Shown: positions 1 through 64,000 of the stretch, piece by piece | Numbering within the stretch: the stretch's first letter is position 1 | Layout of the letters: each line of letters begins with the position of its first letter | NCBI GenBank assembly: GCA_965644495.1 | Contig: CBFFSA010000009.1 | Coordinates: 310,001 to 374,000 of the forward strand | Reading direction: 5' to 3' | Source of the DNA: Perkinsela sp. CCAP 1560/9 | Lineage: Eukaryota; Protista; Euglenozoa: Kinetoplastea | DNA: 64,000 bases | Position numbers and translations under genes: made by a program | Notes under the pieces: generated by a model | Told to the model about the DNA's origin: nothing | Databases searched by the model: none | What the model saw: only the letters and a program-made list of their open reading frames with translations

Positions 1-222
1 TGATGAGTGTACAAACTGCTGGTGAGCCGCTCAAGATCCATTTCTTGTGGTACACTCACTGCACGAACTTTCGAAGGGCGCGTGGATGGAGCTTGGGAAT
101 CCATTACACGTAAGTTAGATAAAATATTAAGGGTATTTAAAAAATACTACTATTTTTTTCCGGCAATGCCTGTCGACTATGTTGCAATGTCATTCTTACA
201 TGCATCATTAGCGGACACCCGC

Positions 223-363
223 CTTCCTCCACTCTTTTACCGCGGAGGATAGTATAGCGGCGTTGCCTTTTTGTACAGCCACATTAATGGCTTGTAGTGC
301 ATGACGCAGGAAACCTTTTCTGTCATACGTATATACCTTGCGATCTCCTTTTAGGAGGAGTAC
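223..363 (-). pseudogene. 3' fragment of a CRE-like non-LTR retrotransposon (end of the endonuclease region)
   Basis: Near-identical to 41380-41510, which encodes the C-terminus (LRHALQAINVAVxKGNAAILSSAVKEW) of the CRE-like ORF 41351..42325. Confidence 0.75.
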
Positions 364-921
364 TATTTTTTTTACTTGTGCAGAGGCTCTTCAATTCTTT
401 TGCGCATCAATTCAAAAAGAATTCTACCATTCATTACCGACAAAGCATTTATTAAAGGATAAATGAATAAAAATACCCCTAAAAACCCCTGGCCACCAAT
501 AAGGCGCCCCGCCTTATTTTTTGCATTAGGGGTCATGGTAGGGTTATGATACCATATTTTCGTTTTGAGATCTTTAATTTATATTAATTTATCCGTTAAT
601 AAATAAATTTAATACGCCTAAAACGTACGGCTAGGGGGGACCTTCGATGAGTACTCATGGTAAGTTGTAGACTTTCGATGAGTAATCATCGAAGGTGTTT
701 TTGACATTTTCATTTTTTTGCAATTTAGCAAATTGAATGGCCTAGTCTTCCCCTCCGGAGGCAAGACCGAACTGTGAGCGAAACCCACTTCTGGAGGCAA
801 AAGCCCCCGTTTGCCAAGTCCCAACTGTGAGCGTAGCCCTGGGACAGTAATATATTTTTCGATGGCGGTCCTTGAGAAACCTGCTCCAGGCTTCGGGCTG
901 GAAACTGCGGAGTTAAATAAG

Positions 922-1110
922 TTAAGTGACGTAGTTAAAGTAAAAAATACGCTTTTGTAAGAAAACTTCAATCAAATCACAGTTCTCAGACAATGCTTTT
1001 AGTGTGTTATCAAGTGTCCCGACAAAACGATTTTCGCTAAGGTTCACACTTTGCATATTCACCGGCAGACTCGTCAAACATACAGTTCCATTGAATCTGT
1101 TGTCAGTTAA
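922..1110 (-). pseudogene. 3' part of the LRR gene split by the retrotransposon at 1111-6154
   Basis: Manual translation from 1110 gives LTDNRFNGTVCLTSLPVNMQSVNLSENRFVGTLD..., with TAA at 922-924. It joins in frame to ...LPHCFEDLA at 6155. Confidence 0.85.
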
Positions 1111-1201
1111 GTTTAATTTATCATACCTTTATAAGGCAGAGAATATGCGGATAGGCCTGGGGGGCGCATATGACGCTGCCCAGACCTATCTTTTACAGAC
1201 G

Positions 1202-4200
1202 TTATACCCGTCCTTCTGTCCAAACGGCAGACTCACGGTTCTGCCAGATAATGAAACTGCCTCGAAGGGCGGTCTGCATTAGACTTTCTCGACATTTTTC
1301 CGCAAGCTTTGTGTCCTCGTCAAAGAGGAGGTTGAGGTTTCGACAAGATGTGAGTAACGAGCCGCGGGCTCCCACTTCGAATACAACAAGGGTCGTCCTA
1401 GGGTGATTAATGCGTCGTTCATGGAAGAGAGCATTATATTTACGGGATTTGCCCTCGTGCGCCTGAGACTGGTTCTCTTCCCAGGGCACAGTGAGCTCAA
1501 TGATGAACTCACTTCCATCCTTAAGTGTAATCAAACCGTCGGGGCGAAGAAGGTCCTCACTGGTGCCGAGCCATGCCGGGGCATTCCTAAATCCGGGGAT
1601 ATCTAGGTGTACGCTCTCGGTATACGGCGAACGCAGCAAGTGTTTTCCGAGCTCTTCAAGTAACATGTCATGACGGAGGGTGTATCTCCCTTGCTGAAGG
1701 GACTCTTTGCACCCCGAGAGCACGTGCCTTGTTGTTTGAGGTTCGAGTTTACATATGGGACATGTTACACTCGCACGCCGGAGACCCCAAAGCCGAAGAT
1801 TGGTTCTGGATGGTAGGGGTGAAAGCGTTAGTACTGAAGCTGCGAAGCGAGAAAGTTTTTCACTGTTGAGGTTGTTCAGGGCCGCTGAGAACTCTTTCGC
1901 GAGATCAGCCTCGGAGGGGAGGCTCCACCATTTTGCTGCTGTCGGTGCCCGTCTCTGAAGCTGATTTATGACGTAAGATTCATGGTTATCACGGGCTATC
2001 TGTTGCGCCTTCCGCGCGTCATGAAGGTGTTGAATGGCGTCAGCGCTTGGACGAATATAACCAGAGGATCGTTTTTCTTCTTCTTGCTTGATTCGGGCTC
2101 GTAGTGCCGCCTGTATCGATGGGTCCCGCGACTTGTGCATCTGTGTTAAGGCTAGGATAGAGCATTCGGACCACAGCTTGGATAAACTTTTAAGGTTCCA
2201 CCCTCGTTCAGTATAAAGAATTTCGGTGCAAGTCGTGGATGCTGCATTGATCCACTTCTTAAGGTGACGCGTAATTCTTTTCTGCAATCGCAATACAAAG
2301 TTGAAAGTGACACACGGGTGAACGGTGAGGGCGTAGCGCAGACGGGATACGATCGCTCTGTTGTAGATCCAAAGTTTTTCGGGGAGACTGTGTGCACTCT
2401 CGTCGACATTCCGAAGCCATGTTCTTAGTCTGACATCCAGCTTTTTGAAAAGTTCTTTCGCTTGCTGTGCTCCTGGTGCTATGGTCATTCCAAGAAAAGT
2501 GCTTCCACGGTCACATATATGTGGTATCGCTTTGCCTTCGATACTGAGTCTCGGCTTCCTGGTCATGTAACCCGGGTGCTCACTGCCTTCACGCATGGAC
2601 ATGCACTGTGTACGGCTCTTGTCTACGTTGATTGAGAGTCCTATTCGTCTCAGTGCAGTTTCGAGTGTGTTGGTCGCGTGCTGCATGTCGGTATCGCTGC
2701 TAGTCAGTATCGTCAGGTCGTCAACGTAGGCTTTCAGGAAATGCCTTGGAGTATCTGGGTAGTCAAGGCCATACCGGGGGCACGATTGCTTGAGGTATCG
2801 TAGTACAGTTTCCATCACTAAGTTGAAAATTATGGGCGACAGGGTATCACCTTGTAGTACGCCTCTGTGTATCGGTATAACACGTGACAAACCTTCGACA
2901 CACTTAATACGCATTTCCGCATGTGAATACATGCTTTCAACGTAGGACACGATTTGTGGCGAGACGTTTGCCCATCGCAGTGCCTCGAAGATGATGTTAT
3001 GGGGGACCGAGCCGAATGCATTGCTGAGATCAAACTGCGTGAGACAATATTGCCTTTTGTTTCGGCGGTAATATTGTAATATTTCGGAGAGAGCTTGCGT
3101 GTGTTCCAGTGTACCACTCATCTTCGGAAGAAAGCCTTTTTGAACGCTTGTATCTAGGAGGCCGGAGGACACGGTATGCGTCAAAATTTGGTGTCCGATC
3201 ATGCTATTGAAAAGTTTGCCTAGAGCGCTAGTCAGGGAGATAGGTCTCCAGTTTTTCGGGATGTGTTTTTCGCCTCCTTTGTGAATGAGTTTAACTACGG
3301 CGGAGGACCAGCATGGCGGGCAGACGCCGTAGCGCAGAAGATCATTAAACGTGTTCGCTATACGGGGGTACAGGTATTTGCATTATTTTAGAAGTGCGTT
3401 TGTAATCGTATCACGCCCTGGCGCGCTTGCGCTTCTTTTGCTGCTGAGCGCGTCTGCGACATCTTGCGCGGTCAGTGGAGACCATTCCATTTCGTTGATG
3501 GGTAGAGGACCAAGTACGTTGTTCGGCGGCAGGCGATGCTCTTCGGCGGGAGGTGCTGTGCTTTCTGTGAAATATTTTTCTATCGTAGGCAAATCGCATT
3601 CAGGATATTCGGCGGTGGCGGAGGTCGAGGGGCGGTCCAAGGCCTCGGATGCTGCTGTCCACGGGTTCCGCGTGAATCTGCTATGGGCCCATTGTCTTTC
3701 TAGCTGTTTCCTATGTGCTTTGGCCTCTTCTGTGTATGTTTTCTCTAGCTTCTCACTTTCCTTAATGCAGCGACGGAGCTCTTGGCGTTCCGTTCCGTGT
3801 GTGTAGCGTAGTGATTTCTTTTGGTTGCGTATGTGTTTCGTCATTTCGTGGGCTGCATTTTCAGACGAAAGTGGCCGGTGCTTGAATCGGGCGTGTCCGC
3901 GTTTCGATCGCGTGAGGAAACCTTTAGTGGGGTTAATCTCTTGTGCAATTTCGTATGCCGCCACTGCCAGAGAGGCACCCAGGAGTTCTGCGTTTTTCAC
4001 TGCGATTTCCGGGGTGTCTACTGTTGGATATTGCAGCCTTCGGCATGTATCGTATGCCTTGTTTTCAACCGCCTTCCATTGATCGTCGTTAAGCTTTAGG
4101 CACATTTTCCCCCCTGTTATGGTTTTGTGTTGTTCAAGCAGATGGAGGCGCTCCCTTTCGCTGGTTTCATCCCATGATGGAACTCGAAGTTCCGTAGTGT

Positions 4201-5788
4201 GCGAAGGAGGAGGAAGAGGAGAAGGTCGGACGAGGGGCTCATTGTACCTAAGCGGTCCATATATCTTACAGCATTTATGCAGACAGCGTAGCTTGGCCGA
4301 GCATCGGTGGCGACATGGTTCCACGTGTACGGTGTTCTGTGGGTAATGCGCTGCACTGCTAGGCGTCGCGTCAGGGAGTGGCGCAGGGTTGTGCATAGTG
4401 CTATCTTTGTTGTCAGTGCACGTCGCATCCGTTATTTGCACAGTATGTTGGTTCCCGTTTGTTGGTCCGTTGATGCTAGTATTGGGAAGGCGGTAGAAGT
4501 TTATAACGTTACGCATGGCCCAACCAGCCAATTTAGCAGCTTTCAGTAGGAAATCACTATCGTTGTCGTTGAGGTTTGGTGCTACGGAGTTCTGGTTGAC
4601 GTCGGCCCCCTCTGTTTGGGTTCCCTCGGCAGGTGGGACCATTTGGACATCAGGTGGAGGTTGTGTTGCCGGGTTTAACCCGCGTTCTAAAGTTGTATGA
4701 GCGCCCTCCCGTGATATTGCGTTGCATAGCTTCGTTTGTAGATTTTCATTTGTAGAAGTCGCGGAAGTTGGAAAGTCCAGATGCGAAGATTTAATGCCTC
4801 GTTTACAACATAGATGTCCGCACGTAGCTTTGTTCTTGCAGGAATGACGACATGGATGCGGGGCGGAAGGTTCATCATGTACGGTAGGTTTGCGGTGACC
4901 GTTCGACGCATGTGTGTTGCATTTTGTATGTGTCGCAGGTTCCGAAGAGGTGCTTTCCGGCGTATATTTACTTGGATCTCCTGGGTTGGTGTTATTTGCA
5001 GTTCCTTCTGGGACGATCTCAGGTGGCAGTGCTCCTTCTGATGAGCAATATGTAGCGTCCTCACTCGGCAGCGGTCCATAGATTTTACAGCACTTGTGAG
5101 CACAGGAGAGTTTGCTCAAGCAGCGGTGCTTGCATGGTCCCTTGTGTTGATCAGTTTTACCCTTCTGGGGCTTTGGCGTTCGTGGGGGAGCGATTTTATG
5201 AGGGGATTCTTCTATCCTGCGCGGCTTCTCGTATTCCGCGGTTTCAGTGCTTGGTGTTTCCTGGTTTCTTATGAGCTCGATTTTTATGTGCTTCAGTCCC
5301 GATATTTCTCTTCCCTGTATGGCCTTCAGGGCTGCCTTATTTAGCGTGCTTGGGGTGGAATACTTGTCTCGCAGGCTGAGGGCAGGGTCGGTGTGCATCG
5401 AGACCCAGTTTGGGTGCAGGGAGATGGTGTAGGGGTGTTCATTCCTCGTAACCTTTATATAGTCGCACGCGTTATGCTCCACGAGCTCCTCAAAGGTGGT
5501 GTGTTCAGCTACGAGATCGTGTGCTGATGCACACTTACTCAGCAGTTTCGTGATAGCTACTTCCGCACCTTGTCGGGATGGAATTCTTTGTCTGACTATG
5601 GACCATTGGCTCGCGGTCTTAATGTCCGGGAAATACGTCCAATGCAGGTCAGTGAGGCGTCGTATCTTAACGGGCCGTGATCTGCTGTGGACGAAGTGCA
5701 GGGTTTGCGTCTGTACGCCGCCGGAAGCTCGAGGGAGGTCCGGCAGCGCATCGTCAACATTCCGCGGAGAAGTGGGATTGTCGGACAT
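1202..5788 (-). pseudogene. Retrotransposon polyprotein (N-terminal domain, 3 Cys/His fingers, RT, CCHC knuckle, RLE) with one in-frame TAA
   Basis: ORFs 3383..5827 and 1202..3202 are in the same frame. The gap reads LLK*CKYL...KLIHKGG..NWRPISLTS, where the paralogs have K/R at the stop. Motifs: QGDTLSP, YVDD, CPIC-x8-H-x4-C, RPD..IIELTVPWEEN, K..KY, EVGARG. Likely ATG at 5788. Confidence 0.9.
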
Positions 5789-5821
5789 GTTGGAGATACA
5801 GTTTAGAAAAAAAAACAACAA

Positions 5822-5850
5822 CAACAAGGTACAGAAACTGTATCTTTATC
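5822..5850 (-). other. Spliced-leader-like exon fragment GATAAAGATACAGTTTCTGTACCTTGTTG
   Basis: Contains the conserved kinetoplastid/diplonemid SL core ACAGTTTCTGTAC and ends in TTG at the expected distance. It is not followed by a GT donor. Confidence 0.8.
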
Positions 5851-5851
5851 G

Positions 5852-6126
5852 TTGTGTTCTCTAGTGCCACTTGTACGTGTTCAGGGCGTAGCCCAAAAGC
5901 GCCACCCGATGACCCCCGGTGAAAAGTTGCAAGAGCCTGCGTTACGTCTTCCTCTGTGGCTCGTAGTGGTTTTGGTCCCATTTCCGTCGATGAACTGAGG
6001 GGTTTCACCGACGTAGCGAGTCGGGATGGATGCTTAGCTTGGAGTAGTAGTGTAGTTAGTGCCGGCCGGCAACGGGCATGAAAATACAGTAAGAGTATGC
6101 CCGTTGCCGGGGAAAGAAAGGATGAA
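5852..6126 (-). mobile_element. Short CRE-derived segment (14-bp hairpin leader plus RT N-terminal fragment)
   Basis: Perfect stem 6066-6079/6097-6110. Translation EEDVTQALATFHRGSSGGAFGLRPEH resembles the GSxGGxxGLRPxH motif at the start of CRE-clade RTs. Confidence 0.6.
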
Positions 6127-6155
6127 CAACAAGGTACAGAAACTGTATCTTTATC
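6127..6155 (-). other. Second identical spliced-leader-like 29-mer, at the outer 5' junction
   Basis: Exact copy of 5822-5850, abutting LRR codons GAT TTG GCG. Confidence 0.8.
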
Positions 6156-6661
6156 GCCAAATCTTCGAAGCAGTGCGGAAGAGAAGTCAGGTCCAACTCG
6201 CCTGCAAACCGATTTTCGTACAGAGTTAGTGATCGCAGTTCCGAAGGCAAGCGCGTGAGAGGCACTGTCCCTTCTAGCGCGTTCCCAAGCACATCAAAAT
6301 CGTACAAACTATGTGGGAGATAAATCAAGTTCATAGTACCTGACAAATCTCGTTGGGTCCATCTCACGTGGCTGACTTCTTCCCGCTCGTTACAACTCAC
6401 ACCTTCCCACTCGCATGCTGGCGTGTGAAGACTCCACGATTCGTCCAAGTTGTGGACTTCCGCGAGGAGACGAACGAGTTGATACTCTTGAGGTAAATTC
6501 GCAGCGCTCACTTTAGCAATACGCGATCTCGTCTTTGTAGTTTCTTCAGCAGAATGAGTGTTGGAAGGTATTGGGCTTTCGACTTTACGTCGTTTAGTCG
6601 ACGGTTCCTGAATATCCGAACATGTGAGCTGCACGATAGTGCGTAGGGTTAAGCGCCGCAT
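6155..6661 (-). pseudogene. 5' part of an interrupted LRR gene (NLS-like PSTKRRKVE)
   Basis: RIAKVSAANLPQEYQL and SW..TPACEWEGVSC motifs, two complete LRRs, and a third cut by the insertion. Confidence 0.88.
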
Positions 6662-7075
6662 GTAAAGTGAGAAGGCAATTTATATAATGAAAGTTAATTA
6701 TTTTTAGACATTGTTTTTAGTGGTTTATACCGCGTTGTTCGGAAACATTTCTCAGACAAAGTACCTTTTTTTGAACTACACGGAACTTTCGAAATTGTTG
6801 CACAATAAAGAATGGCTCTCGCCACAGACAAACATCGCCACAAAAATCGAAATTGCGAAAAGATATCGCAGTGTCTCGCTTTTTCTCGATCGTAAGATTT
6901 ATTTCGAAATGGAAGGTAGAAAAGAAGTTACACCTCAGCATAAGATGGATACCTGGACATCGAAATGCTGCAGAACCACAGTCTCGTAACAGCGACATTG
7001 CATCAAGTCGTAATACGAGTAACATGAGAAATAGTTCGAACAGAAATGGATTAACGACGCTGTCTTAATAAACCA

Positions 7076-8440
7076 GGGAGGGAGTCACGAATGACCTCGG
7101 AGGCAGATGACTACCTCCGGAGCGTGCACCCTCGGGACACGGAGTCTACAAGAAGACCTCGAATACCATACCAAACATGATTCGGAACACATGCCCGAGG
7201 GGAGGGAGTCACGAATAACCTCGGAGGCAGATAACTACCTCCGGAGCGTGCACCCTCGGGACACGGAGTCTACAAGAAGACCTCGAATACTATACCAAAC
7301 ATGATTCGGAACACATGCCCGAGGGGAGGGAGTCACGAATGACCTCGGAGGCAGATGACTACAGTAAACGTCACTATTCTGAGAGTCGCTAAAAATGAGA
7401 ATTGGGCTGTCAACGTACAACTGGCTAAAATGAGAATGCACCTTGAAAAATGAGAATGGAGCTTCTGTCATGTGTCAACGTTCAATTCAATTTTACACTC
7501 AAAAATGAGAATTGAAAAAAAAGCGCTTTCGTTTTCTCAATGATTAACTCACTGCTTCATCTTCACTCACTGGAGAGTTTGGACCCGAATGGCCAAATCT
7601 CCGTTACTGGGGGGGTATGCTTTTTTGGTGGGAAAAAACCTTTTTTACTCACGAGTTCGTTGATTTTCTGCCCTGACAACCCCGCAACTACGCCATTCGC
7701 TCCCGCGCAACCACCCTCACCCAGCCCAGCGACCCCCACCCGCCCAAACACCCCCCCCCCCTCCAACCACCCTCCCGAACCAAATCTCTGTTACTGAGGG
7801 TCAGCCGAAAAATCGTCCAATCTCTGTTGCGGGGGGGGTCTATTACTGGCACACAAATGTCTTAGTGAGACCAAAAAAAGAAAAGACAACATTGATTTAA
7901 GTGACTACGAGTAATGAAACTTTGTTTTTCTGAAAACAAAACGCTATTACACAAAAGGAAAACTGGCGCTGTTTGACTGCGCGGTGTTCTACTGATAGAG
8001 CGGCGACTCCGTAAACCGAGGAGATAGTTGGAGATCACTGGGGGTCATTTTTGTGCACCCAAAGCGGCCAGTTGCTCCGCTGCTAACGTGTTTCTTGCGA
8101 AACGTTTTCTTTTTTAAAAATGAGAATTGGGATTTGACCTCATAAAAAAGTGCCTGTCAACGTTCAACAGACCAATTCTGAGAATAGTGACGAAAAACGA
8201 CAAAAAAGCCGTTTTTTCTGTGTCAACGTACAACTGAGCATTCTGAGAATAGTGACGTTTACTGTACCTCCGGAGCGTGCACCCTCCGGACACGGAGTCT
8301 ACAAGAAGACCTCGAATACTATACCAAACATGATTCGGAACACATGCCCGAGGGGAGGGAGTCACGAATGACCTCGGAGGCAGATGACTACCTCCGGAGC
8401 GTGCACCCTCCGGACACGGAGTCTTCGAAAAGACCTCGAA
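7076..8440 (+). repeat. 124-bp tandem repeat array, interrupted by a MITE
   Basis: GGAGTCACGAAT recurs at 7081, 7205 and 7329. The third unit breaks at TA 7360-61 and resumes at 8265. Confidence 0.9.
7362..8264. mobile_element. Non-autonomous Tc1/pogo-type MITE, containing a fragment of a second repeat family
   Basis: TIR CAGTAAACGTCACTATTCT(G/C)AGA at both ends and TA TSD (7360-61, 8265-66). The interval ~7585-7850 resembles the 38658-38969 family. Related ends occur at ~24630-24690 and ~30085-30133. Confidence 0.85.
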
Positions 8441-8696
8441 TTTGATTATTAATAGAGGGCTGCGCAGTATGTCGTGCCAGGCCGATTCCCAAGCATTTCC
8501 TTATTATTAGAATTTTGGAGAAAAGCAATACGTAAAGTAGATGAATAAATAAGTGGACTTGTAAATAATGAGTTCAAGAAAGAAATACAGGCCCTTTGTT
8601 TTTTATCATCCGCTTATTTCAGTAACTTATAAGTTTAATATTGCGTTTGATTTGCGCTCTTCCCTCACACTTTCTCGTTTTTTGTTCACGAGAACG

Positions 8697-10420
8697 ACGG
8701 GCTTGGGACCGGTATCTAGCGTGTTTATGGAGCTGTGATAATGTACGCTATTCAATGTCCCGCATGGAGAGAGTACGTGCTAAGTGTATGCCACGACTTC
8801 CTAGGGAAATCTGAACAGGGGAAGATAAAGACGGCTTGGAATCTCCTTCTCGCTGTTAAGCGCTTCCTTTTCTTCCCGGAGGACAAGCTATCGCAAAGAC
8901 AGCTTGCACGCGAACTACGCATGCGAGCTCACCTTGAGGGCTCAGAAACCTCGGCCCCGACCACCCCCAACCCGGCCAATGGCTCCCCTATGTCGGCGGT
9001 CAAACGCGCGACGGAACTGATTAGAGCAGAAGCTTTCTCGAGAGCCGCCAAAATTCTGGAGGCACCGCTCGACCCACCGGCCAATCCCGCGGCAGCCCTT
9101 GCACAAGCCAAACGACTTCATCCTTCTGGGGGACCCTACACCACGGGGAAATATCTCTACAATAAGGACCGACACGGGTCCCTGCCTTCCCCTGCGGATG
9201 TAGCTAGAAAGGCCCAAAGCCTGGCACCGCTTCGCGCCCCGGGCCCGACGGGGTGGACTAAAGAACTCGTAACCCCAGTTCTAATGGACGACGGTCCACG
9301 TGACACAGTCACGTGGATCATACATGGAATACTAACCAACTCTCTCCGTCCCTCGATGCGCGAGCTGCTTACGGGGGCATCGTTGAAACTATTTACCAAG
9401 CCGGGCGCCCCAGCTGGACATCACTCCTCGTACCGCCCCATAGCGATGGGGGAATGCCTTCTGAAGGTCGCCGGTCTTCTGGCCCCGGAGAAAGTGAGAG
9501 AACACCTCCCCACATTCTTCCAAGGACTCCAGTTCGGAGCACGATACACCCAAGGGTGTGAACATATTATATACAGCACTTCCGGGACAGGCCCGATGAA
9601 ATCATAGTGGCTGCGGACCTGGAAAATGCTTTCAATATCTCGCGGTCTGTCATCTTCCGGGCCCTGGAGGGGGACCCGAAGCTACTCCCTCTGGAGGGTA
9701 TCACCCTCTTTAGCTACGGGAAGGCTAGCTCTCTCCACTTGGGGGAAGGTACATCTATTATAAGTTCCAGAGGGGTTAAGCAAGGTGATCCTATGGCTCC
9801 TATCCTATTCGCCATAGGGATACACGGGGCCATAGCCAAAGTGGCTGCTAAATTCCCTGGAACCCTCAAAGTCTGGGCGTCTCTGGATGATGTTACCTTT
9901 GCAGGGGAGCCCAAGGTGTGCGGGGCGGCCCTGGAGGCAATGCAAGGGGAGATTAAGTCACTAGGGCTTAACATCCCTTTTGAGCATAAGGCCGAGGGCA
10001 TGCAGGCCAAGGCCAAATGTGTCCTGCAAGGCCTACCTCAAGGCCAGTCGACTAAAGATCAGCGTCGCTCCCTCTGCGAGGCGGCCCTACTGAAAGGCCC
10101 ATCCACCACGCAACTGATCTGCATGCGGCAGATTCAGAACGTTCATTCCACAAAGTGGATGAATGCGTGGCCCAACCGGCCGGAGTACTACATGTGGGAC
10201 CCGCAGTGGGAGACTACGGCCCGTCTCCGGTACTTGGTCGCCCGTACCTCGGAGCCTGAGCTCCAGTGCGTGTGCGGTGCAACCCTCCGCAACGAGGAGT
10301 TTTGCGTACACGCACTGGATTGTAAGAAGGTTAAGGGGAAAACCCAGGCCTCCCGCCACAAGGAGGTCAAGGAGGCCTTCAGAAACCTCCTAATCCACTA
10401 CGGGTCTAATCCAAAGGTAG
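8697..10420 (+). pseudogene. Degenerate CRE/SLACS-clade non-LTR retrotransposon ORF (RT, internal deletion, zinc knuckle)
   Basis: Motifs APGPTGW, YRPIAMGE, LQFG, DLENAFN, GVKQGDPMAP, SLDDV, CVCG..HALDC and RHKEVK. Frameshift near 9570-9600. A possible continuation GNGGRRP lies at ~13435, after the nested element. Confidence 0.8.
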
Positions 10421-11066
10421 GTTTAATCCAAAGGTTCTCATCCAAACTATGGATCTACCAACATGCCGTCCTATCCGAATTGCGCTTTCAATTCGTTGTT
10501 CATGCTAGCCTTACTCATTCAGTGAGAGGCTACAAAAGAGAGCCACCCACCATATCAAGAAGTGGATGAACTTTGCCTCTGCCACCAGTACTGAAAGCTT
10601 ATATACCTCACGCGGATGGAATCTTACAAGCGCATCGCAATTATGGCACCTTTGGACCGGGGAAGCTCTTTGCCATATGCAAAGTTCTTGTGACCCGAAT
10701 GTGCTACAATCCCTCCGCTCCCGAATAGAGGAAGAGAAGAATGTACCCCGCCGAGGCTTGATAAGACCAGCAACTTATACTCTTGATGATCTTGCAGATT
10801 TCAACCGAGTCAAGGACATCCTACGCAAACAGTATGAAACGAACACGTTACAGAAACTGAAAAAACGGGCCCCAATAAGTTCAAAATGGTGGGTCCTACC
10901 GGTTGATCCTGACACAGCTAAACATTTTGCGGCAGCGATAAACGGAATAAAGAACTATAAGCTTTCCCGATTTGCAGCATCGATTATGACCCTGACACCT
11001 CTCCCCTCCTGCGCCGCTCTCCGCAGATGGGGAATATCATCACACTCAAATACGACGTGCCCCATA

Positions 11067-12679
11067 CAGGGGTGCGGGTCTAAAGGTGGGGGGGTCTAAA
11101 ATTCGTAAAAGTTGTCCAATTTTGGAAAATAATAGCGCATTGGATAGCTCTCACAGAGTTGTATGTTTTAGGCGCATTAAAATCCTGTGATTTTAACGTA
11201 CATATTTTTTGATACCACATTTCGCTTTTTTCCCTCGCAGGAATTACATTTTTTACTAGAAAATGCCCCAAATGCGCGCTCGCTCGAGGACTTCCCGTGG
11301 AGTACTGAGCGATAGATCGTATTCTTCCCCCGCCCCCGTCAAAGAGAGTCACCGCATGCTTTTGGTGGCGGAATACGAGCGCACAGGATCGTACTCCGCT
11401 ACGGCGCAGCACTTTGGTGTTCATGAGAACACTGTAAAACGTTGGGTTGAACGTTTTACCCTTACGGGTGACGTGTTAACGGCATCCCGAGAGCGTGTCT
11501 CGACGGTGGTTACCCCTGCGTTCCTGGATGTGGCTCTCAAGCTTGTCGACGAGGGGTATCGCGACCTTGTTTACGGCGTAGAGAGCTGGAGCGATCTTCT
11601 GCGAGAGATCCGTAGCCAAGGATTCACCTGCAGTCGACGGACCCTAGTCGACACATTGAAGAAGCAAGGCGTTGTGCTCCGCACTCTTCGGCGACGACCA
11701 TCACTCACACTCGAACACAAGGAGAAACGGTTGCAATTTTGTAAGGCGATGCTCGAGAAGAGCGACGCTCAACTCCTTCATTTTGTTTATTGTGACGAAA
11801 AGAAGTTTACTTGCGGTCGTGGGCGTTCCGGGCGAACTTACCTTTGTCGGAGGACGGACCCCCATAAGGAACAACGAGGCGAGCTAGAATCATGGTACGG
11901 CGGAAATGGGATTATGGTTTGGATGGGTGTGAGCCTCAAACACGGCTTCCATCTCCACATTTTCCCTCCTCGAAATTCAGAAGGCCAGAAACTCACCGTT
12001 ACGGGTGAAATTTTTGATCAGGCTATGAAAAAGCCACGGGGCTTTCTTCAATATTTAAAGCGACATCCAGCGGCCACGATTGCCATGGACAACTGCCCGG
12101 CCCACAACAAGGCGCGTGCCACGTTCCGTGATACAGGAATTTCCGTTCTCCCCTGGCCTGCAAAATCTCCAGACCTGAATCCGATCGAAAATTTGTGGTC
12201 TGTGATGGACACAGACAAAAATCTTCTTCGACCCCGAAATCGACAGCATCTGGAAGCCGCCATTGAGGGGTCTTTCCTTAAATTGAAACAGACCCACTCT
12301 GCAACGGTTCAGAAAACGTTGAAGAGTTTCAGGAAGCGTTGTGAAATTGTTATTAGTCGGAACGGGGGGCACTGTGGTTACTAATTGTCTTTTGCAATCC
12401 AAATTACAGAAATTATTGACATCACTAAAGTATCGCCCCTTTGCACAAATGATGGCGAATATATCTAAATATAGTTACCTTCGTCTAAAAAAAAAGATAA
12501 AGTATTGCAATATGTGTTTTTGACCCTTACATGAAAGGGGGGTACCCCCCAAACCCCGGATGCTACCTATCCTAAAACATACAACTCTGTGAGAGCTATC
12601 CAATGCGCTATTATTTTCCAAAATTGGACAACTTTTACGAATTTTAGACCCCCCCCCCACCTTTAGATTCGCACCCCAG
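11067..12679 (+). mobile_element. Tc1/mariner-superfamily DNA transposon, apparently complete
   Basis: ~105-bp TIRs (11067-11172 and 12571-12679) starting CAGGGGTGCG. TA lies 5' of the element and the right TA is degenerate. It splits the CPIC codons of the host retroelement. Confidence 0.93.
11263..12384 (+). CDS. Tc1-like transposase (HTH + DDE, DD32E)
   Basis: N-terminal HTH (TAQHFGVHENTVKRWV), VYCDEKKF, MDNCPAH and WPAKSPDLNPIENLW. Intact 373-aa ORF. Confidence 0.93.
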   Translation: MPQMRARSRTSRGVLSDRSYSSPAPVKESHRMLLVAEYERTGSYSATAQHFGVHENTVKRWVERFTLTGDVLTASRERVSTVVTPAFLDVALKLVDEGYRDLVYGVESWSDLLREIRSQGFTCSRRTLVDTLKKQGVVLRTLRRRPSLTLEHKEKRLQFCKAMLEKSDAQLLHFVYCDEKKFTCGRGRSGRTYLCRRTDPHKEQRGELESWYGGNGIMVWMGVSLKHGFHLHIFPPRNSEGQKLTVTGEIFDQAMKKPRGFLQYLKRHPAATIAMDNCPAHNKARATFRDTGISVLPWPAKSPDLNPIENLWSVMDTDKNLLRPRNRQHLEAAIEGSFLKLKQTHSATVQKTLKSFRKRCEIVISRNGGHCGY

Positions 12680-12937
12680 ATGTTCTAGAGAAATACAAAC
12701 ACCGCGTCACGTCCTCTCCTCCTCTACCGTATCCTTGGAACAAGGACGATACTCCTATCGACATAATCTGCTGCTTCAAGAGCTCGCGACTCATCTCCTA
12801 AAGTTTCCGTACACTTCGAAAGCCAACTTTGACATTCCGGGACTGCGCAACCCCCCGGACTGGATGGTAAACGATCTATCGTTGTTGCGGCCAGATGGCT
12901 GGGTGCAACTCAAGAATGTATGCGAATACATTATCGA

Positions 12938-13052
12938 TTTTTTTTGTCATCCCCCGAGCCCATTAGCGCACGCCCCTACAGTACCATTTTTGTACCAGAG
13001 TCCCGGGGCCGGGGACACCGTACGTGGTGAGGACCAAAGGGAAAAAATATTA
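12938..13052 (-). mobile_element. 115-bp insertion with 8-bp target-site duplication ATTATCGA
   Basis: ATTATCGA at 12930-37 and 13053-60. Removing the insert restores EYIIELTIPWE. The insert ends in a short A run on the minus strand. Confidence 0.75.
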
Positions 13053-13613
13053 ATTATCGAACTCACAATACCTTGGGAAGAGAACCTCGCTGAGGCGCAT
13101 CGGCGCAAACGAAACAAATACAACCAGTTAATGTTCAAGCCTCGTGCAGAAAAAGTACCCTGCTGTTCGATAGTTTTTGAAATAGGAGCGTGTTTAATGC
13201 CTAACACGACCTCCTCACGAGTCAGTGTCCCATTCCATGGGGAAGAAGAGGCATCTTCCTGTGTACAGCACATGATCCGAAGTGCAATCTTCGGGAGTTA
13301 TGTGATCTGGACGCGGCGCGAGGACCCCGCATGGTCCGATGAACCACGCGAAGAATGATTAGACTTTCGGTAGACACGTTGTATGCGTGCTAACCGAATT
13401 AAATTCTCTTCCGGCTCGCCCGGTATGAAACGGAAATGGAGGTAGGCGTCCTACGCTCCCATTCATCCAACCTCTGCCCGCTGCGTGGGTGCATACAGGG
13501 CTGTAAAGAAGGACGAAAAGTTTGCACAAGCGCTATTTGATTTGCGAATAACCAATGACCGTATCGAATGTGAGACCCCCTTTAGCGTATCAAATGCGCG
13601 TGATATAAATTTA

Positions 13614-14183
13614 CCGTCAAAGTACTAATTATCAATAATAATAATTAACGGATTTTTTTGGGAGGAAATTATGCCGTTAATTATTATTCCAATGTTTTTT
13701 GCGAAATTCGTAACAAAATTTAAGCGTCAAGAGAAAACATTAATGAGAAGATTTTCAAAAAATCTTCAAAACATATTAAGAAATCCAATTACGTATGTTT
13801 ACATGACGGAAAAACAAGGCCAACCTTAGAAATGAGCGGAAAAAACCCAAGTAAACATGATATGAAAACATACTAAACGTTCTTAAAGATATCAAAGCCT
13901 TAGTCAATATCAGTAACGTGATTTGGTTGGATAAAACCTTTCATTACATCTATCTTGTAACTTCTGCGGATACGTCGTAATCAATTCATACTTTCGCGGT
14001 GACGTCGTATTTTTTCTTCCGGAGAGAAATATTTTGAATTTTGTTGATGAACAGACCGACCACCGATAAAAATGTTTGGGAAGATTTCGGTGAAAATCTA
14101 AAAAATAATAATTATTCCGTTAATTATTGTTCCGTTAATTTTTATTCCAATGATTTTTATTCCGTTAATAAGTACCTTCACGG
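13614..14183. mobile_element. AT-rich MITE-like element
   Basis: Imperfect TIR CCGT(C/G)AA(A/G)GTACT(A/T)ATTA, TA on both sides, and subterminal TTCCGTTAAT repeats. Confidence 0.55.
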
Positions 14184-14721
14184 TATTTCCCTCCCGTATT
14201 TCGTTAAGATAACTGCACAACCTCTCAAATAAAATTTTTTCACGCAGACATGAAAAAAGGGTATTAATTAATACCGATTTATGAAGAGCTCGAAGCCGTA
14301 TGCTGTATGCGTGTTGGAGATCACATGTTTCGTCCCCGTGTACTCCAATGGGCTACAACTATCAGCAACACCCTCGTGGCGCAGTTGAGAGGAAAACGTG
14401 CTATCGCAAAGCTCTGAAATTCGTTTCTTTATGTACTGTGGTGTGGACATGGAGCATTGACCACTTTGAACTATGAGTTAGGAACAATGGGTTAGGGTAA
14501 CAATGAGTTAGAAGTGAAAAACAAACCCGATAGGAAGAATAAGGAAAAGCAAAAGGGAATGATGAGCAGTAGATGTCAAGAAGAATTATATTTATATTTA
14601 GGTTGTTAATATTTAAGTTTAATATTTTTCTGTTGTATCAAGTATAGAAAAAGTTTTCCACTGTATATGGCTTCCCTTGTTTACGTTTTGAATACATTCT
14701 CATATCTCTCAACACCATAAC

Positions 14722-15462
14722 TTAGTTAATAAGAACAATATTCGTACTCAGGAGACGAAACGGGTTATCAATTACGTGCTGCGGAAGTTCTGACCTCTTT
14801 ACTTCAGCACATAACGCTTCGTTACATCTTACGTCCAGGCAGAACAGCGATCGGGGAAGGTGCATGAAATCAATCAGCCCTGAAAAGAGGTTGTGGTGGA
14901 GAGACAAGATCTGCATGCCGTGCGGAAGTGCGTTCAACTCAAGACCTCCGGTAAGAGAATTATGGCAAAGATCCAGTTTCTCAATTTCCACTGGAAGCTC
15001 ACTTAAACAGATATTTCCAACGAACTTGTTTTTCCCCATATCCACCTGCCTCATGCTCGGGGGTAGAGCCGGCAGATCCAGACTTGCACTAAACAAATTA
15101 TTCCACACACTTATGTCTGAAAGGGTAGGGGGAAGATGACCCAATGTTACCTCACCCTTTAACCCCTGATGAGATACGAAAAACTTGGTAACCGAGACCG
15201 GAAGATGGATCACGTCGAGCGAACCGCTCAGTGGAGGTGAATAACCAAAGGGGTTCGCACTCCAGGAAATCTCACGAACACGCTGGTCCACACAAGTGAC
15301 CCCGTGCCAGTTACATGCGTGGATTTGTGCACTCCATGACGGACGCGGGTTCGAGATGTTCTGAATGAGTTTTGCGAGTTGATATTCCTGTGGCAGAACC
15401 CCCGCGGTGACTCTACCGAGACGTGTCGTTGAGATGTCGGCGAGATGAACATTTGGAAACAT
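14722..15462 (-). CDS. LRR-only protein
   Basis: RLGRVTAGVLPQEYQL, SW..ACNWHGVTC cap and about six 23-aa LPxxLxxLxLxxNxFxGxL repeats. Pyrimidine tract before the ATG. Confidence 0.9.
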   Translation of the reverse strand: MFPNVHLADISTTRLGRVTAGVLPQEYQLAKLIQNISNPRPSWSAQIHACNWHGVTCVDQRVREISWSANPFGYSPPLSGSLDVIHLPVSVTKFFVSHQGLKGEVTLGHLPPTLSDISVWNNLFSASLDLPALPPSMRQVDMGKNKFVGNICLSELPVEIEKLDLCHNSLTGGLELNALPHGMQILSLHHNLFSGLIDFMHLPRSLFCLDVRCNEALCAEVKRSELPQHVIDNPFRLLSTNIVLIN

Positions 15463-16113
15463 GAGAACGGAAAAGAAGAAACAAGATAAAATGCGAACCT
15501 CCTCAAATAGCCAAAATATGGTGAATTTCAGAATTATCCTTATACTATATCGAATGAATACATCGACGAGCTTGCATTGCTACGTTACAAGGAGCCGAAC
15601 GCAATATTGCAGTTTAGAGGTAAAAGGTTATCGAATTCCAGAATTTTTAGGGGGCATTTCGATCCGACTGCCAGTCTTTTGAAACATTCGATCTTCCGAG
15701 GAACTACTCCACGCGAGAGCATAGCATGTCTGCTCTCTGAAAAAGTGGTTCCTCAGACAGAAAACCACATTTTCGACCATTATTAGCATATGGATGTGAC
15801 AAACGCCAATCCACCCGGAGTAGTCCACAGACAAATGGCGTAAAAAGTTGGTAGTATGTGGTTCAAGTACCGCTAATCAATTGAGAAAAATCTATTCTTT
15901 GATTCTTTTTGAAAATATAGTTTTTAACAATTATGTCTTTTAAAGATAAAAGGTGAAAATGGTCATTTTAGGCACAGACTGTACCCAAACTCAGACCGTA
16001 CCGTACAGTTTGAACGCAAGATACCTGATTTAATTTATTTTCGTACGATCTAATAAGTGCCGCCCTCCACTGATAGACATACGAAGGATGGTTCGCTGAA
16101 TAATGACTAATGA

Positions 16114-16806
16114 CTATTCGTCATCTTTCTGATCTCCAAATTCTACATTTTTAGGCACAACGTGCGGCTTAGCAAAGTAATTTTTTGACAGAACGAATTT
16201 GTGCACATTTTCGGAGACAAGGGTCAAGTCCAAACTACCACAGAGATAATTGGAACTTAGGTCCAGATGCTTTAGACATCCGGGAAGCTGAGTTAGATCA
16301 ATCTCCCCCTCAAATTGATTAAAACTTAAATCCAAATATTCCAAGGTGCTGGGCAGATGTACCAGATCTAAGAGCCCGGTACATTTGATCATACAAATAT
16401 CAAACTTTTTTAAAGAATTTGGTAGTACAGAAAGTTGAACAGGGCCTACTAAATCCTGAAGGTACGCAGTAAAGGAAATTAACGCACATGGCATGTACTC
16501 CCACAGGAGTTCACCTGCCAACGCAGGATAGTCTGGTATGTAATCGTCATCAAAGATATCCCCCTCGAACATTGTGTTTTCCCACTGTAGAGATATCACT
16601 TGTTTTTCCTCATTGCATACTACTTATCGCCACTCACAAGCGGGAGTGGTCTCTTTCCATGATGTTTGTCTGGTCGTTAGATTACTCACAAATCTAGACA
16701 GTGTGTATTCCTGTGGTAACACAGTGCCACGAACTTTGCTTGCACGATATGAGATATCGGCGCTCATGAGGAAAATAGCGTGCAGATCATTTCCAGGATG
16801 AGCCAT
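16114..16806 (-). pseudogene. LRR gene with one in-frame stop
   Basis: ORFs 16624..16806 and 16114..16599 are in frame: TPACEWR*VVCNEEKQVISLQW. Confidence 0.85.
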
Positions 16807-17855
16807 TAAGACTACTATTACGTGTATTAAAGTTGTAACGATCTATTATAAAAGTTGTAACGATCAATTATATACAGATGTATACTTATCTGTATTATAA
16901 ATAAAACATATCTGTATCATACAGATGATCTATTACGTAAATCTAAGTATATAGAGTATCTCAAGAAACGGATTACACTTTCTCATGTTGAACATTGTTG
17001 TAAGAAAATGTTTTATAAAAGATATTACTCTACTTAATATGTATTGCGGTGGTTGTATAACTACCGCTCTACCCTCGATTATTGAAAAAAAATGAACAAA
17101 AACAGTGAAAATACAAAGAGAAACACAGTTATAATAAAAGAAAAAAAATTATTAGGGGGCTCGGTGGTCCAAAGCGCAGGGAAGTGTTAGAGTATGCCGC
17201 GGCGATAATTTTCCACGCCCCCCCCTGGTACGCGCAGGAGGGGTTCAACAAGGTCAAAATTGAAAGAAACATTGCCGATGCCTTCACGGCAGAAACGATT
17301 CCGCACTCCCACAGCAGTCCTTTCCGCCCGGCTCTGAATTAGACGCTCTTATCGTCTTATCGAAGTCTCAGAGAGCTTTCTAGGGCGACCTCCCTTGTTA
17401 ATGCGTTGCGGCGTCCCGTTCATCGACCTTATTGTGCTCACTGCACCTACACTTATACATGTATACACTTATACATGTATAGTGTACCTACACTCATATA
17501 TTTCCGCACCCCGGGTTACATACCTCATTTTCCGACTGAAGACTTCAGTTAATAAACTTCAGTTTATATCTTTTTGATACACTTCAGATTGTAGTTTCAG
17601 AAAGTTTTATACACTTCAGAAGTGTGAAACCAAATACATGAGAGGCTGCGGATGGCGAGGTTTCACGAGGTTTCGCGAGATTTCCCCCGCAGCCCCTCAC
17701 ATGTAAATACAGTATATGAAACAAAAGGCCGTTCTGGTCAGACTTTTATTGTAACTCAAAGATTGTTTTATTCAGACTTTGAGACGGTGATTAATCTCCT
17801 TGAGTGAGACTTCACTGATGTCAATACCTCCAATAAAATTCTAAAGAGTCAGGGA

Positions 17856-18623
17856 TTAAGCACCGAAGCCAAAATTTACTGCAGAGCGTAACTCTGATTC
17901 GTGTTTCTTGCGGCACAGTAGATCGGAGTTACCCACTAGGAACACCTTTTTGACAGAGCGTGGCAAATGCGTTAGGTCAACAATACCTGAAAACATATTG
18001 CAAGTCAATCCCATGAACTTCAAAGTCGAAGGAAGGGAGGTAAGATCGAGAGTCCCACTTAGTCGATTAAACGAGAGCGAAAACTTTTCTAAGTGTGGAG
18101 GAAGATTTGTGAGGCCAATTTCGCCAGTAAACATATTATTGTTCAGAAAAAGCGATTTCATGGTTTGCGGAAGAGATGGTAAGTCCAGTTCTCCTTGAAA
18201 CTGATTCTGCGCAATGTCTAATGCCTCATGTTTTAACGGAAGATCGCTCAGTACGATATGTCCGGTCATGGCGTTCCTTCTCCCGCTGAACAGGACAAGA
18301 GTTTGTGGGAAATATTGAATACACAACGGGCCAGATATTTTCTGCTCGTCCCAATCAATTTCAGTCATCTTATCGTCTTCGTTACATTTTACACCGTACC
18401 AATCACACACAGGGGTGTCGGTACTCCAGGAATCGTGCAACTTCTCGAAATCTCGCACCAGTCGTGCCAGTTGATACTCTACTGGTAGAGTAGCCTGACT
18501 TATCCTTCCAGCTCGTATTAACGAGGTCCGGTTAAAGTGTAATGTCGATCCATCGGTGGTGCTGATTTTACGTCGTTTAGCCAGAATTTCGGGAGAATCG
18601 TGCGAAAACACCAGGGGAAACAT
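17856..18623 (-). CDS. LRR-only protein with NLS-like LAKRRKIS
   Basis: RAGRISQATLPVEYQL, SW.TDTPVCDWYGVKC and about six LRRs. ATG chosen by family alignment. Confidence 0.88.
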   Translation of the reverse strand: MFPLVFSHDSPEILAKRRKISTTDGSTLHFNRTSLIRAGRISQATLPVEYQLARLVRDFEKLHDSWSTDTPVCDWYGVKCNEDDKMTEIDWDEQKISGPLCIQYFPQTLVLFSGRRNAMTGHIVLSDLPLKHEALDIAQNQFQGELDLPSLPQTMKSLFLNNNMFTGEIGLTNLPPHLEKFSLSFNRLSGTLDLTSLPSTLKFMGLTCNMFSGIVDLTHLPRSVKKVFLVGNSDLLCRKKHESELRSAVNFGFGA

Positions 18624-18849
18624 GCAGCAAATTCGGAACACTAGAATATAGCACAAAAATATGCTAGCATACAAGTGCTGTAGAACACCATAAATATACA
18701 ATGGTAGTACAGTTACAGTAGAACTGCCTGATGCTTCTCTCTCGAGACATACCATCGAACACCGATGGGTACAACTACAATTTTCCTTTAGTAATTATTT
18801 TCCTTTAAGTTACCTGGTATGGTTCCTGTAATACTTACGGGCACCGTAT

Positions 18850-19476
18850 TTATATGATTGTGATCCGTGTCCCGTCCATGTTAAAGTAGAACTGTGGAAA
18901 AGATGAGTCCCCTACATTGCTGAGATTTACGTGATTCTTAAAATCAAACTTTCCTTCCAAGTCAGGATTATTGTGCAGATCTAGCGACCGCAAATGCGGG
19001 GGAAGCGACGAGAACTCCACGACCCCGGAAAAAAGGTTGTCGTGAAGCTGGAGCGTTTTGAGCATCGGCGGCGAGCACAGTAAGTTTGGAGTACCCGTAA
19101 ATTGATTTTCACCGAGATGCATGGACTTCAACGGAGCCGGCAGCTGCTCCCAAAGAACTTCTCCTTCTAAATCGTTGCGCGAAAGACTCAACGTAAGCAC
19201 CGTTAAAGGTAGGTGCTCCCAATTCAACTTTCCACGAAGTTCGTAGTTACACAAGTAGATGGCACATATCCTTTCTTGTTTATCGCAATAGACCCCCTTC
19301 CACTTGCAAATGGATGTGTTTGTGCTCCAGGACGAACCAGAGAACCTCGAATTGTTACGGGGAAGCTGGAGTCCGCTTACAAACCTCATCATGTCAAAGA
19401 CTTGAGGCACGGCAACGCCTCTCACTTTGGCTGGGCGATGAGTGGTACTTCGCTCGTTTGTGTAGTTGTCGTCCAT
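18850..19476 (-). CDS. LRR-only protein
   Basis: RPAKVRGVAVPQ, SWSTNTSICKWKGVYC and 4 LRRs. Confidence 0.85.
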   Translation of the reverse strand: MDDNYTNERSTTHRPAKVRGVAVPQVFDMMRFVSGLQLPRNNSRFSGSSWSTNTSICKWKGVYCDKQERICAIYLCNYELRGKLNWEHLPLTVLTLSLSRNDLEGEVLWEQLPAPLKSMHLGENQFTGTPNLLCSPPMLKTLQLHDNLFSGVVEFSSLPPHLRSLDLHNNPDLEGKFDFKNHVNLSNVGDSSFPQFYFNMDGTRITII

Positions 19477-20836
19477 GGAAAATCTAGCTGTCCAAAACTG
19501 GTCCCTAAGGGTCGAATTATTAGTGCAATAAATGTTGTTCAATTGTAAGTTTGACTACGCATTAACAATGTGCATGTACGAGGGATGAAACCTGCTGCAG
19601 AACATTACATATTATTACACAACATTTGACACATTTGTTACTCTTTTGCGTTGATAGTTCTCCGAGGTAGGAGCCGATGGCGGGCGATGTATGATGACTA
19701 ACCCTCCCAGCCAATACCTTTCATCTCCCCCCTCCGGAAAATGGTAACCCTTTCGTTGACTTCCCTTCATCTCTCTCTTCCGGAAAATGGTATCGTTCCC
19801 GATGATTCCCTTTCTTCTCTCCTCCTTCCTGAAAATTGTAAAAAACTAGAGCGGGGGTATATGCGTCTGTCTAAGCGAGAGAAAACAATTTATCACCAGC
19901 GATAACGATACTGCTTCTGTAATCACAAGCTTACGTTTTGTATGTTAGCATCTCCGTTAGACTTACGCTTACACAAGGACAATGGTGAGTCTCTAGTTCG
20001 CATTTTTTTGGCGACAGGAACAGAAAGTTTCGACTATTCCGTACAGAATTACACTCAATGTTCTAGATATCTTGTTCGAAAATTATTTCGTGTAAAAATA
20101 CAAAAATACAGACTGACCAATACTAGCAGATAATGAAAGAGAGAAAAACTTGCGCCGCGAAGGAAGAAGAAAACTTCCCAACGAATTTTGACTTGCACCG
20201 CATTCCTGGGCGGTACACTTACACTATTCAAGTGCATGATATTTATAATTCGTCAGTTCAAAAGATTTTACGAAGGGGAGCTGAAGAAGATAACCAGAGA
20301 GGTCACTATGGAACTTGTGAAGAAGTCACACAACCTTGTTTGGAAAAAGTACGATAAAACTATATTAGATGTGACCAATCGGTATATTTGAACTACTATG
20401 CAATACTGGAACTCACTACTGGAACTACAACTAATCGGTGTACTGGCTAATCGGTATAATGGAACTCCTGAAACAAACAATGGAAACAATCAGGTCAGAA
20501 AGACGGGACTTCGAAACAGAAGAAATAGGAGAAAAAGAGAAGGAAACAAAATAGCAAGACCTGATAAGCTCCATGAATCTGTCGCCCAGTCGAACCCGAT
20601 GGAAAGTGTCGAGACTCTTCTAAAACAACACGTACACAGCTCTGATGATATTCTTCACCACCAGTTGTGTCTACATTACGAGTGCAGATTCCGATGAGGG
20701 CTCATCGAAGCGGGAGTCCTCTCCGATAATTCTTTCGAATAACGCGACTCAGGAGGAACTGCTGCGATCACAGCGCAAATAGAAATTCTACCAACGGAGA
20801 GGTTCTTTTCTCCCTGGTAGCCTGATAGACGATCTA

Positions 20837-21196
20837 CAGGGGTGCGAATCTAAAGGTGGGGGGGTCCAAAATTCGTAAAAGTTGTCCAATTTTGGAAAAA
20901 AATAGCGCATTGGATAGCTTTTACAGAGTTGTATGTTTTAGGATAGGTAGCTTCCGAGGTTTGGGGGTACCCGCCTTCGTGTAAGGGTCAAAAACACATA
21001 TTGTAATACTTTAGTGATGTCAATAATTTCTGTAATTTGGATTGCAAAAGACAATTAGTAACCACAGTGCCCCCCGTTCCGACTAATAACAATTTCACAA
21101 CGCTTCCTGAAACTCTTCAAGGTTTTCTGAACCGTTGCAGAGTGGGTCTGTTTCAATTTAAGGAAAGACCCCTCAATGGCGGCTTCCAGTTGCTGT
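20837..21196 (-). mobile_element. Right-end fragment of the Tc1-like element
   Basis: TA then TIR CAGGGGTGCGAATC, and transposase C-terminus ...RNGGHCGY matching 12250-12679. Confidence 0.9.
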
Positions 21197-21409
21197 CCGG
21201 AAGTTCGAAGAAGCACATCCGGCCGAAGACGTTGTACTCTGGGGTACAAATCACACGCTAAATATGTGTGCGTACGAGAAATACCCTCCCAAAATTATCG
21301 CATGCCACCCAAGTGTACGCGGTATTGCAATACAAATATCATTATATTCTCCCACATATCAAGGGTCTTTGATATGTGATTTATTTGAAACTAAGAATAC
21401 CCAAGCAAT

Positions 21410-22282
21410 CTAAAAATCAACATCCAGGTTTCGAATACACGTATTGTAGTACTTGAACGATCCGTCACGCAAGCGGAGGGGTAATTCGTCTTCGTGGAAT
21501 TTGCCGTGAAGCTCTTTGTTCTCAAACAACCACAAGTACTCCATTTTCGTTGGGAGACAATCAAAGGTAACTGAACCATAAAATTGATTCTCCTGTAAGT
21601 ATAATTGTTCTAGTGCAGATGACAAATGTCTTAGATCCGGAGTTCCTGTAAACTGATTGCGACCCAAGGAAATATGTTTCTGATGCGGAGCTAATTGTGT
21701 CAGATCCAGCTCGCCATATAACGCGTTTTCGTCAATCGAAAACCCATCTAGGGGTTCCGGCAGACAGGTGAGATCAAGCCTTCCTGTAAAATCGTTCTTG
21801 TGCAACACAAGCTGAAATATTTGTCGAGGAAGATCTTGTAGATGCAACTCCTCTGTGAGCACATTATTATGAAGGTCCAACCACGTCAAATTCCGAGGCA
21901 CGACGTCGAGTGGCAGTTTTCCCCCGAGTCGGTTGCTGTTCGCAAAAAAGCCTGTAAGAGTCTGTGGCAAATATTCCCATTGCGGCGTACCACATAGTTT
22001 TCGGTTATCCCACATGATAGCGATGATTTTATCAGCACCAGAGCACTTCACACCTTCCCACTCACACGCAGGCAATGATGTATTTCCAAATACGGAAGGT
22101 CCAGATTCCATGCCAGAGGTAATGTTTGTAAGAAATCGAGCTAACTCATACTCCTGTGGCAGGGTAGCGCCTCGTACTTTGGATGTACGCGAGGGGAACG
22201 TGGCAGTGTTTGAAGAAGCAGATTGCTTTTGCCGCTTCCGTGGCGGTGCATCAGCATCGGACAGAACTACCGTAAATCTCAT
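21410..22282 (-). CDS. LRR-only protein with NLS-like PPRKRQKQ
   Basis: RTSKVRGATLPQEYEL, PACEWEGVKC and about seven LRRs. Confidence 0.88.
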   Translation of the reverse strand: MRFTVVLSDADAPPRKRQKQSASSNTATFPSRTSKVRGATLPQEYELARFLTNITSGMESGPSVFGNTSLPACEWEGVKCSGADKIIAIMWDNRKLCGTPQWEYLPQTLTGFFANSNRLGGKLPLDVVPRNLTWLDLHNNVLTEELHLQDLPRQIFQLVLHKNDFTGRLDLTCLPEPLDGFSIDENALYGELDLTQLAPHQKHISLGRNQFTGTPDLRHLSSALEQLYLQENQFYGSVTFDCLPTKMEYLWLFENKELHGKFHEDELPLRLRDGSFKYYNTCIRNLDVDF

Positions 22283-22458
22283 GAAGTCAAAATATAAAAG
22301 GAATGTACAGTAATGTATCCAGAGAGCTGAACTACAGTAGAGATACAGCTGTATCTGTGTACAGCTCTCTGAAAACAAGACAAAACCACAGTGCAGTTCA
22401 AGGTGTCCCCACCCCAGTAACTAAAATGCAAAGAAATCATGATATGTTAATTTTTGGT

Positions 22459-22756
22459 TGAGCTTGAAATTGGTTGGAGCCGAATTGGCAATCCGTGGTT
22501 GAGAACTGTGCGATTTCTTCTTCCTTCATCATCGGCCTTCATAGAACGAGGAGGTAATCAACGTGAAGGGAACATTATGAAGGTGCTGTTTTGTGTGATT
22601 TTTCGTGAGAACTTCAAACAAAACAGTACCTCCACAATGTTCCCTTCACGTTGAAGATTACCTCCTCGTTCTATGAAGGCCGATGAAGAAGGAAGAAGAA
22701 ATCGCACAGTTCTCAACCACGGATTGCCAATTCGGCTACAACCAATTTCAAGCTCA
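22459..22756. repeat. Long fold-back inverted repeat (~137-bp arms, ~22-nt spacer)
   Basis: TGAGCTTGAAATTGGTTG...GTTTTGT is mirrored by ACAAAAC...CAACCAATTTCAAGCTCA with few mismatches. Confidence 0.92.
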
Positions 22757-22877
22757 CTGCTTCGAAAATTTGAGTGCCAAAAGACACAAGAACTCCTTTT
22801 CGATTTGAGCGTCTAAAGACAGAAATACAAATCCTCCTACGTCCAGCTCGAACTACCTACAGTGGTTTCAAGATATC

Positions 22878-23209
22878 TTCCGCCCCGCGGAATTTTGAGT
22901 TCTTTTATTCATTTTTTCTCATTTTTGCAGCATTTGATAGATCTCATTTTCCTGGTGAAGAACATTGCTGCCCTTTTTTTGTAGGGACCCTCCCATACCC
23001 CCTGGGACCAAAACACATGCTTTCTTGGGTCATTTTTCTGGAACGTATAAAATATTTCTGCACTTTGTTTGTTTACGCTTTGTCAAATTACTTTCTCTCG
23101 AATTATGGATTGTTTTCATTGCGTTTGATGACTGGGGGAACGAAATCTCTCGTTTGCAACAAAAATGAGCTAAAACGGGCAAAAAAACTCAAAATTCCGC
23201 GGAGGGGAA
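22878..23209. mobile_element. MITE-like element
   Basis: ~24-bp imperfect TIR TTCC(G/C)C(C/T)CCGCGGAATTTTGAGTT. TSD not resolved. Confidence 0.55.
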
Positions 23210-23212
23210 AGT

Positions 23213-24158
23213 TCAATGGAAACCACAGTATAAATCAACACCTCGAGGGAGCCTTCCGTGAAATTTCTTTTTCGGAACCCAATCCGTAAACTTATTCCCC
23301 CTCAGCAACACCCCATTATCCTCGCTCCATTCCATATACAGCATCTTGTGCTCCTGAACTTCCCCAAAATCCACAACCCCTTCGAACGCATTCCTCCGCA
23401 AATCCACATAAAGCATCGAGGGGGGAAAATCACCCGGAAAGGTCACCGACCCCGAGAGCGCGTTGCCGAATAAATTCAACAGGACCATAGACGACGGCAT
23501 CCCGCTTAACTCCAGCCCCTCCGTAAACTTATTCCTTGACAGGTCGAGCCGACAGAGCGACGGGGGTAACCCTTTCGTAAGAAAAAGGGGCCCGGTAAAT
23601 CGATTCATCCGCAGCCCGAGTTGCTGCAAACTCACCGGAAGGGCGGAGAGATCAAGAGCCCCAGAGGATTTCGCCTCCTGGAGGCGTAGCTCCGTGAGCT
23701 GCGGGTGATGTGAACTTTTACGGGGTAGGGGATAACCCGATAACCCGGTGCGCACCACATCGACCCTACGGAGTGACCTGGGGAGATGGGAAAGGGTGAA
23801 GCCATCCCCCAGAATCGTGGGGTAGCTGTGGAGCTGGAGTTGCTCCAGGGTCGCGGGAAGTGCCCCCCAGGAGAGGTTTCCGGCGAGTTGGGGGGATCCC
23901 GCACGCCCGAGGAGGGTGAAAATGTTTTGGTGGGTATCACAGGTAATGCCGCGCCACGTGCAGGGGGAGATTTTTTTTTGCCTCTCCGAAGAGGCTCCGC
24001 TTTTCGGTCACCCAGGAGGGGTCGCGAACGGTGGCCCCGAGGAGAAAGGTTTCTAACAAGTGCTCCTGAGGGAGTAAGTCGAGGCGTACTTTGCCGCACT
24101 TAAGGTGGGATCCGTCGTCCGCACCGTTGAAAGCATGACGCTCGAAGTTAAGAAACAT
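23213..24158 (-). pseudogene. Frameshifted LRR gene, paralog of 36957..37922
   Basis: ADDGS..GKV..L.PQE..LE.FL.GATVRD is shared with the paralog. The frame shifts in the T run near 23970. C-terminal LRRs lie in ORF 23213..23758. Confidence 0.8.
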
Positions 24159-25064
24159 TCCCGATGGTGAGTAGGGCTGTCCAATTCGAAATTTAAGTTA
24201 CAACTTTGTAAATTAGCTGTGCAATGTAGTACCCCATAATGCCCCAGGTGTAGATCAATGCCCTAGGGTAGTAAATCCATCTTAGCAAATCTCTCATTCA
24301 GCTTATTCAACTTACAGTATAGCCTTAATGTACAGTAAAGTACTTACAGCACAGTACTTACAGTACAACCTTAATGTACTACAAACTTGCAGGCTTAATG
24401 TACTAGCGATGGTTCTCCTCATTATAAATCTTCTATTCTTCACATTATAAATATTATTTACTTAGTATCTATGGAGATTATGTAGACAGTAGTTGGAGGT
24501 CGCTGACAGTCGCTGGCGATGGTGACAGTCGCTGGAAGTCACTGGAGGTCAGGATAACTAGAAATAGGACGAAGTCAACTGAAGTGAGGGGTGAAGCGTT
24601 GGAGTTCAACCCAGTTAATCTTGTTTTTGAAATGAGAATTCATATTTGACCCAAAAGAGGATCTGTCAAAGTTCAACACCTTGTTCTGATAGTAGTTTTG
24701 TCATGCAGGGCAAGACCGCCAGAGATATTTAGGGCCAGCAGGGGTAGGCACAATCAACGCTCCCTGCTGGACCTCTTCGCCTTCCGTGGGGACGCAGTGA
24801 AGGGCGCGGGATATCGAGTGATACTTCATTATCACTCCTTCGTAAACACGCTTGTTACCGGTCCCAAGCCCGGCACCGCCATATTCGGCGGAGTGTGAGG
24901 GTGAAGATTTCAATACATCTATAGCACGATTATAAACTAAATATAATTGAACTACTTGTTTCTAGTATCCAGTAGAACTACTACATTTAGCTCCATTTAC
25001 CTAAACAATCTTACACGCCTGAAAATGTCACGCATCAATTCGCTTGGTCCCGGCCTGGCAGTAC

Positions 25065-25800
25065 TTCATCCTCTGTAACGAGGCCCATGGGCTCCGTACC
25101 CTTCGGGTATCACCGCCCCAGCATTCGTGCTGGGAGGCCCATGGGCTCCGTGTCCTTCGGGGCACACTTGCCGTTGCATTTATATATTCATCCTCTGTAA
25201 CGAGGCCCATGGGCTCCGCACCCTTCGGGGTACCACCGCCCCAGCATTCGTGCTGGGAGGCCCATGGGCTCCGTGTCCTTCGGGACACACTTGCCGTTGC
25301 ATTTATAAATATAATTTATATTCATCCTCTGTAACGAGGCCCATGGGCTCCGCACCCTTCGGGGTACCACCGCCCCAGTATTCGTGCTGGGAGGCCCATG
25401 GGCTCCGTGTCCTTCGGGACACACTTGCCGTTGCATTTATATATTCATCCTCTGTAACGAGGCCCATGGGCTCCGTACCCTTCGGGGTACCACCGCCCCA
25501 GCATTCGTGTTGGGAGGCCCATGGGCTCCGTGTCCTTCGGGACACACTTGCCGTTGCATTTATATATTCATCCTCTGTAACGAGGCCCATGGGCTCCGTA
25601 CTCTTCGGGGTACCACCGCCCCAACATTCGTGCTGGGAGGCCCATGGGCTCCGTGTCCTTCGGGACACACTTGCCGTTGCATTTATTCCTCTGTAACGAG
25701 GCCCATGGGCTCCGTACCCTTCGGGGTACCACCGCCCCAGCATTCGTGCTGGGAGGCCCATGGGTTCCGTGTCCTTCGGGGCTCACTTGCCGTTGCATTT
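25065..25800. repeat. Six-unit ~123-bp tandem array with three TTCG-capped hairpins per unit
   Basis: Units start at 25065, 25187, 25321, 25444, 25567 and ~25686. Each has GTACCC-TTCG-GGGTAC, CCCAGCA-TTCG-TGCTGGG, GTGTCC-TTCG-GGACAC and two GCCCATGGGC palindromes. Confidence 0.95.
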
Positions 25801-26133
25801 GCGTTATACACCCTCCTCTCCGGCATGTTTTTTTACAATAAAGTGAAAACAGAATAAAAACAGAAGGGAGAGGGTGGGGAGTTGTGACGTGGTATGGCAT
25901 GCCTGGCACCTAGGGCTTGGTCCCGGTAACATGGTGCTTACGAAGGAGTGATAATGAGGGGGTTGCTATGCCCTGTCCATGGTATCATGTTCAGGGGAAC
26001 AGCAACTCCCCATTATCTCGGCGTAGTAAACACGCCTTGGCTTGCCTGGCACTACGATTGCCGAAAAAAAAAACTTAGTTCCTTAATCCTCACTTGAGGC
26101 ATGGTAACGGGAGTCCTCCCCCCTAAGAAGATT

Positions 26134-26398
26134 TGAAGTTGAAAAATATGGAGTGTTCGGGGGAGAGAAAACAAAGGGGGGGACTATTGTTGGTGCGTTA
26201 TAGATCCCCCCATATGGAAGTATCGAGGCACACCGGACGTCTCTGGTTGACGCTCGAAATACGAATATGAAGTTGAAAAATATGGAGTGTTCGGGGGAGA
26301 GAAAACAAAGGGGGGGAGTATTGTTGGTGCGTTATAGATCCCCCCATACGGAAGTATCGAGGCACACACCGGACGTCTCGGGTTGACGCTCGGAATAC
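26134..26398. repeat. Direct tandem duplication (~134 bp x2)
   Basis: TGAAGTTGAAAAATATGGAGTGTTCGGGG at 26134 and 26268. Confidence 0.85.
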
Positions 26399-26573
26399 GG
26401 CTTTTCAGGATATCTCGCCTAGTAGGAATATTGAATCAGAAATTCAGACCGACGATAGTGAACGCGTTAGTGTTATTCGGTGGAGAAAAAAAAAGAAAAC
26501 TAGAAAAAAAAAGCAAACGGTTGCTTTGCTTGATGCATTTATACCCGATTTCTTTGTTAACGAAGATTCATAA

Positions 26574-27239
26574 ATGCTGAAGGAACAACTTGGATTCTTT
26601 ACATCAACACACCTAAAACATGGTTTACCATGGGGTATCAAATGTTGCACGGCATTGAAAAGTACCCAAAATTTTATTGAATGGATAAATTGTCCCCCTT
26701 TTCACGGGAAAATAAGGAAACTATCCTCCGGGGTTTGGTTACAACATTTATTAGAACTCGTGGAATGCGGGGTGCTACGTGTGGCACACGACTCTCGATC
26801 ATCATCACGTTTATATTTACGTTACTTTGAGGCATCAAAAGGGGAGGAATTGTCAAGAAGTATTGCGGATGGAACACCACTAAATGAGATGTGCAATCGC
26901 CCTCCTTGCTTGAATTTTCCAGCTATCGCTGAAATTATCCATGTAATAGAGAATTTCCCCAACGTAAACTTTTTATCCGCTGATATGCGACACTGGTTTC
27001 ACCAGAGTGAAATACCATCAGAATCGGGGCGTACATCAGTTAGGAGATCGATGTGTAATGAGATCACGGAAATGGATGAACAGATAGGGAAACATGGACA
27101 TTCTTTTCGAATTTTCCATATTAAATCTAAAGAAAACCCAGCAGACGGGTTGACTCGAGAAGGGCATAATTATGACATAAAAGAAGCACTCCTGAACTCA
27201 GCTCTAAGAACTGGCGATGTACATGTAGACCCTATGTAA
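26574..27239 (+). pseudogene. Internally deleted RT/RNase H remnant of a tyrosine-recombinase retroelement (DIRS/VIPER/TATE-like)
   Basis: RT motif SADMRHWFHQ fused to an RNase H C-terminal motif HIKSKENPADGLTR. Confidence 0.55.
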
Positions 27240-27734
27240 GAATTATAGAAAGCGTAACTGGAGGAAACAAACACACGAATCTAGAGTAATTAGTAAAATT
27301 TATGAGTGGATAGCATGAGGAATGGCAAAGAAAGTAAATCCCCCCCAAAAGAAAAAACGTTAACCAAAGGTTTACGCCAACCCTTTGTTCTATTGCACTC
27401 AAAGTTTTCTACTCCATTATGCAGTAAAATTTCCTTCGTATTTCTTCTTCCGAAAATTTTCTATAAATGCACCCTGGTCTCACACCCCAGCCTTCTCGAC
27501 GCATGAGTAAAACCGTGCTGCCGGGGAGATTACTCGGTTGTGGGAGCGGGCCCCTTAAGTGGGAAGCGACTGGGCTGCGAAATGAACCGAAAATATATTT
27601 TTTTCGGCAATCGTAGTGCCAGGCAAGCCAAGGCGTGTTTACTACGCCGAGGTAATGGGGAGTTGCTGTTCCCCTGAACATGATACCATGGACAGGGCAT
27701 AGCAACTCCCTCATTATTGCGACCCGACGGCTAG

Positions 27735-28140
27735 GTTAAACTAAGAAATGTTTGTCAGCATATTATAGAGCTTACCGCACCGTGGGAGGAGAACCTTATG
27801 GGGGATCATCATCGTAAAAGCGGTAAGCGCAACGAACTGTTATACAAGCATCGCCCGGACAATGACCCATGTCACTCTATCGCATTTGAGATTGGTGCGA
27901 GAGGAATGCCCAACACAACGGCATCTCAACTCGTCCACAATTCGACGGGGATGAAGAAGCCACATCATCTTGTCTACAACAAATAATGCGAAGTGCGATC
28001 TTCGGAAGCTACGTGATCTGGAATCGAGGAGAGGAACCCGCATAGTCCGATGGACCACGGCAAGCTTGATGAACTGGCTGCGGTATTCACGTTGCATGCG
28101 TGCAACCAGCAAAAACATACTCTACCGGATCGCCTCCTCT
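27735..28140 (+). pseudogene. 3' fragment of the RLE retrotransposon family
   Basis: IIELTAPWEEN and IAFEIGARG, plus 3' UTR CACG-TTGCATG-CGTG similar to 13376-13390. Confidence 0.8.
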
Positions 28141-28494
28141 CACTCCCGTACTTCCGAAGCAGATCCTAGCATTTCATACAAGGAAATCGTCATCCTCAAA
28201 AACGTTTCTGCATTTTGCCTTGTTCCTCCTCCTCCCGATACAGTCTTCTGAAGTCAGTTGTGGTACACTGGCCGAGAAAATAGTTTGATGTTAGTATTTT
28301 CAATTTTTTGTTTGAATTTTAATTTTTCGAAATCACCTGTAAAACCGTTCAATGACATGAACCGTTCGATGACCGAAATCATCGAAGATACTACATATCC
28401 AAAAAACGAACAAAGCACCGGTATAATTTATACCGGTGCTTTGTACTGTTTATAATAAACAGTATTCGTCGTAACCGATGTTATGTTATTACGA

Positions 28495-29112
28495 TTACTC
28501 GCGAATCATCGGACCATTCTTTACAATGATGCGTGTGGATTCAACATTGTAGCGCATGGACTTCGATAACGATTCCGCATCCAACGTTCCCCGTAACTCA
28601 GGATTGTTCGCTAGCCCCACACTACGTAGTGACTGAGGAAGTGAGAAAAAATGGATAATGTTTTCGAATTCGTTGTAGTCTAAGTCTAGAACTTGAATTG
28701 AAGTTGGTAGGTGTAGAAAATTAAGCTCTCCACTAAAATTGTTTTGATTAAGCAAAACTACTCGCAAAGGGGAGGGAAAAAGCTCAAGCGGGAGTTCACC
28801 AGAAAGATTGTTCGCACGCATCAGGAGTTGAGTTAAGGTTGTCGGCACATACTCCCAAGTGGGTGTACCACGTAACTTACGCACACACCAAAAGAGACGC
28901 CATAAGGTGCCGTCTTCCTCACAATTGTTACCCTCCCACTCACACGCTGGAGTGTGCGTATTCCACGAGTTGTGCTGATTTTCAACATTGTCTATGAATC
29001 TCACCAAGTCATACTCTAAGGGTAAGGCATTCCCTTTGACCTTTCCTGTCCGAGAACCGGAAAGAGTTGTTTCGTCAGATGCGCGCGTAGAAGCCGTGGA
29101 GTAGAATGACAT
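28495..29112 (-). CDS. LRR-only protein
   Basis: RTGKVKGNALPLEYDL, SWNTHTPACEWEG and 4 LRRs. Confidence 0.87.
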   Translation of the reverse strand: MSFYSTASTRASDETTLSGSRTGKVKGNALPLEYDLVRFIDNVENQHNSWNTHTPACEWEGNNCEEDGTLWRLFWCVRKLRGTPTWEYVPTTLTQLLMRANNLSGELPLELFPSPLRVVLLNQNNFSGELNFLHLPTSIQVLDLDYNEFENIIHFFSLPQSLRSVGLANNPELRGTLDAESLSKSMRYNVESTRIIVKNGPMIRE

Positions 29113-29779
29113 GAAAAGAACCAAAAACTCAAGAATACACTTGCGTTGTACGTAATCTATTTCTTTTGTAATTCTCATGTAATGTAACAGTATATAGAAA
29201 ACATGTTTACTCAATCTATATAATGTTACCTATTTAATAACACCCGTGCATTCCTCAACCCTCATAACAAATCCATATCGAAACATTGGACCCCTATTTA
29301 CTCAGCATATCTTTTCACCCCCCTGCCTCCACACATCCTATAACTTAGGACTGGGATATCCAAAGTTTCGCGTCGCACGTCCCGCCCAAATTGTTTTCGT
29401 TTTGCATATGTTCCTCTAATAATATAGTTTCCACTATAACTTAATTCACATATAACATATAAGTACATTCGAATTACTAACGCACGCTTCCAGTAAATCC
29501 GTTCTTGGTATATTCTTGGTAAGTAGTGGTTGATAACACTGGAAAGATGATCAAAGAATGATGGAATGTACATAAAATATTTAAATATTGATGACTTCAA
29601 TGGTTCATGATACAACATAGTCAGGGCCATGGATGCATTCTGGCTAATGGAGTCATGGTTCATGATGCATCATGGGCATCAGGGTCCCACAGAATCCGCC
29701 ACGCCTGGTGAGCAAGAGAGGTGCATAGAACATCCTCTAGAACACACATACTGTATACTGTGTTTACTCGCCGTGTGAG

Positions 29780-30067
29780 AGACTTCCGGTATATGGAAAA
29801 AGCCTCATGCGCGCAGCACCGGTGTCGCGTTAGTGGGAAGGCAGGCGGCGTGCTCCCGTAGAAGGATCCCTCAGCGCATGGGGACTCGGAACCGTGTTCC
29901 GATCGGGGTGGTGGGAGATGATGGAAGGGAGGCGCACCACTACTTTATAACAAGAGGGACAGTTCCCTCCCTAACGCCATCCGGAAGCGGGCATTAAAAT
30001 AGTAAAAGTATGCCCGTTTCCGGGAGAAAAAAGATGAGCCAGTAAAATGTATTAAGGTACAGAAACT
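29780..30067 (-). mobile_element. Second SL + hairpin leader remnant
   Basis: AGTTTCTGTACCTT (30054-67, minus) followed by a pyrimidine tract and stem 29981-94/30010-23 homologous to 6066-6110. The downstream boundary is uncertain. Confidence 0.6.
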
Positions 30068-30243
30068 ATGAGCAAAACAGATTATTGTGTCAACGTTCAA
30101 CTAACAATTCTCAGAATAGTGGCTTTCCCTGTAACTGTCATCAGTACCCGGAATCTTGGCAGTAACTGGAGGTCACACGAGCCCGCATCCGACTTTCAGA
30201 AAAGCAGTTTTACCGACTCTCCTATGCGGTAATCTAGGTGCTA

Positions 30244-31074
30244 TTAAAATTTTACTTCTATTTCAGTATTCCAAATACTGAACGTCCATAGCGACCCGGG
30301 TAACTCAGAGCGCACGAAATGGCCCGTCAGTTCGGTGTTACAAGAGACATCGAGCATGCTCAATCCCTGAGGAAGATTACGAAGCAGCAAGGGGCCGGCA
30401 AATGCATTTTCACCGAGGGAGAGCACCGTAAGGCAGGGCGGCAAGTGTTGCAAGGAAAGGGGTCCTGTAAATTTATTGGCCGATAACTTGATAATTTTCA
30501 TCGTCTGCGGTAAGAACTTAAGTTCAACATTACCCGAGAGAAGATTCGTAGAAATATCCAACTGCAGCAAGCTATGAGGCAGTCTAGTCATGTCAGGTGT
30601 ACCTTCAAAAAAATTGTTCGAAACGTTCAGTTCTTTTAGTCCTTGTGGCAAATGCGCCAAGTCTAATTCTCCTGTAAACTTGTTCTGGTTCAGAAACAAG
30701 TACGTGAGGCGAGGAGGAAGCGCATCCGTTGGTACAGTCCCACTCAAACGATTGTACGCGACACTACAAAACAAAAGACTTTCAGGTATCCAAACCCACC
30801 GAAGGGACCCTAGGAATCGCTGTTCCATCTCTACCCTTGATATTAGTTTTGTGGCACCGCTATACCAGTGAAGTTTAGTAATTCGTTTCTGCTTGTCGCA
30901 AGACACACCTTTCCACTCACAGGCCGGAGTAGATGTGCTCCACGAGGCGTGAGGGGGTTCAATGTCCTGTATAAGACGCGCAAGTGCGTATTCCTGGGGA
31001 AGGTGGGCGCCCCGGACTTTGCTAGGAAGTACGGGTGAAGGGTCGATCGTGAAACATAAAAAAGGACTCAACAT
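30244..31074 (-). CDS. LRR-only protein
   Basis: PSKVRGAHLPQEYAL, SWSTSTPACEWKGVSC and about seven LRRs. Confidence 0.9.
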   Translation of the reverse strand: MLSPFLCFTIDPSPVLPSKVRGAHLPQEYALARLIQDIEPPHASWSTSTPACEWKGVSCDKQKRITKLHWYSGATKLISRVEMEQRFLGSLRWVWIPESLLFCSVAYNRLSGTVPTDALPPRLTYLFLNQNKFTGELDLAHLPQGLKELNVSNNFFEGTPDMTRLPHSLLQLDISTNLLSGNVELKFLPQTMKIIKLSANKFTGPLSLQHLPPCLTVLSLGENAFAGPLLLRNLPQGLSMLDVSCNTELTGHFVRSELPGSLWTFSIWNTEIEVKF

Positions 31075-31783
31075 CGTTCCCAACTATCTTGGGGGAGACA
31101 AGAAAGTGTAACGAAGCAAAAGAAAGTTTTTTTTGCGAATCCACTTTATTTTACAATAAAACGAAGAGACTAAAATAGAAAAATTGCCAAATGATCATCC
31201 ATAAACAAATGATCAAAAAAATAAACCAACAAAAGATTATCAATATCCAATCTGGGGGTAGGTGGCATGTATGATATCAATAATAACATAGTTTTGGTTC
31301 CACAGCTCAGCTCGGGCCCTGAACTCTCTTGTTGAGGTGAATAACAGCCTCTTAGAGGCATGCCCGGCAAAGTATGATTCAAAGCGCGCTGCTAGGAAGT
31401 TTCATAATTTTTCAACACCGCGATGATATAAACTGGGTGCATGACCCTAATTCAAACGTTGCTTAAAAAGAATTAAACGAGTTGTGTGCGCGGATAAAGA
31501 AAACATTTTCTGGTACTCCCTTTAATAAAGCTCTGCAGATTCTCCGTATGATAAATATACTGCGTAGAGGACGGGCAACTGTAATTGGGGAAAAAATTTA
31601 TAAGACCGTTTTCGAGGCTACATTTTTTGCGTAAGCAGCTCGAAAATTCAGCGGCTGCGCTAGAGCCTGGTTCAGCTTGGCGGTTCCGAGTCGGTCCTCC
31701 AGGGGAGCGGGGTTTGGATGTGGGCCTTGAAGGCACTCCTGATCGCCTTCCCTTCGTATTGAGGCCGCCAGGTTGCAAGTTTT

Positions 31784-31854
31784 GTCGACAGCGGGAATCG
31801 AACCCCCAACCTGCAGGTTGCAAGGCCCACTGTCTGCCAACTACGCCCGCCGAA
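31784..31854 (-). other. tRNA-like sequence (tRNA pseudogene or SINE head)
   Basis: TCGGCG/TGTCGA acceptor-like pairing, A-box-like GTAGTTGG, B box GGTTCGATTCC and an irregular anticodon arm around CTTGCAA. Several mismatches. Confidence 0.6.
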
Positions 31855-32770
31855 AGTTTAGTTTTATAGTTTAGTTTTATACCAATAGTTCAGTTCAATA
31901 CCAACATCTTAATTTTGATTATGCTTCGATTGAAAGCTCGACGTCTGAAACGTATTATTTCCAAAAGTGGTGTCAGCTGTTTCTTAGTCAAAGGAGATTT
32001 TATACACTTCACGTGTGCGGTGTTTCGGTAGATTCAAGAAGGCTATCACGGCATTTGTCTTCGAAAAATCAGAAAAGTAGTACATCCTCCGATCCCGCTC
32101 CTTCAACAGGATCACTTTTAGCTAAAAGTGGCCATGAATGTTTCCAAGCACAGTGCAACGCCATGTGATATGCCCCGTGATATTGAAGTAGATTCAAGAA
32201 GGCGTTCAATGCATTTAGCTTCCAAACATAAGAAAAATACTTCCTTGGACGAGGTTAAATCTTCAACTGGTGGTGCAATGCGGATTAGATTTTTTTCTTG
32301 GAATTCACCGGGAGGGTAAAAGAGATTCTAGTCCTTCGAACTCTGGATCTGTCCATTCGATGAATGAAGAGGGAGCGTAATCCAAAGGCAGTGGTTGTAA
32401 AAGTTCTAATGAAATCACCCAATTTTCCACGCTAGAGAGACAAAATGATTTTACCGTTCTCCAGTAGTAAAAAGTCCATGTGTTTGCAGAATTATCTGTG
32501 GAACAACGAAGACTTGAAGCAAATTATGATGTAAATCCGGAAGCAAAAGAGGTTCAACACATGGTCAGTGTGAAAGGAAAAGCTCAACATGTAACTCCAC
32601 ATACCATTGTTAATAATATATGGTTGTTAATAATAGACGAACCCCCCCTTTACGTATATTAAACGGGGAGGGGGTTTACGTTGCGTCATTCAGCTGTAAA
32701 GATAGATTAACCTTGATGACGTTGCAGGGATTCGAAAAACCATTTGTGTGAATTTCACTGTGCTATTTAA

Positions 32771-33401
32771 CTACATTACACAACACCGACCTTGTTGGGT
32801 AATCTGTGTGTGTTCAACGGAGAATTGACCCCCGACCAGCGAGGCGGGGAGATGCCTTGAGGCGTACACGCCGCACAATCGGGGGTTCGAACCCAGGTTC
32901 AGTTGTTCTAACCCTGGCGGCAGCGACTCAAACCGAACCGCTTTGTTAAACTGGTTATGTGAGAGCCCCACCGCCCTGAGGTCCCGCGGTAAGGTGGAGA
33001 AATCGAGTATGCCGAAAAACCAGTTCGTCGAGAGTTCCAGCTGGAGTAAACCTGCAGGAAGGCTTTGGAAGGGCACCGTGCCCTCAGGTGCGTTGTTGTA
33101 CAAAAGCAAGGAGATGAGCGTCCCGGGGAGATGCTCCCATCGCGGAATACCACGGAGTGTGAATGCCTGGGCGAAAGCTTTGTGTCCAAAACAAGACCAG
33201 AAGACCCCGACCACTATTCCGTGCTCGTCACATTCGACTTCGTACCACTGGCACGCAGGGGTCCAAAGTGTGTTGAAGTTCGCGACAGGTTCGGACCGAA
33301 TGTTTTTCAAAAACTCAACGAGGGTGTATTCCTGAGGTAGGGCGGCACTAACGCGGCCAAGACGACTTTGGGAAACGTCAGCGCTTCGTACGAAGGGCCA
33401 T
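32771..33401 (-). pseudogene. LRR gene, CAAX subfamily (ends RCCVM), ATG one base out of frame
   Basis: The upstream frame reads FVRSADVSQSRLGRVSAALPQEYTL. The only nearby ATG (33401) is offset by one base (ATGGCCCTTC), so this is a pseudogene or a sequencing indel. Confidence 0.8.
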
Positions 33402-34274
33402 GAGGGAAAGAATGAGGTTATTTAAAAGGAAAATAGTAATTTCGAAAGGAACGTAAATTTGAAATCTTTGATGGATTGCGACGCAAAAAATGACCATTTT
33501 TTTCGACAAAACATGGGCGTAAATAAACAGTTACGCCCTAAATATTATATATATGAAACAGTGTTGTTCGTACATGGAGAAATAAACCTCTAAAGTGACC
33601 TGAGGAAACGGGGATCATACGCGTAACAGAATTAGTCGAATTCGACGCGAGGGTAGAGGAACAAATCTTGGAATGTGGAATACTATAAAATACCACAGAA
33701 AGGTCTAGATCCTTTATACTAATTTAGATCACCTGATAGGAAGAGAACAGGTTTTGGATCAAAATAGCCAAGTCTCTCTTCCTGGAAGGGGGGGTGGGGG
33801 GGAATATTGACCTTTGAAGAAAAATTGGTGAAAGGGGACTTTTTTCCCCAGAAAAAAACTTGAATTTTTTTCTCGGTGGTTTCTCAAACAAAATTTCAGT
33901 ATTATCCAAACGAGTGATTAAGCATCGTATTTTTGTTACGTACACGACTCCTCTCTATGTTTTTTCTTTGCACAGGCTGTAAAATGTATGACAGTATCAC
34001 TTTTTGTAGTTGGGAACCTTGGATGACGTGATGATAGAAGCCTGTACCGTACGATGTGAATTAAAGAGTTCTTGTAATCCGCTGTTTAAGGAATTCGAAA
34101 TTATTGTCCAGGCTCAGAACCAAGATAGAGCTAATACATTTTCTTGTTTGGTATATTTTATTAAGTGAAGTACGAAGCTAAAAGTTTTTTGGGGAAAAAA
34201 GTCCCTTTAGACCGAAAAATTGACCTTTTTTGGAATGGTTTAATCGTATCTTACAGTACAGCTTTCATTGTAGT

Positions 34275-35051
34275 CTAAAAATACGACTTGCAAACAATTT
34301 TTGTATTGTCGTACACGAACTGGGTTGGAATTGCAGCCATGTTACCCTTTTCAATGGTTCCTCCGAGGTCATGGTTGTATTGTAGCGTTAGTATACGCAA
34401 CGACGGAGGGAGGAAGTTAAATTGGAGCACGCCAGAAAACTGATTTTCATCAAGTCGAAGGTGACGCAGATTTGTAGGAAGGTTTCCCAAATCAGGCGTA
34501 CCCAAGAAAGCGTTGCTATTTAAGAGAAGATCAAGCATTCCACGCGGCATGGATGCCAAATCGACAGGACCGATAAAGTAATTCCTCGTCAAAATTAGTT
34601 GACACAAACTACGTGGCAATGTGCTCATCTCTATTTCACCTTCAAACTTATTCTCTCGCAGGTCTAACGTCACAAGCCCAGGAGGAAGGTGCTCAAACAT
34701 GAGGACACCTGAAAATTTATTTTCACTCAGATTCAGTGACTGAAGCGTAGAGGGAATTTGTTCAAACGAGACCGTACCAGAGAGCGCATTATTCGTTACA
34801 TCGAATTGAGTGGTCGTAGGAGGAAGAAATGCCCAGTTTAAGGTGCCGCGTAGATCGCGGTGATCCCAACGAATTGAGTTGACTTTATTAGGAGGCACAG
34901 ATCCAATGCCACTCCAGTAGCGTGCCTGATTGGACTCAGCCCAGCTAGATAACCGATTTTCAACTTTTTCGACTAATCGGCTTAAATGATATTCATGGGG
35001 GAAGCTCGCTTTGCTTACTTTGCCAACTCGAGATTGGGTTGTTGTGTTCAT
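34275..35051 (-). CDS. LRR-only protein
   Basis: RVGKVSKASFPHEYHL, cap cysteines lost, and about seven LRRs. Confidence 0.88.
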   Translation of the reverse strand: MNTTTQSRVGKVSKASFPHEYHLSRLVEKVENRLSSWAESNQARYWSGIGSVPPNKVNSIRWDHRDLRGTLNWAFLPPTTTQFDVTNNALSGTVSFEQIPSTLQSLNLSENKFSGVLMFEHLPPGLVTLDLRENKFEGEIEMSTLPRSLCQLILTRNYFIGPVDLASMPRGMLDLLLNSNAFLGTPDLGNLPTNLRHLRLDENQFSGVLQFNFLPPSLRILTLQYNHDLGGTIEKGNMAAIPTQFVYDNTKIVCKSYF

Positions 35052-35463
35052 TTCGAAGGAGCTGAAAATTTGTGAATGTTGACAGATAATTCCTTACGTG
35101 TATTGTACGAATGATATGGTCATAACAAGTCATCATTTAAAAACTTCCATTCGATCGATTAAAAAGCAGACAAGTTCATTTTCTCTATCTACATATTAAA
35201 GTTTGAGTCTTTGCAATCTGTCTAGGTCTTTTGGTAATACAAGTTTGTCCTTTTCAAGAAAGTTACAAGTGTGTCTATTTGGCTAAACGAAGTAAATCAT
35301 CGGTTCTAGGAAACGACTATACTAACGTATTGAATATGTTATAGTCGGAATAATATTTCCTCTGAAACCTACCTCTGAACCCGCAAACTTGCCGCAAAGA
35401 AGGAAAATTATTCGCCCAAGGACGAATGTTGCTAAGATTTTTTTGAAAACGCAAAGAGACATG

Positions 35464-35580
35464 CAGGGGTGTGGGTCTAAATGTGTGGGTCTAAAAGTTG
35501 TCCAAGTTTGCAAAATAGTGCCGCACCGGAGAGCTCTCACAGAGCAGTATGTTTTAGGCGCATTAAGATCCTGTGATTTG
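35464..35580 (+). mobile_element. Degenerate left end of the Tc1-like element
   Basis: Similar to 11067-11192. Confidence 0.75.
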
Positions 35581-36956
35581 TGATCTTGTGATTGTGAGCA
35601 AGCCTCTGCATTGTCGTGCCCACTGACGAAGTCGATGGTGCTCGATTTGATCCGACATAAAACAAGATGATCTTCTAAACTTATATCTACTTTAGGAGAC
35701 ACCTATCAACGCTTCAAAAAAAACACTATGGATGTGTGTGGCGGAGATGGGGTCGAATGCAGTACCTCGCGATCAGTGAAGCAGATTTTCGAATATCTCA
35801 GCGTGTAATCGCTTCGCTTTCTTCGGTGAGGAAACTGCGATGTTTGTCAATGGAGAAGTTCAAGGCTACACTATTCCTCCTATTGGTTGCCCGCAGCCCA
35901 AAGTCGTGGATAACAATCCAAAGGAAACAGTTACAGCTTTTCTTGCAGGTGTGGCGACGCAGTCCAAAAGCAAGTAATGGTCATGAGGGCAATCCTAATT
36001 TAATAGGCTATTAAATTAGGACACTATTATAGTGTCCTACGAGAAAGGTGATATCCCGTTGCCGAAGTATGGGGTGCTGTACACAAAAATCCAAGTCATC
36101 AAACAAATTCCAATAGTGCCTGGCAAAATCGATGACACTTCCGAATTTGAATTCTCCGAAGAGGCAGCAGATTTATTTACTGGAAGGGGGTTCTTCCCCT
36201 TCTTATGCCTTCCCCCCTTAATATGCAGAAACCTCAAAAACGTGTGCGTATTAAAGGGGGGTGACAGTATAGTTTATCTTTTCTACAATACAACTACAAT
36301 GGTGGTTAATGCAGAGAATAAGGAAAAATCTATCGACGAATGCGATCGAATTGTTGATTCGATGGTTGGGGGAAGCGCATCTACAAACTCTGCAGCAAAT
36401 CGATACCATATCAACATTCTCCACGCTAGGGTACAGCGATCATGGAAACATTAGAGCGCCATCCGTGGCTTACAGGTTCACCTCCTCTACCGAAGATGAG
36501 GCAAGTTGGCTCTGCCAAGACGCGAGATTCAGAACTCTGCTCCCCTACGGGGTCTTCCAGGTGTTCGAAACGCTGTATTTTAAGAAAATTCGAGAACGCC
36601 AAGAAAGTGAAGCGAAGGGCATATCGGGTAGGATCATTCGATTTCTTGAAATTGAATGTTGGGCTATGATGTTTTGGTCAGAATATGCCATTCGTACGAC
36701 AAACATTGAGTCTCCCTACGAAAAACGAAATCGGGCACCGCTTCGTGGCGCTTCCTGGTCAGGTCGTCGTCAAAAAGGACAAATAAGCAGGGGAGTTAGG
36801 GTTAAGACAATGAAGTAGGGGGGCACATTACTTATCCACTATGTACAACCTCGATATCTACAAAAAAGCAATAGAACCCGAACTGCCTTTGTTTTTATTA
36901 CCCCATAAAGTCATGCGGTTCTCATTCCAAAAACTAAACCCCCTGGACAAATAAAT

Positions 36957-37922
36957 CTATTTCGACCTCTGTATACGATACTTGGCAAAATTAATCTTCG
37001 CTCCTAGCCACAGACCATTCGGCAAACCAGGACGTTCGCTTTTAGGACCCCAATCAGTCACTTCGTTCTCATCTAAGTTAATCCCATAATGACCTCTATC
37101 AAAGTATCTTGCTAAAATTTTGTGTCCAAGTATTGGGGATAAGTCAAGATACCCAGAAAACGAATTACCGAAAAGCCCAATGTACTCCATAGAAGCAGGA
37201 AGCGCTGTGGGGAATACTACTGGGCCTTCCATGTTATTCGAAGCAAGGTTTAAATAGACTAAATTCTGGGGCAACGCACCTAAGTCCAGCAGTCCAGTAA
37301 ACTGGTTTAAGGCCAAGTCGAGCGTTCGTAATCCCGGGGGTAACGCCGTAAGTTGAACAGATCCTGTAAATTTGTTACCCCGCAAACCCAATAATCCGAG
37401 GTTGTGCGGTAGAGTGGCCAAATCAGCCTCCCCAAAAAACTTGCTGTGATTGAGCTTGAAGTTTTTGAGCGTAAGCGGAAGATGAATGAAACTTACCGTC
37501 CCGGATAAACGAGTTTGAAATATTTGAAACCGATTTAGGCAATGAGGGAGGTGATCGAGAGGCAAGTCCCCTTGTAATTGTAAGTAAGTAAGTAACACCA
37601 ATGTGGTTAGTTTGCGGGGGAGGTGACTCCAACTTAAATTACCTTCAAGAATGGGACTATTCGCGTGGCCAATAATGCTGATAATATTCTGCTCTTTATC
37701 ACAGGTAATGCCTCTCCATGTACAGGGGGACACCTTTTTAAATCCGCTAAAAAATCGCCGTTTGTGTGTGATCCATGTATGGTCACGAACTGTTGCTCCT
37801 CTCAAGAACTCTTCAAGTTCATTTTCCTGAGGTATTAACTCACGACTTACTTTTCCGCGTCGAAGGTCTGACCCATCGTCAGCTGCAATGAGACAACGAA
37901 GCTCAGTTTTCAGATGCTTCAT
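36957..37922 (-). CDS. LRR-only protein
   Basis: RRGKVSRELIPQENEL, SPCTWRGITC and about seven LRRs. Confidence 0.88.
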   Translation of the reverse strand: MKHLKTELRCLIAADDGSDLRRGKVSRELIPQENELEEFLRGATVRDHTWITHKRRFFSGFKKVSPCTWRGITCDKEQNIISIIGHANSPILEGNLSWSHLPRKLTTLVLLTYLQLQGDLPLDHLPHCLNRFQIFQTRLSGTVSFIHLPLTLKNFKLNHSKFFGEADLATLPHNLGLLGLRGNKFTGSVQLTALPPGLRTLDLALNQFTGLLDLGALPQNLVYLNLASNNMEGPVVFPTALPASMEYIGLFGNSFSGYLDLSPILGHKILARYFDRGHYGINLDENEVTDWGPKSERPGLPNGLWLGAKINFAKYRIQRSK

Positions 37923-38657
37923 GAGTGCAATGATAACACGAAAATTAAGAATGTGACACAAGAGACATTGTTATGTTAACAACAGTGCTAGGATACAGTA
38001 GTACCACTAATGATCCCTCTGGTTTATTTCCTTTAAATTTTCTGTTGTTGATACATTTCTTACACCTCATTCTACAAAGCAAATATATTGACCGAAACGC
38101 ATTTTTACCCTCTAAGGCTAAAAAAACTGACGCACCATCAATTAAAAAGCAGACAAATTCTTTTAAGTGTGAGTCGTTGTAATCTTTCTACGTATTTTGA
38201 CAATATACAGTAGTTGTAAGTTTGTCCATTTCAAGAAAGAATACAAATCATCGGTTCTAGGAAACGTTCACCGACTTTACTAACAAATGAAACGTTCAGT
38301 CGAAAGGTGGTGAATGTGTGCTACATCAAAAACTCTCAGACCATAATAACAAAGCTTTATACATCATGAAGATGGAATAGTTTAACGAACACCGTTGACT
38401 TACTATTTAAGAGCGACTAACTGCTCCCCCACTCGGCTTGAGAGTCCATCCATTTTGGATTATAATTTCTAACTAGAAGAAAATTTAAACGTAAAAGTAC
38501 GCACTTTAATTCACTTTACGTTAATAAGAGTTCATATAGAACACATAAACTAGAGGCTGTGGTTTGGATTTCTCTTGCGCCAGGGTAAACAATATAGTTC
38601 CGCCGGAGTGGTTGAGATTTAGTTTAATTTAAGCACCGTATATTGGGTTAAAGTATA

Positions 38658-38969
38658 CCTTATACCCCCCCCAGTAGGGTACCCCCCCGTAAGAGAGATT
38701 TGGCCCTTTTTGGGCTGACCCCCAGTAAAAGTCATTTGGCTCTGGAGCCCCACAGGAGGCGTATAGAGGGTAGGGGTGTGGATGTCTGCATGTTGGGGGC
38801 CCCCGGGGTAACTCAAATAAGCGTTTTAATACGTTTTAACAAGAAAAAATAGAAAAAAATAGTCAAAGTTGGGATAAAAGAGGAAAATGGCCGAAAAAGC
38901 ATACCCCCCCAGTAAGAGAGTTTTGGCCATTTAGTCCCAAAACCCATTCTCTTACTGGGGGGTATACGG
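38658..38969. mobile_element. MITE (CCGTATACCCCCC-type TIR, TA TSD)
   Basis: CCTTATACCCCCCCCAGTAG ... CTTACTGGGGGGTATACGG, with TA on both sides. Relatives at ~51740-52000 and ~7585-7850. Confidence 0.75.
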
Positions 38970-39134
38970 TAATGAGGTTACGAATTATGGGTTAACCCTT
39001 GCAAAGAATCCGTAAAGCTTTGGACAATGAATACTGACTTAAAAAGAAACGGATCCTCCTTGTAAACGGACCCTACTTTAGACTGTACGAACGCCTATAT
39101 AGGTGGGTCGCATACAGCGTGACACGTACATAAA

Positions 39135-39198
39135 GGAAGAAGGAAGAAGGAAGAAGGGAGAAGGAAGAAGGGAGAAGGAAGAAGGGAGAAGGAAGAAG
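39135..39198. repeat. Purine 7-mer microsatellite (GAAGAAG/GGAGAAG)n
   Basis: Directly visible. Confidence 0.9.
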
Positions 39199-39223
39199 CG
39201 TCCCTGTACCATTACCCTAAAGT

Positions 39224-39892
39224 TTAGGGCCTAAAGGTACCGTTAGAGCAGTTCACACCCTTCATCCAAAGAAATTGTTGATCATTTGGAAGTCGCAGAG
39301 ATGATGCTCCGTGTAGAATATTGCTCATAATATTGCTCATACATAGCCGTGATATAGATTGTGGAAAATCTTCAAGGTGCAAAACTCTTTCGAAGCAGTT
39401 CGCATGTAGATATAATGTCTTTATATTTTTGGGAAGCTCCGCAAAATCTAATATGCCTGAAAACATGTTCACCGAGATATCTAGATATTCGAGTTTAGTC
39501 GGCAATACCTCTAATGGAACTTCACCGAAAAGGTCATAATTTACGTAGAGCTCCAAGGCAATAAGCGTAGAGGGCAAATACTCCCACCGTGGAATTCCTC
39601 GTAGATTAAAAGCTCTAGAAAAATTTGGAATCAAAGCTTGGGTTAATGTTAAGCGTTGCTGTGCCGATGCCATATTACGCCACTCGATACCGACCACATT
39701 GCCTTTATGATCACATCTCACTCCAAACCATTTACACGCGGGTGTCGATGTGCTATTGAAAATGTCACTCTGTGGGAGATCAACATTTTGAAGAATCTGA
39801 ACTAACGAATACTCGGGTGGGAGAAGCGCATTTAAACGTCCGAGACGAGTCGATGTACTGTCGGAGTTGCGCACAGAGATGAGAATATTCAT
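39224..39892 (-). CDS. LRR-only protein (RLGR subfamily; C-terminus lacks CAAX)
   Basis: RLGRLNALLPPEYSL, TPACKWFGVRC, LRGIPRWEYLP and 4 LRRs. Confidence 0.8.
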   Translation of the reverse strand: MNILISVRNSDSTSTRLGRLNALLPPEYSLVQILQNVDLPQSDIFNSTSTPACKWFGVRCDHKGNVVGIEWRNMASAQQRLTLTQALIPNFSRAFNLRGIPRWEYLPSTLIALELYVNYDLFGEVPLEVLPTKLEYLDISVNMFSGILDFAELPKNIKTLYLHANCFERVLHLEDFPQSISRLCMSNIMSNILHGASSLRLPNDQQFLWMKGVNCSNGTFRP

Positions 39893-40349
39893 TGTATTGG
39901 GAAAATGAGTATAAGGGATGTTGCAGAGCAAAAAATGCTTTGAGAGAAACAAATATGAAGAAAAATGGACGAGAAGATTCGAATTTGTCTTTTCGAATTC
40001 TAAAGGAATGGGACTGAGTCCACGAATATTGGACCGTTCGTGGCTAAATATGACATTGAACACATAAACAACATCCAGTTCAAATTACTCCATGAATCCA
40101 CTGTACACCCTTGTTACTGAAATAAGCCCGTTTCTGTTGCATAACGAGGCGGAATGGTAAAAATAGAAGGAAAAAATCGATTAAACTGAATTTTAATAAT
40201 AAATTTAATAATATACATAATTTGATTATGTAATTTAATATATAGTTTATATTATTTTAATTGAATAAAATTTCAAGTTCCAAAGACAATGTTTTTGTAC
40301 AAAATAAACAAAAATAAAAACACGGGAAACGCAAAATATCAGATGGCAC

Positions 40350-40446
40350 GTATCTCTGCTAGAGCTCTCGAATGCGGTGTTACTTTCCAAAATTGGACGA
40401 TTTATACGAATTTTGCTCCCCCCCACCTTTTTGTGCCACCCCCTGT
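40350..40446. mobile_element. Terminal fragment of a related Tc1-like family
   Basis: TTCCAAAATTGGAC..ACGAATTTTG..CCCCCTG followed by TA resembles TIR 12571-12679. Confidence 0.6.
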
Positions 40447-40473
40447 AGTACTGGAGCGATAGAAACCTTATGT

Positions 40474-41073
40474 TCAATTCTGAACCCAATCAGCCGGAAT
40501 GCCCCACCAAGAAGATTTAGGTTGAATGCCATTCGGAATCGATCCTTGGAGATTCGTATTTCCCGTTATATCAAATCCAGTAATCTTTGAATCCTTCATG
40601 AATGAAAGATCAACAAAACCAGTAAACTGATTTGCACCGATGTTCAGAGTTCGCATGGTAGGTGGCAGGTCGTCAAGTTGAAGCTCACCTGTAAACATGT
40701 TCTCTTGGAGCCACATTCTTTCAAGTCCAGGAGGAAGCGACGCAAAAATTACGCTCCCGCTCAATTGGTTGTCGCTTAGGTCGATTGATGTTACAGAACG
40801 TGGTATCGAACTCCAATGCAATATACCTGACAGTCCTCGAGTTTTCCAAGCAATGCGACTAACTTTACCCTCCTCACTACATGTCACACCATTCCACTCA
40901 CATGCTGGTGTAGTCGTGTTCCACGACTCGTGTACATTTTGAACATCACTAATAAACTTTGTAAGTTCATATTCCGGAGGGAGAAACATGCCCCTGACCT
41001 TACCTGCACGCGTTGTACCCTTCGGAGAATCTGCGGCTCTGCAAATGAAGTGTACCAGAAAACTATTACTCAT
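40474..41073 (-). CDS. LRR-only protein
   Basis: RAGKVRGMFLPPEYEL, SWNTTTPACEWNGVTC and 3-4 LRRs. Confidence 0.87.
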   Translation of the reverse strand: MSNSFLVHFICRAADSPKGTTRAGKVRGMFLPPEYELTKFISDVQNVHESWNTTTPACEWNGVTCSEEGKVSRIAWKTRGLSGILHWSSIPRSVTSIDLSDNQLSGSVIFASLPPGLERMWLQENMFTGELQLDDLPPTMRTLNIGANQFTGFVDLSFMKDSKITGFDITGNTNLQGSIPNGIQPKSSWWGIPADWVQN

Positions 41074-41350
41074 AGCCTGTTTATTTAGAAAGTGAAAATT
41101 CGGACAGCGCCCAATGAAAGTACTTTCGTTTTGTGACAAAATGTTATTATTCTTATACTGAACATTTATGTTCCATAAATGGACTGTCATAGGGAAATCC
41201 ATGCCTAAATACGTTGAAAAACTATCATACAAAAAATCGTAAAACAACATACATACAGTTTTATGTTTGTTTCTGATCACCCCTATTTTTTACATACATG
41301 TATGTATATACATAATGATAGTAAAAATATTATTTTTGTGTAAAAACAAA

Positions 41351-42360
41351 TTAGCACAGCAACAAATTAGCACAGCTCCACTCTTTTACCGCGGAGGATA
41401 GTATCGCGGCGTTGCCTTTTTTAACAGCAACATTAATGGCTTGTAGTGCATGACGCAGGAAACTTTTCCTGTCATGAGTGTACCTTGCGATCTCCTTTAG
41501 GAGGAGTACGGCGCGCTTCCCTGCCACACCAAAAACGGTAAATGCAAGGGGGTAGAAATGCATACCCCTTTTCGTCGCCACGTCACTGTGCGCTTTTCCT
41601 TTTAAGCTTTCCACCCTTTCTAGAGCGTTGCCAGGCGCTACCCATTCGGCCTTAACATATGAAGGGGCGAGGGGGTTAACGACGGTCACGTCCACCAGAC
41701 ATATCTTCCCTCCCAGCATAAAGCAGACGTCGGGGCCCTGACCAGCAGAGAATCGGGGTTCATGATTGTCAGGAGTGAATCCGTACTGTCGTAGCAAGTG
41801 CACGAAGGCATTCTTAACACGTTTGTGGCGAGTGGCCGCAGTGTCGCCTTTGACTTTATTGCAGTCGAGGGCGTGCACAACAAAATCTTTGTTTGAGAGG
41901 ATGTCTCCGCACTCACATTGTGCGAAAGGGTCCGAAGTAGGTGCTATCAAGTATCGCATACGCATGGCTGTTTGCCATTCTGCGTCGCGCATGAAGTACT
42001 CACCCCGATTCCTACGCGCCTCTGTCCAATTGCGCGTTCTCTTGTCCATCAACTGAAGTGAATGGACGTGATGTAGTTCGCTGGTTTCTCTTCGCACTGC
42101 TGACTTCGACTCTTCATATCTTGTCAAGGCAGAACGTCGTCTTTCCATACACCCTAATACCTCAGCTTTTGTGCGAGAATACAGAGTTGCTGCTTGCTGC
42201 GCAAAAGGTTTCGCCCCCAAAAGGTCGCCCGTCATGAGAGTACTGTGAAACGGGTTCTTTTCCAGGTCTTCGAAGCCTCCTAGCAGCTCTGAGGCACACT
42301 CCTGTATGGCCTTGTCCGCTAACACGTTGGCTCATGACACCGCATTAGGTAGTCCCACCG
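41351..42360 (-). mobile_element. 5'-truncated CRE-like retrotransposon (zinc knuckle + RLE)
   Basis: CECG..HALDC..RH, EP...GPD...DVTV, K..H and FYPLAF..FG motifs. Homologous to the 3' part of ORF 9607..10569. Confidence 0.8.
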
Positions 42361-42713
42361 GAGGTGTACAATGCACAAGGATTTTAAATTGTACAAGGAT
42401 TTCAAATAAGTGCTCGTAGAAAAAAAAATATTCAAAAGAAAAGCGAGGATCGAACTTACGGACTACGTGAACGCCGTGAGGGAGATAATACCTCTCAACG
42501 AAAAGTAATGACGTGTAAGTGTGGGGGATACAGAATATGCACAATTCAAATTACTACCACAAAGCTTACATGACTATTGTACCCACAAACGATTTCTCAT
42601 ACAGGACATACACATACTGTATGTTCTCGAGTGAAACGAACAACGGATTGGAAATTATTGAGTCAGAAAACGGTGGGAATCAAAAACAGGATCCGACAAG
42701 AAAACAATTCATC

Positions 42714-42997
42714 TTACATAATGAAACAACCTCCACGCCTTTCTGTGTCAGATTTGATTTTCGTGTCCCTAATACACAAGGAGCGAGTCCCTACTACAAC
42801 GCCGCGCGGCAGTGTATTCGTGTTATATGTTCCTCGTAGGTTGACATTGTGATGTAAAAAAAGCTCGTGGATGCCGCACGGAAGATGCTCAAAGTGTAAA
42901 GCCAGTTGAAAGTCATTCCAAGAAAAACTCATGTGAGTCAAGGATCTGGGCATCTCTATGAAATCCAAGGTTCCTGAAAACGCGTTGAAAGCCATAT
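42714..42997 (-). pseudogene. 3' part of the LRR gene split by retrotransposon copy 2 (ends GCFIM, CAAX)
   Basis: MAFNAFSGTLDF...ERRGGCFIM is collinear with paralog 50014..50673. Confidence 0.9.
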
Positions 42998-45900
42998 ATA
43001 TGTTATCATGTAGAAAATATTCTACAGAGATTAGACGGTGAATATGGGAGTTCCATATTACGCGCACAAAACGCGTTGAAATCACCTGACAGTCAGCGAC
43101 TCATTCCTCAGAACTAACCTCCATCCACTGTTTGTTCTCGCGGTGCTGGAAAATTATGAAACTTCCCCGAAGAGCGCTAGTCGTCATATTTGGGCGACAC
43201 ACTGCAACCGCTTCTTCATTTCCCATGAAGAGAGAGTTGAGCGTTCGGGCCGACATATGCAGTTTGCCTCTCGCTCCCACCTCGAAGACGAATAGGAATG
43301 TGGTAGGACGGTCGAGTTTTCTAGAGTGATATAAACTCGTGTACTTTTCTATTTTGCGCTCGTGCGCGAACTCAAAGTTCTCCTCCCAAGGGCAGGTAAG
43401 TTCTATAATGTATTCTTCTCCGTTAGATAGTTTCACCCATCCGTCAGGACGTAGCTCAGTATCAAGGTTCGTGAGCCACGCGGGGGTGGAGCGGAAGTGG
43501 GGGAGATCGAAGTGACATTGACTAGTGGAGGAGAATCGTTGTACGGAGTTCGCTAATGCCTGTAGTACCATGTTATGCCGCAGGGCATACCTCCCTTGTC
43601 CGAGTGATTTCCTACAACCAGATAGAATATGCCGCGTAGTTTGTGTCTCGGTGTCACAGATGGGACATTTATCGCTCGCATGTGTCGATACGCCCCACCT
43701 ACGAAGAGACCCCCTGGTTGGGAGCGGCGTCTCGGTAAGCACTGAGGATGTGAACCGCGAAAGTGATTCACTCTTAAGGTTGCATAGGGCGGCGGCGAAG
43801 TCTCTCGCAAGGTCTGCTTCCGTTGCGATTCTGAACCATCGTCCTGCTACGGCAGTACGCCGTTGGACGGCTTCCGTGAGGTGTCGCTCGTATTCGCTTC
43901 CAAGGAGTCTTCGGACGTTACTATGGCTTGTACTGTGCATATCCGTCGGCGGGCGAATGTATCCTGCTCTCCTTTTGTTCGCTTCTCGCCTGATGCGCTC
44001 ACATAAAGCGTGCTGGACCTCGGGATCACGCGATTTATCCATTTGTTCCATTGTCCCCACAGTGGAAAGAAGCCAAAGTTTTGACAGACTCATGAGATTC
44101 CAGCCATGCTCTGAATAGAACAGCTCACTAGTTGCTGATTTCGCTACGTTTAACCATTTCCGAATTTCGCGTGTGGGGCATCGCTGTAGCCGAAGTACGT
44201 GATTGAAGGTAAGGCATGAGTTCACGACGAAGGAATACCGCAGACGAGAGATGATTCCGTTATTGTATATCCACAGGCGCGCGGGAAGATCATGTGCGCT
44301 GGAAGATATATTACGCAACCAGGCTCGCAGACGGGTTCGTAGTTTTAAAAAGAGTGTCTTGCCTTGTTGAGCACCGGGTGCGAGCGTCATGCCTAAAAAT
44401 ATGCTACCATTATCACATATGTGTGGGATAGGTGACGTGCCGATCATGATCTGTGGTCGGCGTGTCATATATCCAGAGTCTTGCGTCATCGCCATGTGTT
44501 GCAGCCGGCATTTTTTCACGTTTAGTTTCATCCCAATATCGCTTAGAACTTTGACGAGTGCGTTTGTAGCATTCTGCATTTCCTGGGGGGTATTTGTCAG
44601 AATAGTGAGGTCATCTGCGAAGGCTTTTAGAAAAATTTCTTTCGCATTCCACGTGATCCCGTATTCGGGGCAACTTGAACGGACAAAACGCAGAACTAGC
44701 TCCATCGCCAAGTTGAATAAAATAGGCGAAAGCGTATCTCCCTGCAATACACCACGACCTATCTCAATAGACTTCGTGAGTCCTTCTGCACATTTAATTT
44801 GTATAGACGCTCGTTCGTACAGCGCTTTGATGTAGTTAATGAGGATCGGTGAGACGCGCGCCCATTTTAAGGCCTGAAATAAAATTGTATGGGGTATGGA
44901 TCCAAACGCGTTTTTGATATCAAACTGGGCAAGCACGTATTGCCTTTTGTGGCGCCGCTGGTGCTCGAGGAGCTCGCAAAGAACCTGGGTGTGCTTAACT
45001 GTCCCATTCATATGCGGCAAGAAGCCTTTTTGTATTGTTGTATCCAGGGCATTGGAATCCAGGGAATGCTGAAGGATACGGTGACTGAGGATTGAGTGGA
45101 AAAGCTTCCCAATGCAGCTAGTCAAGCTTATCGGCCGCCAGTTTTCCATACTTGAGGTGGGGCCCCCTTTGTGGATAAGTCGAGTGACCGCAGTTTTCCA
45201 GGTTGGAGGGCATACACCAAATTTTAGGACATCATTAAACACCTGTGCCATGTGAGTAAAGAGAGGGGCGCAGCGCTTTAGCAGCGCGTTCGATACAGTG
45301 TCCGAGCCTGGGGCAGCCTCAGAGCGTTTGGATGCGACGGCTGCTGGGATCATGTCTGAGTCAATATCTGACCATTGCATCTCATCAAGGGGAATGGGTT
45401 TCGTAAATTCTGCGGGAGGAATCTTGTGTATCTCTTCTGGTCTAGACATTGAGCCCACAAAGAATCTTTCAACCTCCTGTACAGGAACTGTAGGGTAGGA
45501 CGTCTCAGTTTCTGAGGTAGATGGGTCGACGCGATCTAAGCATTCGCGCGCGGCTGTCCAGGGATTTCGCTGGAATCGCGTAAGAGCCCACCGTCGACCG
45601 ATTTCTTTCCTCTGCATACTGGATTCTTCCATGTACTGTTTTAGTGCCTTTTCGGCTTCCTTTATTTCCCCTCGTTGCTTGTTTCTCGCAGGACCCTTCA
45701 TGAACGTTAACGCACGTTTAAGTTGTCGAACGTGTTGACTGAGTACTTTCACTGTGCGTTCAATGGCTAAGGGTCGTGAGTTTCTTCGGGATCTGCCAGT
45801 TCTGGTCCGTATAAGAAAGCCGTGCGTCGGATCATTTTCCCGTGCGGCCTCGAATGCAGTTACAGCGAGGATTGCTGAGAGTATTTCAGCCTGCGACAGG

Positions 45901-47865
45901 GCGTCCTCTTTGTTTCGCGCCAGGTGGATGTACGAGTTGCAGCGCTCCTCGATCTTCGCAACCATACTCTCCCACTGTTCCTCTGTGAAACGGACTAGAA
46001 CGCGACCTCCATTTATTGTGTGGAATGTTTCGAGTAGGTTCTGCAGTACAGGGCGGGGTCGGGTAGCCGGGACTTGCCGGACACGAGGGATGCGCTGCAA
46101 TATCGTGTGTTCGCAGTTTCCTTCTGGTGGGGGAGGTAAAGGTAAAGGCAGAGGCGTGGGATCTGTTGCGGACTGCACAAGGGGTAAAGAAGGTGAGGAT
46201 CGGCGTACAGAAGCAGAATCATGTTGTGGGGCGTGGACAAGTGGTGCATTCCGTACAGGGCTCAGTATTGGACTCGAGCGATTCGAGGGGTTGGTGTGAA
46301 CTGGGGGGTAGGTTGTTGCGCGTGGAGGGGGCGGTAGTGAAGCTTTTGCGGCGCGTTCCGCATCACCCATTGCAGGGCACAGTATATTTCTCGTGGTCCA
46401 GCATATGGCAGAGTACGCTACTTCAGCGACTTTGAGGAGAACTCCTTTCTGGCAGCATTGATGTTTACATGTTGCCTTGTCCTTACATTTATGAGCGCAG
46501 TTGCGACGAGGCGCTGTTGGGGCAGGGGTGTTGTTGTCATTGCTGGTGTGCAGGTCTGGAGAGGTACGGACGGGTTCGCGGAGTACAACCTCCGTGCTAG
46601 GTTGTATGACACCATTTTTGCAACATCGATGCTTGCACTGAGCTTTGTTGCTACTTATGCGCCGACAGGGGTGATAATTGACTTCATTGGTTGATGTTTG
46701 TGTGTGGTGTGCGGCGTCATCCATGTATGCTAGTGAGGACAGATTTGCGGTCGGGAGCTCCGGATCCCTGACCTCTTCGAAGTGTCCGATGTCTGGTGTG
46801 GTATGCTGATCGGTGTCTATGGATAAGTCTGCTGGTAGTGGACTACTTGCTCGAGCTATGGGTGGTTCCACGAGGGGTAGCACTGGTTGAGGACTACTTT
46901 GGGCATCTGTAATGGGGACCCCCACTTTGCAACACTTGTGCAGACAATTTCTTTTGTCGCGGCATGTGTGTTTGCGCGGTCTTCTGTGAGAAGTAAGTGA
47001 GGGTTCCATAGGGGCAACGTCCTCCGGAGAGGGAAGAGACATGTTAGGCGAAAGAGATCCTTCGTGTCGTACATTGCAACATTCGTGAAGACACGATGTT
47101 TTGTCCCGGCATTTATGAGCGCATGGGGCACGTGGTTCGGAAGCGTGTTTTGAGGCATATGATGGCGGTGACACCTTGTAAGAGTCATCTCGGATCCTAT
47201 AGGGTGCGCCGTAGGTGATCTCTGGGTGACCCCGTAGTAGTTCAATGGGTTGTATTTTTTGAGTTACGTGTGTGATTTGGAATTTTCGTAATCCTGGGAT
47301 GTCACTACCACATAATTTCTTCGTGACCGCTTTGCCGAGCGCGTTCGAAGAGGAGTACACTGCGTTAAGCTGCATGAACGAATCCCTGTAGGCGGAACTC
47401 CAGCTGGCGTGACAAAACGTGCGACTTGGGTTTCCCGTTTCTTGGTATTTTAGGTGTTCACATGCGTTGTTTTCAATGACATCTTGAGTGGTACACGTTT
47501 GTACTATCAGACCATCACTTCTTTTGCTTTCCGACTTCAAGGATTTGCCGATCGAGGCTTCAACCATGTGGACACTCGAGAAGAACTCTCGTTCTGTGAG
47601 GGCAATGGCTGCGGCATGCGTGTCTGGGAAATATGACCATGTGACGCTGTCCGAGGGGCGGATTTTGACGGGCATCGCTCGACTTTGGATGAAGTGAAAG
47701 CTCTGGGGATGTCGCTGCGCGCTGACAGGTCCTCCAGGGGGGCCGTCGTGTGCGATGGGAGCCGGTGAGGTGACATTGGAGGCCATGCTTCGGAAGATAA
47801 AGTTAGTACAAAATTGAAAATAATTCAACAAGTTAAGAAACTGTATCTTTATAAGACGCTATCTT
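42998..47865 (-). mobile_element. Full-length RLE (HERO/NeSL-like) retrotransposon copy 2
   Basis: Flanked by the two halves of an LRR gene. SL-like head at 47826-47852, structured 3' UTR and no TSD. Confidence 0.92.
43101..47786 (-). CDS. Intact retrotransposon polyprotein (4 Cys/His fingers, RT, CCHC knuckle, RLE)
   Basis: Open frame with NWRPISL, QKGF, DIKNAF, QGDTLSP, FADD, CPIC..H..C, RPDGW, IIELTCPWEEN and EVGARG. Likely ATG at 47786. Confidence 0.93.
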   Translation of the reverse strand: MASNVTSPAPIAHDGPPGGPVSAQRHPQSFHFIQSRAMPVKIRPSDSVTWSYFPDTHAAAIALTEREFFSSVHMVEASIGKSLKSESKRSDGLIVQTCTTQDVIENNACEHLKYQETGNPSRTFCHASWSSAYRDSFMQLNAVYSSSNALGKAVTKKLCGSDIPGLRKFQITHVTQKIQPIELLRGHPEITYGAPYRIRDDSYKVSPPSYASKHASEPRAPCAHKCRDKTSCLHECCNVRHEGSLSPNMSLPSPEDVAPMEPSLTSHRRPRKHTCRDKRNCLHKCCKVGVPITDAQSSPQPVLPLVEPPIARASSPLPADLSIDTDQHTTPDIGHFEEVRDPELPTANLSSLAYMDDAAHHTQTSTNEVNYHPCRRISSNKAQCKHRCCKNGVIQPSTEVVLREPVRTSPDLHTSNDNNTPAPTAPRRNCAHKCKDKATCKHQCCQKGVLLKVAEVAYSAICWTTRNILCPAMGDAERAAKASLPPPPRATTYPPVHTNPSNRSSPILSPVRNAPLVHAPQHDSASVRRSSPSLPLVQSATDPTPLPLPLPPPPEGNCEHTILQRIPRVRQVPATRPRPVLQNLLETFHTINGGRVLVRFTEEQWESMVAKIEERCNSYIHLARNKEDALSQAEILSAILAVTAFEAARENDPTHGFLIRTRTGRSRRNSRPLAIERTVKVLSQHVRQLKRALTFMKGPARNKQRGEIKEAEKALKQYMEESSMQRKEIGRRWALTRFQRNPWTAARECLDRVDPSTSETETSYPTVPVQEVERFFVGSMSRPEEIHKIPPAEFTKPIPLDEMQWSDIDSDMIPAAVASKRSEAAPGSDTVSNALLKRCAPLFTHMAQVFNDVLKFGVCPPTWKTAVTRLIHKGGPTSSMENWRPISLTSCIGKLFHSILSHRILQHSLDSNALDTTIQKGFLPHMNGTVKHTQVLCELLEHQRRHKRQYVLAQFDIKNAFGSIPHTILFQALKWARVSPILINYIKALYERASIQIKCAEGLTKSIEIGRGVLQGDTLSPILFNLAMELVLRFVRSSCPEYGITWNAKEIFLKAFADDLTILTNTPQEMQNATNALVKVLSDIGMKLNVKKCRLQHMAMTQDSGYMTRRPQIMIGTSPIPHICDNGSIFLGMTLAPGAQQGKTLFLKLRTRLRAWLRNISSSAHDLPARLWIYNNGIISRLRYSFVVNSCLTFNHVLRLQRCPTREIRKWLNVAKSATSELFYSEHGWNLMSLSKLWLLSTVGTMEQMDKSRDPEVQHALCERIRREANKRRAGYIRPPTDMHSTSHSNVRRLLGSEYERHLTEAVQRRTAVAGRWFRIATEADLARDFAAALCNLKSESLSRFTSSVLTETPLPTRGSLRRWGVSTHASDKCPICDTETQTTRHILSGCRKSLGQGRYALRHNMVLQALANSVQRFSSTSQCHFDLPHFRSTPAWLTNLDTELRPDGWVKLSNGEEYIIELTCPWEENFEFAHERKIEKYTSLYHSRKLDRPTTFLFVFEVGARGKLHMSARTLNSLFMGNEEAVAVCRPNMTTSALRGSFIIFQHRENKQWMEVSSEE

Positions 47866-48241
47866 TAAGACGCTGCAGATCCCTGGGTAATGCGTCTAAC
47901 CTGACTTCGCCCATGAGATCGTTTGAGTAAAGTTCCAACGCAAGTACGGTTACGGGCAAATGTTCCCAACGTAGCGTACCTCGTAGATTGCCTCCCCGGA
48001 TAATGCGAGAGTATGTTTCGCATGCCGAGTTCATATCATGCCAATCGATTCTTTCAACATTTTGTGCATCATTGCAACGTACTCCGTACCACTCACACGC
48101 TGGAGTCAAAGTGGTTTTGAAATTACTACTCGACGGCATAGAAACGATTCCAAGAAATCGAAGTATCAGAATTTCAGCTGGAAGATGTGCATTCATACGC
48201 CCCAGACGTAGCGGTGTCGTATCCGCGTTTCGCTCAAACAT
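47866..48241 (-). pseudogene. 5' part of the interrupted CAAX-type LRR gene
   Basis: MFERNADTTPLRLGRMNAHLP...LPRDLQRL. Rejoining the halves gives CGT CTT AAT ATG GCT (RLNMA). Confidence 0.9.
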
Positions 48242-49040
48242 TACGTAGGTGTGCAAGGAAAAGGAATAACGTTTTTCGTAAAAAGGAACAATAATTTTTG
48301 AAAACTCTGAACAATAATCTGAATGTAACGACCAAAACAAATTGTATTGAATGACAACTGAACGCATATTGAAACATTCTCGTGCACCTAATAGTGACCT
48401 GCACGAAATATAACTTGTTCTATAATACATGTATCTTAAAAAACGAATTGTAGACCACAAATATAGAATTAAATCTTAATAAGATATAAAAATTATATAT
48501 AAGACTTATAATTTTCATAAAGAAAAGAAAAATATAAGGATAAAAGAAAACATCAAATCGATTAGAGGATTGATTGTCTAAATCTTCTGGAATGTTCTAA
48601 AGTTTCTTCCTCTTCAGAATCTTCTTTCTCGTCTTCCGCAAAATGAAAAATCAGTTCTTCTTCGGCGTACAGTATATAAATAGAATATAGAAACAAACTG
48701 ACAGTGATGTTATCACTGTAAATTAAATTTGTAACTAATTTCCAGCAAAAAGATAAAGCACAAAAAATATGTACACGTATTGTTTTCATAGATAGTGCTT
48801 GAACGGTTAAGGTTCAACCTCAATAATAGTACCATAATAAATCAGTTTTTGTACAGTTTTTGTAGTTTTACGGACCTCTGAATTATTGTGTGATATAATC
48901 AGACAAAAGTTTTTTTCTTCGAAAAAAATAGAAATGCGCAAAAAAAGTAGTTTGTGTATAGTGCGCCAAAAAGTAGCATATTTACAGTTTCTGAAGTTTT
49001 TCAACCCGTGATCGAAAGCCGGCGGTACATTATCACTGAG

Positions 49041-49685
49041 CTACATAATCAGACAAGCCCCCTTCTGCTCTCTGATAGCTCTGATTCTTGTCTCCCTAAT
49101 AGAAATTCTAACGAATCGTGGCAGTTTTTTTATGACGTACATTCCCTTTAGGTTTTCATTGCATTCTAAATTGAGCTCGTGAACGGCCTGTGGAAGACAC
49201 TCAAAGTGTAAAGCCCGTTGGAAGTCATTAAAAGAAAAGTTAAGATAGATCATTGTTCTAGGCAAGTCTGCGAAATCCAAGGTTCCTGAAAACGTGTTGG
49301 AAGCTAGATTAAGACTCTGCAGATCCCTGGGTAATGCGTCTAGCGTGACTGCTCCAGTTAAATAGTTCGTATAAAGCTGCAACTCAAGTAACGTTGCGGG
49401 CAAATGTTCCCAACGTAGCGTACCTCGTAGCTTACGTCCACCGAGAATAGCAGAGGAGTTCTGGTGTGCGGAGTGCATAGCGTGCCAATCGATCTTCTCA
49501 ACCTTTTGTGCATCGTTGCAATGTACTCCGTACCACTCACATGCTGAAATCTTTGTGGTCTTAAAAAAGCTGCTTGGTGGCGCATCAACGTTTTCTAGAA
49601 ATTGAACCAACAGAGTTTCCGGTGGAAGATGTGCACCCACACGTCCCAGACGTAGCGGCAAGGAGTCTGCATTTTGGACAAACAT
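49041..49685 (-). CDS. LRR-only protein, CAAX subfamily (ends ACLIM)
   Basis: RLGRVGAHLPPE, ACEWYGVHC, 4 LRRs, and a basic stretch before CLIM. Confidence 0.9.
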   Translation of the reverse strand: MFVQNADSLPLRLGRVGAHLPPETLLVQFLENVDAPPSSFFKTTKISACEWYGVHCNDAQKVEKIDWHAMHSAHQNSSAILGGRKLRGTLRWEHLPATLLELQLYTNYLTGAVTLDALPRDLQSLNLASNTFSGTLDFADLPRTMIYLNFSFNDFQRALHFECLPQAVHELNLECNENLKGMYVIKKLPRFVRISIRETRIRAIREQKGACLIM

Positions 49686-50013
49686 TAGGTATGTAAGAAA
49701 CAAGATAAGACTACTCGAAAAAACAATTCTCGAAACAAATTAAGAAAATTGTCCATGAACAGGAATAATATTGTGAATGCAACAGAACTTCAGGTTTTAA
49801 AAGGGTTCGCTGCCAGATTTATGTCGCTTTAAATTTAATTTCATGTCCTTCAACTATCAGAACCACAGTTTGTTATAACTTTTTCTTGCTAGAATTATGC
49901 CAATATAATGGTGGTATACACCACCAATGGTGGTATACCTTGTACAGATCTATACAACTGCTACAGTAGTATAGTGTATAGTCCATATACATGTACATGC
50001 ATAAATCATTATG

Positions 50014-50673
50014 TTACATAATAAGACAACTCCCACGCCGTTCTGTGACAGATTTGATTTTTGTGTCCCTAATAAAAAATGTACCCGTGCCTATTATAAC
50101 GCCTGTTGGCAGCTTATCCGCATTATATTTTCCCTGTAGGTTTACATTATCATTTAAGAAGAGCTCGTGGATCCCGCGCGGAAGATGCTCAAAGTGTAAA
50201 GCCAGTTGAAAGTAATTCCTTGAAAAGTTCAGATGAGTCAGTGTTTTGGGCATGTCTGTGAAATCCAAGGTTCCTGAAAACGAATTCCATGATAGGTTAA
50301 GGCGCTGCAGATCCCTGGGTAATGCGTCTAACCTGACTTCGCCCCTGAGATCGTTTGAATAAAGTTCCAACCAAAGTACGGTTACGGGCAAATGTTCCCA
50401 ACGTAGCGTACCTCGTAGATTACCTCCCCAGAAAACGTCAGGGTACGCTTTGCATGCCGAGTTCATATCATGCCAATCGATCCTTTCAACATTTTGTGCA
50501 TCATTGCAACGTACTCCGTACCACTCACATGCTGGAATCGATGTGGTTTTATAAAGGTTGCTCGAGGGCATATCAACTTTTTCAAGAAATCGAAGCAACA
50601 TATTTTCAGGTGGAAGATGTGCATTCACACGTCCCAGACGTGGCGGTGTCGTATCCGAGTTTCGCATAAACAT
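50014..50673 (-). CDS. LRR-only protein, CAAX subfamily (ends SCLIM)
   Basis: RLGRVNAHLPPE, PACEWYGVRC, 4 LRRs and ERRGSCLIM. Confidence 0.9.
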   Translation of the reverse strand: MFMRNSDTTPPRLGRVNAHLPPENMLLRFLEKVDMPSSNLYKTTSIPACEWYGVRCNDAQNVERIDWHDMNSACKAYPDVFWGGNLRGTLRWEHLPVTVLWLELYSNDLRGEVRLDALPRDLQRLNLSWNSFSGTLDFTDMPKTLTHLNFSRNYFQLALHFEHLPRGIHELFLNDNVNLQGKYNADKLPTGVIIGTGTFFIRDTKIKSVTERRGSCLIM

Positions 50674-50768
50674 TACGTAGGCGTGCAAGGAAAAGGAATA
50701 ACGTTTTTTGTAAAAAGGAACAATAATCTGAATGTAACGACCGAAACAAATTGTATTGAATGACAACT

Positions 50769-51180
50769 TTTAATAAGACCTTTACCTTTATTAAGATCTT
50801 TGCCTTTATTAAGACCTTTACTTTATTAAGTGTACACTCCCCTAGGGCCACTGGAAGCCTACCCCTTGACACCCGACGGCACCAATCTTGTACCGCCGCC
50901 TGAATGATCTGGGAATTGCCCTTCTGGATGGCCATCCCTATTGCCACCAACATACATGTATGCGAAAGGCACCCCTTTTTATCCGAAGCGTGGGCCCTCG
51001 CCACCTTCTTGGAGAAAGCGCTCGGGGCCAAAGTCGAGGAGAATTTTAAAAACTTGCTCTCCTGCCGGTTCGAATGGTTTATTCCGGGCCTCCCCTGTAC
51101 ATGCTCTCGCCTGTGTCGGTTGTACGTCGGGCCTGTCCGCCAGGAGAAAAATTGATAGCTATTTGGTTGGTCAATCTCGT
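50769..51180 (-). mobile_element. 3' remnant of a CRE-like element with an ~18-bp tandem-repeat tail
   Basis: AIGMAIQKGNSQIIQAAVQDW is homologous to the C-terminus of the 41351 ORF. Tail is (TAATAAAGGYAAAGRTCT)x~3, and similarity to the paralogous LRR leader (~48350) stops at the tail. Confidence 0.65.
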
Positions 51181-51734
51181 GACCTGCAACGATCGGAACG
51201 TTGCACAAGAGCTCTACCACTTTACCGCACGGAGAATCCTTTAACTGCTTCCTTCGATTGTTAATCCAGTTGACACAAATTAATGACGCTTTCTTCCATG
51301 CGCTCGAGAAGACCAGCGTCCGGTAAACGATCAGGAGCGATTTTCCTCGCATTTCGTTCTGCTCCAGACAAAGTCATAAAATCATACCCCTTTTCAACAC
51401 GAGTCAAAGGCTTGTGCATAGTCTCCTTCAATGAACGTCTGATGCACAAGCGCAGACGATCGTACGCTTCAGAGTCACCGGAGATGAAAATGTCTTCCGT
51501 GTACATAGAGTCATCTGGAGGTACGTCTCCGTCCATTAGTTTTAGTAACAGGAAAATGAAACTCAAACTGAAAATGATGTGAAAAGTGATTCAAACGTAT
51601 TTTGAATCAATTCTTGAAGAAAACAAGGAAATAGAAACCACGGTAAGAGGGCTGAAACTGAGTAAAGCAAATTCAGGCAAATTTTGTGGCGCCCTATTGG
51701 GTACTGGTGAGGAATACACTTGGAAAATTTTAGG

Positions 51735-52000
51735 CGGGGAAAATCTCTCTTACTGGAGGGGGTGGGTATGCCTTTTTGGCCAGTTTCCTCTTTTCTCCCA
51801 TTTTTTTTGGCCATTTTTTCTTCTGAAAACGTGTTAAAACGCTTCTTTGGGTTACCCCCGAGGCCCCCAACATACAGACACCCCCCCGACCCCCTATACA
51901 CCTCCTGCGGGGCTTCCGAACCAAATCTCTCTTACTGGGGGTCAGCCCAAAAAGGGCCAAATCTCTCTTACTGGGGAGTACCTTACTGGGGGGGTATACG
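51735..52000. mobile_element. Partial MITE of the 38658-38969 family
   Basis: Repeated AAATCTCTCTTACTGGGG, and terminal CTTACTGGGGGGGTATACGG followed by TA. Confidence 0.7.
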
Positions 52001-53505
52001 GTATCCATATTAGAAGTACGCTTAAAATCAAGTAATTCCTTACGATTTCTCTTTCTGCTAAGATTCTGTCTTATATGGAACGAACTGCGACTCTCGCACG
52101 GTATAGCGTCTCTCCACAGCCGCCTGATTTCCAGCACGATTTGATGCCTGAAGCGATGGAACGACGTAAGTTCTCCACACCCATGTAAGCGAAAACTTAT
52201 CGGGAAGTTAGGGTACGAGCACGACAGAAGCTTGTGCGTGGGCCAGATTAAGGTGCGCTACGGTCAGTGCACATAAAAGAAGAAGAAACTCACAATGAAG
52301 ATGTTCAGAAAGTCGTTGTACTACTTCGTAGGTATATCCGGTGAGAGGGAGGCATGCCTCAGGCAGTGATGGTATCATGACGCGTAAAGTAATGATTGAA
52401 CAAAATAAATATTCTTTTTTCGATGTTTTTATCTCTCCCCAAACCACTACCCCAGCTAGCGTACAACGCGTTTTATAAGACGCTTTATAAGGCTTCCTTT
52501 TCACTTTTAATAAAACATAAGAACTTTATAAACTTTCTCTTTAAGATCTACATTAGAGGCCAGCTAAATCATATGGCTTTCGCTTCTTGGAAACTGCTTC
52601 AGTTTCGACACAGTTCGTCTGCTTTACAGACGAATTCAAATTTTGAATTTCAAGACATAGCACCTTTTTGCGCAGGATCGAAATTTCATTACGCATTTCT
52701 TCTATTTCAACTCGCAACTTTCGAAAATCGGATGCGATACTTTCAGTGCGCCACTTTCTTCCACTTTCTCCTTCAATTTTTTATTCCGATCCCGGTAAAC
52801 TTTACCATCTTGGGCATTGCTGCCACGCAACCCTCGCCACATGGTCTTAAACCAATGGGCCAAAACTTCGCGATCTTTCTTCGTATCCTCATAAACCCCT
52901 CCATATTTTTCTTTAGGAAGTCTTTCATGTGACCAGCGATAACGTCGGTTGAAACATCAGTGAAGCTCAGCGACCATGTCTGAGTCCTCCAAAGTCTGTA
53001 TCAAAAGCGATGTCCCATTCTTCTGACACGGGTCGTTGCATGTATAAGAATGATTTATGTGGCGCGATAGTGTCTGAGGTACATGAATGGGTTGGAACCG
53101 CGGCGATTCCAAAAGCCAAAGTTTCGGATGTATTCCGCGTAAAGTTAGAAGTTTTTATCAGGGTCGTCAAGGTACCTGCGATAAAGACAGCAAAGAAGCC
53201 CTGGAAAACAGACTTAGACTGATGTACAGTACAGTACAGTATGCAGACTCGCCGTACAGATCGGTGGAGGTCAGTGTGGATCACAGGAGATCTCTAAAGA
53301 TCGATAAAGATAATTGTGGAACGCCCCAAAGGGACCTGCAGACTCTCCATTTCAACAGCGACGAAAATCTGTACAAAAATGCGTACCAAAAAAAAGAATC
53401 GCGCCGCTTTGCGGCGCTGTTATTCTGAACGATGCGTCAAAATTGCGCTTAAGTGGCCGGGTAAAACGGTTGCGCATAAGTAGGGGGGGACAGTACTAAT
53501 AAATA

Positions 53506-55047
53506 TTACCTCCCCTTACTTATCCTACCCCCTTACTTATTCTGAAGCGCTGAGGATAAGTAAGGGGGTGGTAGGGGGTAGACATCAGAATCTATTTTGT
53601 TTCGAAAATTTTGAAATAAAATTTTGAACCTTTTCCCTGTTACTCTTTTTTATGAGCCCTTCCTGGTCACGTTTGAACTCTAGTCAGGTCATGTTGTCCT
53701 CTCCACTTCCTAATGAAGGAATCCTCCTAGATGCAACAAGGAGTTGTATGCAAAAGTTGTCACATCTACTTCTTCTCCGAGAGGCCCTTGGACCAGTTAC
53801 AAAATCGATGATGTTTCAGTACTTCCGTGGCATTTATGATCATTTTGAGTCCCTCAGCGAAAGCGGAAGGAAAGGGTTTGGACTAGATCTTGCACGTTCG
53901 CAAATATTTGTCGTCGGAGAGTTAATGGGGCGATGCAAATGTTTCCAAGAGCGCTTAGGCGCTTTTTTAAACATGACTAGTCTTCGCAACAGCGACCGAG
54001 GAGGATATTCCGTTATTGTTACGAGAGATGAGACGCATTGTGGGAGCCTTTGGGCGACACGACGTATGAAATTAAAGGTACAATGCGAGTAAAAATTCGT
54101 TCAACAGGAAAGTAAAAGAAAGCGCTTACTGCTTGGTTCTGGTGCCGATCATTTGCGAAAAGGGTGAATGGAAATGAAACTTGGGAGCATACGATATTTC
54201 CACCGCATTTAATATGGGAATCCAGGTCAGACTCAGGTAAAGATGCTTCAGAAGTACAACGAGCCGCATCAAAATACGGATGCTTGGCAATTACGACTCC
54301 GAACGGATGGACCACGGGAGAACCTTTTATGCAATGGACCCAAGCAGAATTCTTCGATAAGACAAAATATCCTCCGCAGAAAACTCTTTTCATACTAGAC
54401 CTTTATGCCGCGCATCGCACAACCGAGTTATTGACATTCTTCCAAGGACGAGAAATTGATGTCCAGTCTGTTCCGAGCGGTTGCACCCCTAAAGCTCAAC
54501 TTATAGACATGGCAGTGAACCGAACGTTCAAGAAAATATTGAAAGCCCGATTTGCTGATCGGCGGGCATCAATGCATCACAATATAGTAAGTCCAAACAG
54601 AAGCTTAATTACTAAATGTGTTACCAGGGCGCTACGCAAAACCGGAACCGGACGGTACGAACATGCTTTCAAAGAAGTTTTATTGCCCGCGCTGGAAAAA
54701 CGTCTTGATGAACTTCCACTGGGTTCTCGCACAGAGCTTCGCCGTTCTACCGTAATTGTGAAGTACATGAAGGATACCGAACAGGAAGCGGATGTAGTAT
54801 CCAAGATCTCTCCTTTGAACCTTTCAGTTGGGTCTCAAAATGCTCGTTCAAAACTCAGGCATTGTACTGGTGCACTGTTATAATACTATGCTGTTGTAAT
54901 TCCTATGCTGTTGTAATAATTCCTATTAATTCATCAGAAAAAATGGACGTTACTTATCCCACCCCCCTTACTTATCCTACCCCTTACTTATCCTCAAACT
55001 ATGGCTTTGGACACAAAAAGTAGGGGATAAGTGTAGGGGGGGGTAAC
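53506..55047 (+). mobile_element. Decayed pogo/Fot1-like DNA transposon (DDE_1-type, DD35D)
   Basis: TRDET (ORF 53652), then NGW, ILDLYAAH and PSGCT..Q..D..VNRTFK (ORF 54164..54883). Imperfect terminal inverted repeats built from CCCCTTACTTATCC motifs. Confidence 0.78.
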
Positions 55048-55063
55048 GGCATAATACCAAATT

Positions 55064-56060
55064 ACATAGTATGTAATACATAGTATGTAATACATACTAT
55101 GTAATACATATTAAAACCATAAGTATATAAAACTTTTTTAGGCTCTTCGTTAAACGCGGTGGTTGCTTTCAACTTAGAAGTCACTCATGCTGCGCGCTTC
55201 GCGTTGAAAACTACCACCGCGTTTAACGAAGAGACTAAAAAAGAAAAATTGGCCTGGAAAGCTGAAGAAAACGGAAAAATAGCGGATTTTCGGGTAAAAA
55301 TGGGGTGATTTTTGCGTATTTTTGCTCTCAGAGCACTAAATCCGACATTTGCGCGTGGGAAATCACTCGTAGGCATGAATGAAAGCCTACCGAACGTATT
55401 GGGTAGAGAATGCGACTCCAACCATACCATTCTTTCGACACAAAAATGCCCCTTTAGGTCCGAAAATACTTTTTCACCTTTTTTAGTCAAAAATGGGTCA
55501 TTTTGGGGGGCGCACCACAGTTCGAAGAAGTGATACCTTGCGAAAACAACTGCGTAGAAAGCTAGTGTAGGTCCCAAACTATCAAAATACAATAGGGGAA
55601 ACGATTTTGGAAAAATATTTTTTTTGTCATTTTTTTCGCCAAGTTGAAATTTTTTTCAAAATTTTTTTTCCGAAAAAATCCGAACTTGGCGGAGCCGTCC
55701 TGCGGATACGCGGGGGGGTCACCCCCGGGTAGGGGGGTGGAAAATGCGCGCCAAGACCCCGGCTACCCTTTCTGCGGTTTTTTTTCGAAAATTAATGTTT
55801 TCGAAAAAAATTGCTCGACCATGCCCCCCCCCCCTGGACCCCCCCCATGGACCCCCCATTTTTTTCAAATTTTTTTCTCAGTTTTGGACCACCGGAGCCC
55901 CCTTTTATATTTTTTTCTTCTATTATATTACTGTGTTCCCCTTTATATTTTCACTGTTTTTGTTCACTTTTTTTTCAATAATCGAGTGTAGAGCGGTAGT
56001 TTTACAACCACCGCAATGTATGTATAATACATCTATGTATGTATATATAATGTATGTATA
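55064..56060. repeat. Non-coding dispersed element abutting the truncated 5' end of retrotransposon copy 3
   Basis: 14-bp tandem TACATAGTATGTAA, hairpin 55143-71/55203-33, and 55890-56015 matching 17040-17175 in reverse complement. Confidence 0.55.
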
Positions 56061-56120
56061 ATTTATAACCATAAGTATTGCCCTGTATGTTGTAGTTGAG
56101 ACAGCTGCCACAAACTGTTT

Positions 56121-59105
56121 TTGCGTATGCAAAAAGCAGTAGAACTCCTGCAAAAGCACAATGCAATACTTGGCGGGAAGGTTACCATACGACTCAGCGA
56201 AGAGCAATGGCGACAGGTTGAAGCGAGAGCAAGTGCACGTTGCAACGAACTTCTAAGCGATACAACGGACAGGAAGACAGCTATACGTAACGCGGAACTT
56301 CTTAGCGCCGCCCTAGCCGTATCTGCTTGCGAAATAGCGACGGAAGCGAATCCGACAAGGGGCTTCCTCATCAGAGCTAGCACCGGACACGCCCGACGAA
56401 GGTATCGACCACTCGCCACGGAGAGAGTCGCACAAGAACTGAAACACCATCTCACAACCTTGAAAACTTCGCTACGCTATACGAGAAGTAGGACGGAACG
56501 AGACGAATTACGAGCACAAATCAAAGAATGTCGAAAGCTAGTCAGGATACGTGAGGAAGAAGCGACGAAACAAAGAGAAGAATTCGATCAGCACTGGGCC
56601 TCCGAGAGATTTTCCAGAAATCCGTGGACAGCAGCTTCAGAAACGATCGACAAACCTGACGCTAATGAAGTACAGAATGCAACTTACCCGACCTGTGACC
56701 GGAACACCATAGAGACATACTACGAGTCAAGCTTTAAACCCAGTGAACAACTCTTCCAACTGCCTCCTCCAGATGTACTCGGACCAGGAGCCGCCCAACC
56801 CATGCATTGGGACCCAATCACGCGAGACGATGTCACAGCAGCCATCAATATGAAACGGAACTCCAGCTCACCCGGTGCAGACACGATCACCAATCTGATT
56901 CTTAAAAAATGTCCATCCATGCATGATCAATTTGCTAAGGTATTCAATAATCTGATGACTTTCTCGACCTGCCCTCCATCATGGAAAACTGCAATCACTA
57001 AGCTGATACATAAGAGCGGAGCACCGGAAAACCCCAAAAATTGGCGCCCCATTTCACTGACGAGCGCCCTTGGTAAAGCGTTCCACACAATCATATCGCA
57101 TCGCCTGACCCAACATCTTATTGGACACAATGTGATTGACCCGGAAATACAGAAAGGGTTTCTTTCCGAAATCAATGGGATATTGGAGCACACCCAAACT
57201 CTATGCACCCTCCTCCAGCACTACCAGCGACATAAACGACAGTACTGTCTTGCCCAATTGGACCTCACTAACGCCTTTGGTTCGATCCCGCATAACATTA
57301 TACTAGCTTCCCTAGCTTGGGCAGGCATACCCTGCAACGTTGTCGACTACATCAAAGACAGCCTCACTGATGCACACATACGAGTTAAATGTTACGAAGG
57401 TCTAACGCGTCCCATACATGTAAAGAAGGGAGTCTTACAAGGCGATACACTCTCCTCCACTATATTCTTAGTAGTCATGGAAATCGTATTACGATACGTT
57501 CGGTTCTCGTGTCCAACCTTTGGCATGCGCCTTCCCAACGGCGATAACAACTTCTTGAAAGCGTATGCCGATGATTTAACCATTCTGACCGAAAGTGACC
57601 GTGACATGCAAACTTCGCTGAACGCACTAACCACGGTGCTCTCCAAAATCGGATTAAAAATCAACGTCACAAAAAGTCGAGTCCAATGTATGAGCACGCG
57701 GAAAGGCGAAGAGCACCCGGGGTACATGACGAGAAGACCTGCAGTAACCACATACGGAGAAAAAATTCCACATATTTGCGACGCCGGAAGCTCATTTCTT
57801 GGTATGACCCTCGCCCCTGGATCTCAGCAGCTAAACGAACTTTTCAATAAATTAAACTCAAAGCTGAAAGGATGGCTTGAAAACACGAGTGCCAGCGCCC
57901 ATAATCTCCCGGCTAAGCTGTGGATCTACACACACGCTATAATTTCCCGACTTCGGTTTCAGTTTACCATCCACCCCTGCATCTCTTTCAGCTCAGTTCT
58001 GCGGCTTCAGAAGCGAGTCACAGCACACATTCGACGATGGATTAACATGGCTCGTGCCGGTAGCACAGAAGTACTATACTCCTGCGGCGGCTGGAATCTC
58101 AAAAGTCTGACACAACTCTGGTACGAGTGCACCGGAACGTCACTTACCCAAATGCATCAATCACGAGACCCGAACGTGCTCAAGGCATTGCGCTTCCGCA
58201 TCCAGGAAGAGCAAAGGAAGCGTGCGAAAGGTCAAATCCGCCCAGGTGCACAAATAACCGATCATCTTAACGACCCACAGCGCGCACGACAAATACTCCG
58301 TGATGCCCACGAAGAACAAATGATTACACGTCTACGACAACGTGCTCCTGTTGCTGCCCTCTGGTGGCAGTTTCCGTCAGACCCAGAAATGGCACAAGAA
58401 TTTGTATCTGCCATCCATGGGATCCGAAACGAGAAACTCTCGCGATTCATGTCCTTCGTCATGACTCTAACCCCCCTGCCCTCCCGAGTATCCCTTGCAC
58501 AATGGGGTCGCAACTATCACTCTGATACAAAATGTCCCATATGCCGAGACAAACCACAAACAACAAGACACGTCCTTTCATCATGCAACACATCCTTACA
58601 AAAAGGGAGGTACACACTAAGACACGACATGGTTCTCCGCGAGTTCGCACGACACGTACGCCAATCCCCTACCACCGAAGCTTGCCACTTTGACCTCACG
58701 GGTGAACGGAACCCACCCCCGTGGTACACCAGTAGCGACAGTTTACTGCGCCCGGATGGCTGGATCAAACTACGGAACGGGACCGAGTTCATCATTGAGC
58801 TAACTGTTCCGTGGGAGGAGAACTGTGAAAACGCACACCGGCGGAAGTCAGAGAAGTATAACTTACTTCTCCACGAGCGCAGAATCGAGAACCCGAACTG
58901 CTACGCCCTAGCGTTCGAGATCGGCGCACGGGGACTTCCTAGCGGATCCTGTCGCTATCTTGACGCCGTGTTCCAAGGGGAACGAAAACGAGCCAGATCA
59001 TGCAGAGAAAGCATGAGTTTAATGGCTGGTCGGGCCAGCTATATTATCTGGGCTCGGAGGAACGAAGCTGAATGGACGGACGAGGAAAACCGCTCTGCTT
59101 GCTAA
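56121..59105 (+). CDS. 5'-truncated RLE retrotransposon copy 3: open RT-knuckle-RLE frame
   Basis: 994-aa open frame collinear with copies 1 and 2 from GGKV onward, with YADD, CPIC, RPDGW and IIELTVPWEEN. Lacks the N-terminal fingers. 3' UTR runs to ~59183. Confidence 0.9.
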   Translation: MRMQKAVELLQKHNAILGGKVTIRLSEEQWRQVEARASARCNELLSDTTDRKTAIRNAELLSAALAVSACEIATEANPTRGFLIRASTGHARRRYRPLATERVAQELKHHLTTLKTSLRYTRSRTERDELRAQIKECRKLVRIREEEATKQREEFDQHWASERFSRNPWTAASETIDKPDANEVQNATYPTCDRNTIETYYESSFKPSEQLFQLPPPDVLGPGAAQPMHWDPITRDDVTAAINMKRNSSSPGADTITNLILKKCPSMHDQFAKVFNNLMTFSTCPPSWKTAITKLIHKSGAPENPKNWRPISLTSALGKAFHTIISHRLTQHLIGHNVIDPEIQKGFLSEINGILEHTQTLCTLLQHYQRHKRQYCLAQLDLTNAFGSIPHNIILASLAWAGIPCNVVDYIKDSLTDAHIRVKCYEGLTRPIHVKKGVLQGDTLSSTIFLVVMEIVLRYVRFSCPTFGMRLPNGDNNFLKAYADDLTILTESDRDMQTSLNALTTVLSKIGLKINVTKSRVQCMSTRKGEEHPGYMTRRPAVTTYGEKIPHICDAGSSFLGMTLAPGSQQLNELFNKLNSKLKGWLENTSASAHNLPAKLWIYTHAIISRLRFQFTIHPCISFSSVLRLQKRVTAHIRRWINMARAGSTEVLYSCGGWNLKSLTQLWYECTGTSLTQMHQSRDPNVLKALRFRIQEEQRKRAKGQIRPGAQITDHLNDPQRARQILRDAHEEQMITRLRQRAPVAALWWQFPSDPEMAQEFVSAIHGIRNEKLSRFMSFVMTLTPLPSRVSLAQWGRNYHSDTKCPICRDKPQTTRHVLSSCNTSLQKGRYTLRHDMVLREFARHVRQSPTTEACHFDLTGERNPPPWYTSSDSLLRPDGWIKLRNGTEFIIELTVPWEENCENAHRRKSEKYNLLLHERRIENPNCYALAFEIGARGLPSGSCRYLDAVFQGERKRARSCRESMSLMAGRASYIIWARRNEAEWTDEENRSAC

Positions 59106-59444
59106 ATAAAAAGGGTTATCCCGTTGTATGCGGGCCTTACCCTGAAAACTCTCTGCTATTATGCAATAGTATGAACAAACAAACCTGAGCAGTTGGAGTT
59201 GTACTGGCACGGAAGTATTGGTACAGCTAAGTTGCAGGATATTACAGATGTTCCTGGTGTGACGCGGTTTAGTGCAATGGTGAGTGCACCTGTGCATGGT
59301 GTAGCACCAATTGTTCCGAATTCAAGCACTGTAGATGCGCTTGGTGCGTCGGCAGGTCACAGTTGTGCGCAATATTTGAAGACCGATTTGTACCCTTGTG
59401 TATACAACGCGTATATAAATAGATTTACGACACTGAATTATCCA

Positions 59445-59642
59445 GCTATCCAATCGATCCTATCAACATTTCTTCATTGCAATGTACTTCAAACCACTCA
59501 TGCTGGAGTCAGTGTTTTTTAAAAATTCTACTAGATGGCATATAAACGTTTTCAAGAAATTGAAGCAACAGATTTTCAGCTGGAAGATGTGCATTCACAC
59601 GTCCCAGACGTAGCGATGTCGTGTCCGCGTTGGCACAAACAT
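59445..59642 (-). pseudogene. Degenerate 5' fragment of a CAAX-subfamily LRR gene
   Basis: Similar to 50470-50673 (RLGRVNAHLPAENLL) with indels. Confidence 0.8.
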
Positions 59643-60065
59643 TACGTAGGTGTGTAAGAAAAAATATTGTTCTGTATAGAGAAAATTAATAATGTGAGTG
59701 CAAAATGTTGAATCCAAAATTTTGTAAGATTTTTTTGCTACATTCGCATATTGCCTTTATTGTTGTGCAAAATGTTTGCTCTACACCGATCCTTAGCCTA
59801 CGCTTCGTGACGTGAAAGATGCAGAAAAACGATTTCCAGATTGCACCTGTTCAGACTGTATACCTGTACCTCAAACTCATGCTTGCGACACAGAGCTTGT
59901 AATCTACGAAATGCGCGCGATAGCAAGAACTCGCCTTCAATCTGAAACCGTATTTGCGTGTCATGTCTTTCACGAAGAATGACTTGGCACTGGGGAAATA
60001 TATCCATCCGGAGTACATCACAAAGCTGATTTACGTCATCTGCGTCATTCCCCCCACTTTTATTA

Positions 60066-60761
60066 CTGTCCCCCCCTGCTCAAGAGTCCGCGGGGTACCC
60101 CCCCTACTTAAGATTCCTTTTTGACGGAGCCTCGGGATGCCTGCGGCGCCAGATGATTTTTCTTTTTTGATTTTTTTTCTATTTTTTTTGATTTTTTTTG
60201 TCTGCCCATTGCGTTTTTAATATTTCCAAGCTATTTATACTTGATGGTACTCCGAGGAAGGAGCAGACTACGGGCAGGCATGGGACATAACCGTCCTCCT
60301 CAACCCCCTTCAACTCTCTCGCGAACTGATCGAAGTTCTTCTCCTCTCCGATCACCCTCCTCACACGAGACCAACCCCCTTAATCTATCTCCCCACCTAA
60401 TGACGGTAACCTTCCGTTACCCCATTCCGGGAGCCAACCTCGTTCTCTTCTATCTCAAGTGTGCGCGGTATTGCATTACGAGTATCATTATATTCTCCTG
60501 CATATCAAGGGTCATATTCTGAATATTTATGACAGTTTTTTTGAACATGCCTCAGTAGCACGTCGGGTACAGACGCCGACCTTCATTAAACAAAAATAGA
60601 GAAAACAAATAGAGAAAACAAACAGACAAAAAAGGAACCGGACATATTGAAATTTTATGAAAAAATGCTGACCCCCACTTAAGAGTCCGAAAAATTGTGC
60701 CCCCTCCACTTAAGAGTCCAAATGCCCAAAATCGGCGGACTCTTAAGTACGGGGGGGACAG
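60066..60761. mobile_element. MITE with TA TSD
   Basis: TIR CTGTCCCCCCC..CT(C/T)AAGAGTCCGC at both ends, flanked by TA (60064-65, 60762-63). Confidence 0.78.
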
Positions 60762-61196
60762 TATGTATGCCCTGTTCTGCTAAACCCCTGATTTTTTCTT
60801 GGCACGTGGCGTATACTCTTAGCTCATAACACTACATACTCGTAACATGCACTGAATAATGTCTGTTATGTTCCTTTATGCTCTGTGGTAACGTGTATGA
60901 TTGCATATCATGTGCAAAGTTTATAACCACAATAATATTTGGCTTATTTGTGAAACTCTTCGTATCAATATACATGTACCTTTCTTGGGCCTTTTAATGT
61001 ACGGAATAAGCCATGAACAGGTTAATCAAGTGTATTCCGAGCTACACCGGATTCACGGCGCCATTATAGGGGAAAAGACATGCGGCGTCTAAAATTTTCC
61101 TTATGTATGTGCGCTTTAAACTGCACATGGGAACAATTACATGACCTCCAGGGGCTTTGAACGAGCCCGAATGATCCGCCAGTTTCTATCCGCACC

Positions 61197-61619
61197 TTGC
61201 GTGAAGATTTCTCGCGCACAGCAAAGTTACTTTCCTCCCCGCGCCTGATGAACCCAAAATTTTTTCAGCATGGTGTTCCGTGGCTTTCGGATGTGACATG
61301 TATCGTAGATATCACTACCATTCCTTGCCGAGCGCGCAAGAAGCAAACTGTTTGGGACAGCACGCGTGGTGAGTACGTGCAAAAAGACGCAACTTACTCT
61401 GGAAAGCATCATGAGCATTGTTTTAAAGTAGAATTTTGGATGGTGTTGGCCGGAGTTCTTTTCTTTTTTCGAGGACCTGTGAATGGAAGTATCCATGATG
61501 CGATAGTTTACAGTACTACTACAACCCACAGGACTCCACTTTTCGATCATCACAAAGACGAAATGTTTCTTGGAGATCTTGGGTATATAGGTTCCAATCA
61601 TTGTTTCGTACCATCTTAA
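61197..61619 (+). pseudogene. PIF/Harbinger/ISL2EU-like transposase fragment
   Basis: IVDIT, YSGKH..CFK, GSIHD and LGDLGY match the DDE_Tnp_4/HARBI1 motif order. Confidence 0.7.
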
Positions 61620-62560
61620 GAGTACAATAAGAAAAACTTGGCCCTGGAATCTTTTTCTGTGGGAAAGAGGAGCATTGGTAATGTTCCTGTTGGCTTCTCT
61701 TTCCTTCGTCGCACAGTTCTTCTCCTGGTACAGCATCGAGGACATCTCCTACTCGATGTGCGTCCACGTGAACTGTACTTTCTGGGTGAGGTTGCCCAAG
61801 ACATGGAAAGCTACCTTGAGGAGCAACCATTATATGCTCCGCGACGAAAAGGCGAAGTGGGAGACTTTGTCGAGAGCTTGTGGCGCTCGATCACGGGACA
61901 ACGGTCTCGCGCTTGCGCAGCATGGCGCCAAAAACGCATGAAAGCTTCCACTTCCCTCGAAGCAAGCGCTGAAAGTGACCAAGTGGAAAGCCCTGCAAAG
62001 GGCCTATCGGGCAGGGTCATTCGATTTCCCGAGCTCGAGTAAAACGCTATGGGGCGAAAAAGGGAATACGAAGTGCGAAAGTGTAAAGTGGAAAAGATCA
62101 GCACTAAGTACAGTACTGTAACCCCCCTTTAATATACACCCCCCAAACCCCCCTATCATAGAGACAAAACGCATTATTCTACGTTAAAGGGGGTCACAGT
62201 ATTTGAAATGTGTTCAACTTTTTAAATATTTGCGAATGAGTGCTGAAGATCAGTTTTGAAATGTATAGTACATTAATATTTAAATCTTTTTTATGCATGG
62301 AGATCACCGCTGCATTCTCCCGAACTTTGCCCCCCTCGAGTGCTTACTCTGGTTTCATTCACTGGTTATTTCAAAATAGCTACTATTTCCTTTTTGACTT
62401 ACCTAGTGTTGAAACACCGCGAAACAGCGCTTTACGTCATCCGCAGACCCTCAACTATCAGAACTAAAGTGTCTGATAGCTTTTTCTTGCTAGATTTAGG
62501 CCACTATTATAGTGGTATACTGATCTATACAACTGCTGTAGTAGTATAGTGTATAGTCTA

Positions 62561-63388
62561 CAGGGGTGCGAATCTAAAGGTGGGGGGTCTAAAATTCGTA
62601 AAAGTTGTCCAATTTTGGAAAATAATAGCGCATTGGATAGCTCTCACAGAGTTGTATGTTTTAGGATAGGTAGCATCCGGGGTTTGGGAGGTACCCCCCT
62701 TTCATGTAAGGGTCAAAAACACATATTGCAATACTTTAGTGATGTCAATAATTTCTGTAATTTGGATTGCAAAAGACAATTAGTAACCACAGTGCCTCCC
62801 GTTCCGACTAATAACAATTTCACAACGCTTCCTGAAACTCTTCAACGTTTTCTGAACCGTTGCAGAGTGGGTCTGTTTCAATTTAAGGAAAGACCCCTCA
62901 ATGGCGGCTTCCAGTTGCTGTCGATTTCGGGGTCGAAGAAGATTTTTGTCTGTGTCCATCACAGACCACAAATTTTCGATCGGATTCAGGTCTGGAGATT
63001 TTGCAAGCCAGGGGAGAACGGAAATTCCTGTATCACGGAACGTGGCACGCGCCTTGTTGTGGGTCGGGCAGTTGTCCATGGCAATCGTGGGCGCTGGATG
63101 TCGCTTTAAATATTGAAGAAAGCCCCGTGGCTTTTTCATAACCTGATCAAAAATTCCAACGTTTCAACCCAACGTTTTAAAGTGTTCTCTTGAACACCAA
63201 AGTGCTGCGCCGTAGCGGAGTACGATCCTGTGCGCTCGTATTCCGCCACCAAAAGCATGCGGTGACTCTCTTTGACGGGGGCGGGGGAAGAATACGATCT
63301 ATCGCTCAGTACTCCACGGGAAGTCCTCGAGCGAGCGCGCCTTTGGGGCATTTTCTAGTAAAAACTGTAATTCCTGCGAGGGAAAAAA
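62561..63388 (-). mobile_element. Internally deleted Tc1-like copy lacking the left TIR
   Basis: TA plus right TIR. Transposase N-terminus (63136..63351) is joined to its C-terminus (62780..63139). Confidence 0.92.
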
Positions 63389-64000
63389 GTTTCTTCCTCT
63401 TCAGAATCTTCTTTCTCGTCTTCCGCAAAATGAAAAATCAGTTCTTCTTCGGCGTACAGTATATAAATAGAATATAGAAACAAACTGACAGTAATGTTAT
63501 CACTGTAAATTAAATTTGTAACTAATGTCCAGCAAAAAGATAAAGCACAAAAAATATGTACACGTATTGTTTTCATAGATAGTGCTTGAACGGTTAAGGT
63601 TCAACCTCAATAATAGTACCATAATAAATCAGTTTTTGTACAGTTTTTGTAGTTTTACGGACCTCTGAATTATTGTGTGATATAATCAGACAAAAGTTTT
63701 TTTCTTCGAAAAAAATAGAAATGCGCAAAAAAAGTAGTTTGTGTATAGCGCGCCAAAAAGTAGCATATTTACAGTTTCTGAAGTTTTTCAACCCGTGATC
63801 GAAAGCCGGCGGTACATTATCACTGAGCTACATAATCAGACAAGCCCCCTTCTGCTCTCTGATAGCTCTAATTCTTGTCTCCCTAATAGAAATTCTAACG
63901 AATCGTGGCAGTTTTTTTATGACGTACATTCCCTTTAGGTTTTCATTGCATTCTAAATTGAGCTCGTGAACGGCCTGTGGAAGACACTCAAAGTGTAAAG
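63389..64000. repeat. Near-identical duplication of ~48602-49210, including the 3' end (63828-64000) of a CLIM-ending LRR gene
   Basis: Base-by-base similarity. Spurious ORFs 48807 and 48954 recur as 63594 and 63741. Confidence 0.93.

What the first reader, a model, noticed from the sequence alone, without database searches (positions are those of the whole stretch)
6155..64000. LRR-only gene array with a shared N-terminal motif and alternative NLS or CAAX addresses: candidate effector repertoire
Seen: about 19 intronless, co-oriented LRR loci of roughly 200-320 aa. They have no obvious signal peptide, TM or enzymatic domain. Shared leader: (A/S)D...RxG(K/R)V-x3-4-LP(Q/P)EYxL, then a plant-LRRNT-like W..ACEWxGVxC cap and 3-7 variable 23-aa LRRs. 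Three have a K-R-x-K insert ahead of the motif (6155, 17856, 21410) and five loci end in CAAX. No gene seen has both. Inference: a fast birth-and-death family of binders sorted to nucleus or membrane. The conserved basic leader could be an export or adaptor-docking signal, by analogy to RXLR/PEXEL, in a parasite or endosymbiont. The leader recalls the expanded LRR proteins of the endosymbiotic kinetoplastid Perkinsela (recollection, unverified).
Basis: partly seen in the sequence, partly recalled or inferred. Interest (0 to 1): 0.8.

Follow-up and report, generated by a model that had tools for sequence, protein, structure and literature searches.

The report
LRR binder family with address tags
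The window holds about 19 same-strand copies of a family of over 1,000 small leucine-rich-repeat proteins in a Perkinsela-type kinetoplastid; some copies carry a nuclear-import tag or a lipid-anchor tag, and nothing I tested shows that they are exported to the host amoeba.

Summary
Twenty minus-strand ORF pieces, about 19 genes, match one family. They share an N-terminal leader, a plant-type C.W.GV.C cap and 2-7 repeats of 23 residues. Three genes carry a KRRK or KRQK insert, five end in CAAX, and none has both.

The "leader" has two parts. LPQEYxL(A)RF is the first helix of the LRRNT_2 cap, so it is structural. The basic stretch R-x-G-K-V-R-G-A before it is predicted disordered and is under purifying selection; its partner is unknown.

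The KRRK insert is a recurrent cassette (D-x3-P-P-x-KRRK) found in 36 of 186 members, about 55 times denser in tails than in bodies. CAAX is confined to one small clade plus one unrelated member.

There is no signal peptide. The genome has its own farnesyltransferase, a Ste24-like protease and importin-alpha. The simplest reading is therefore an intracellular binder repertoire sorted inside the kinetoplastid itself. Export to the host is not excluded but has no direct support.

Full-leader relatives occur only in unnamed assemblies and in the Paramoeba atlantica transcriptome. This scan has already reported the thousand-copy family on other DNA of this genome (s1-682876). New here are the anatomy of the leader and the tests of the address tags.

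The parts
1..146 (-). Leader fragment of a family gene whose body lies before the window start
   Evidence: Leader motif at 53; ORF fragment
922..1128 (-). Isolated LRR fragment
   Evidence: HMM hit to profile positions 155-201
6056..6661 (-). NLS-type gene (KRRK). The first 171 codons are intact, then it is cut by a retroelement near 6148
   Evidence: 92% identical to P0187 residues 1-171 only; KRRK insert
14725..15462 (-). Intact plain member, 246 aa
   Evidence: LRRNT_2 21.5 bits
16114..16842 (-). Member interrupted by an in-frame TAA at 16624-16626, inside the cap motif
17859..18623 (-). Intact NLS-type member (KRRK), 255 aa. Its relative P0014 in the P. atlantica transcriptome keeps the same AKRRKIS
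18853..19476 (-). Intact plain member, 208 aa
21413..22282 (-). Intact NLS-type member (PPRKRQK), 290 aa, modelled. Residues 1-40 are disordered, the cap helix is 43-50, followed by the LRR solenoid
   Evidence: AF2 mean pLDDT 90.3; Foldseek best hits are plant LRR ectodomains
23213..24197 (-). Frameshifted copy: the leader and the cap plus body lie in different frames
   Evidence: Overlapping ORFs 23937-24197 and 23213-24007
28498..29112 (-). Plain member, 205 aa
30247..31074 (-). Intact plain member, 276 aa, with the best Pfam cap match
   Evidence: LRRNT_2 27.8 bits against a cut-off of 20.7, profile positions 7-41
32774..33421 (-). CAAX member (CCVM) with no in-frame ATG upstream of its leader
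34278..35051 (-). Member of 258 aa whose cap has lost both cysteines
36960..37922 (-). Plain member, 321 aa, with a longer cap insert
39227..39892 (-). Member of the RLGR-type clade, 222 aa, without CAAX
40477..41073 (-). Plain member, 199 aa
42714..48430 (-). One CAAX gene (CFIM) split into a 5' half (47849-48430) and a 3' half (42714-43100) by a 4.7-kb reverse-transcriptase element (43101-47831)
   Evidence: (RVT_1)
49044..49685 (-). Intact CAAX member (CLIM), 214 aa
50017..50673 (-). Intact CAAX member (CLIM), 219 aa, modelled. Residues 1-20 have low confidence, the cap helix is 22-29, and the CAAX sits on a flexible tail after the last strand
   Evidence: AF2 mean pLDDT 89.7
59509..59685 (-). 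Leader-only fragment of the CAAX clade, with no in-frame ATG
63831..64000 (-). 3' end (CLIM) of a duplicate of the 49044 gene that runs off the window end
   Evidence: Identical C-terminus; identical scores for C9:359044 and C9:373831

Best explanation
The loci are members of a lineage-restricted family, with over 1,000 loci, of small intracellular LRR binding proteins in a Perkinsela-type kinetoplastid. They lie in one polycistronic, intron-free transcription direction and turn over by tandem duplication, decay and retroelement hits.

Each protein has a short disordered N-terminal tail, a plant-type LRRNT_2 cap, 2-7 LRRs of 23 residues with a free-varying concave face, and a C-terminal cap strand.

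The shared leader has two parts:
1. LPQEYxL(A)RF is the first helix of the cap and is conserved for folding.
2. The preceding basic stretch R-x-G-K-V-R-G-A is a conserved disordered linear motif. I infer that it docks a partner common to the whole family. That would make the proteins modular adaptors with a constant handle and a variable binding face.

Two optional modules set location inside the kinetoplastid:
- A classical monopartite NLS cassette (D-x3-P-P-x-KRRK) in the tail of about one fifth of members, read by the cell's own importin-alpha.
- A C-terminal C-a-a-M box in a small clade, farnesylated by the cell's own farnesyltransferase and so attached to membranes.

Shown: the architecture, the split of the leader, the enrichment, heritability and conservation of the tags, and the presence of the machinery. 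Inferred: that the tags work, that a common partner exists, and that the proteins stay inside the symbiont.
For: Family and arrays.

Cap helix:
- Pfam LRRNT_2 aligns from just after LPQEY to the second cysteine.
- Both AlphaFold models become confident exactly at L-P. Block mean pLDDT is 52-60 or 61-66 before it and 95-96 after it. The helices are residues 43-50 and 22-29.
- The fold matches plant LRR ectodomains.

Selection:
- L, P, E, Y and L carry 3.3-4.1 bits; K, V and A of the basic stretch carry 2.5-2.8 bits.
- All synonymous codons are used at conserved residues.
- dN/dS over 7 paralogue pairs: basic stretch 0.24, helix 0.17, rest of cap 0.27, LRR body 0.44.

NLS:
- 36 of 186 genes carry K[KR]x[KR] in the tail, 8.7 per 1000 aa against 0.16 in bodies.
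- Shuffled tails give a mean of 3.1 genes and a maximum of 11, against 36 observed.
- The flanks are constant.
- The trait clusters on the tree: 17 changes against 24-30 in shuffles.
- AKRRKIS is kept between the window gene 17859 and its relative P0014 in the P. atlantica transcriptome while the flanks diverge.

CAAX:
- The five window copies vary as CLIM, CFIM and CCVM, always ending in M.
- The box sits on a flexible tail.

Machinery in the same genome:
- Farnesyltransferase beta: E 7.5e-58 to 1jcq_B, against 8e-24 to Rab GGTase beta.
- PPTA alpha subunit.
- Ste24-like M48 peptidase.
- Importin-alpha IBB domain.

No signal peptide: tails before the LP of the cap helix (LPQEY) are as short as 12-17 residues and start M-S/A-D/E in one subfamily. 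Perkinsela has no cis-splicing (PMC11613528).

Expression: complete transcripts in MMETSP0151, Paramoeba atlantica.
Against: - No localisation data exist. In Leishmania most secreted proteins lack signal peptides and leave the cell in vesicles, including the LRR protein LaLRR17 (PMC10577668), so the absence of a signal peptide does not prove retention.
- A thousand-member, fast-evolving binder family is hard to justify for purely internal tasks in a symbiont described as reduced.
- Both cap cysteines are at least 90% conserved. To my knowledge they form a disulfide in plant LRRNT caps, which would fit an oxidising compartment better than cytosol.
- No Rce1 or ICMT was detected, so full CAAX processing inside the symbiont is unproven.
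- Start codons are inferred (nearest in-frame ATG, plus three transcript ORFs). The read data gave no transcript ends.
- The common-partner idea has no direct evidence.
Confidence: 0.55

Rival explanations
1. Exported effector repertoire. The proteins leave the symbiont by a non-classical route such as vesicles and act in the amoeba's cytoplasm. The basic N-terminal motif serves as the export or adaptor signal, and the host's importin and farnesyltransferase read the NLS and CAAX tags.
For: - The symbiont may secrete proteins into the host cytoplasm; the genome paper raises this as a hypothesis (PMC5601477).
- Bacterial amoeba symbionts also expanded LRR families with a constant N-terminal module, read as host-directed (PMC4209131).
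- A Leishmania LRR protein without a signal peptide is discussed as released in extracellular vesicles (PMC10577668).
- The family has well over 1,000 loci, a hypervariable face, a conserved disordered N-terminal motif, and is found only in this lineage.
- No Rce1 or ICMT was found in the symbiont genome.
Against: - No signal peptide or other known export feature.
- The motif has been seen only on this one family, unlike RXLR or PEXEL.
- Half of the proposed signal is the cap helix.
- The symbiont has its own farnesyltransferase and importin-alpha.
- There is no proteomic or imaging evidence.
Confidence: 0.22
2. Largely selfish or neutral expansion. The array is a by-product of tandem duplication and retroelement activity, and most copies have no maintained function or meaningful tags.
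For: About a third of the window copies are broken. Retroelements sit inside the genes. Earlier scan notes report elements that target the LRR codons.
Against: - dN/dS is below 1 in every region, and lowest in the leader.
- Conserved residues use all synonymous codons.
- CAAX and KRRK persist across divergent copies.
- Complete transcripts exist.
Confidence: 0.1
3. Secreted or surface LRR proteins of the plant LRRNT type, with a disulfide-bonded cap in the secretory pathway.
For: The conserved cysteine pair C.W.GV.C. The closest folds are extracellular plant LRR domains.
Against: No signal peptide, transmembrane segment or GPI-like tail. NLS and CAAX are signals read in the cytosol. N-termini can be as short as 8 residues before the basic motif.
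Confidence: 0.05
4. The basic stretch is a PTS2 signal for import into the glycosome. The CAAX clade reads R-L-x5-H-L and one other subfamily reads R-L-x5-Q-L.
For: 4 of 45 members fit R-[LVI]-x5-[HQ]-[LA] near the N-terminus. Perkinsela keeps a glycosome-like organelle (PMC5601477).
Against: The position that must be H or Q is the most variable one of the stretch, at 1.28 bits with N the commonest residue. The spacing is off by one residue in the main subfamily. A PTS2 on farnesylated proteins makes little sense.
Confidence: 0.02

Closest known systems
Plant-type LRRNT_2-capped LRR domains (Pfam PF08263 plus LRR; ectodomains of plant receptor kinases, PGIP, LRX)
   Same: A cap helix followed by W...C.W.GV.C; a solenoid of LxxLxLxxNxF/L-x-G repeats; best Foldseek hits (E about 1e-8, TM up to 0.70).
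   Different: A 23-residue rather than 24-residue repeat. No signal peptide, membrane span or kinase. An extra conserved basic stretch lies before the helix. NLS or CAAX tags indicate the cytosolic side. Sequence relatives outside the lineage match only the cap portion.
NEX1/PEX1 LRR expansions of amoeba-associated Chlamydiae (PMC4209131)
   Same: A symbiont of an amoeba; tandem, birth-and-death LRR families with a constant N-terminal part and a variable number of LRRs.
   Different: Those are bacterial, have up to 138 members, and carry an F-box, RING/U-box or BTB domain. Here the organism is a eukaryote, there are over 1,000 loci, and no such domain is present; the constant part is a short linear motif plus a cap.
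Prenylated or NLS-bearing injected effectors of intracellular bacteria (for example Legionella CAAX proteins; from my own knowledge)
   Same: Small repeat proteins that carry eukaryotic sorting tags.
   Different: Bacteria lack prenyltransferases, so their CAAX must be read by the host. This organism has its own farnesyltransferase and importin-alpha, so the same inference does not follow.
Leishmania LaLRR17 (PMC10577668)
   Same: A kinetoplastid LRR protein without a signal peptide or anchor, which that paper discusses as released by a non-classical route.
   Different: As far as I know it is a single-copy gene. Similarity to this family was not tested here. No cap, NLS or CAAX system is described in the passages I read.
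RXLR (oomycete) and PEXEL (Plasmodium) host-targeting leaders
   Same: A short conserved basic motif near the N-terminus of a large, fast-evolving family.
   Different: To my knowledge both follow an ER-entry signal and occur on many unrelated effector families. Here there is no signal peptide, and the motif is known only on this LRR family, directly abutting a structural helix.

Membership tests
LRRNT_2-capped LRR proteins (PF08263 + LRR) | N-terminal cap: a helix followed by W...C.W.GV.C | tested here: met
   PF08263 scores 27.8 bits (cut-off 20.7) for 30247-31074 and 21.5 bits for 14725-15462; other copies fall below the cut-off. Both cysteines and the W are at least 90% conserved.
LRRNT_2-capped LRR proteins (PF08263 + LRR) | Tandem LxxLxLxxN repeats that form a solenoid | tested here: met
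   23-residue spacing in 480 of about 530 neighbouring units, with L, P, N, F and G at 3-3.8 bits. AF2 solenoid with pLDDT above 95. Foldseek hits to plant LRRs.
LRRNT_2-capped LRR proteins (PF08263 + LRR) | Signal peptide and extracellular location, as in the plant members | tested here: not met
   Tails before the LP of the cap helix are 12-53 residues. Only 2 of 45 have an 8-residue Kyte-Doolittle mean of 2.0 or more. SignalP was not available.
RXLR/PEXEL-type host-targeting leader | The motif lies downstream of an ER-entry signal peptide | tested here: not met
   No signal-peptide-like segment. One subfamily starts M-S/A-D/E only 8 residues before the motif. Perkinsela has no cis-splicing that could add an exon (PMC11613528).
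RXLR/PEXEL-type host-targeting leader | The same motif heads many unrelated effector families | not tested
All full-leader hits in the profile search are LRR proteins of this family.
RXLR/PEXEL-type host-targeting leader | Demonstrated export into the host cell | not testable with these tools
   Needs proteomics or imaging.
Classical monopartite NLS | K-K/R-x-K/R in an exposed segment | tested here: met
   KRRK or KRQK in three window genes, within a region of pLDDT about 51-52. 36 of 186 family tails carry it, against a mean of 3.1 in shuffles.
Classical monopartite NLS | The receptor, importin-alpha, is present | tested here: met
   IBB domain at 53.2 bits in a 547-aa frame at G000:C8:320780-321010.
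Classical monopartite NLS | Nuclear accumulation that depends on the motif | not testable with these tools
   Needs reporter fusions.
CAAX farnesylated proteins | C-aliphatic-aliphatic-X at the extreme C-terminus; X = M favours farnesyltransferase | tested here: met
   CLIM three times, CFIM and CCVM. The C-terminal tail is flexible.
CAAX farnesylated proteins | Farnesyltransferase alpha and beta subunits in the same cell | tested here: met
   PF00432 at 243 bits. The 792-aa ORF is closest to farnesyltransferase beta (E 7.5e-58), not to Rab GGTase beta (8e-24). PPTA repeats found.
CAAX farnesylated proteins | Post-prenylation processing (Rce1 or Ste24, and ICMT) | tested here: inconclusive
   A Ste24-like M48 peptidase was found. 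No Rce1 or ICMT hit. The tool warns that no match does not show absence.
PTS2 glycosomal signal | R/K-L/V/I-x5-H/Q-L/A near the N-terminus, conserved across members | tested here: not met
   Only 4 of 45 members fit. The H/Q position is the most variable one of the stretch.
F-box/BTB/RING-LRR adaptor families | A recognisable F-box, BTB or RING/U-box domain N-terminal to the LRRs | tested here: not met
   Pfam finds only LRRNT_2, LRR and FNIP repeats. The tail is 12-53 residues and disordered.

The most novel reading that the evidence does not exclude
A eukaryotic endosymbiont (Perkinsela) exports a thousand-member repertoire of LRR binders into its amoeba host by a non-classical route. The conserved disordered basic motif acts as the export or docking signal, and interchangeable NLS and farnesylation modules are read by host machinery. 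This would be a eukaryote-to-eukaryote effector system convergent with those of bacterial amoeba symbionts.
Probability: 0.15. Interest if true: 0.9.

Novelty: new variant of a known kind. Interest (0 to 1): 0.58.

Why it matters
Perkinsela in Paramoeba is described as a unique case of a non-photosynthetic eukaryote living as an endosymbiont inside another eukaryote (PMC5601477). How the two cells communicate is open. The genome paper only hypothesises that proteins are secreted into the host.

This family has well over 1,000 loci in a 21-Mb genome. It has a hypervariable binding face, a constant N-terminal handle, and swappable nuclear and membrane tags. It is the most obvious candidate for a recognition or interaction repertoire in this genome, and I found no description of it in the searchable literature.

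Even if the proteins stay inside the symbiont, they are an unusual use of a plant-type capped LRR on the cytosolic side. They also offer a natural set of paralogues that differ mainly in their address tags. The work here turns "effector or not" into concrete experiments: fractionation proteomics, tag-swap reporters and peptide pull-downs.

Tried and rejected
1. Transcript ends from public reads. Only assembled contigs were available, and the one possible RNA run gave a single 177-nt piece at 21745-21921. This gave no information on trans-splice sites or start codons.
2. Polypyrimidine tract and AG analysis upstream of the chosen ATGs gave no consistent pattern, so it was not used.
3. [quoted passage not shown]. 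Rejected: a farnesyltransferase beta subunit and a PPTA alpha subunit are present.
4. PTS2 reading of R-L-x5-H/Q-L. Rejected as a family feature.
5. Conservation of the leader at the nucleotide level, for example by gene conversion or a regulatory RNA. Rejected: all synonymous codons are used and dN/dS is low.
6. An upstream signal-peptide exon. Unlikely: one subfamily has only 8 residues between the ATG and the motif, with no upstream in-frame ATG, and Perkinsela lacks cis-splicing.
7. Rfam scan of the window: no hit.
8. Wider genomic sampling. Counts of NLS and CAAX therefore rest on 45 genes from DNA plus 141 database proteins, whose N-termini come from automatic gene calls.
9. Naming the organism through a housekeeping protein. 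The farnesyltransferase search returned only unnamed near-identical entries and fungi.
10. Mutual exclusivity of NLS and CAAX. True in all 186 genes, but not significant given 5-6 CAAX genes that are mostly one clade.

Full report
ORGANISM AND SETTING

The window is G000:C9:310001-374000 of a 21.0-Mb assembly in 110 contigs. Several results point to a Perkinsela-type kinetoplastid, the endosymbiont of Paramoeba amoebae:
- The genome encodes a match above the curated cut-off to the kinetoplastid-specific mitochondrial RNA-binding protein MRP.
- Its genes lie in long single-strand runs.
- Members of the family studied here occur as complete ORFs in the transcriptome MMETSP0151, labelled Paramoeba atlantica.
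- Earlier notes of this scan reached the same identification.

Perkinsela is reported to lack cis-splicing altogether (PMC11613528). The co-orientation is what polycistronic transcription predicts and is not special to this family.

OBSERVATION

A profile built from window members and database relatives (A1) hits 20 ORF pieces in the window, all on the minus strand. It hits 56 more in 200 kb of contig C1, all on the plus strand. A whole-genome search gives 1,443 first-look candidate loci with the profile and 1,860 with a single member.

In the window these pieces make up about 19 genes of 199-321 aa. Every copy that keeps its 5' end has the leader, and nearly all of those have the C.W.GV.C cap. 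The repeat period is 23 residues in 480 of about 530 neighbouring units. The consensus is L-P-x-x-L-x-x-L-x-L-x-x-N-x-F-S/T-G-x-V/L-D-L-x-x, and there are 2-7 recognisable units per protein. The x positions of the strand (6, 7, 9, 11, 12) carry only 0.26-0.74 bits.

Three genes carry a KRRK or KRQK insert: 6056-6661, 17859-18623 and 21413-22282. Five end in CAAX: CCVM at 32785, CFIM at 42728, and CLIM at 49055, 50028 and 63842. None has both.

Two qualifications apply.
- The exclusivity of NLS and CAAX is not statistically meaningful. With 3 and 5 genes of 19, no overlap is expected about 38% of the time, and the CAAX genes are mostly one clade.
- About a third of the copies are damaged:
  - 6056 matches a full-length relative at 92% for codons 1-171 only and is then cut by a retroelement.
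  - The CFIM gene is split by a 4.7-kb reverse-transcriptase element at 43101-47831.
  - 16114-16842 has an in-frame TAA.
  - 23213-24197 is frameshifted.
  - 32771 and 59509 have the leader but no in-frame ATG before it.

ANATOMY OF THE LEADER

I anchored 45 genes held as DNA on the L-P of LPQEY.
- The strongest conservation is L (3.67 bits), P (4.06), E (3.91), Y (3.25), L (3.97), followed by A-R-F-I.
- The basic stretch upstream is moderately conserved: K at -6 has 2.76 bits, V at -5 has 2.46, A at -2 has 2.47, and R at -9 has 1.82.
- The (A/S)D element carries only about 1.0-1.3 bits.
- Conserved residues use all their synonymous codons, for example six Leu codons and four Pro codons. The constraint therefore acts on the protein, not on the DNA.

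Pfam's LRRNT_2 model aligns from profile position 7, just after LPQEY, to the second cysteine (27.8 bits).

Two AlphaFold2 models were built with 55-sequence alignments:
- The NLS-type 21413 gene: mean pLDDT 90.3.
- The CAAX-type 50017 gene: mean pLDDT 89.7.

Both are confident from exactly the L-P onward, with helices at 43-50 and 22-29. Block means of pLDDT are only 51-60 and 61-66 for everything upstream, including the basic stretch. The fold is closest to plant LRR receptor ectodomains.

The leader is therefore composite. Its best-conserved half is the cap helix. The basic R-x-G-K-V-R-G-A stretch is a disordered linear motif.

In seven independent paralogue pairs, dN/dS is 0.24 for the basic stretch, 0.17 for the helix, 0.27 for the rest of the cap, 0.33 for the tail and 0.44 for the LRR body. 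The codon counts are small (63 for the basic stretch), but the result agrees with the family-wide logo.

ADDRESS TAGS

I pooled the 45 DNA-held genes with 141 database proteins that carry the leader, 186 in all.
- 36 have K[KR]x[KR] in the tail, 8.7 per 1000 residues.
- Only 6 have it in the body, 0.16 per 1000 residues.
- Shuffling each tail gives a mean of 3.1 genes and a maximum of 11.
- The context is constant: D-x3-P-P/S-x-KRRK, resembling the textbook SV40 and c-Myc signals (my knowledge).
- Tag-bearing tails are longer: 38-52 residues up to the LP of the cap helix, against mostly 12-31 for tails without the tag.

On a tree built from the body only, the trait needs 17 changes, against 24-30 for shuffled labels. 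It is therefore a heritable subfamily feature with several gains or losses. The relative of window gene 17859 in the P. atlantica transcriptome keeps AKRRKIS while its surroundings diverge.

CAAX is much rarer. There were none among the 56 C1 ORFs and 1 among 154 database proteins. That one, P0108, ends in CSIM. It is unrelated to the window clade and sits among helicase, DnaJ, BTB and RNB genes. In the window clade the box varies as CLIM, CFIM and CCVM but always ends in M, and it lies on a flexible tail after the last cap strand.

WHOSE MACHINERY READS THE TAGS

If the symbiont lacked a farnesyltransferase, the CAAX boxes would point to the host. It does not lack one.
- One 792-aa ORF is clearly a farnesyltransferase beta subunit: E 7.5e-58 to human farnesyltransferase beta, against 8e-24 to Rab GGTase beta.
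- A PPTA alpha subunit is present.
- A Ste24-like M48 peptidase is present.
- An importin-alpha with an IBB domain is present.
- Rce1 and ICMT were not detected. I leave this as an open point.

SECRETION

There is no signal peptide. N-terminal tails are short and often acidic. One subfamily begins M-S/A-D/E and reaches the basic stretch after 8 residues, with no upstream in-frame ATG.

This argues against classical secretion but not against vesicular release. In Leishmania most of the secretome, including the LRR protein LaLRR17, lacks signal peptides (PMC10577668).

DISTRIBUTION

An exhaustive profile search with leader plus cap (A3) found 843 cluster representatives at E up to 1e-3 and 377 at up to 1e-10. 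Of the 150 listed, every hit that covers the leader part of the profile is a short protein. Those I looked up come from unnamed ENA, JGI or MMETSP records. Long plant and bacterial proteins match only profile positions of about 26-62, the cap.

In the word-indexed search, family members score E 1e-33 or better, and the next hit is a grass LRR protein at 2e-10.

No paper in the library connects Perkinsela with LRR proteins. The 2017 genome paper does not contain the word leucine. That paper reports 9.5 Mb and 5,252 genes, and I saw no NCBI-named Perkinsela protein among the hits. Whether the family is missing from that assembly was not resolved.

INTERPRETATION

Best-supported reading (confidence 0.55): an intracellular repertoire of modular binders. 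Each has a variable LRR face, a structural plant-type cap, a constant disordered basic handle that probably docks a shared partner, and optional NLS or farnesyl tags that place subsets in the nucleus or on membranes of the kinetoplastid itself.

It draws plausibility from the biology. Bacterial amoeba symbionts expanded LRR families with a constant N-terminal module (PMC4209131), and the Perkinsela paper itself hypothesises secretion into the host. However, none of the tests I could run favoured it.

Minor rivals:
- Neutral or selfish expansion (0.10).
- Extracellular proteins with a disulfide-bonded cap (0.05). This is the one reading that would explain the conserved cysteine pair.
- PTS2 targeting (0.02). 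Only 4 of 45 members fit, and the diagnostic H/Q position is the most variable one of the stretch.

RELATION TO EARLIER SCAN NOTES

The thousand-copy capped LRR family (s1-682876) and the retroelements that insert into its repeats (s1-682832, s1-682826, s1-682958) were already reported on other DNA of this genome or noted on this window. A first-reader note on this window flagged the CAAX subfamily (s1-683068). My counts and the broken genes seen here agree with them. New here are the split of the leader, the statistics on the tags and the machinery tests.

LIMITS

- Start codons are inferred.
- The N-termini of database proteins come from automatic gene calls.
- Only 264 kb of the genome could be read.
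- SignalP, NLS and prenylation predictors were not available, so simple sequence rules were used instead.

Noticed in passing
window 43101-47831 (-) and 1202-5827 (-): Reverse-transcriptase elements (RVT_1 plus zf-RVT, 1,561-aa ORF) sit inside LRR genes in the same orientation as the gene. One splits the CFIM gene. Another follows the truncated 6056 gene, whose match to a full-length relative stops at codon 171.
   Followed up: partly
window 49044-50673 versus 63831-64000 and beyond (G000:C9:373831-375451): Tandem segmental duplication about 14.8 kb apart. The 49044 gene has an identically scoring twin at C9:373831. The 50017 gene has an 81% identical twin at C9:374804 that carries a TGA.
   Followed up: partly
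window 11263-12384 (+): Tc1/mariner-like transposase ORF of 373 aa (HTH_Tnp_Tc3_2 plus DDE_3) between LRR genes.
   Followed up: no
window 25127-25857 (both strands): ORFs with an internally repeated peptide of about 41 residues, reflecting a tandem DNA array of about 123 bp.
   Followed up: no
G000 whole genome: Farnesyltransferase alpha and beta and a Ste24-like peptidase are present, but no Rce1-like (PF02517) or ICMT (PF04140) match was found. Either they are too divergent to detect or the CAAX processing pathway is truncated.
   Followed up: partly
L023:10001-10780 (ENA contig, protein P0108): A single family member ending in CSIM lies among helicase, DnaJ, BTB and RNB genes rather than in an LRR array, and it is unrelated to the window's CAAX clade. 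It may be an older, housekeeping-like member.
   Followed up: partly
L021:343-2718 (G000:C1:3949129-3951504): The farnesyltransferase beta ORF is 792 aa, about twice the length of the human chain (437 aa), and matches it in three separate stretches. It therefore carries large insertions. A 97% identical copy exists in an unnamed ENA assembly.
   Followed up: no
proteins P0022 (855 aa) and P0025 (678 aa): Rare multi-module relatives in which two or more cap-plus-LRR units are fused in one ORF.
   Followed up: no
window 34278-35051 (-): An otherwise intact member has lost both cap cysteines, so the cysteine pair is not indispensable for keeping an open frame.
   Followed up: no

What the first reader, a model, noticed from the sequence alone, without database searches (positions are those of the whole stretch)
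46445..47130. Tandem CxHxCx5CxHxCC (Mer3/HFM1-like) fingers replace C2H2/Myb in the retrotransposon N-terminus
Seen: copy 2 has CAHKCRDKTSCLHECC, RKHTCRDKRNCLHKCCKVG, CRRISSNKAQCKHRCCKNG and CAHKCKDKATCKHQCCQKG. Copy 1 has three (about 5085-5140, 4800-4860 and 4260-4320, e.g. CRHSCKNKATCGHLCCKRG). They are separated by variable Pro/Ser/Thr-rich linkers. Known: R2/NeSL/CRE proteins use C2H2 fingers, with or without Myb, in this position. From memory, this Cys/His spacing with CKxK..C.H.CCK.G matches the C-terminal zinc finger of the meiotic helicase Mer3/HFM1. Inference: a captured, copy-number-variable targeting module for DNA, chromatin or recombination intermediates. I do not know it from described retrotransposons.
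Basis: partly seen in the sequence, partly recalled or inferred. Interest (0 to 1): 0.85.

Follow-up and report, generated by a model that had tools for sequence, protein, structure and literature searches.

The report
HFM1-type zinc fingers in a retrotransposon
A family of R2-like jumping genes in what looks like a kinetoplastid protist carries, where such elements normally have C2H2/Myb DNA-binding motifs, one to six copies of the small Cys/His finger otherwise found at the tail of the meiotic helicase Mer3/HFM1, which gives this uncharacterised finger a second, testable context.

Summary
The window holds seven CxHxCx5CxHxCC units, all in frame in two retrotransposon copies. Five are intact. 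Two units in copy 2 have lost ligand residues.

A profile of 57 fingers from this genome, searched against 1.84 billion proteins, found 194 hits. All 13 long single-finger hits that I checked are Mer3/HFM1-architecture helicases with the finger just after the Sec63 domain, for example gar and mite HFM1 and Blastocladiella MER3.

The carrier is an R2-like element with RT, a CCHC knuckle and a restriction-like endonuclease. No C2H2 or Myb was detected. It is abundant and diversified in this 21-Mb genome, with 1-6 fingers per element.

The host looks like a kinetoplastid. Its own Mer3 homologue lacks the finger, as do the trypanosomatid and prokinetoplastid ones. More distant RLE relatives carry UCH, OTU or C2H2 modules instead.

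The functional reading is inferred, not shown: a zinc-binding arm that binds nucleic acid and positions the element on target DNA. Insertions favour LRR genes in sense orientation (12 of 29), but flanks differ within one subfamily.

No Pfam family, solved structure or paper was found for this finger in a retrotransposon. Two first-reader notes report the same finger type on other pieces of this genome.

The parts
43101..47831 (-). Copy 2: uninterrupted 1576-aa ORF of an R2-like (RLE) non-LTR retrotransposon
   Evidence: ORF list. Pfam RVT_1 E 2e-33. Best solved relative is R2Bm 8gh6, E 8.7e-34, with query 772-1433 aligned to R2Bm 344-976.
47076..47123 (-). Finger 1 of copy 2, intact (C-H-C-C-H-C-C)
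   Evidence: Regex. Profile score 38.0 bits.
46929..46976 (-). Finger 2 of copy 2, decayed: first Cys is Arg
   Evidence: The relative L002 has Cys at this position.
46620..46667 (-). Finger 3 of copy 2, decayed: first His is Arg and second Cys is Ser
   Evidence: The relative L002 is intact here.
46452..46499 (-). Finger 4 of copy 2, intact; the last finger before the RT-proximal helical region
   Evidence: 39.0 bits.
47127..47741 (-). Conserved N-terminal region (aa 31-235) upstream of the fingers, with no known family
   Evidence: 28% identity to copy 1, E 1e-31. No Pfam match. Atlas look-alikes are only weak, score 0.84.
45132..46109 (-). Helical region between the last finger and RT (aa 575-900); resembles the LINE N-terminal extension
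   Evidence: AF2 pLDDT 82. Weak matches to R2 and L1 ORF2p only. No Myb shown.
44496..45176 (-). Reverse transcriptase domain (aa 886-1112)
   Evidence: Pfam RVT_1.
43104..43781 (-). CCHC knuckle plus restriction-like endonuclease (RHN, PD, E-L-T and K..KY motifs)
   Evidence: Family profile A4 hits the C-terminus of R2 proteins (9nl2 residues 918-1111), E 1.8e-7. zf-RVT weak match.
3383..5827 (-). Copy 1, N-terminal ORF with three intact fingers (5087-5134, 4805-4852, 4268-4315)
1202..3202 (-). Copy 1, RT-CCHC-RLE part, separated from the N-terminal ORF by a break
   Evidence: Pfam RVT_1 E 1.3e-26.
47867..48310 (-). Upstream half of the LRR gene interrupted by copy 2 (LRR aa 9-156)
   Evidence: tblastn with the intact paralogue 50017-50766.
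42717..42995 (-). Downstream half of the same LRR gene (LRR aa 158-250)

Best explanation
The motifs are units of a small Cys/His metal-binding finger: P-C-x-H-x-C-x2-K-x2-C-x-H-x-C-C-K-x-G. Seven ligand positions are invariant. By profile the finger is the same as the one that follows the Sec63 domain in Mer3/HFM1 helicases of animals and fungi.

Here it is the repeated N-terminal module of an abundant, diversified family of single-ORF R2-like (RT + CCHC + RLE) non-LTR retrotransposons in a probable kinetoplastid. It sits where R2, NeSL, Utopia and CRE elements carry C2H2 and/or Myb.

Shown:
- The motif exists and is conserved.
- It is equivalent to the Mer3/HFM1 finger.
- The carrier is an RLE LINE.
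- The finger number varies from 1 to 6.
- C2H2 and Myb are not detected.
- The finger is absent from the host's own Mer3 homologue.

Inferred:
- Each unit binds zinc. Seven ligands suggest two ions with a shared Cys, or one ion plus extras.
- The lysine-rich array, strung on flexible Pro/Ser/Thr linkers, binds nucleic acid. It most likely docks the RNP on target DNA so that the RLE nicks and RT primes there (target-primed reverse transcription).
- The number and sequence of units tune target choice.
For: Motif and conservation:
- There are 57 distinct intact fingers in this genome, with C8 H10 C12 C18 H20 C22 C23 invariant and K15 and K24 above 90%.
- An ungapped profile scan that does not require the ligands finds 84 distinct units. 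68 have all seven ligands.

Mer3/HFM1 link:
- The profile search of 1.84e9 proteins gives 194 hits at E<=1e-3.
- 13 of the 13 long single-finger hits tested have DEAD + Helicase_C + wHTH + one Sec63, with the finger just downstream. Four fragments show the same.
- Source names are HFM1 (Lepisosteus, Oppia), MER3 (Blastocladiella) and DNA 3'-5' helicase/Sec63 proteins of fungi and Strigamia.
- hhalign of the TE profile against the helicase profile gives 99.1% probability, E 5e-19.

Carrier:
- RVT_1.
- R2Bm is the best solved relative, aligned through the thumb, linker and CCHC.
- The C-terminal profile hits R2 CCHC+RLE at E 1.8e-7.

Position and function:
- All fingers lie N-terminal of the R2Bm-aligned part.
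- In R2 that region is the ZF/Myb DNA-binding globular domain, present with variable numbers in all early-branching LINEs (PMC5678591).
- More distant RLE relatives swap the N-terminus for UCH, OTU or C2H2, so this end is a modular, exchangeable arm.

Genome-wide:
- There are at least 150 finger matches in the genome.
- Every finger-bearing ORF inspected is part of, or followed by, an RT ORF.
- 12 of 29 3' junctions continue into an LRR gene in sense orientation.
- A single finger folds with pLDDT 81.
Against: - No metal or nucleic-acid binding was tested.
- The function of the Mer3/HFM1 finger itself is not described in the papers I could search.
- Four close copies of the copy-2 subfamily have unrelated 3' flanks, so strict sequence-specific targeting is not shown.
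- The LRR bias could come from tolerance of insertions in a very large, dense gene family rather than from recognition.
- Copy 2 keeps an open frame although two of its four fingers are decayed. Either not all fingers are needed or this copy is dead.
- The helicase set used for hhalign was chosen by the TE profile, so that statistic is circular.
- With only about 20 informative positions, convergence cannot be excluded.
- No PDB fold match was found for the finger model.
Confidence: 0.6

Rival explanations
1. The fingers are RNA-binding or nucleic-acid-chaperone knuckles. They would play the role of gag CCHC knuckles or the C2H2 pair of L1Tc, binding the element's own transcript or assisting strand annealing during TPRT, rather than choosing the DNA target.
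For: - The units are short, lysine/arginine-rich knuckle-like motifs on disordered linkers.
- L1Tc C2H2 fingers of a trypanosome LINE act as sequence-independent chaperones (PMC5814959).
- Flanks of close copies differ, which fits the absence of strict DNA sequence recognition.
Against: - In R2-type single-ORF elements, RNA binding maps to the -1/0 region and RT, and the N-terminal ZF/Myb binds DNA (PMC5678591).
- The element already has the linker CCHC knuckle.
- The insertion bias to LRR genes in sense orientation suggests some target choice.
Confidence: 0.2
2. The fingers are a protein- or structure-directed tether. As in Mer3/HFM1, they would recognise a recombination or replication intermediate (D-loop, flap or nick) or a partner protein, bringing the element to branched or broken DNA rather than to a sequence.
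For: - The only other established context is a helicase that acts on recombination intermediates.
- Flanks are diverse within a subfamily.
- Arrays of weak binders on flexible linkers suit avidity for structures.
Against: - No function is documented for the helicase finger.
- The RLE makes its own nick, so no pre-existing lesion is needed.
- The host Mer3 homologue lacks the finger, so there is no evidence that a partner exists in this organism.
Confidence: 0.1
3. The likeness to Mer3/HFM1 is convergence. On this reading, two unrelated short Cys/His knuckles arrived at the same spacing, and nothing about one informs the other.
For: - The unit is only about 22 residues long, and most of its score comes from seven Cys/His.
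- There is no donor in the host lineage.
- All named helicase carriers are opisthokonts, far from a kinetoplastid.
Against: - Non-ligand positions also agree: D/N-K before the third Cys, and K and G/hydrophobic residues after CC.
- Among 1.84e9 proteins, every long hit whose domains I checked was either a Mer3/HFM1-type helicase or an RT-bearing protein; the short hits and several 600-1000-aa hits with no Pfam domain are unclassified.
- Yeast Mer3 proteins also duplicate the unit in tandem.
Confidence: 0.12

Closest known systems
C-terminal zinc finger of the meiotic helicase Mer3/HFM1 (Ski2-like, single Sec63 cassette)
   Same: Both have the same C-x-H-x-C-x5-C-x-H-x-C-C core with K before the third Cys and K-x-G after CC. 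The TE profile retrieves these helicases. Some yeasts have two units in tandem.
   Different: In the helicase there are one or two units, placed after the Sec63 domain of a host enzyme. Here there are 1-6 units at the N-terminus of a retrotransposon protein. The host's own Mer3 homologue has none. The function of the helicase finger is not established. Human variants in it are linked to azoospermia (PMC8383409).
R2 retrotransposon N-terminal ZF/Myb DNA-binding domain
   Same: Both have a single ORF in the order N-terminal arm, RT, CCHC, RLE. In both, the arm precedes the RT N-terminal extension, and the number of fingers varies between lineages (PMC5678591).
   Different: The finger chemistry is C2H2 in R2 and a seven-ligand CHCCHCC unit here. 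No Myb was detected. R2 is strictly 28S-specific, whereas these copies lie in LRR genes and other sites.
CRE clade (CRE1/2, SLACS, CZAR) RLE LINEs of kinetoplastids
   Same: The host group is the same (probable kinetoplastid). Both are RLE LINEs with 1-2 ZF-like motifs (PMC12278014).
   Different: CRE elements insert at one position of spliced-leader genes, and CZAR fingers are C2H2 (PMC5814959, PMC12278014). No trypanosomatid protein appeared among 81 RT-RLE homologues. RT phylogeny was not done.
NeSL/Utopia and unnamed metagenomic RLE LINEs with swapped N-terminal modules
   Same: They follow the same principle: the N-terminus of RLE LINEs is modular. Examples are Ulp1 protease and RNase H in NeSL/Utopia (PMC4640811), and UCH, OTU or C2H2 in relatives at 24-31% identity.
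   Different: None of those relatives carries this finger.

Membership tests
RLE-type (R2-like) non-LTR retrotransposon | Reverse transcriptase of the LINE type | tested here: met
   Pfam RVT_1 E 2e-33. R2Bm 8gh6 E 8.7e-34.
RLE-type (R2-like) non-LTR retrotransposon | CCHC knuckle and PD-(D/E)xK restriction-like endonuclease downstream of RT | tested here: met
   Family profile A4 hits R2 residues 918-1111 of 9nl2 at E 1.8e-7. The C..C/H....C, RH(D/N), PD, E-L-T and K..KY columns are conserved. The single sequence alone gave no hit.
RLE-type (R2-like) non-LTR retrotransposon | N-terminal C2H2 finger(s) and/or Myb | tested here: not met
   No Pfam zinc-finger or Myb family was found at E<=10 in the N-terminal regions. 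The fold of aa 575-900 shows no Myb match. A different finger type occupies this place.
RLE-type (R2-like) non-LTR retrotransposon | Site-specific insertion | tested here: inconclusive
   12 of 29 3' flanks are sense LRR-gene remainders. However, four close copies have unrelated flanks.
Mer3/HFM1-type zinc finger | C-x-H-x-C-x5-C-x-H-x-C-C core with conserved K and K-x-G context | tested here: met
   The invariant columns are identical in the TE set A1 and the helicase set A2. Cross-retrieval at E 4e-7 to 3e-4. hhalign 99.1% (partly circular).
Mer3/HFM1-type zinc finger | Located after the Sec63 domain of a Ski2-like helicase | tested here: not met
   Here it lies in a retrotransposon N-terminus. 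The genome's Mer3-like helicase (DEAD, Helicase_C, wHTH, Sec63) has no finger.
Mer3/HFM1-type zinc finger | Binds zinc | not testable with these tools
   Only the AF2 model is available (pLDDT 81). No solved structure was found by sequence or by fold.
CRE clade (SLACS/CZAR/CRE) | Insertion in spliced-leader RNA genes | tested here: not met
   Window copies 1 and 2 split LRR genes. Other flanks are LRR genes or unrelated sequence.
CRE clade (SLACS/CZAR/CRE) | RT groups with CRE elements in phylogeny | not tested
   No CRE reference sequence was available from the tools. No trypanosomatid hit appeared among 81 homologues.

The most novel reading that the evidence does not exclude
The Mer3/HFM1 finger is an autonomous module that recognises a DNA structure (nick, flap or D-loop). 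This retrotransposon family has multiplied it to hold the RNP on the nicked target or second-strand intermediate during TPRT. The TE arrays would then reveal the long-unknown role of the helicase finger, in which human infertility variants lie.
Probability: 0.12. Interest if true: 0.85.

Novelty: new variant of a known kind. Interest (0 to 1): 0.6.

Why it matters
RLE LINEs such as R2 are now being engineered for site-specific gene insertion, and their N-terminal arm sets the target. A new, compact, repeatable finger type in that position widens the known repertoire of targeting modules.

It also gives the Mer3/HFM1 finger a second natural context. That finger has no Pfam model, no solved structure and no assigned function. 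This genome alone supplies dozens of sequence variants in arrays of 1-6, which makes it ready material for binding, metal-stoichiometry and structural work.

The finger is absent from kinetoplastid Mer3 and present in the kinetoplastid's retrotransposons. This raises a question about its origin: ancient shared module, horizontal arrival of the element, or convergence.

Tried and rejected
Searches that gave nothing:
- Pfam on the finger regions and on single fingers. Only a chance-level Colipase match at E 0.06 appeared.
- PDB by sequence, with the 250-aa region and with the 57-finger profile.
- Word-indexed search of 5.8e9 proteins with region 235-480. 612 candidates, none at E<=0.01.
- ESM Atlas features for one finger, and for the N-terminal 205 aa only weak CFAP77 look-alikes at 0.84.
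- Fold search with the AF2 finger model, by Foldseek and by VIA-align against 48,161 chains. No match, as expected for 30 residues.

Myb: the AF2 model of aa 575-900 gave only weak R2/L1 ORF2p N-terminal-extension matches (Foldseek E 0.04; Z 9 at rmsd 12 Å). These neither show nor exclude a degenerate Myb.

Donor: the resident Mer3-like gene (G000:C1, locus L047 838-5469) has no finger in its 1544-aa ORF or in any frame of 8 kb. None of about 45 single-cassette homologues has one, except one EukProt protein of unknown taxon.

Strict target site: rejected for the copy-2 subfamily, because the flanks diverge right after the shared 3' end.

Sequencing runs: only coded DNA holders from one study and no RNA run were found, so expression is unknown.

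Literature: no paper was found that links this finger to a retrotransposon.

Not available: Repbase could not be searched. RT phylogeny against named clades was not done, for lack of reference sequences.
Full report
**1. Observation**

The minus strand of the window carries an uninterrupted 1576-aa ORF (43101-47831, 'copy 2'). It also carries a second, broken copy ('copy 1') made of 3383-5827 and 1202-3202.

A six-frame regex and a profile scan find seven units of the pattern C-x-H-x-C-x5-C-x-H-x-C-C. All seven lie in these two reading frames.
- Copy 2 has intact units at 47076-47123 and 46452-46499.
- Copy 2 has decayed units at 46929-46976 (Cys1 to Arg) and 46620-46667 (His to Arg, Cys to Ser).
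- Copy 1 has three intact units, at 5087-5134, 4805-4852 and 4268-4315.

The strict pattern occurs five times in the window and never in 200 shuffles. Linkers are 33-163 aa and enriched in Pro/Ser/Thr: 0.28-0.40 against about 0.2 elsewhere.

**2. The carrier**

- Pfam finds RVT_1 in both copies.
- The best solved relative of copy 2 is the Bombyx R2 protein (8gh6, E 8.7e-34). It aligns from the RT N-terminal extension through thumb, linker and CCHC (query 772-1433 to R2Bm 344-976).
- A profile of the C-terminal 226 aa of this family and its relatives hits the CCHC + restriction-like endonuclease end of R2 proteins (9nl2 918-1111, E 1.8e-7). The C..C/H....C, RH(D/N), PD, E-L-T and K..KY columns are conserved.

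So this is a single-ORF RLE LINE. All fingers lie N-terminal to the R2-aligned part. In R2 that part of the protein is the ZF/Myb DNA-binding globular domain, described as present with variable numbers of ZF and Myb in all early-branching LINEs (PMC5678591).

No C2H2 or Myb family is detected here. An AF2 model of aa 575-900 (pLDDT 82) gives only weak matches to the N-terminal extension of R2 and L1 ORF2p. A conserved region of about 200 aa precedes the fingers and matches nothing known.

**3. How widespread in this genome**

The window is part of a 21-Mb, 110-contig assembly.
- The finger region finds 99 places in the assembly.
- The finger profile finds at least 150 places out of 262 candidates.
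- Long open frames of 1500-1860 aa carry 2-6 fingers, and all have RVT_1.
- Six further loci, picked because no RT hit was listed nearby, also turned out to have an RT ORF right after the finger ORF.

I found no finger outside a retroelement.

From 57 distinct intact fingers, the invariant columns are C8 H10 C12 C18 H20 C22 C23. K15 and K24 are above 90%, and Pro precedes the first Cys in 46 of 57.

A scan that does not demand the ligands finds 84 distinct units. 68 are intact and 16 have 1-3 ligand substitutions, mostly in copies with broken frames. Relatives of copy 2 have intact ligands where copy 2 is decayed, and they carry hits of their own elsewhere. This is what neutral decay after insertion looks like.

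The last finger before the RT has its own conserved flavour in several subfamilies (CCK-I/V-Y/F-G-P).

**4. The Mer3/HFM1 link**

I tested it without using any helicase sequence.

The 57-finger profile (A1) was run against 1.84 billion representative proteins. It gave 194 hits at E<=1e-3.
- The top hits are this genome's own elements and many short metagenomic fragments with 2-5 fingers.
- All 13 long proteins with a single finger near the C-terminus (E 4e-7 to 3e-4) have DEAD, Helicase_C, the SNRNP200-type winged helix and one Sec63 domain, with the finger just after Sec63.
- Four shorter fragments show the same.
- Their source names are HFM1 (spotted gar, an oribatid mite), MER3 (Blastocladiella) and 'DNA 3'-5' helicase'/'Sec63' (Synchytrium, Spizellomyces, Halteromyces, Kappamyces, Quaeritorhiza, Pichia, Candida boidinii, Strigamia).

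The helicase fingers share the seven ligand columns and K15. Profile-profile comparison gives 99.1%, E 5e-19. That number is inflated, because the helicase set was chosen by the TE profile.

Pichia and C. boidinii Mer3 have two fingers in tandem.

A paper on human HFM1 places infertility variants (C1157Y, Q1164X) in 'the zinc finger motif' (PMC8383409). I found no paper on what the finger does. Pfam has no model for it: the helicases show no family at that position.

**5. The host and the missing donor**

The genome encodes a single-cassette Ski2-like/Sec63 helicase (locus L047 838-5469; Pfam).
- Its best named relatives are annotated HFM1/MER3 from strains PhM-4 and PhF-6 (45-48% identity), followed by Trypanosoma and Leishmania.
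- PhM-4 and PhF-6 are free-living Prokinetoplastina (PMC7859406).
- Long intron-free frames and one-directional gene arrays fit a kinetoplastid as well. This rests on one gene, so I put it at about 0.75.

This helicase has no finger. Nor do about 45 single-cassette homologues, including all the kinetoplastid ones. So the resident Mer3 is not the donor. The origin may be an ancient module, an incoming element or convergence. This remains open.

**6. Relatives of the element**

Over RT-CCHC-RLE, only the closest proteins (42-78% identity, all from ENA assemblies) have the finger. Relatives at 24-31% identity over the full length instead carry UCH (PF00443), OTU or C2H2, or nothing.

The N-terminus is thus an exchangeable module, as already known for NeSL and Utopia with Ulp1 protease and RNase H (PMC4640811).

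The known kinetoplastid RLE LINEs (CRE clade) insert in spliced-leader genes, and CZAR fingers are C2H2 (PMC12278014, PMC5814959).

**7. Target choice**

Copy 2 splits an LRR gene cleanly. LRR aa 9-156 lie upstream (47867-48310) and aa 158-250 lie downstream (42717-42995), in sense orientation. Copy 1 also lies in an LRR gene.

With an LRR profile, 12 of 29 3' junctions from several divergent subfamilies run into an LRR-gene remainder in sense orientation. None of the immediately adjacent remainders is antisense.

The LRR family is huge: 1852 first-look candidates, and about a quarter of this window. Four close copies of the copy-2 subfamily have unrelated flanks right after the shared 3' end, one of them a TA repeat.

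So there is a bias, not a fixed site. Tolerance of insertions in a dispensable family within one-directional transcription units is a fair alternative to recognition.

**8. Reading**

Shown:
- The motif is real and strongly constrained.
- It equals the Mer3/HFM1 finger at profile level.
- It stands in the N-terminal arm of an RLE LINE.
- Its copy number is variable.

Inferred:
- It binds zinc. Seven invariant ligands suggest a two-metal cluster with one shared Cys.
- It binds nucleic acid. Most likely it helps to dock the RNP on target DNA, as R2's ZF/Myb does (0.6).

Rivals are an RNA-binding or chaperone role (0.2), a structure- or partner-directed tether as might apply in Mer3 (0.1), and convergence rather than homology (0.12, a separate axis).

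**9. Novelty**

This is a new variant of a known kind: a known element architecture with a finger type not reported in retrotransposons in Pfam, the PDB or the searchable literature. Repbase could not be checked. Two first-reader notes (s1-673039, s1-683065) describe the same finger type on other pieces of this genome, which agrees with the genome-wide counts above.

Only natural copies and domain-level alignments were used.

Noticed in passing
window 42717-42995, 47867-48310, 6122-6652, 1003-1116; loci L049-L063: Copies of several divergent subfamilies sit inside small LRR genes in sense orientation (12 of 29 3' junctions). The window itself holds about 25 LRR genes, nearly all on the minus strand. 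Flanks of four close copies nevertheless differ.
   Followed up: partly
L047:838-5469 (G000:C1:946337-950968): The host's Mer3/HFM1-like helicase (DEAD, Helicase_C, wHTH, one Sec63) has no finger. Its closest named relatives are prokinetoplastid transcriptome proteins, then Trypanosoma and Leishmania, which points to a kinetoplastid host.
   Followed up: partly
window 47127-47741 (-) and 5126-5827 (-): A region of about 200 aa upstream of the fingers is conserved between copies 1 and 2 (28% identity, E 1e-31). It has no Pfam family, and the Atlas look-alikes are only weak.
   Followed up: partly
P0189, P0192, P0193, P0196, P0199-P0202, P0207, P0212, P0220, P0195: Metagenomic RLE-LINE relatives at 24-31% identity carry a ubiquitin hydrolase (UCH, PF00443), OTU (PF02338) or C2H2 domains at the N-terminus instead of these fingers.
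   Followed up: no
P0035:972-1014, P0041:1023-1067: Mer3 of Pichia californica and Candida boidinii has two of these fingers in tandem, separated by about 11-13 residues.
   Followed up: no
window about 56080-59084 (+): A third copy of the family (RT-RLE part 50% identical to copy 2, open frame 1001 aa) has no finger unit in the profile scan. It is probably 5'-truncated.
   Followed up: no
P0026 (JGI metagenome, 735 aa): This protein has RVT_1 at 174-445 and two fingers at 675 and 714, that is, downstream of the RT. It is either a different architecture or a read-through into the next element on a short contig.
   Followed up: no
window 43000-43100 (-); L056, L057, L067: The copy-2 subfamily shares a 3' UTR of about 100 nt that ends in ...GATAACATA with no poly(A). 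One relative (L067) continues into a (TA)n repeat.
   Followed up: partly
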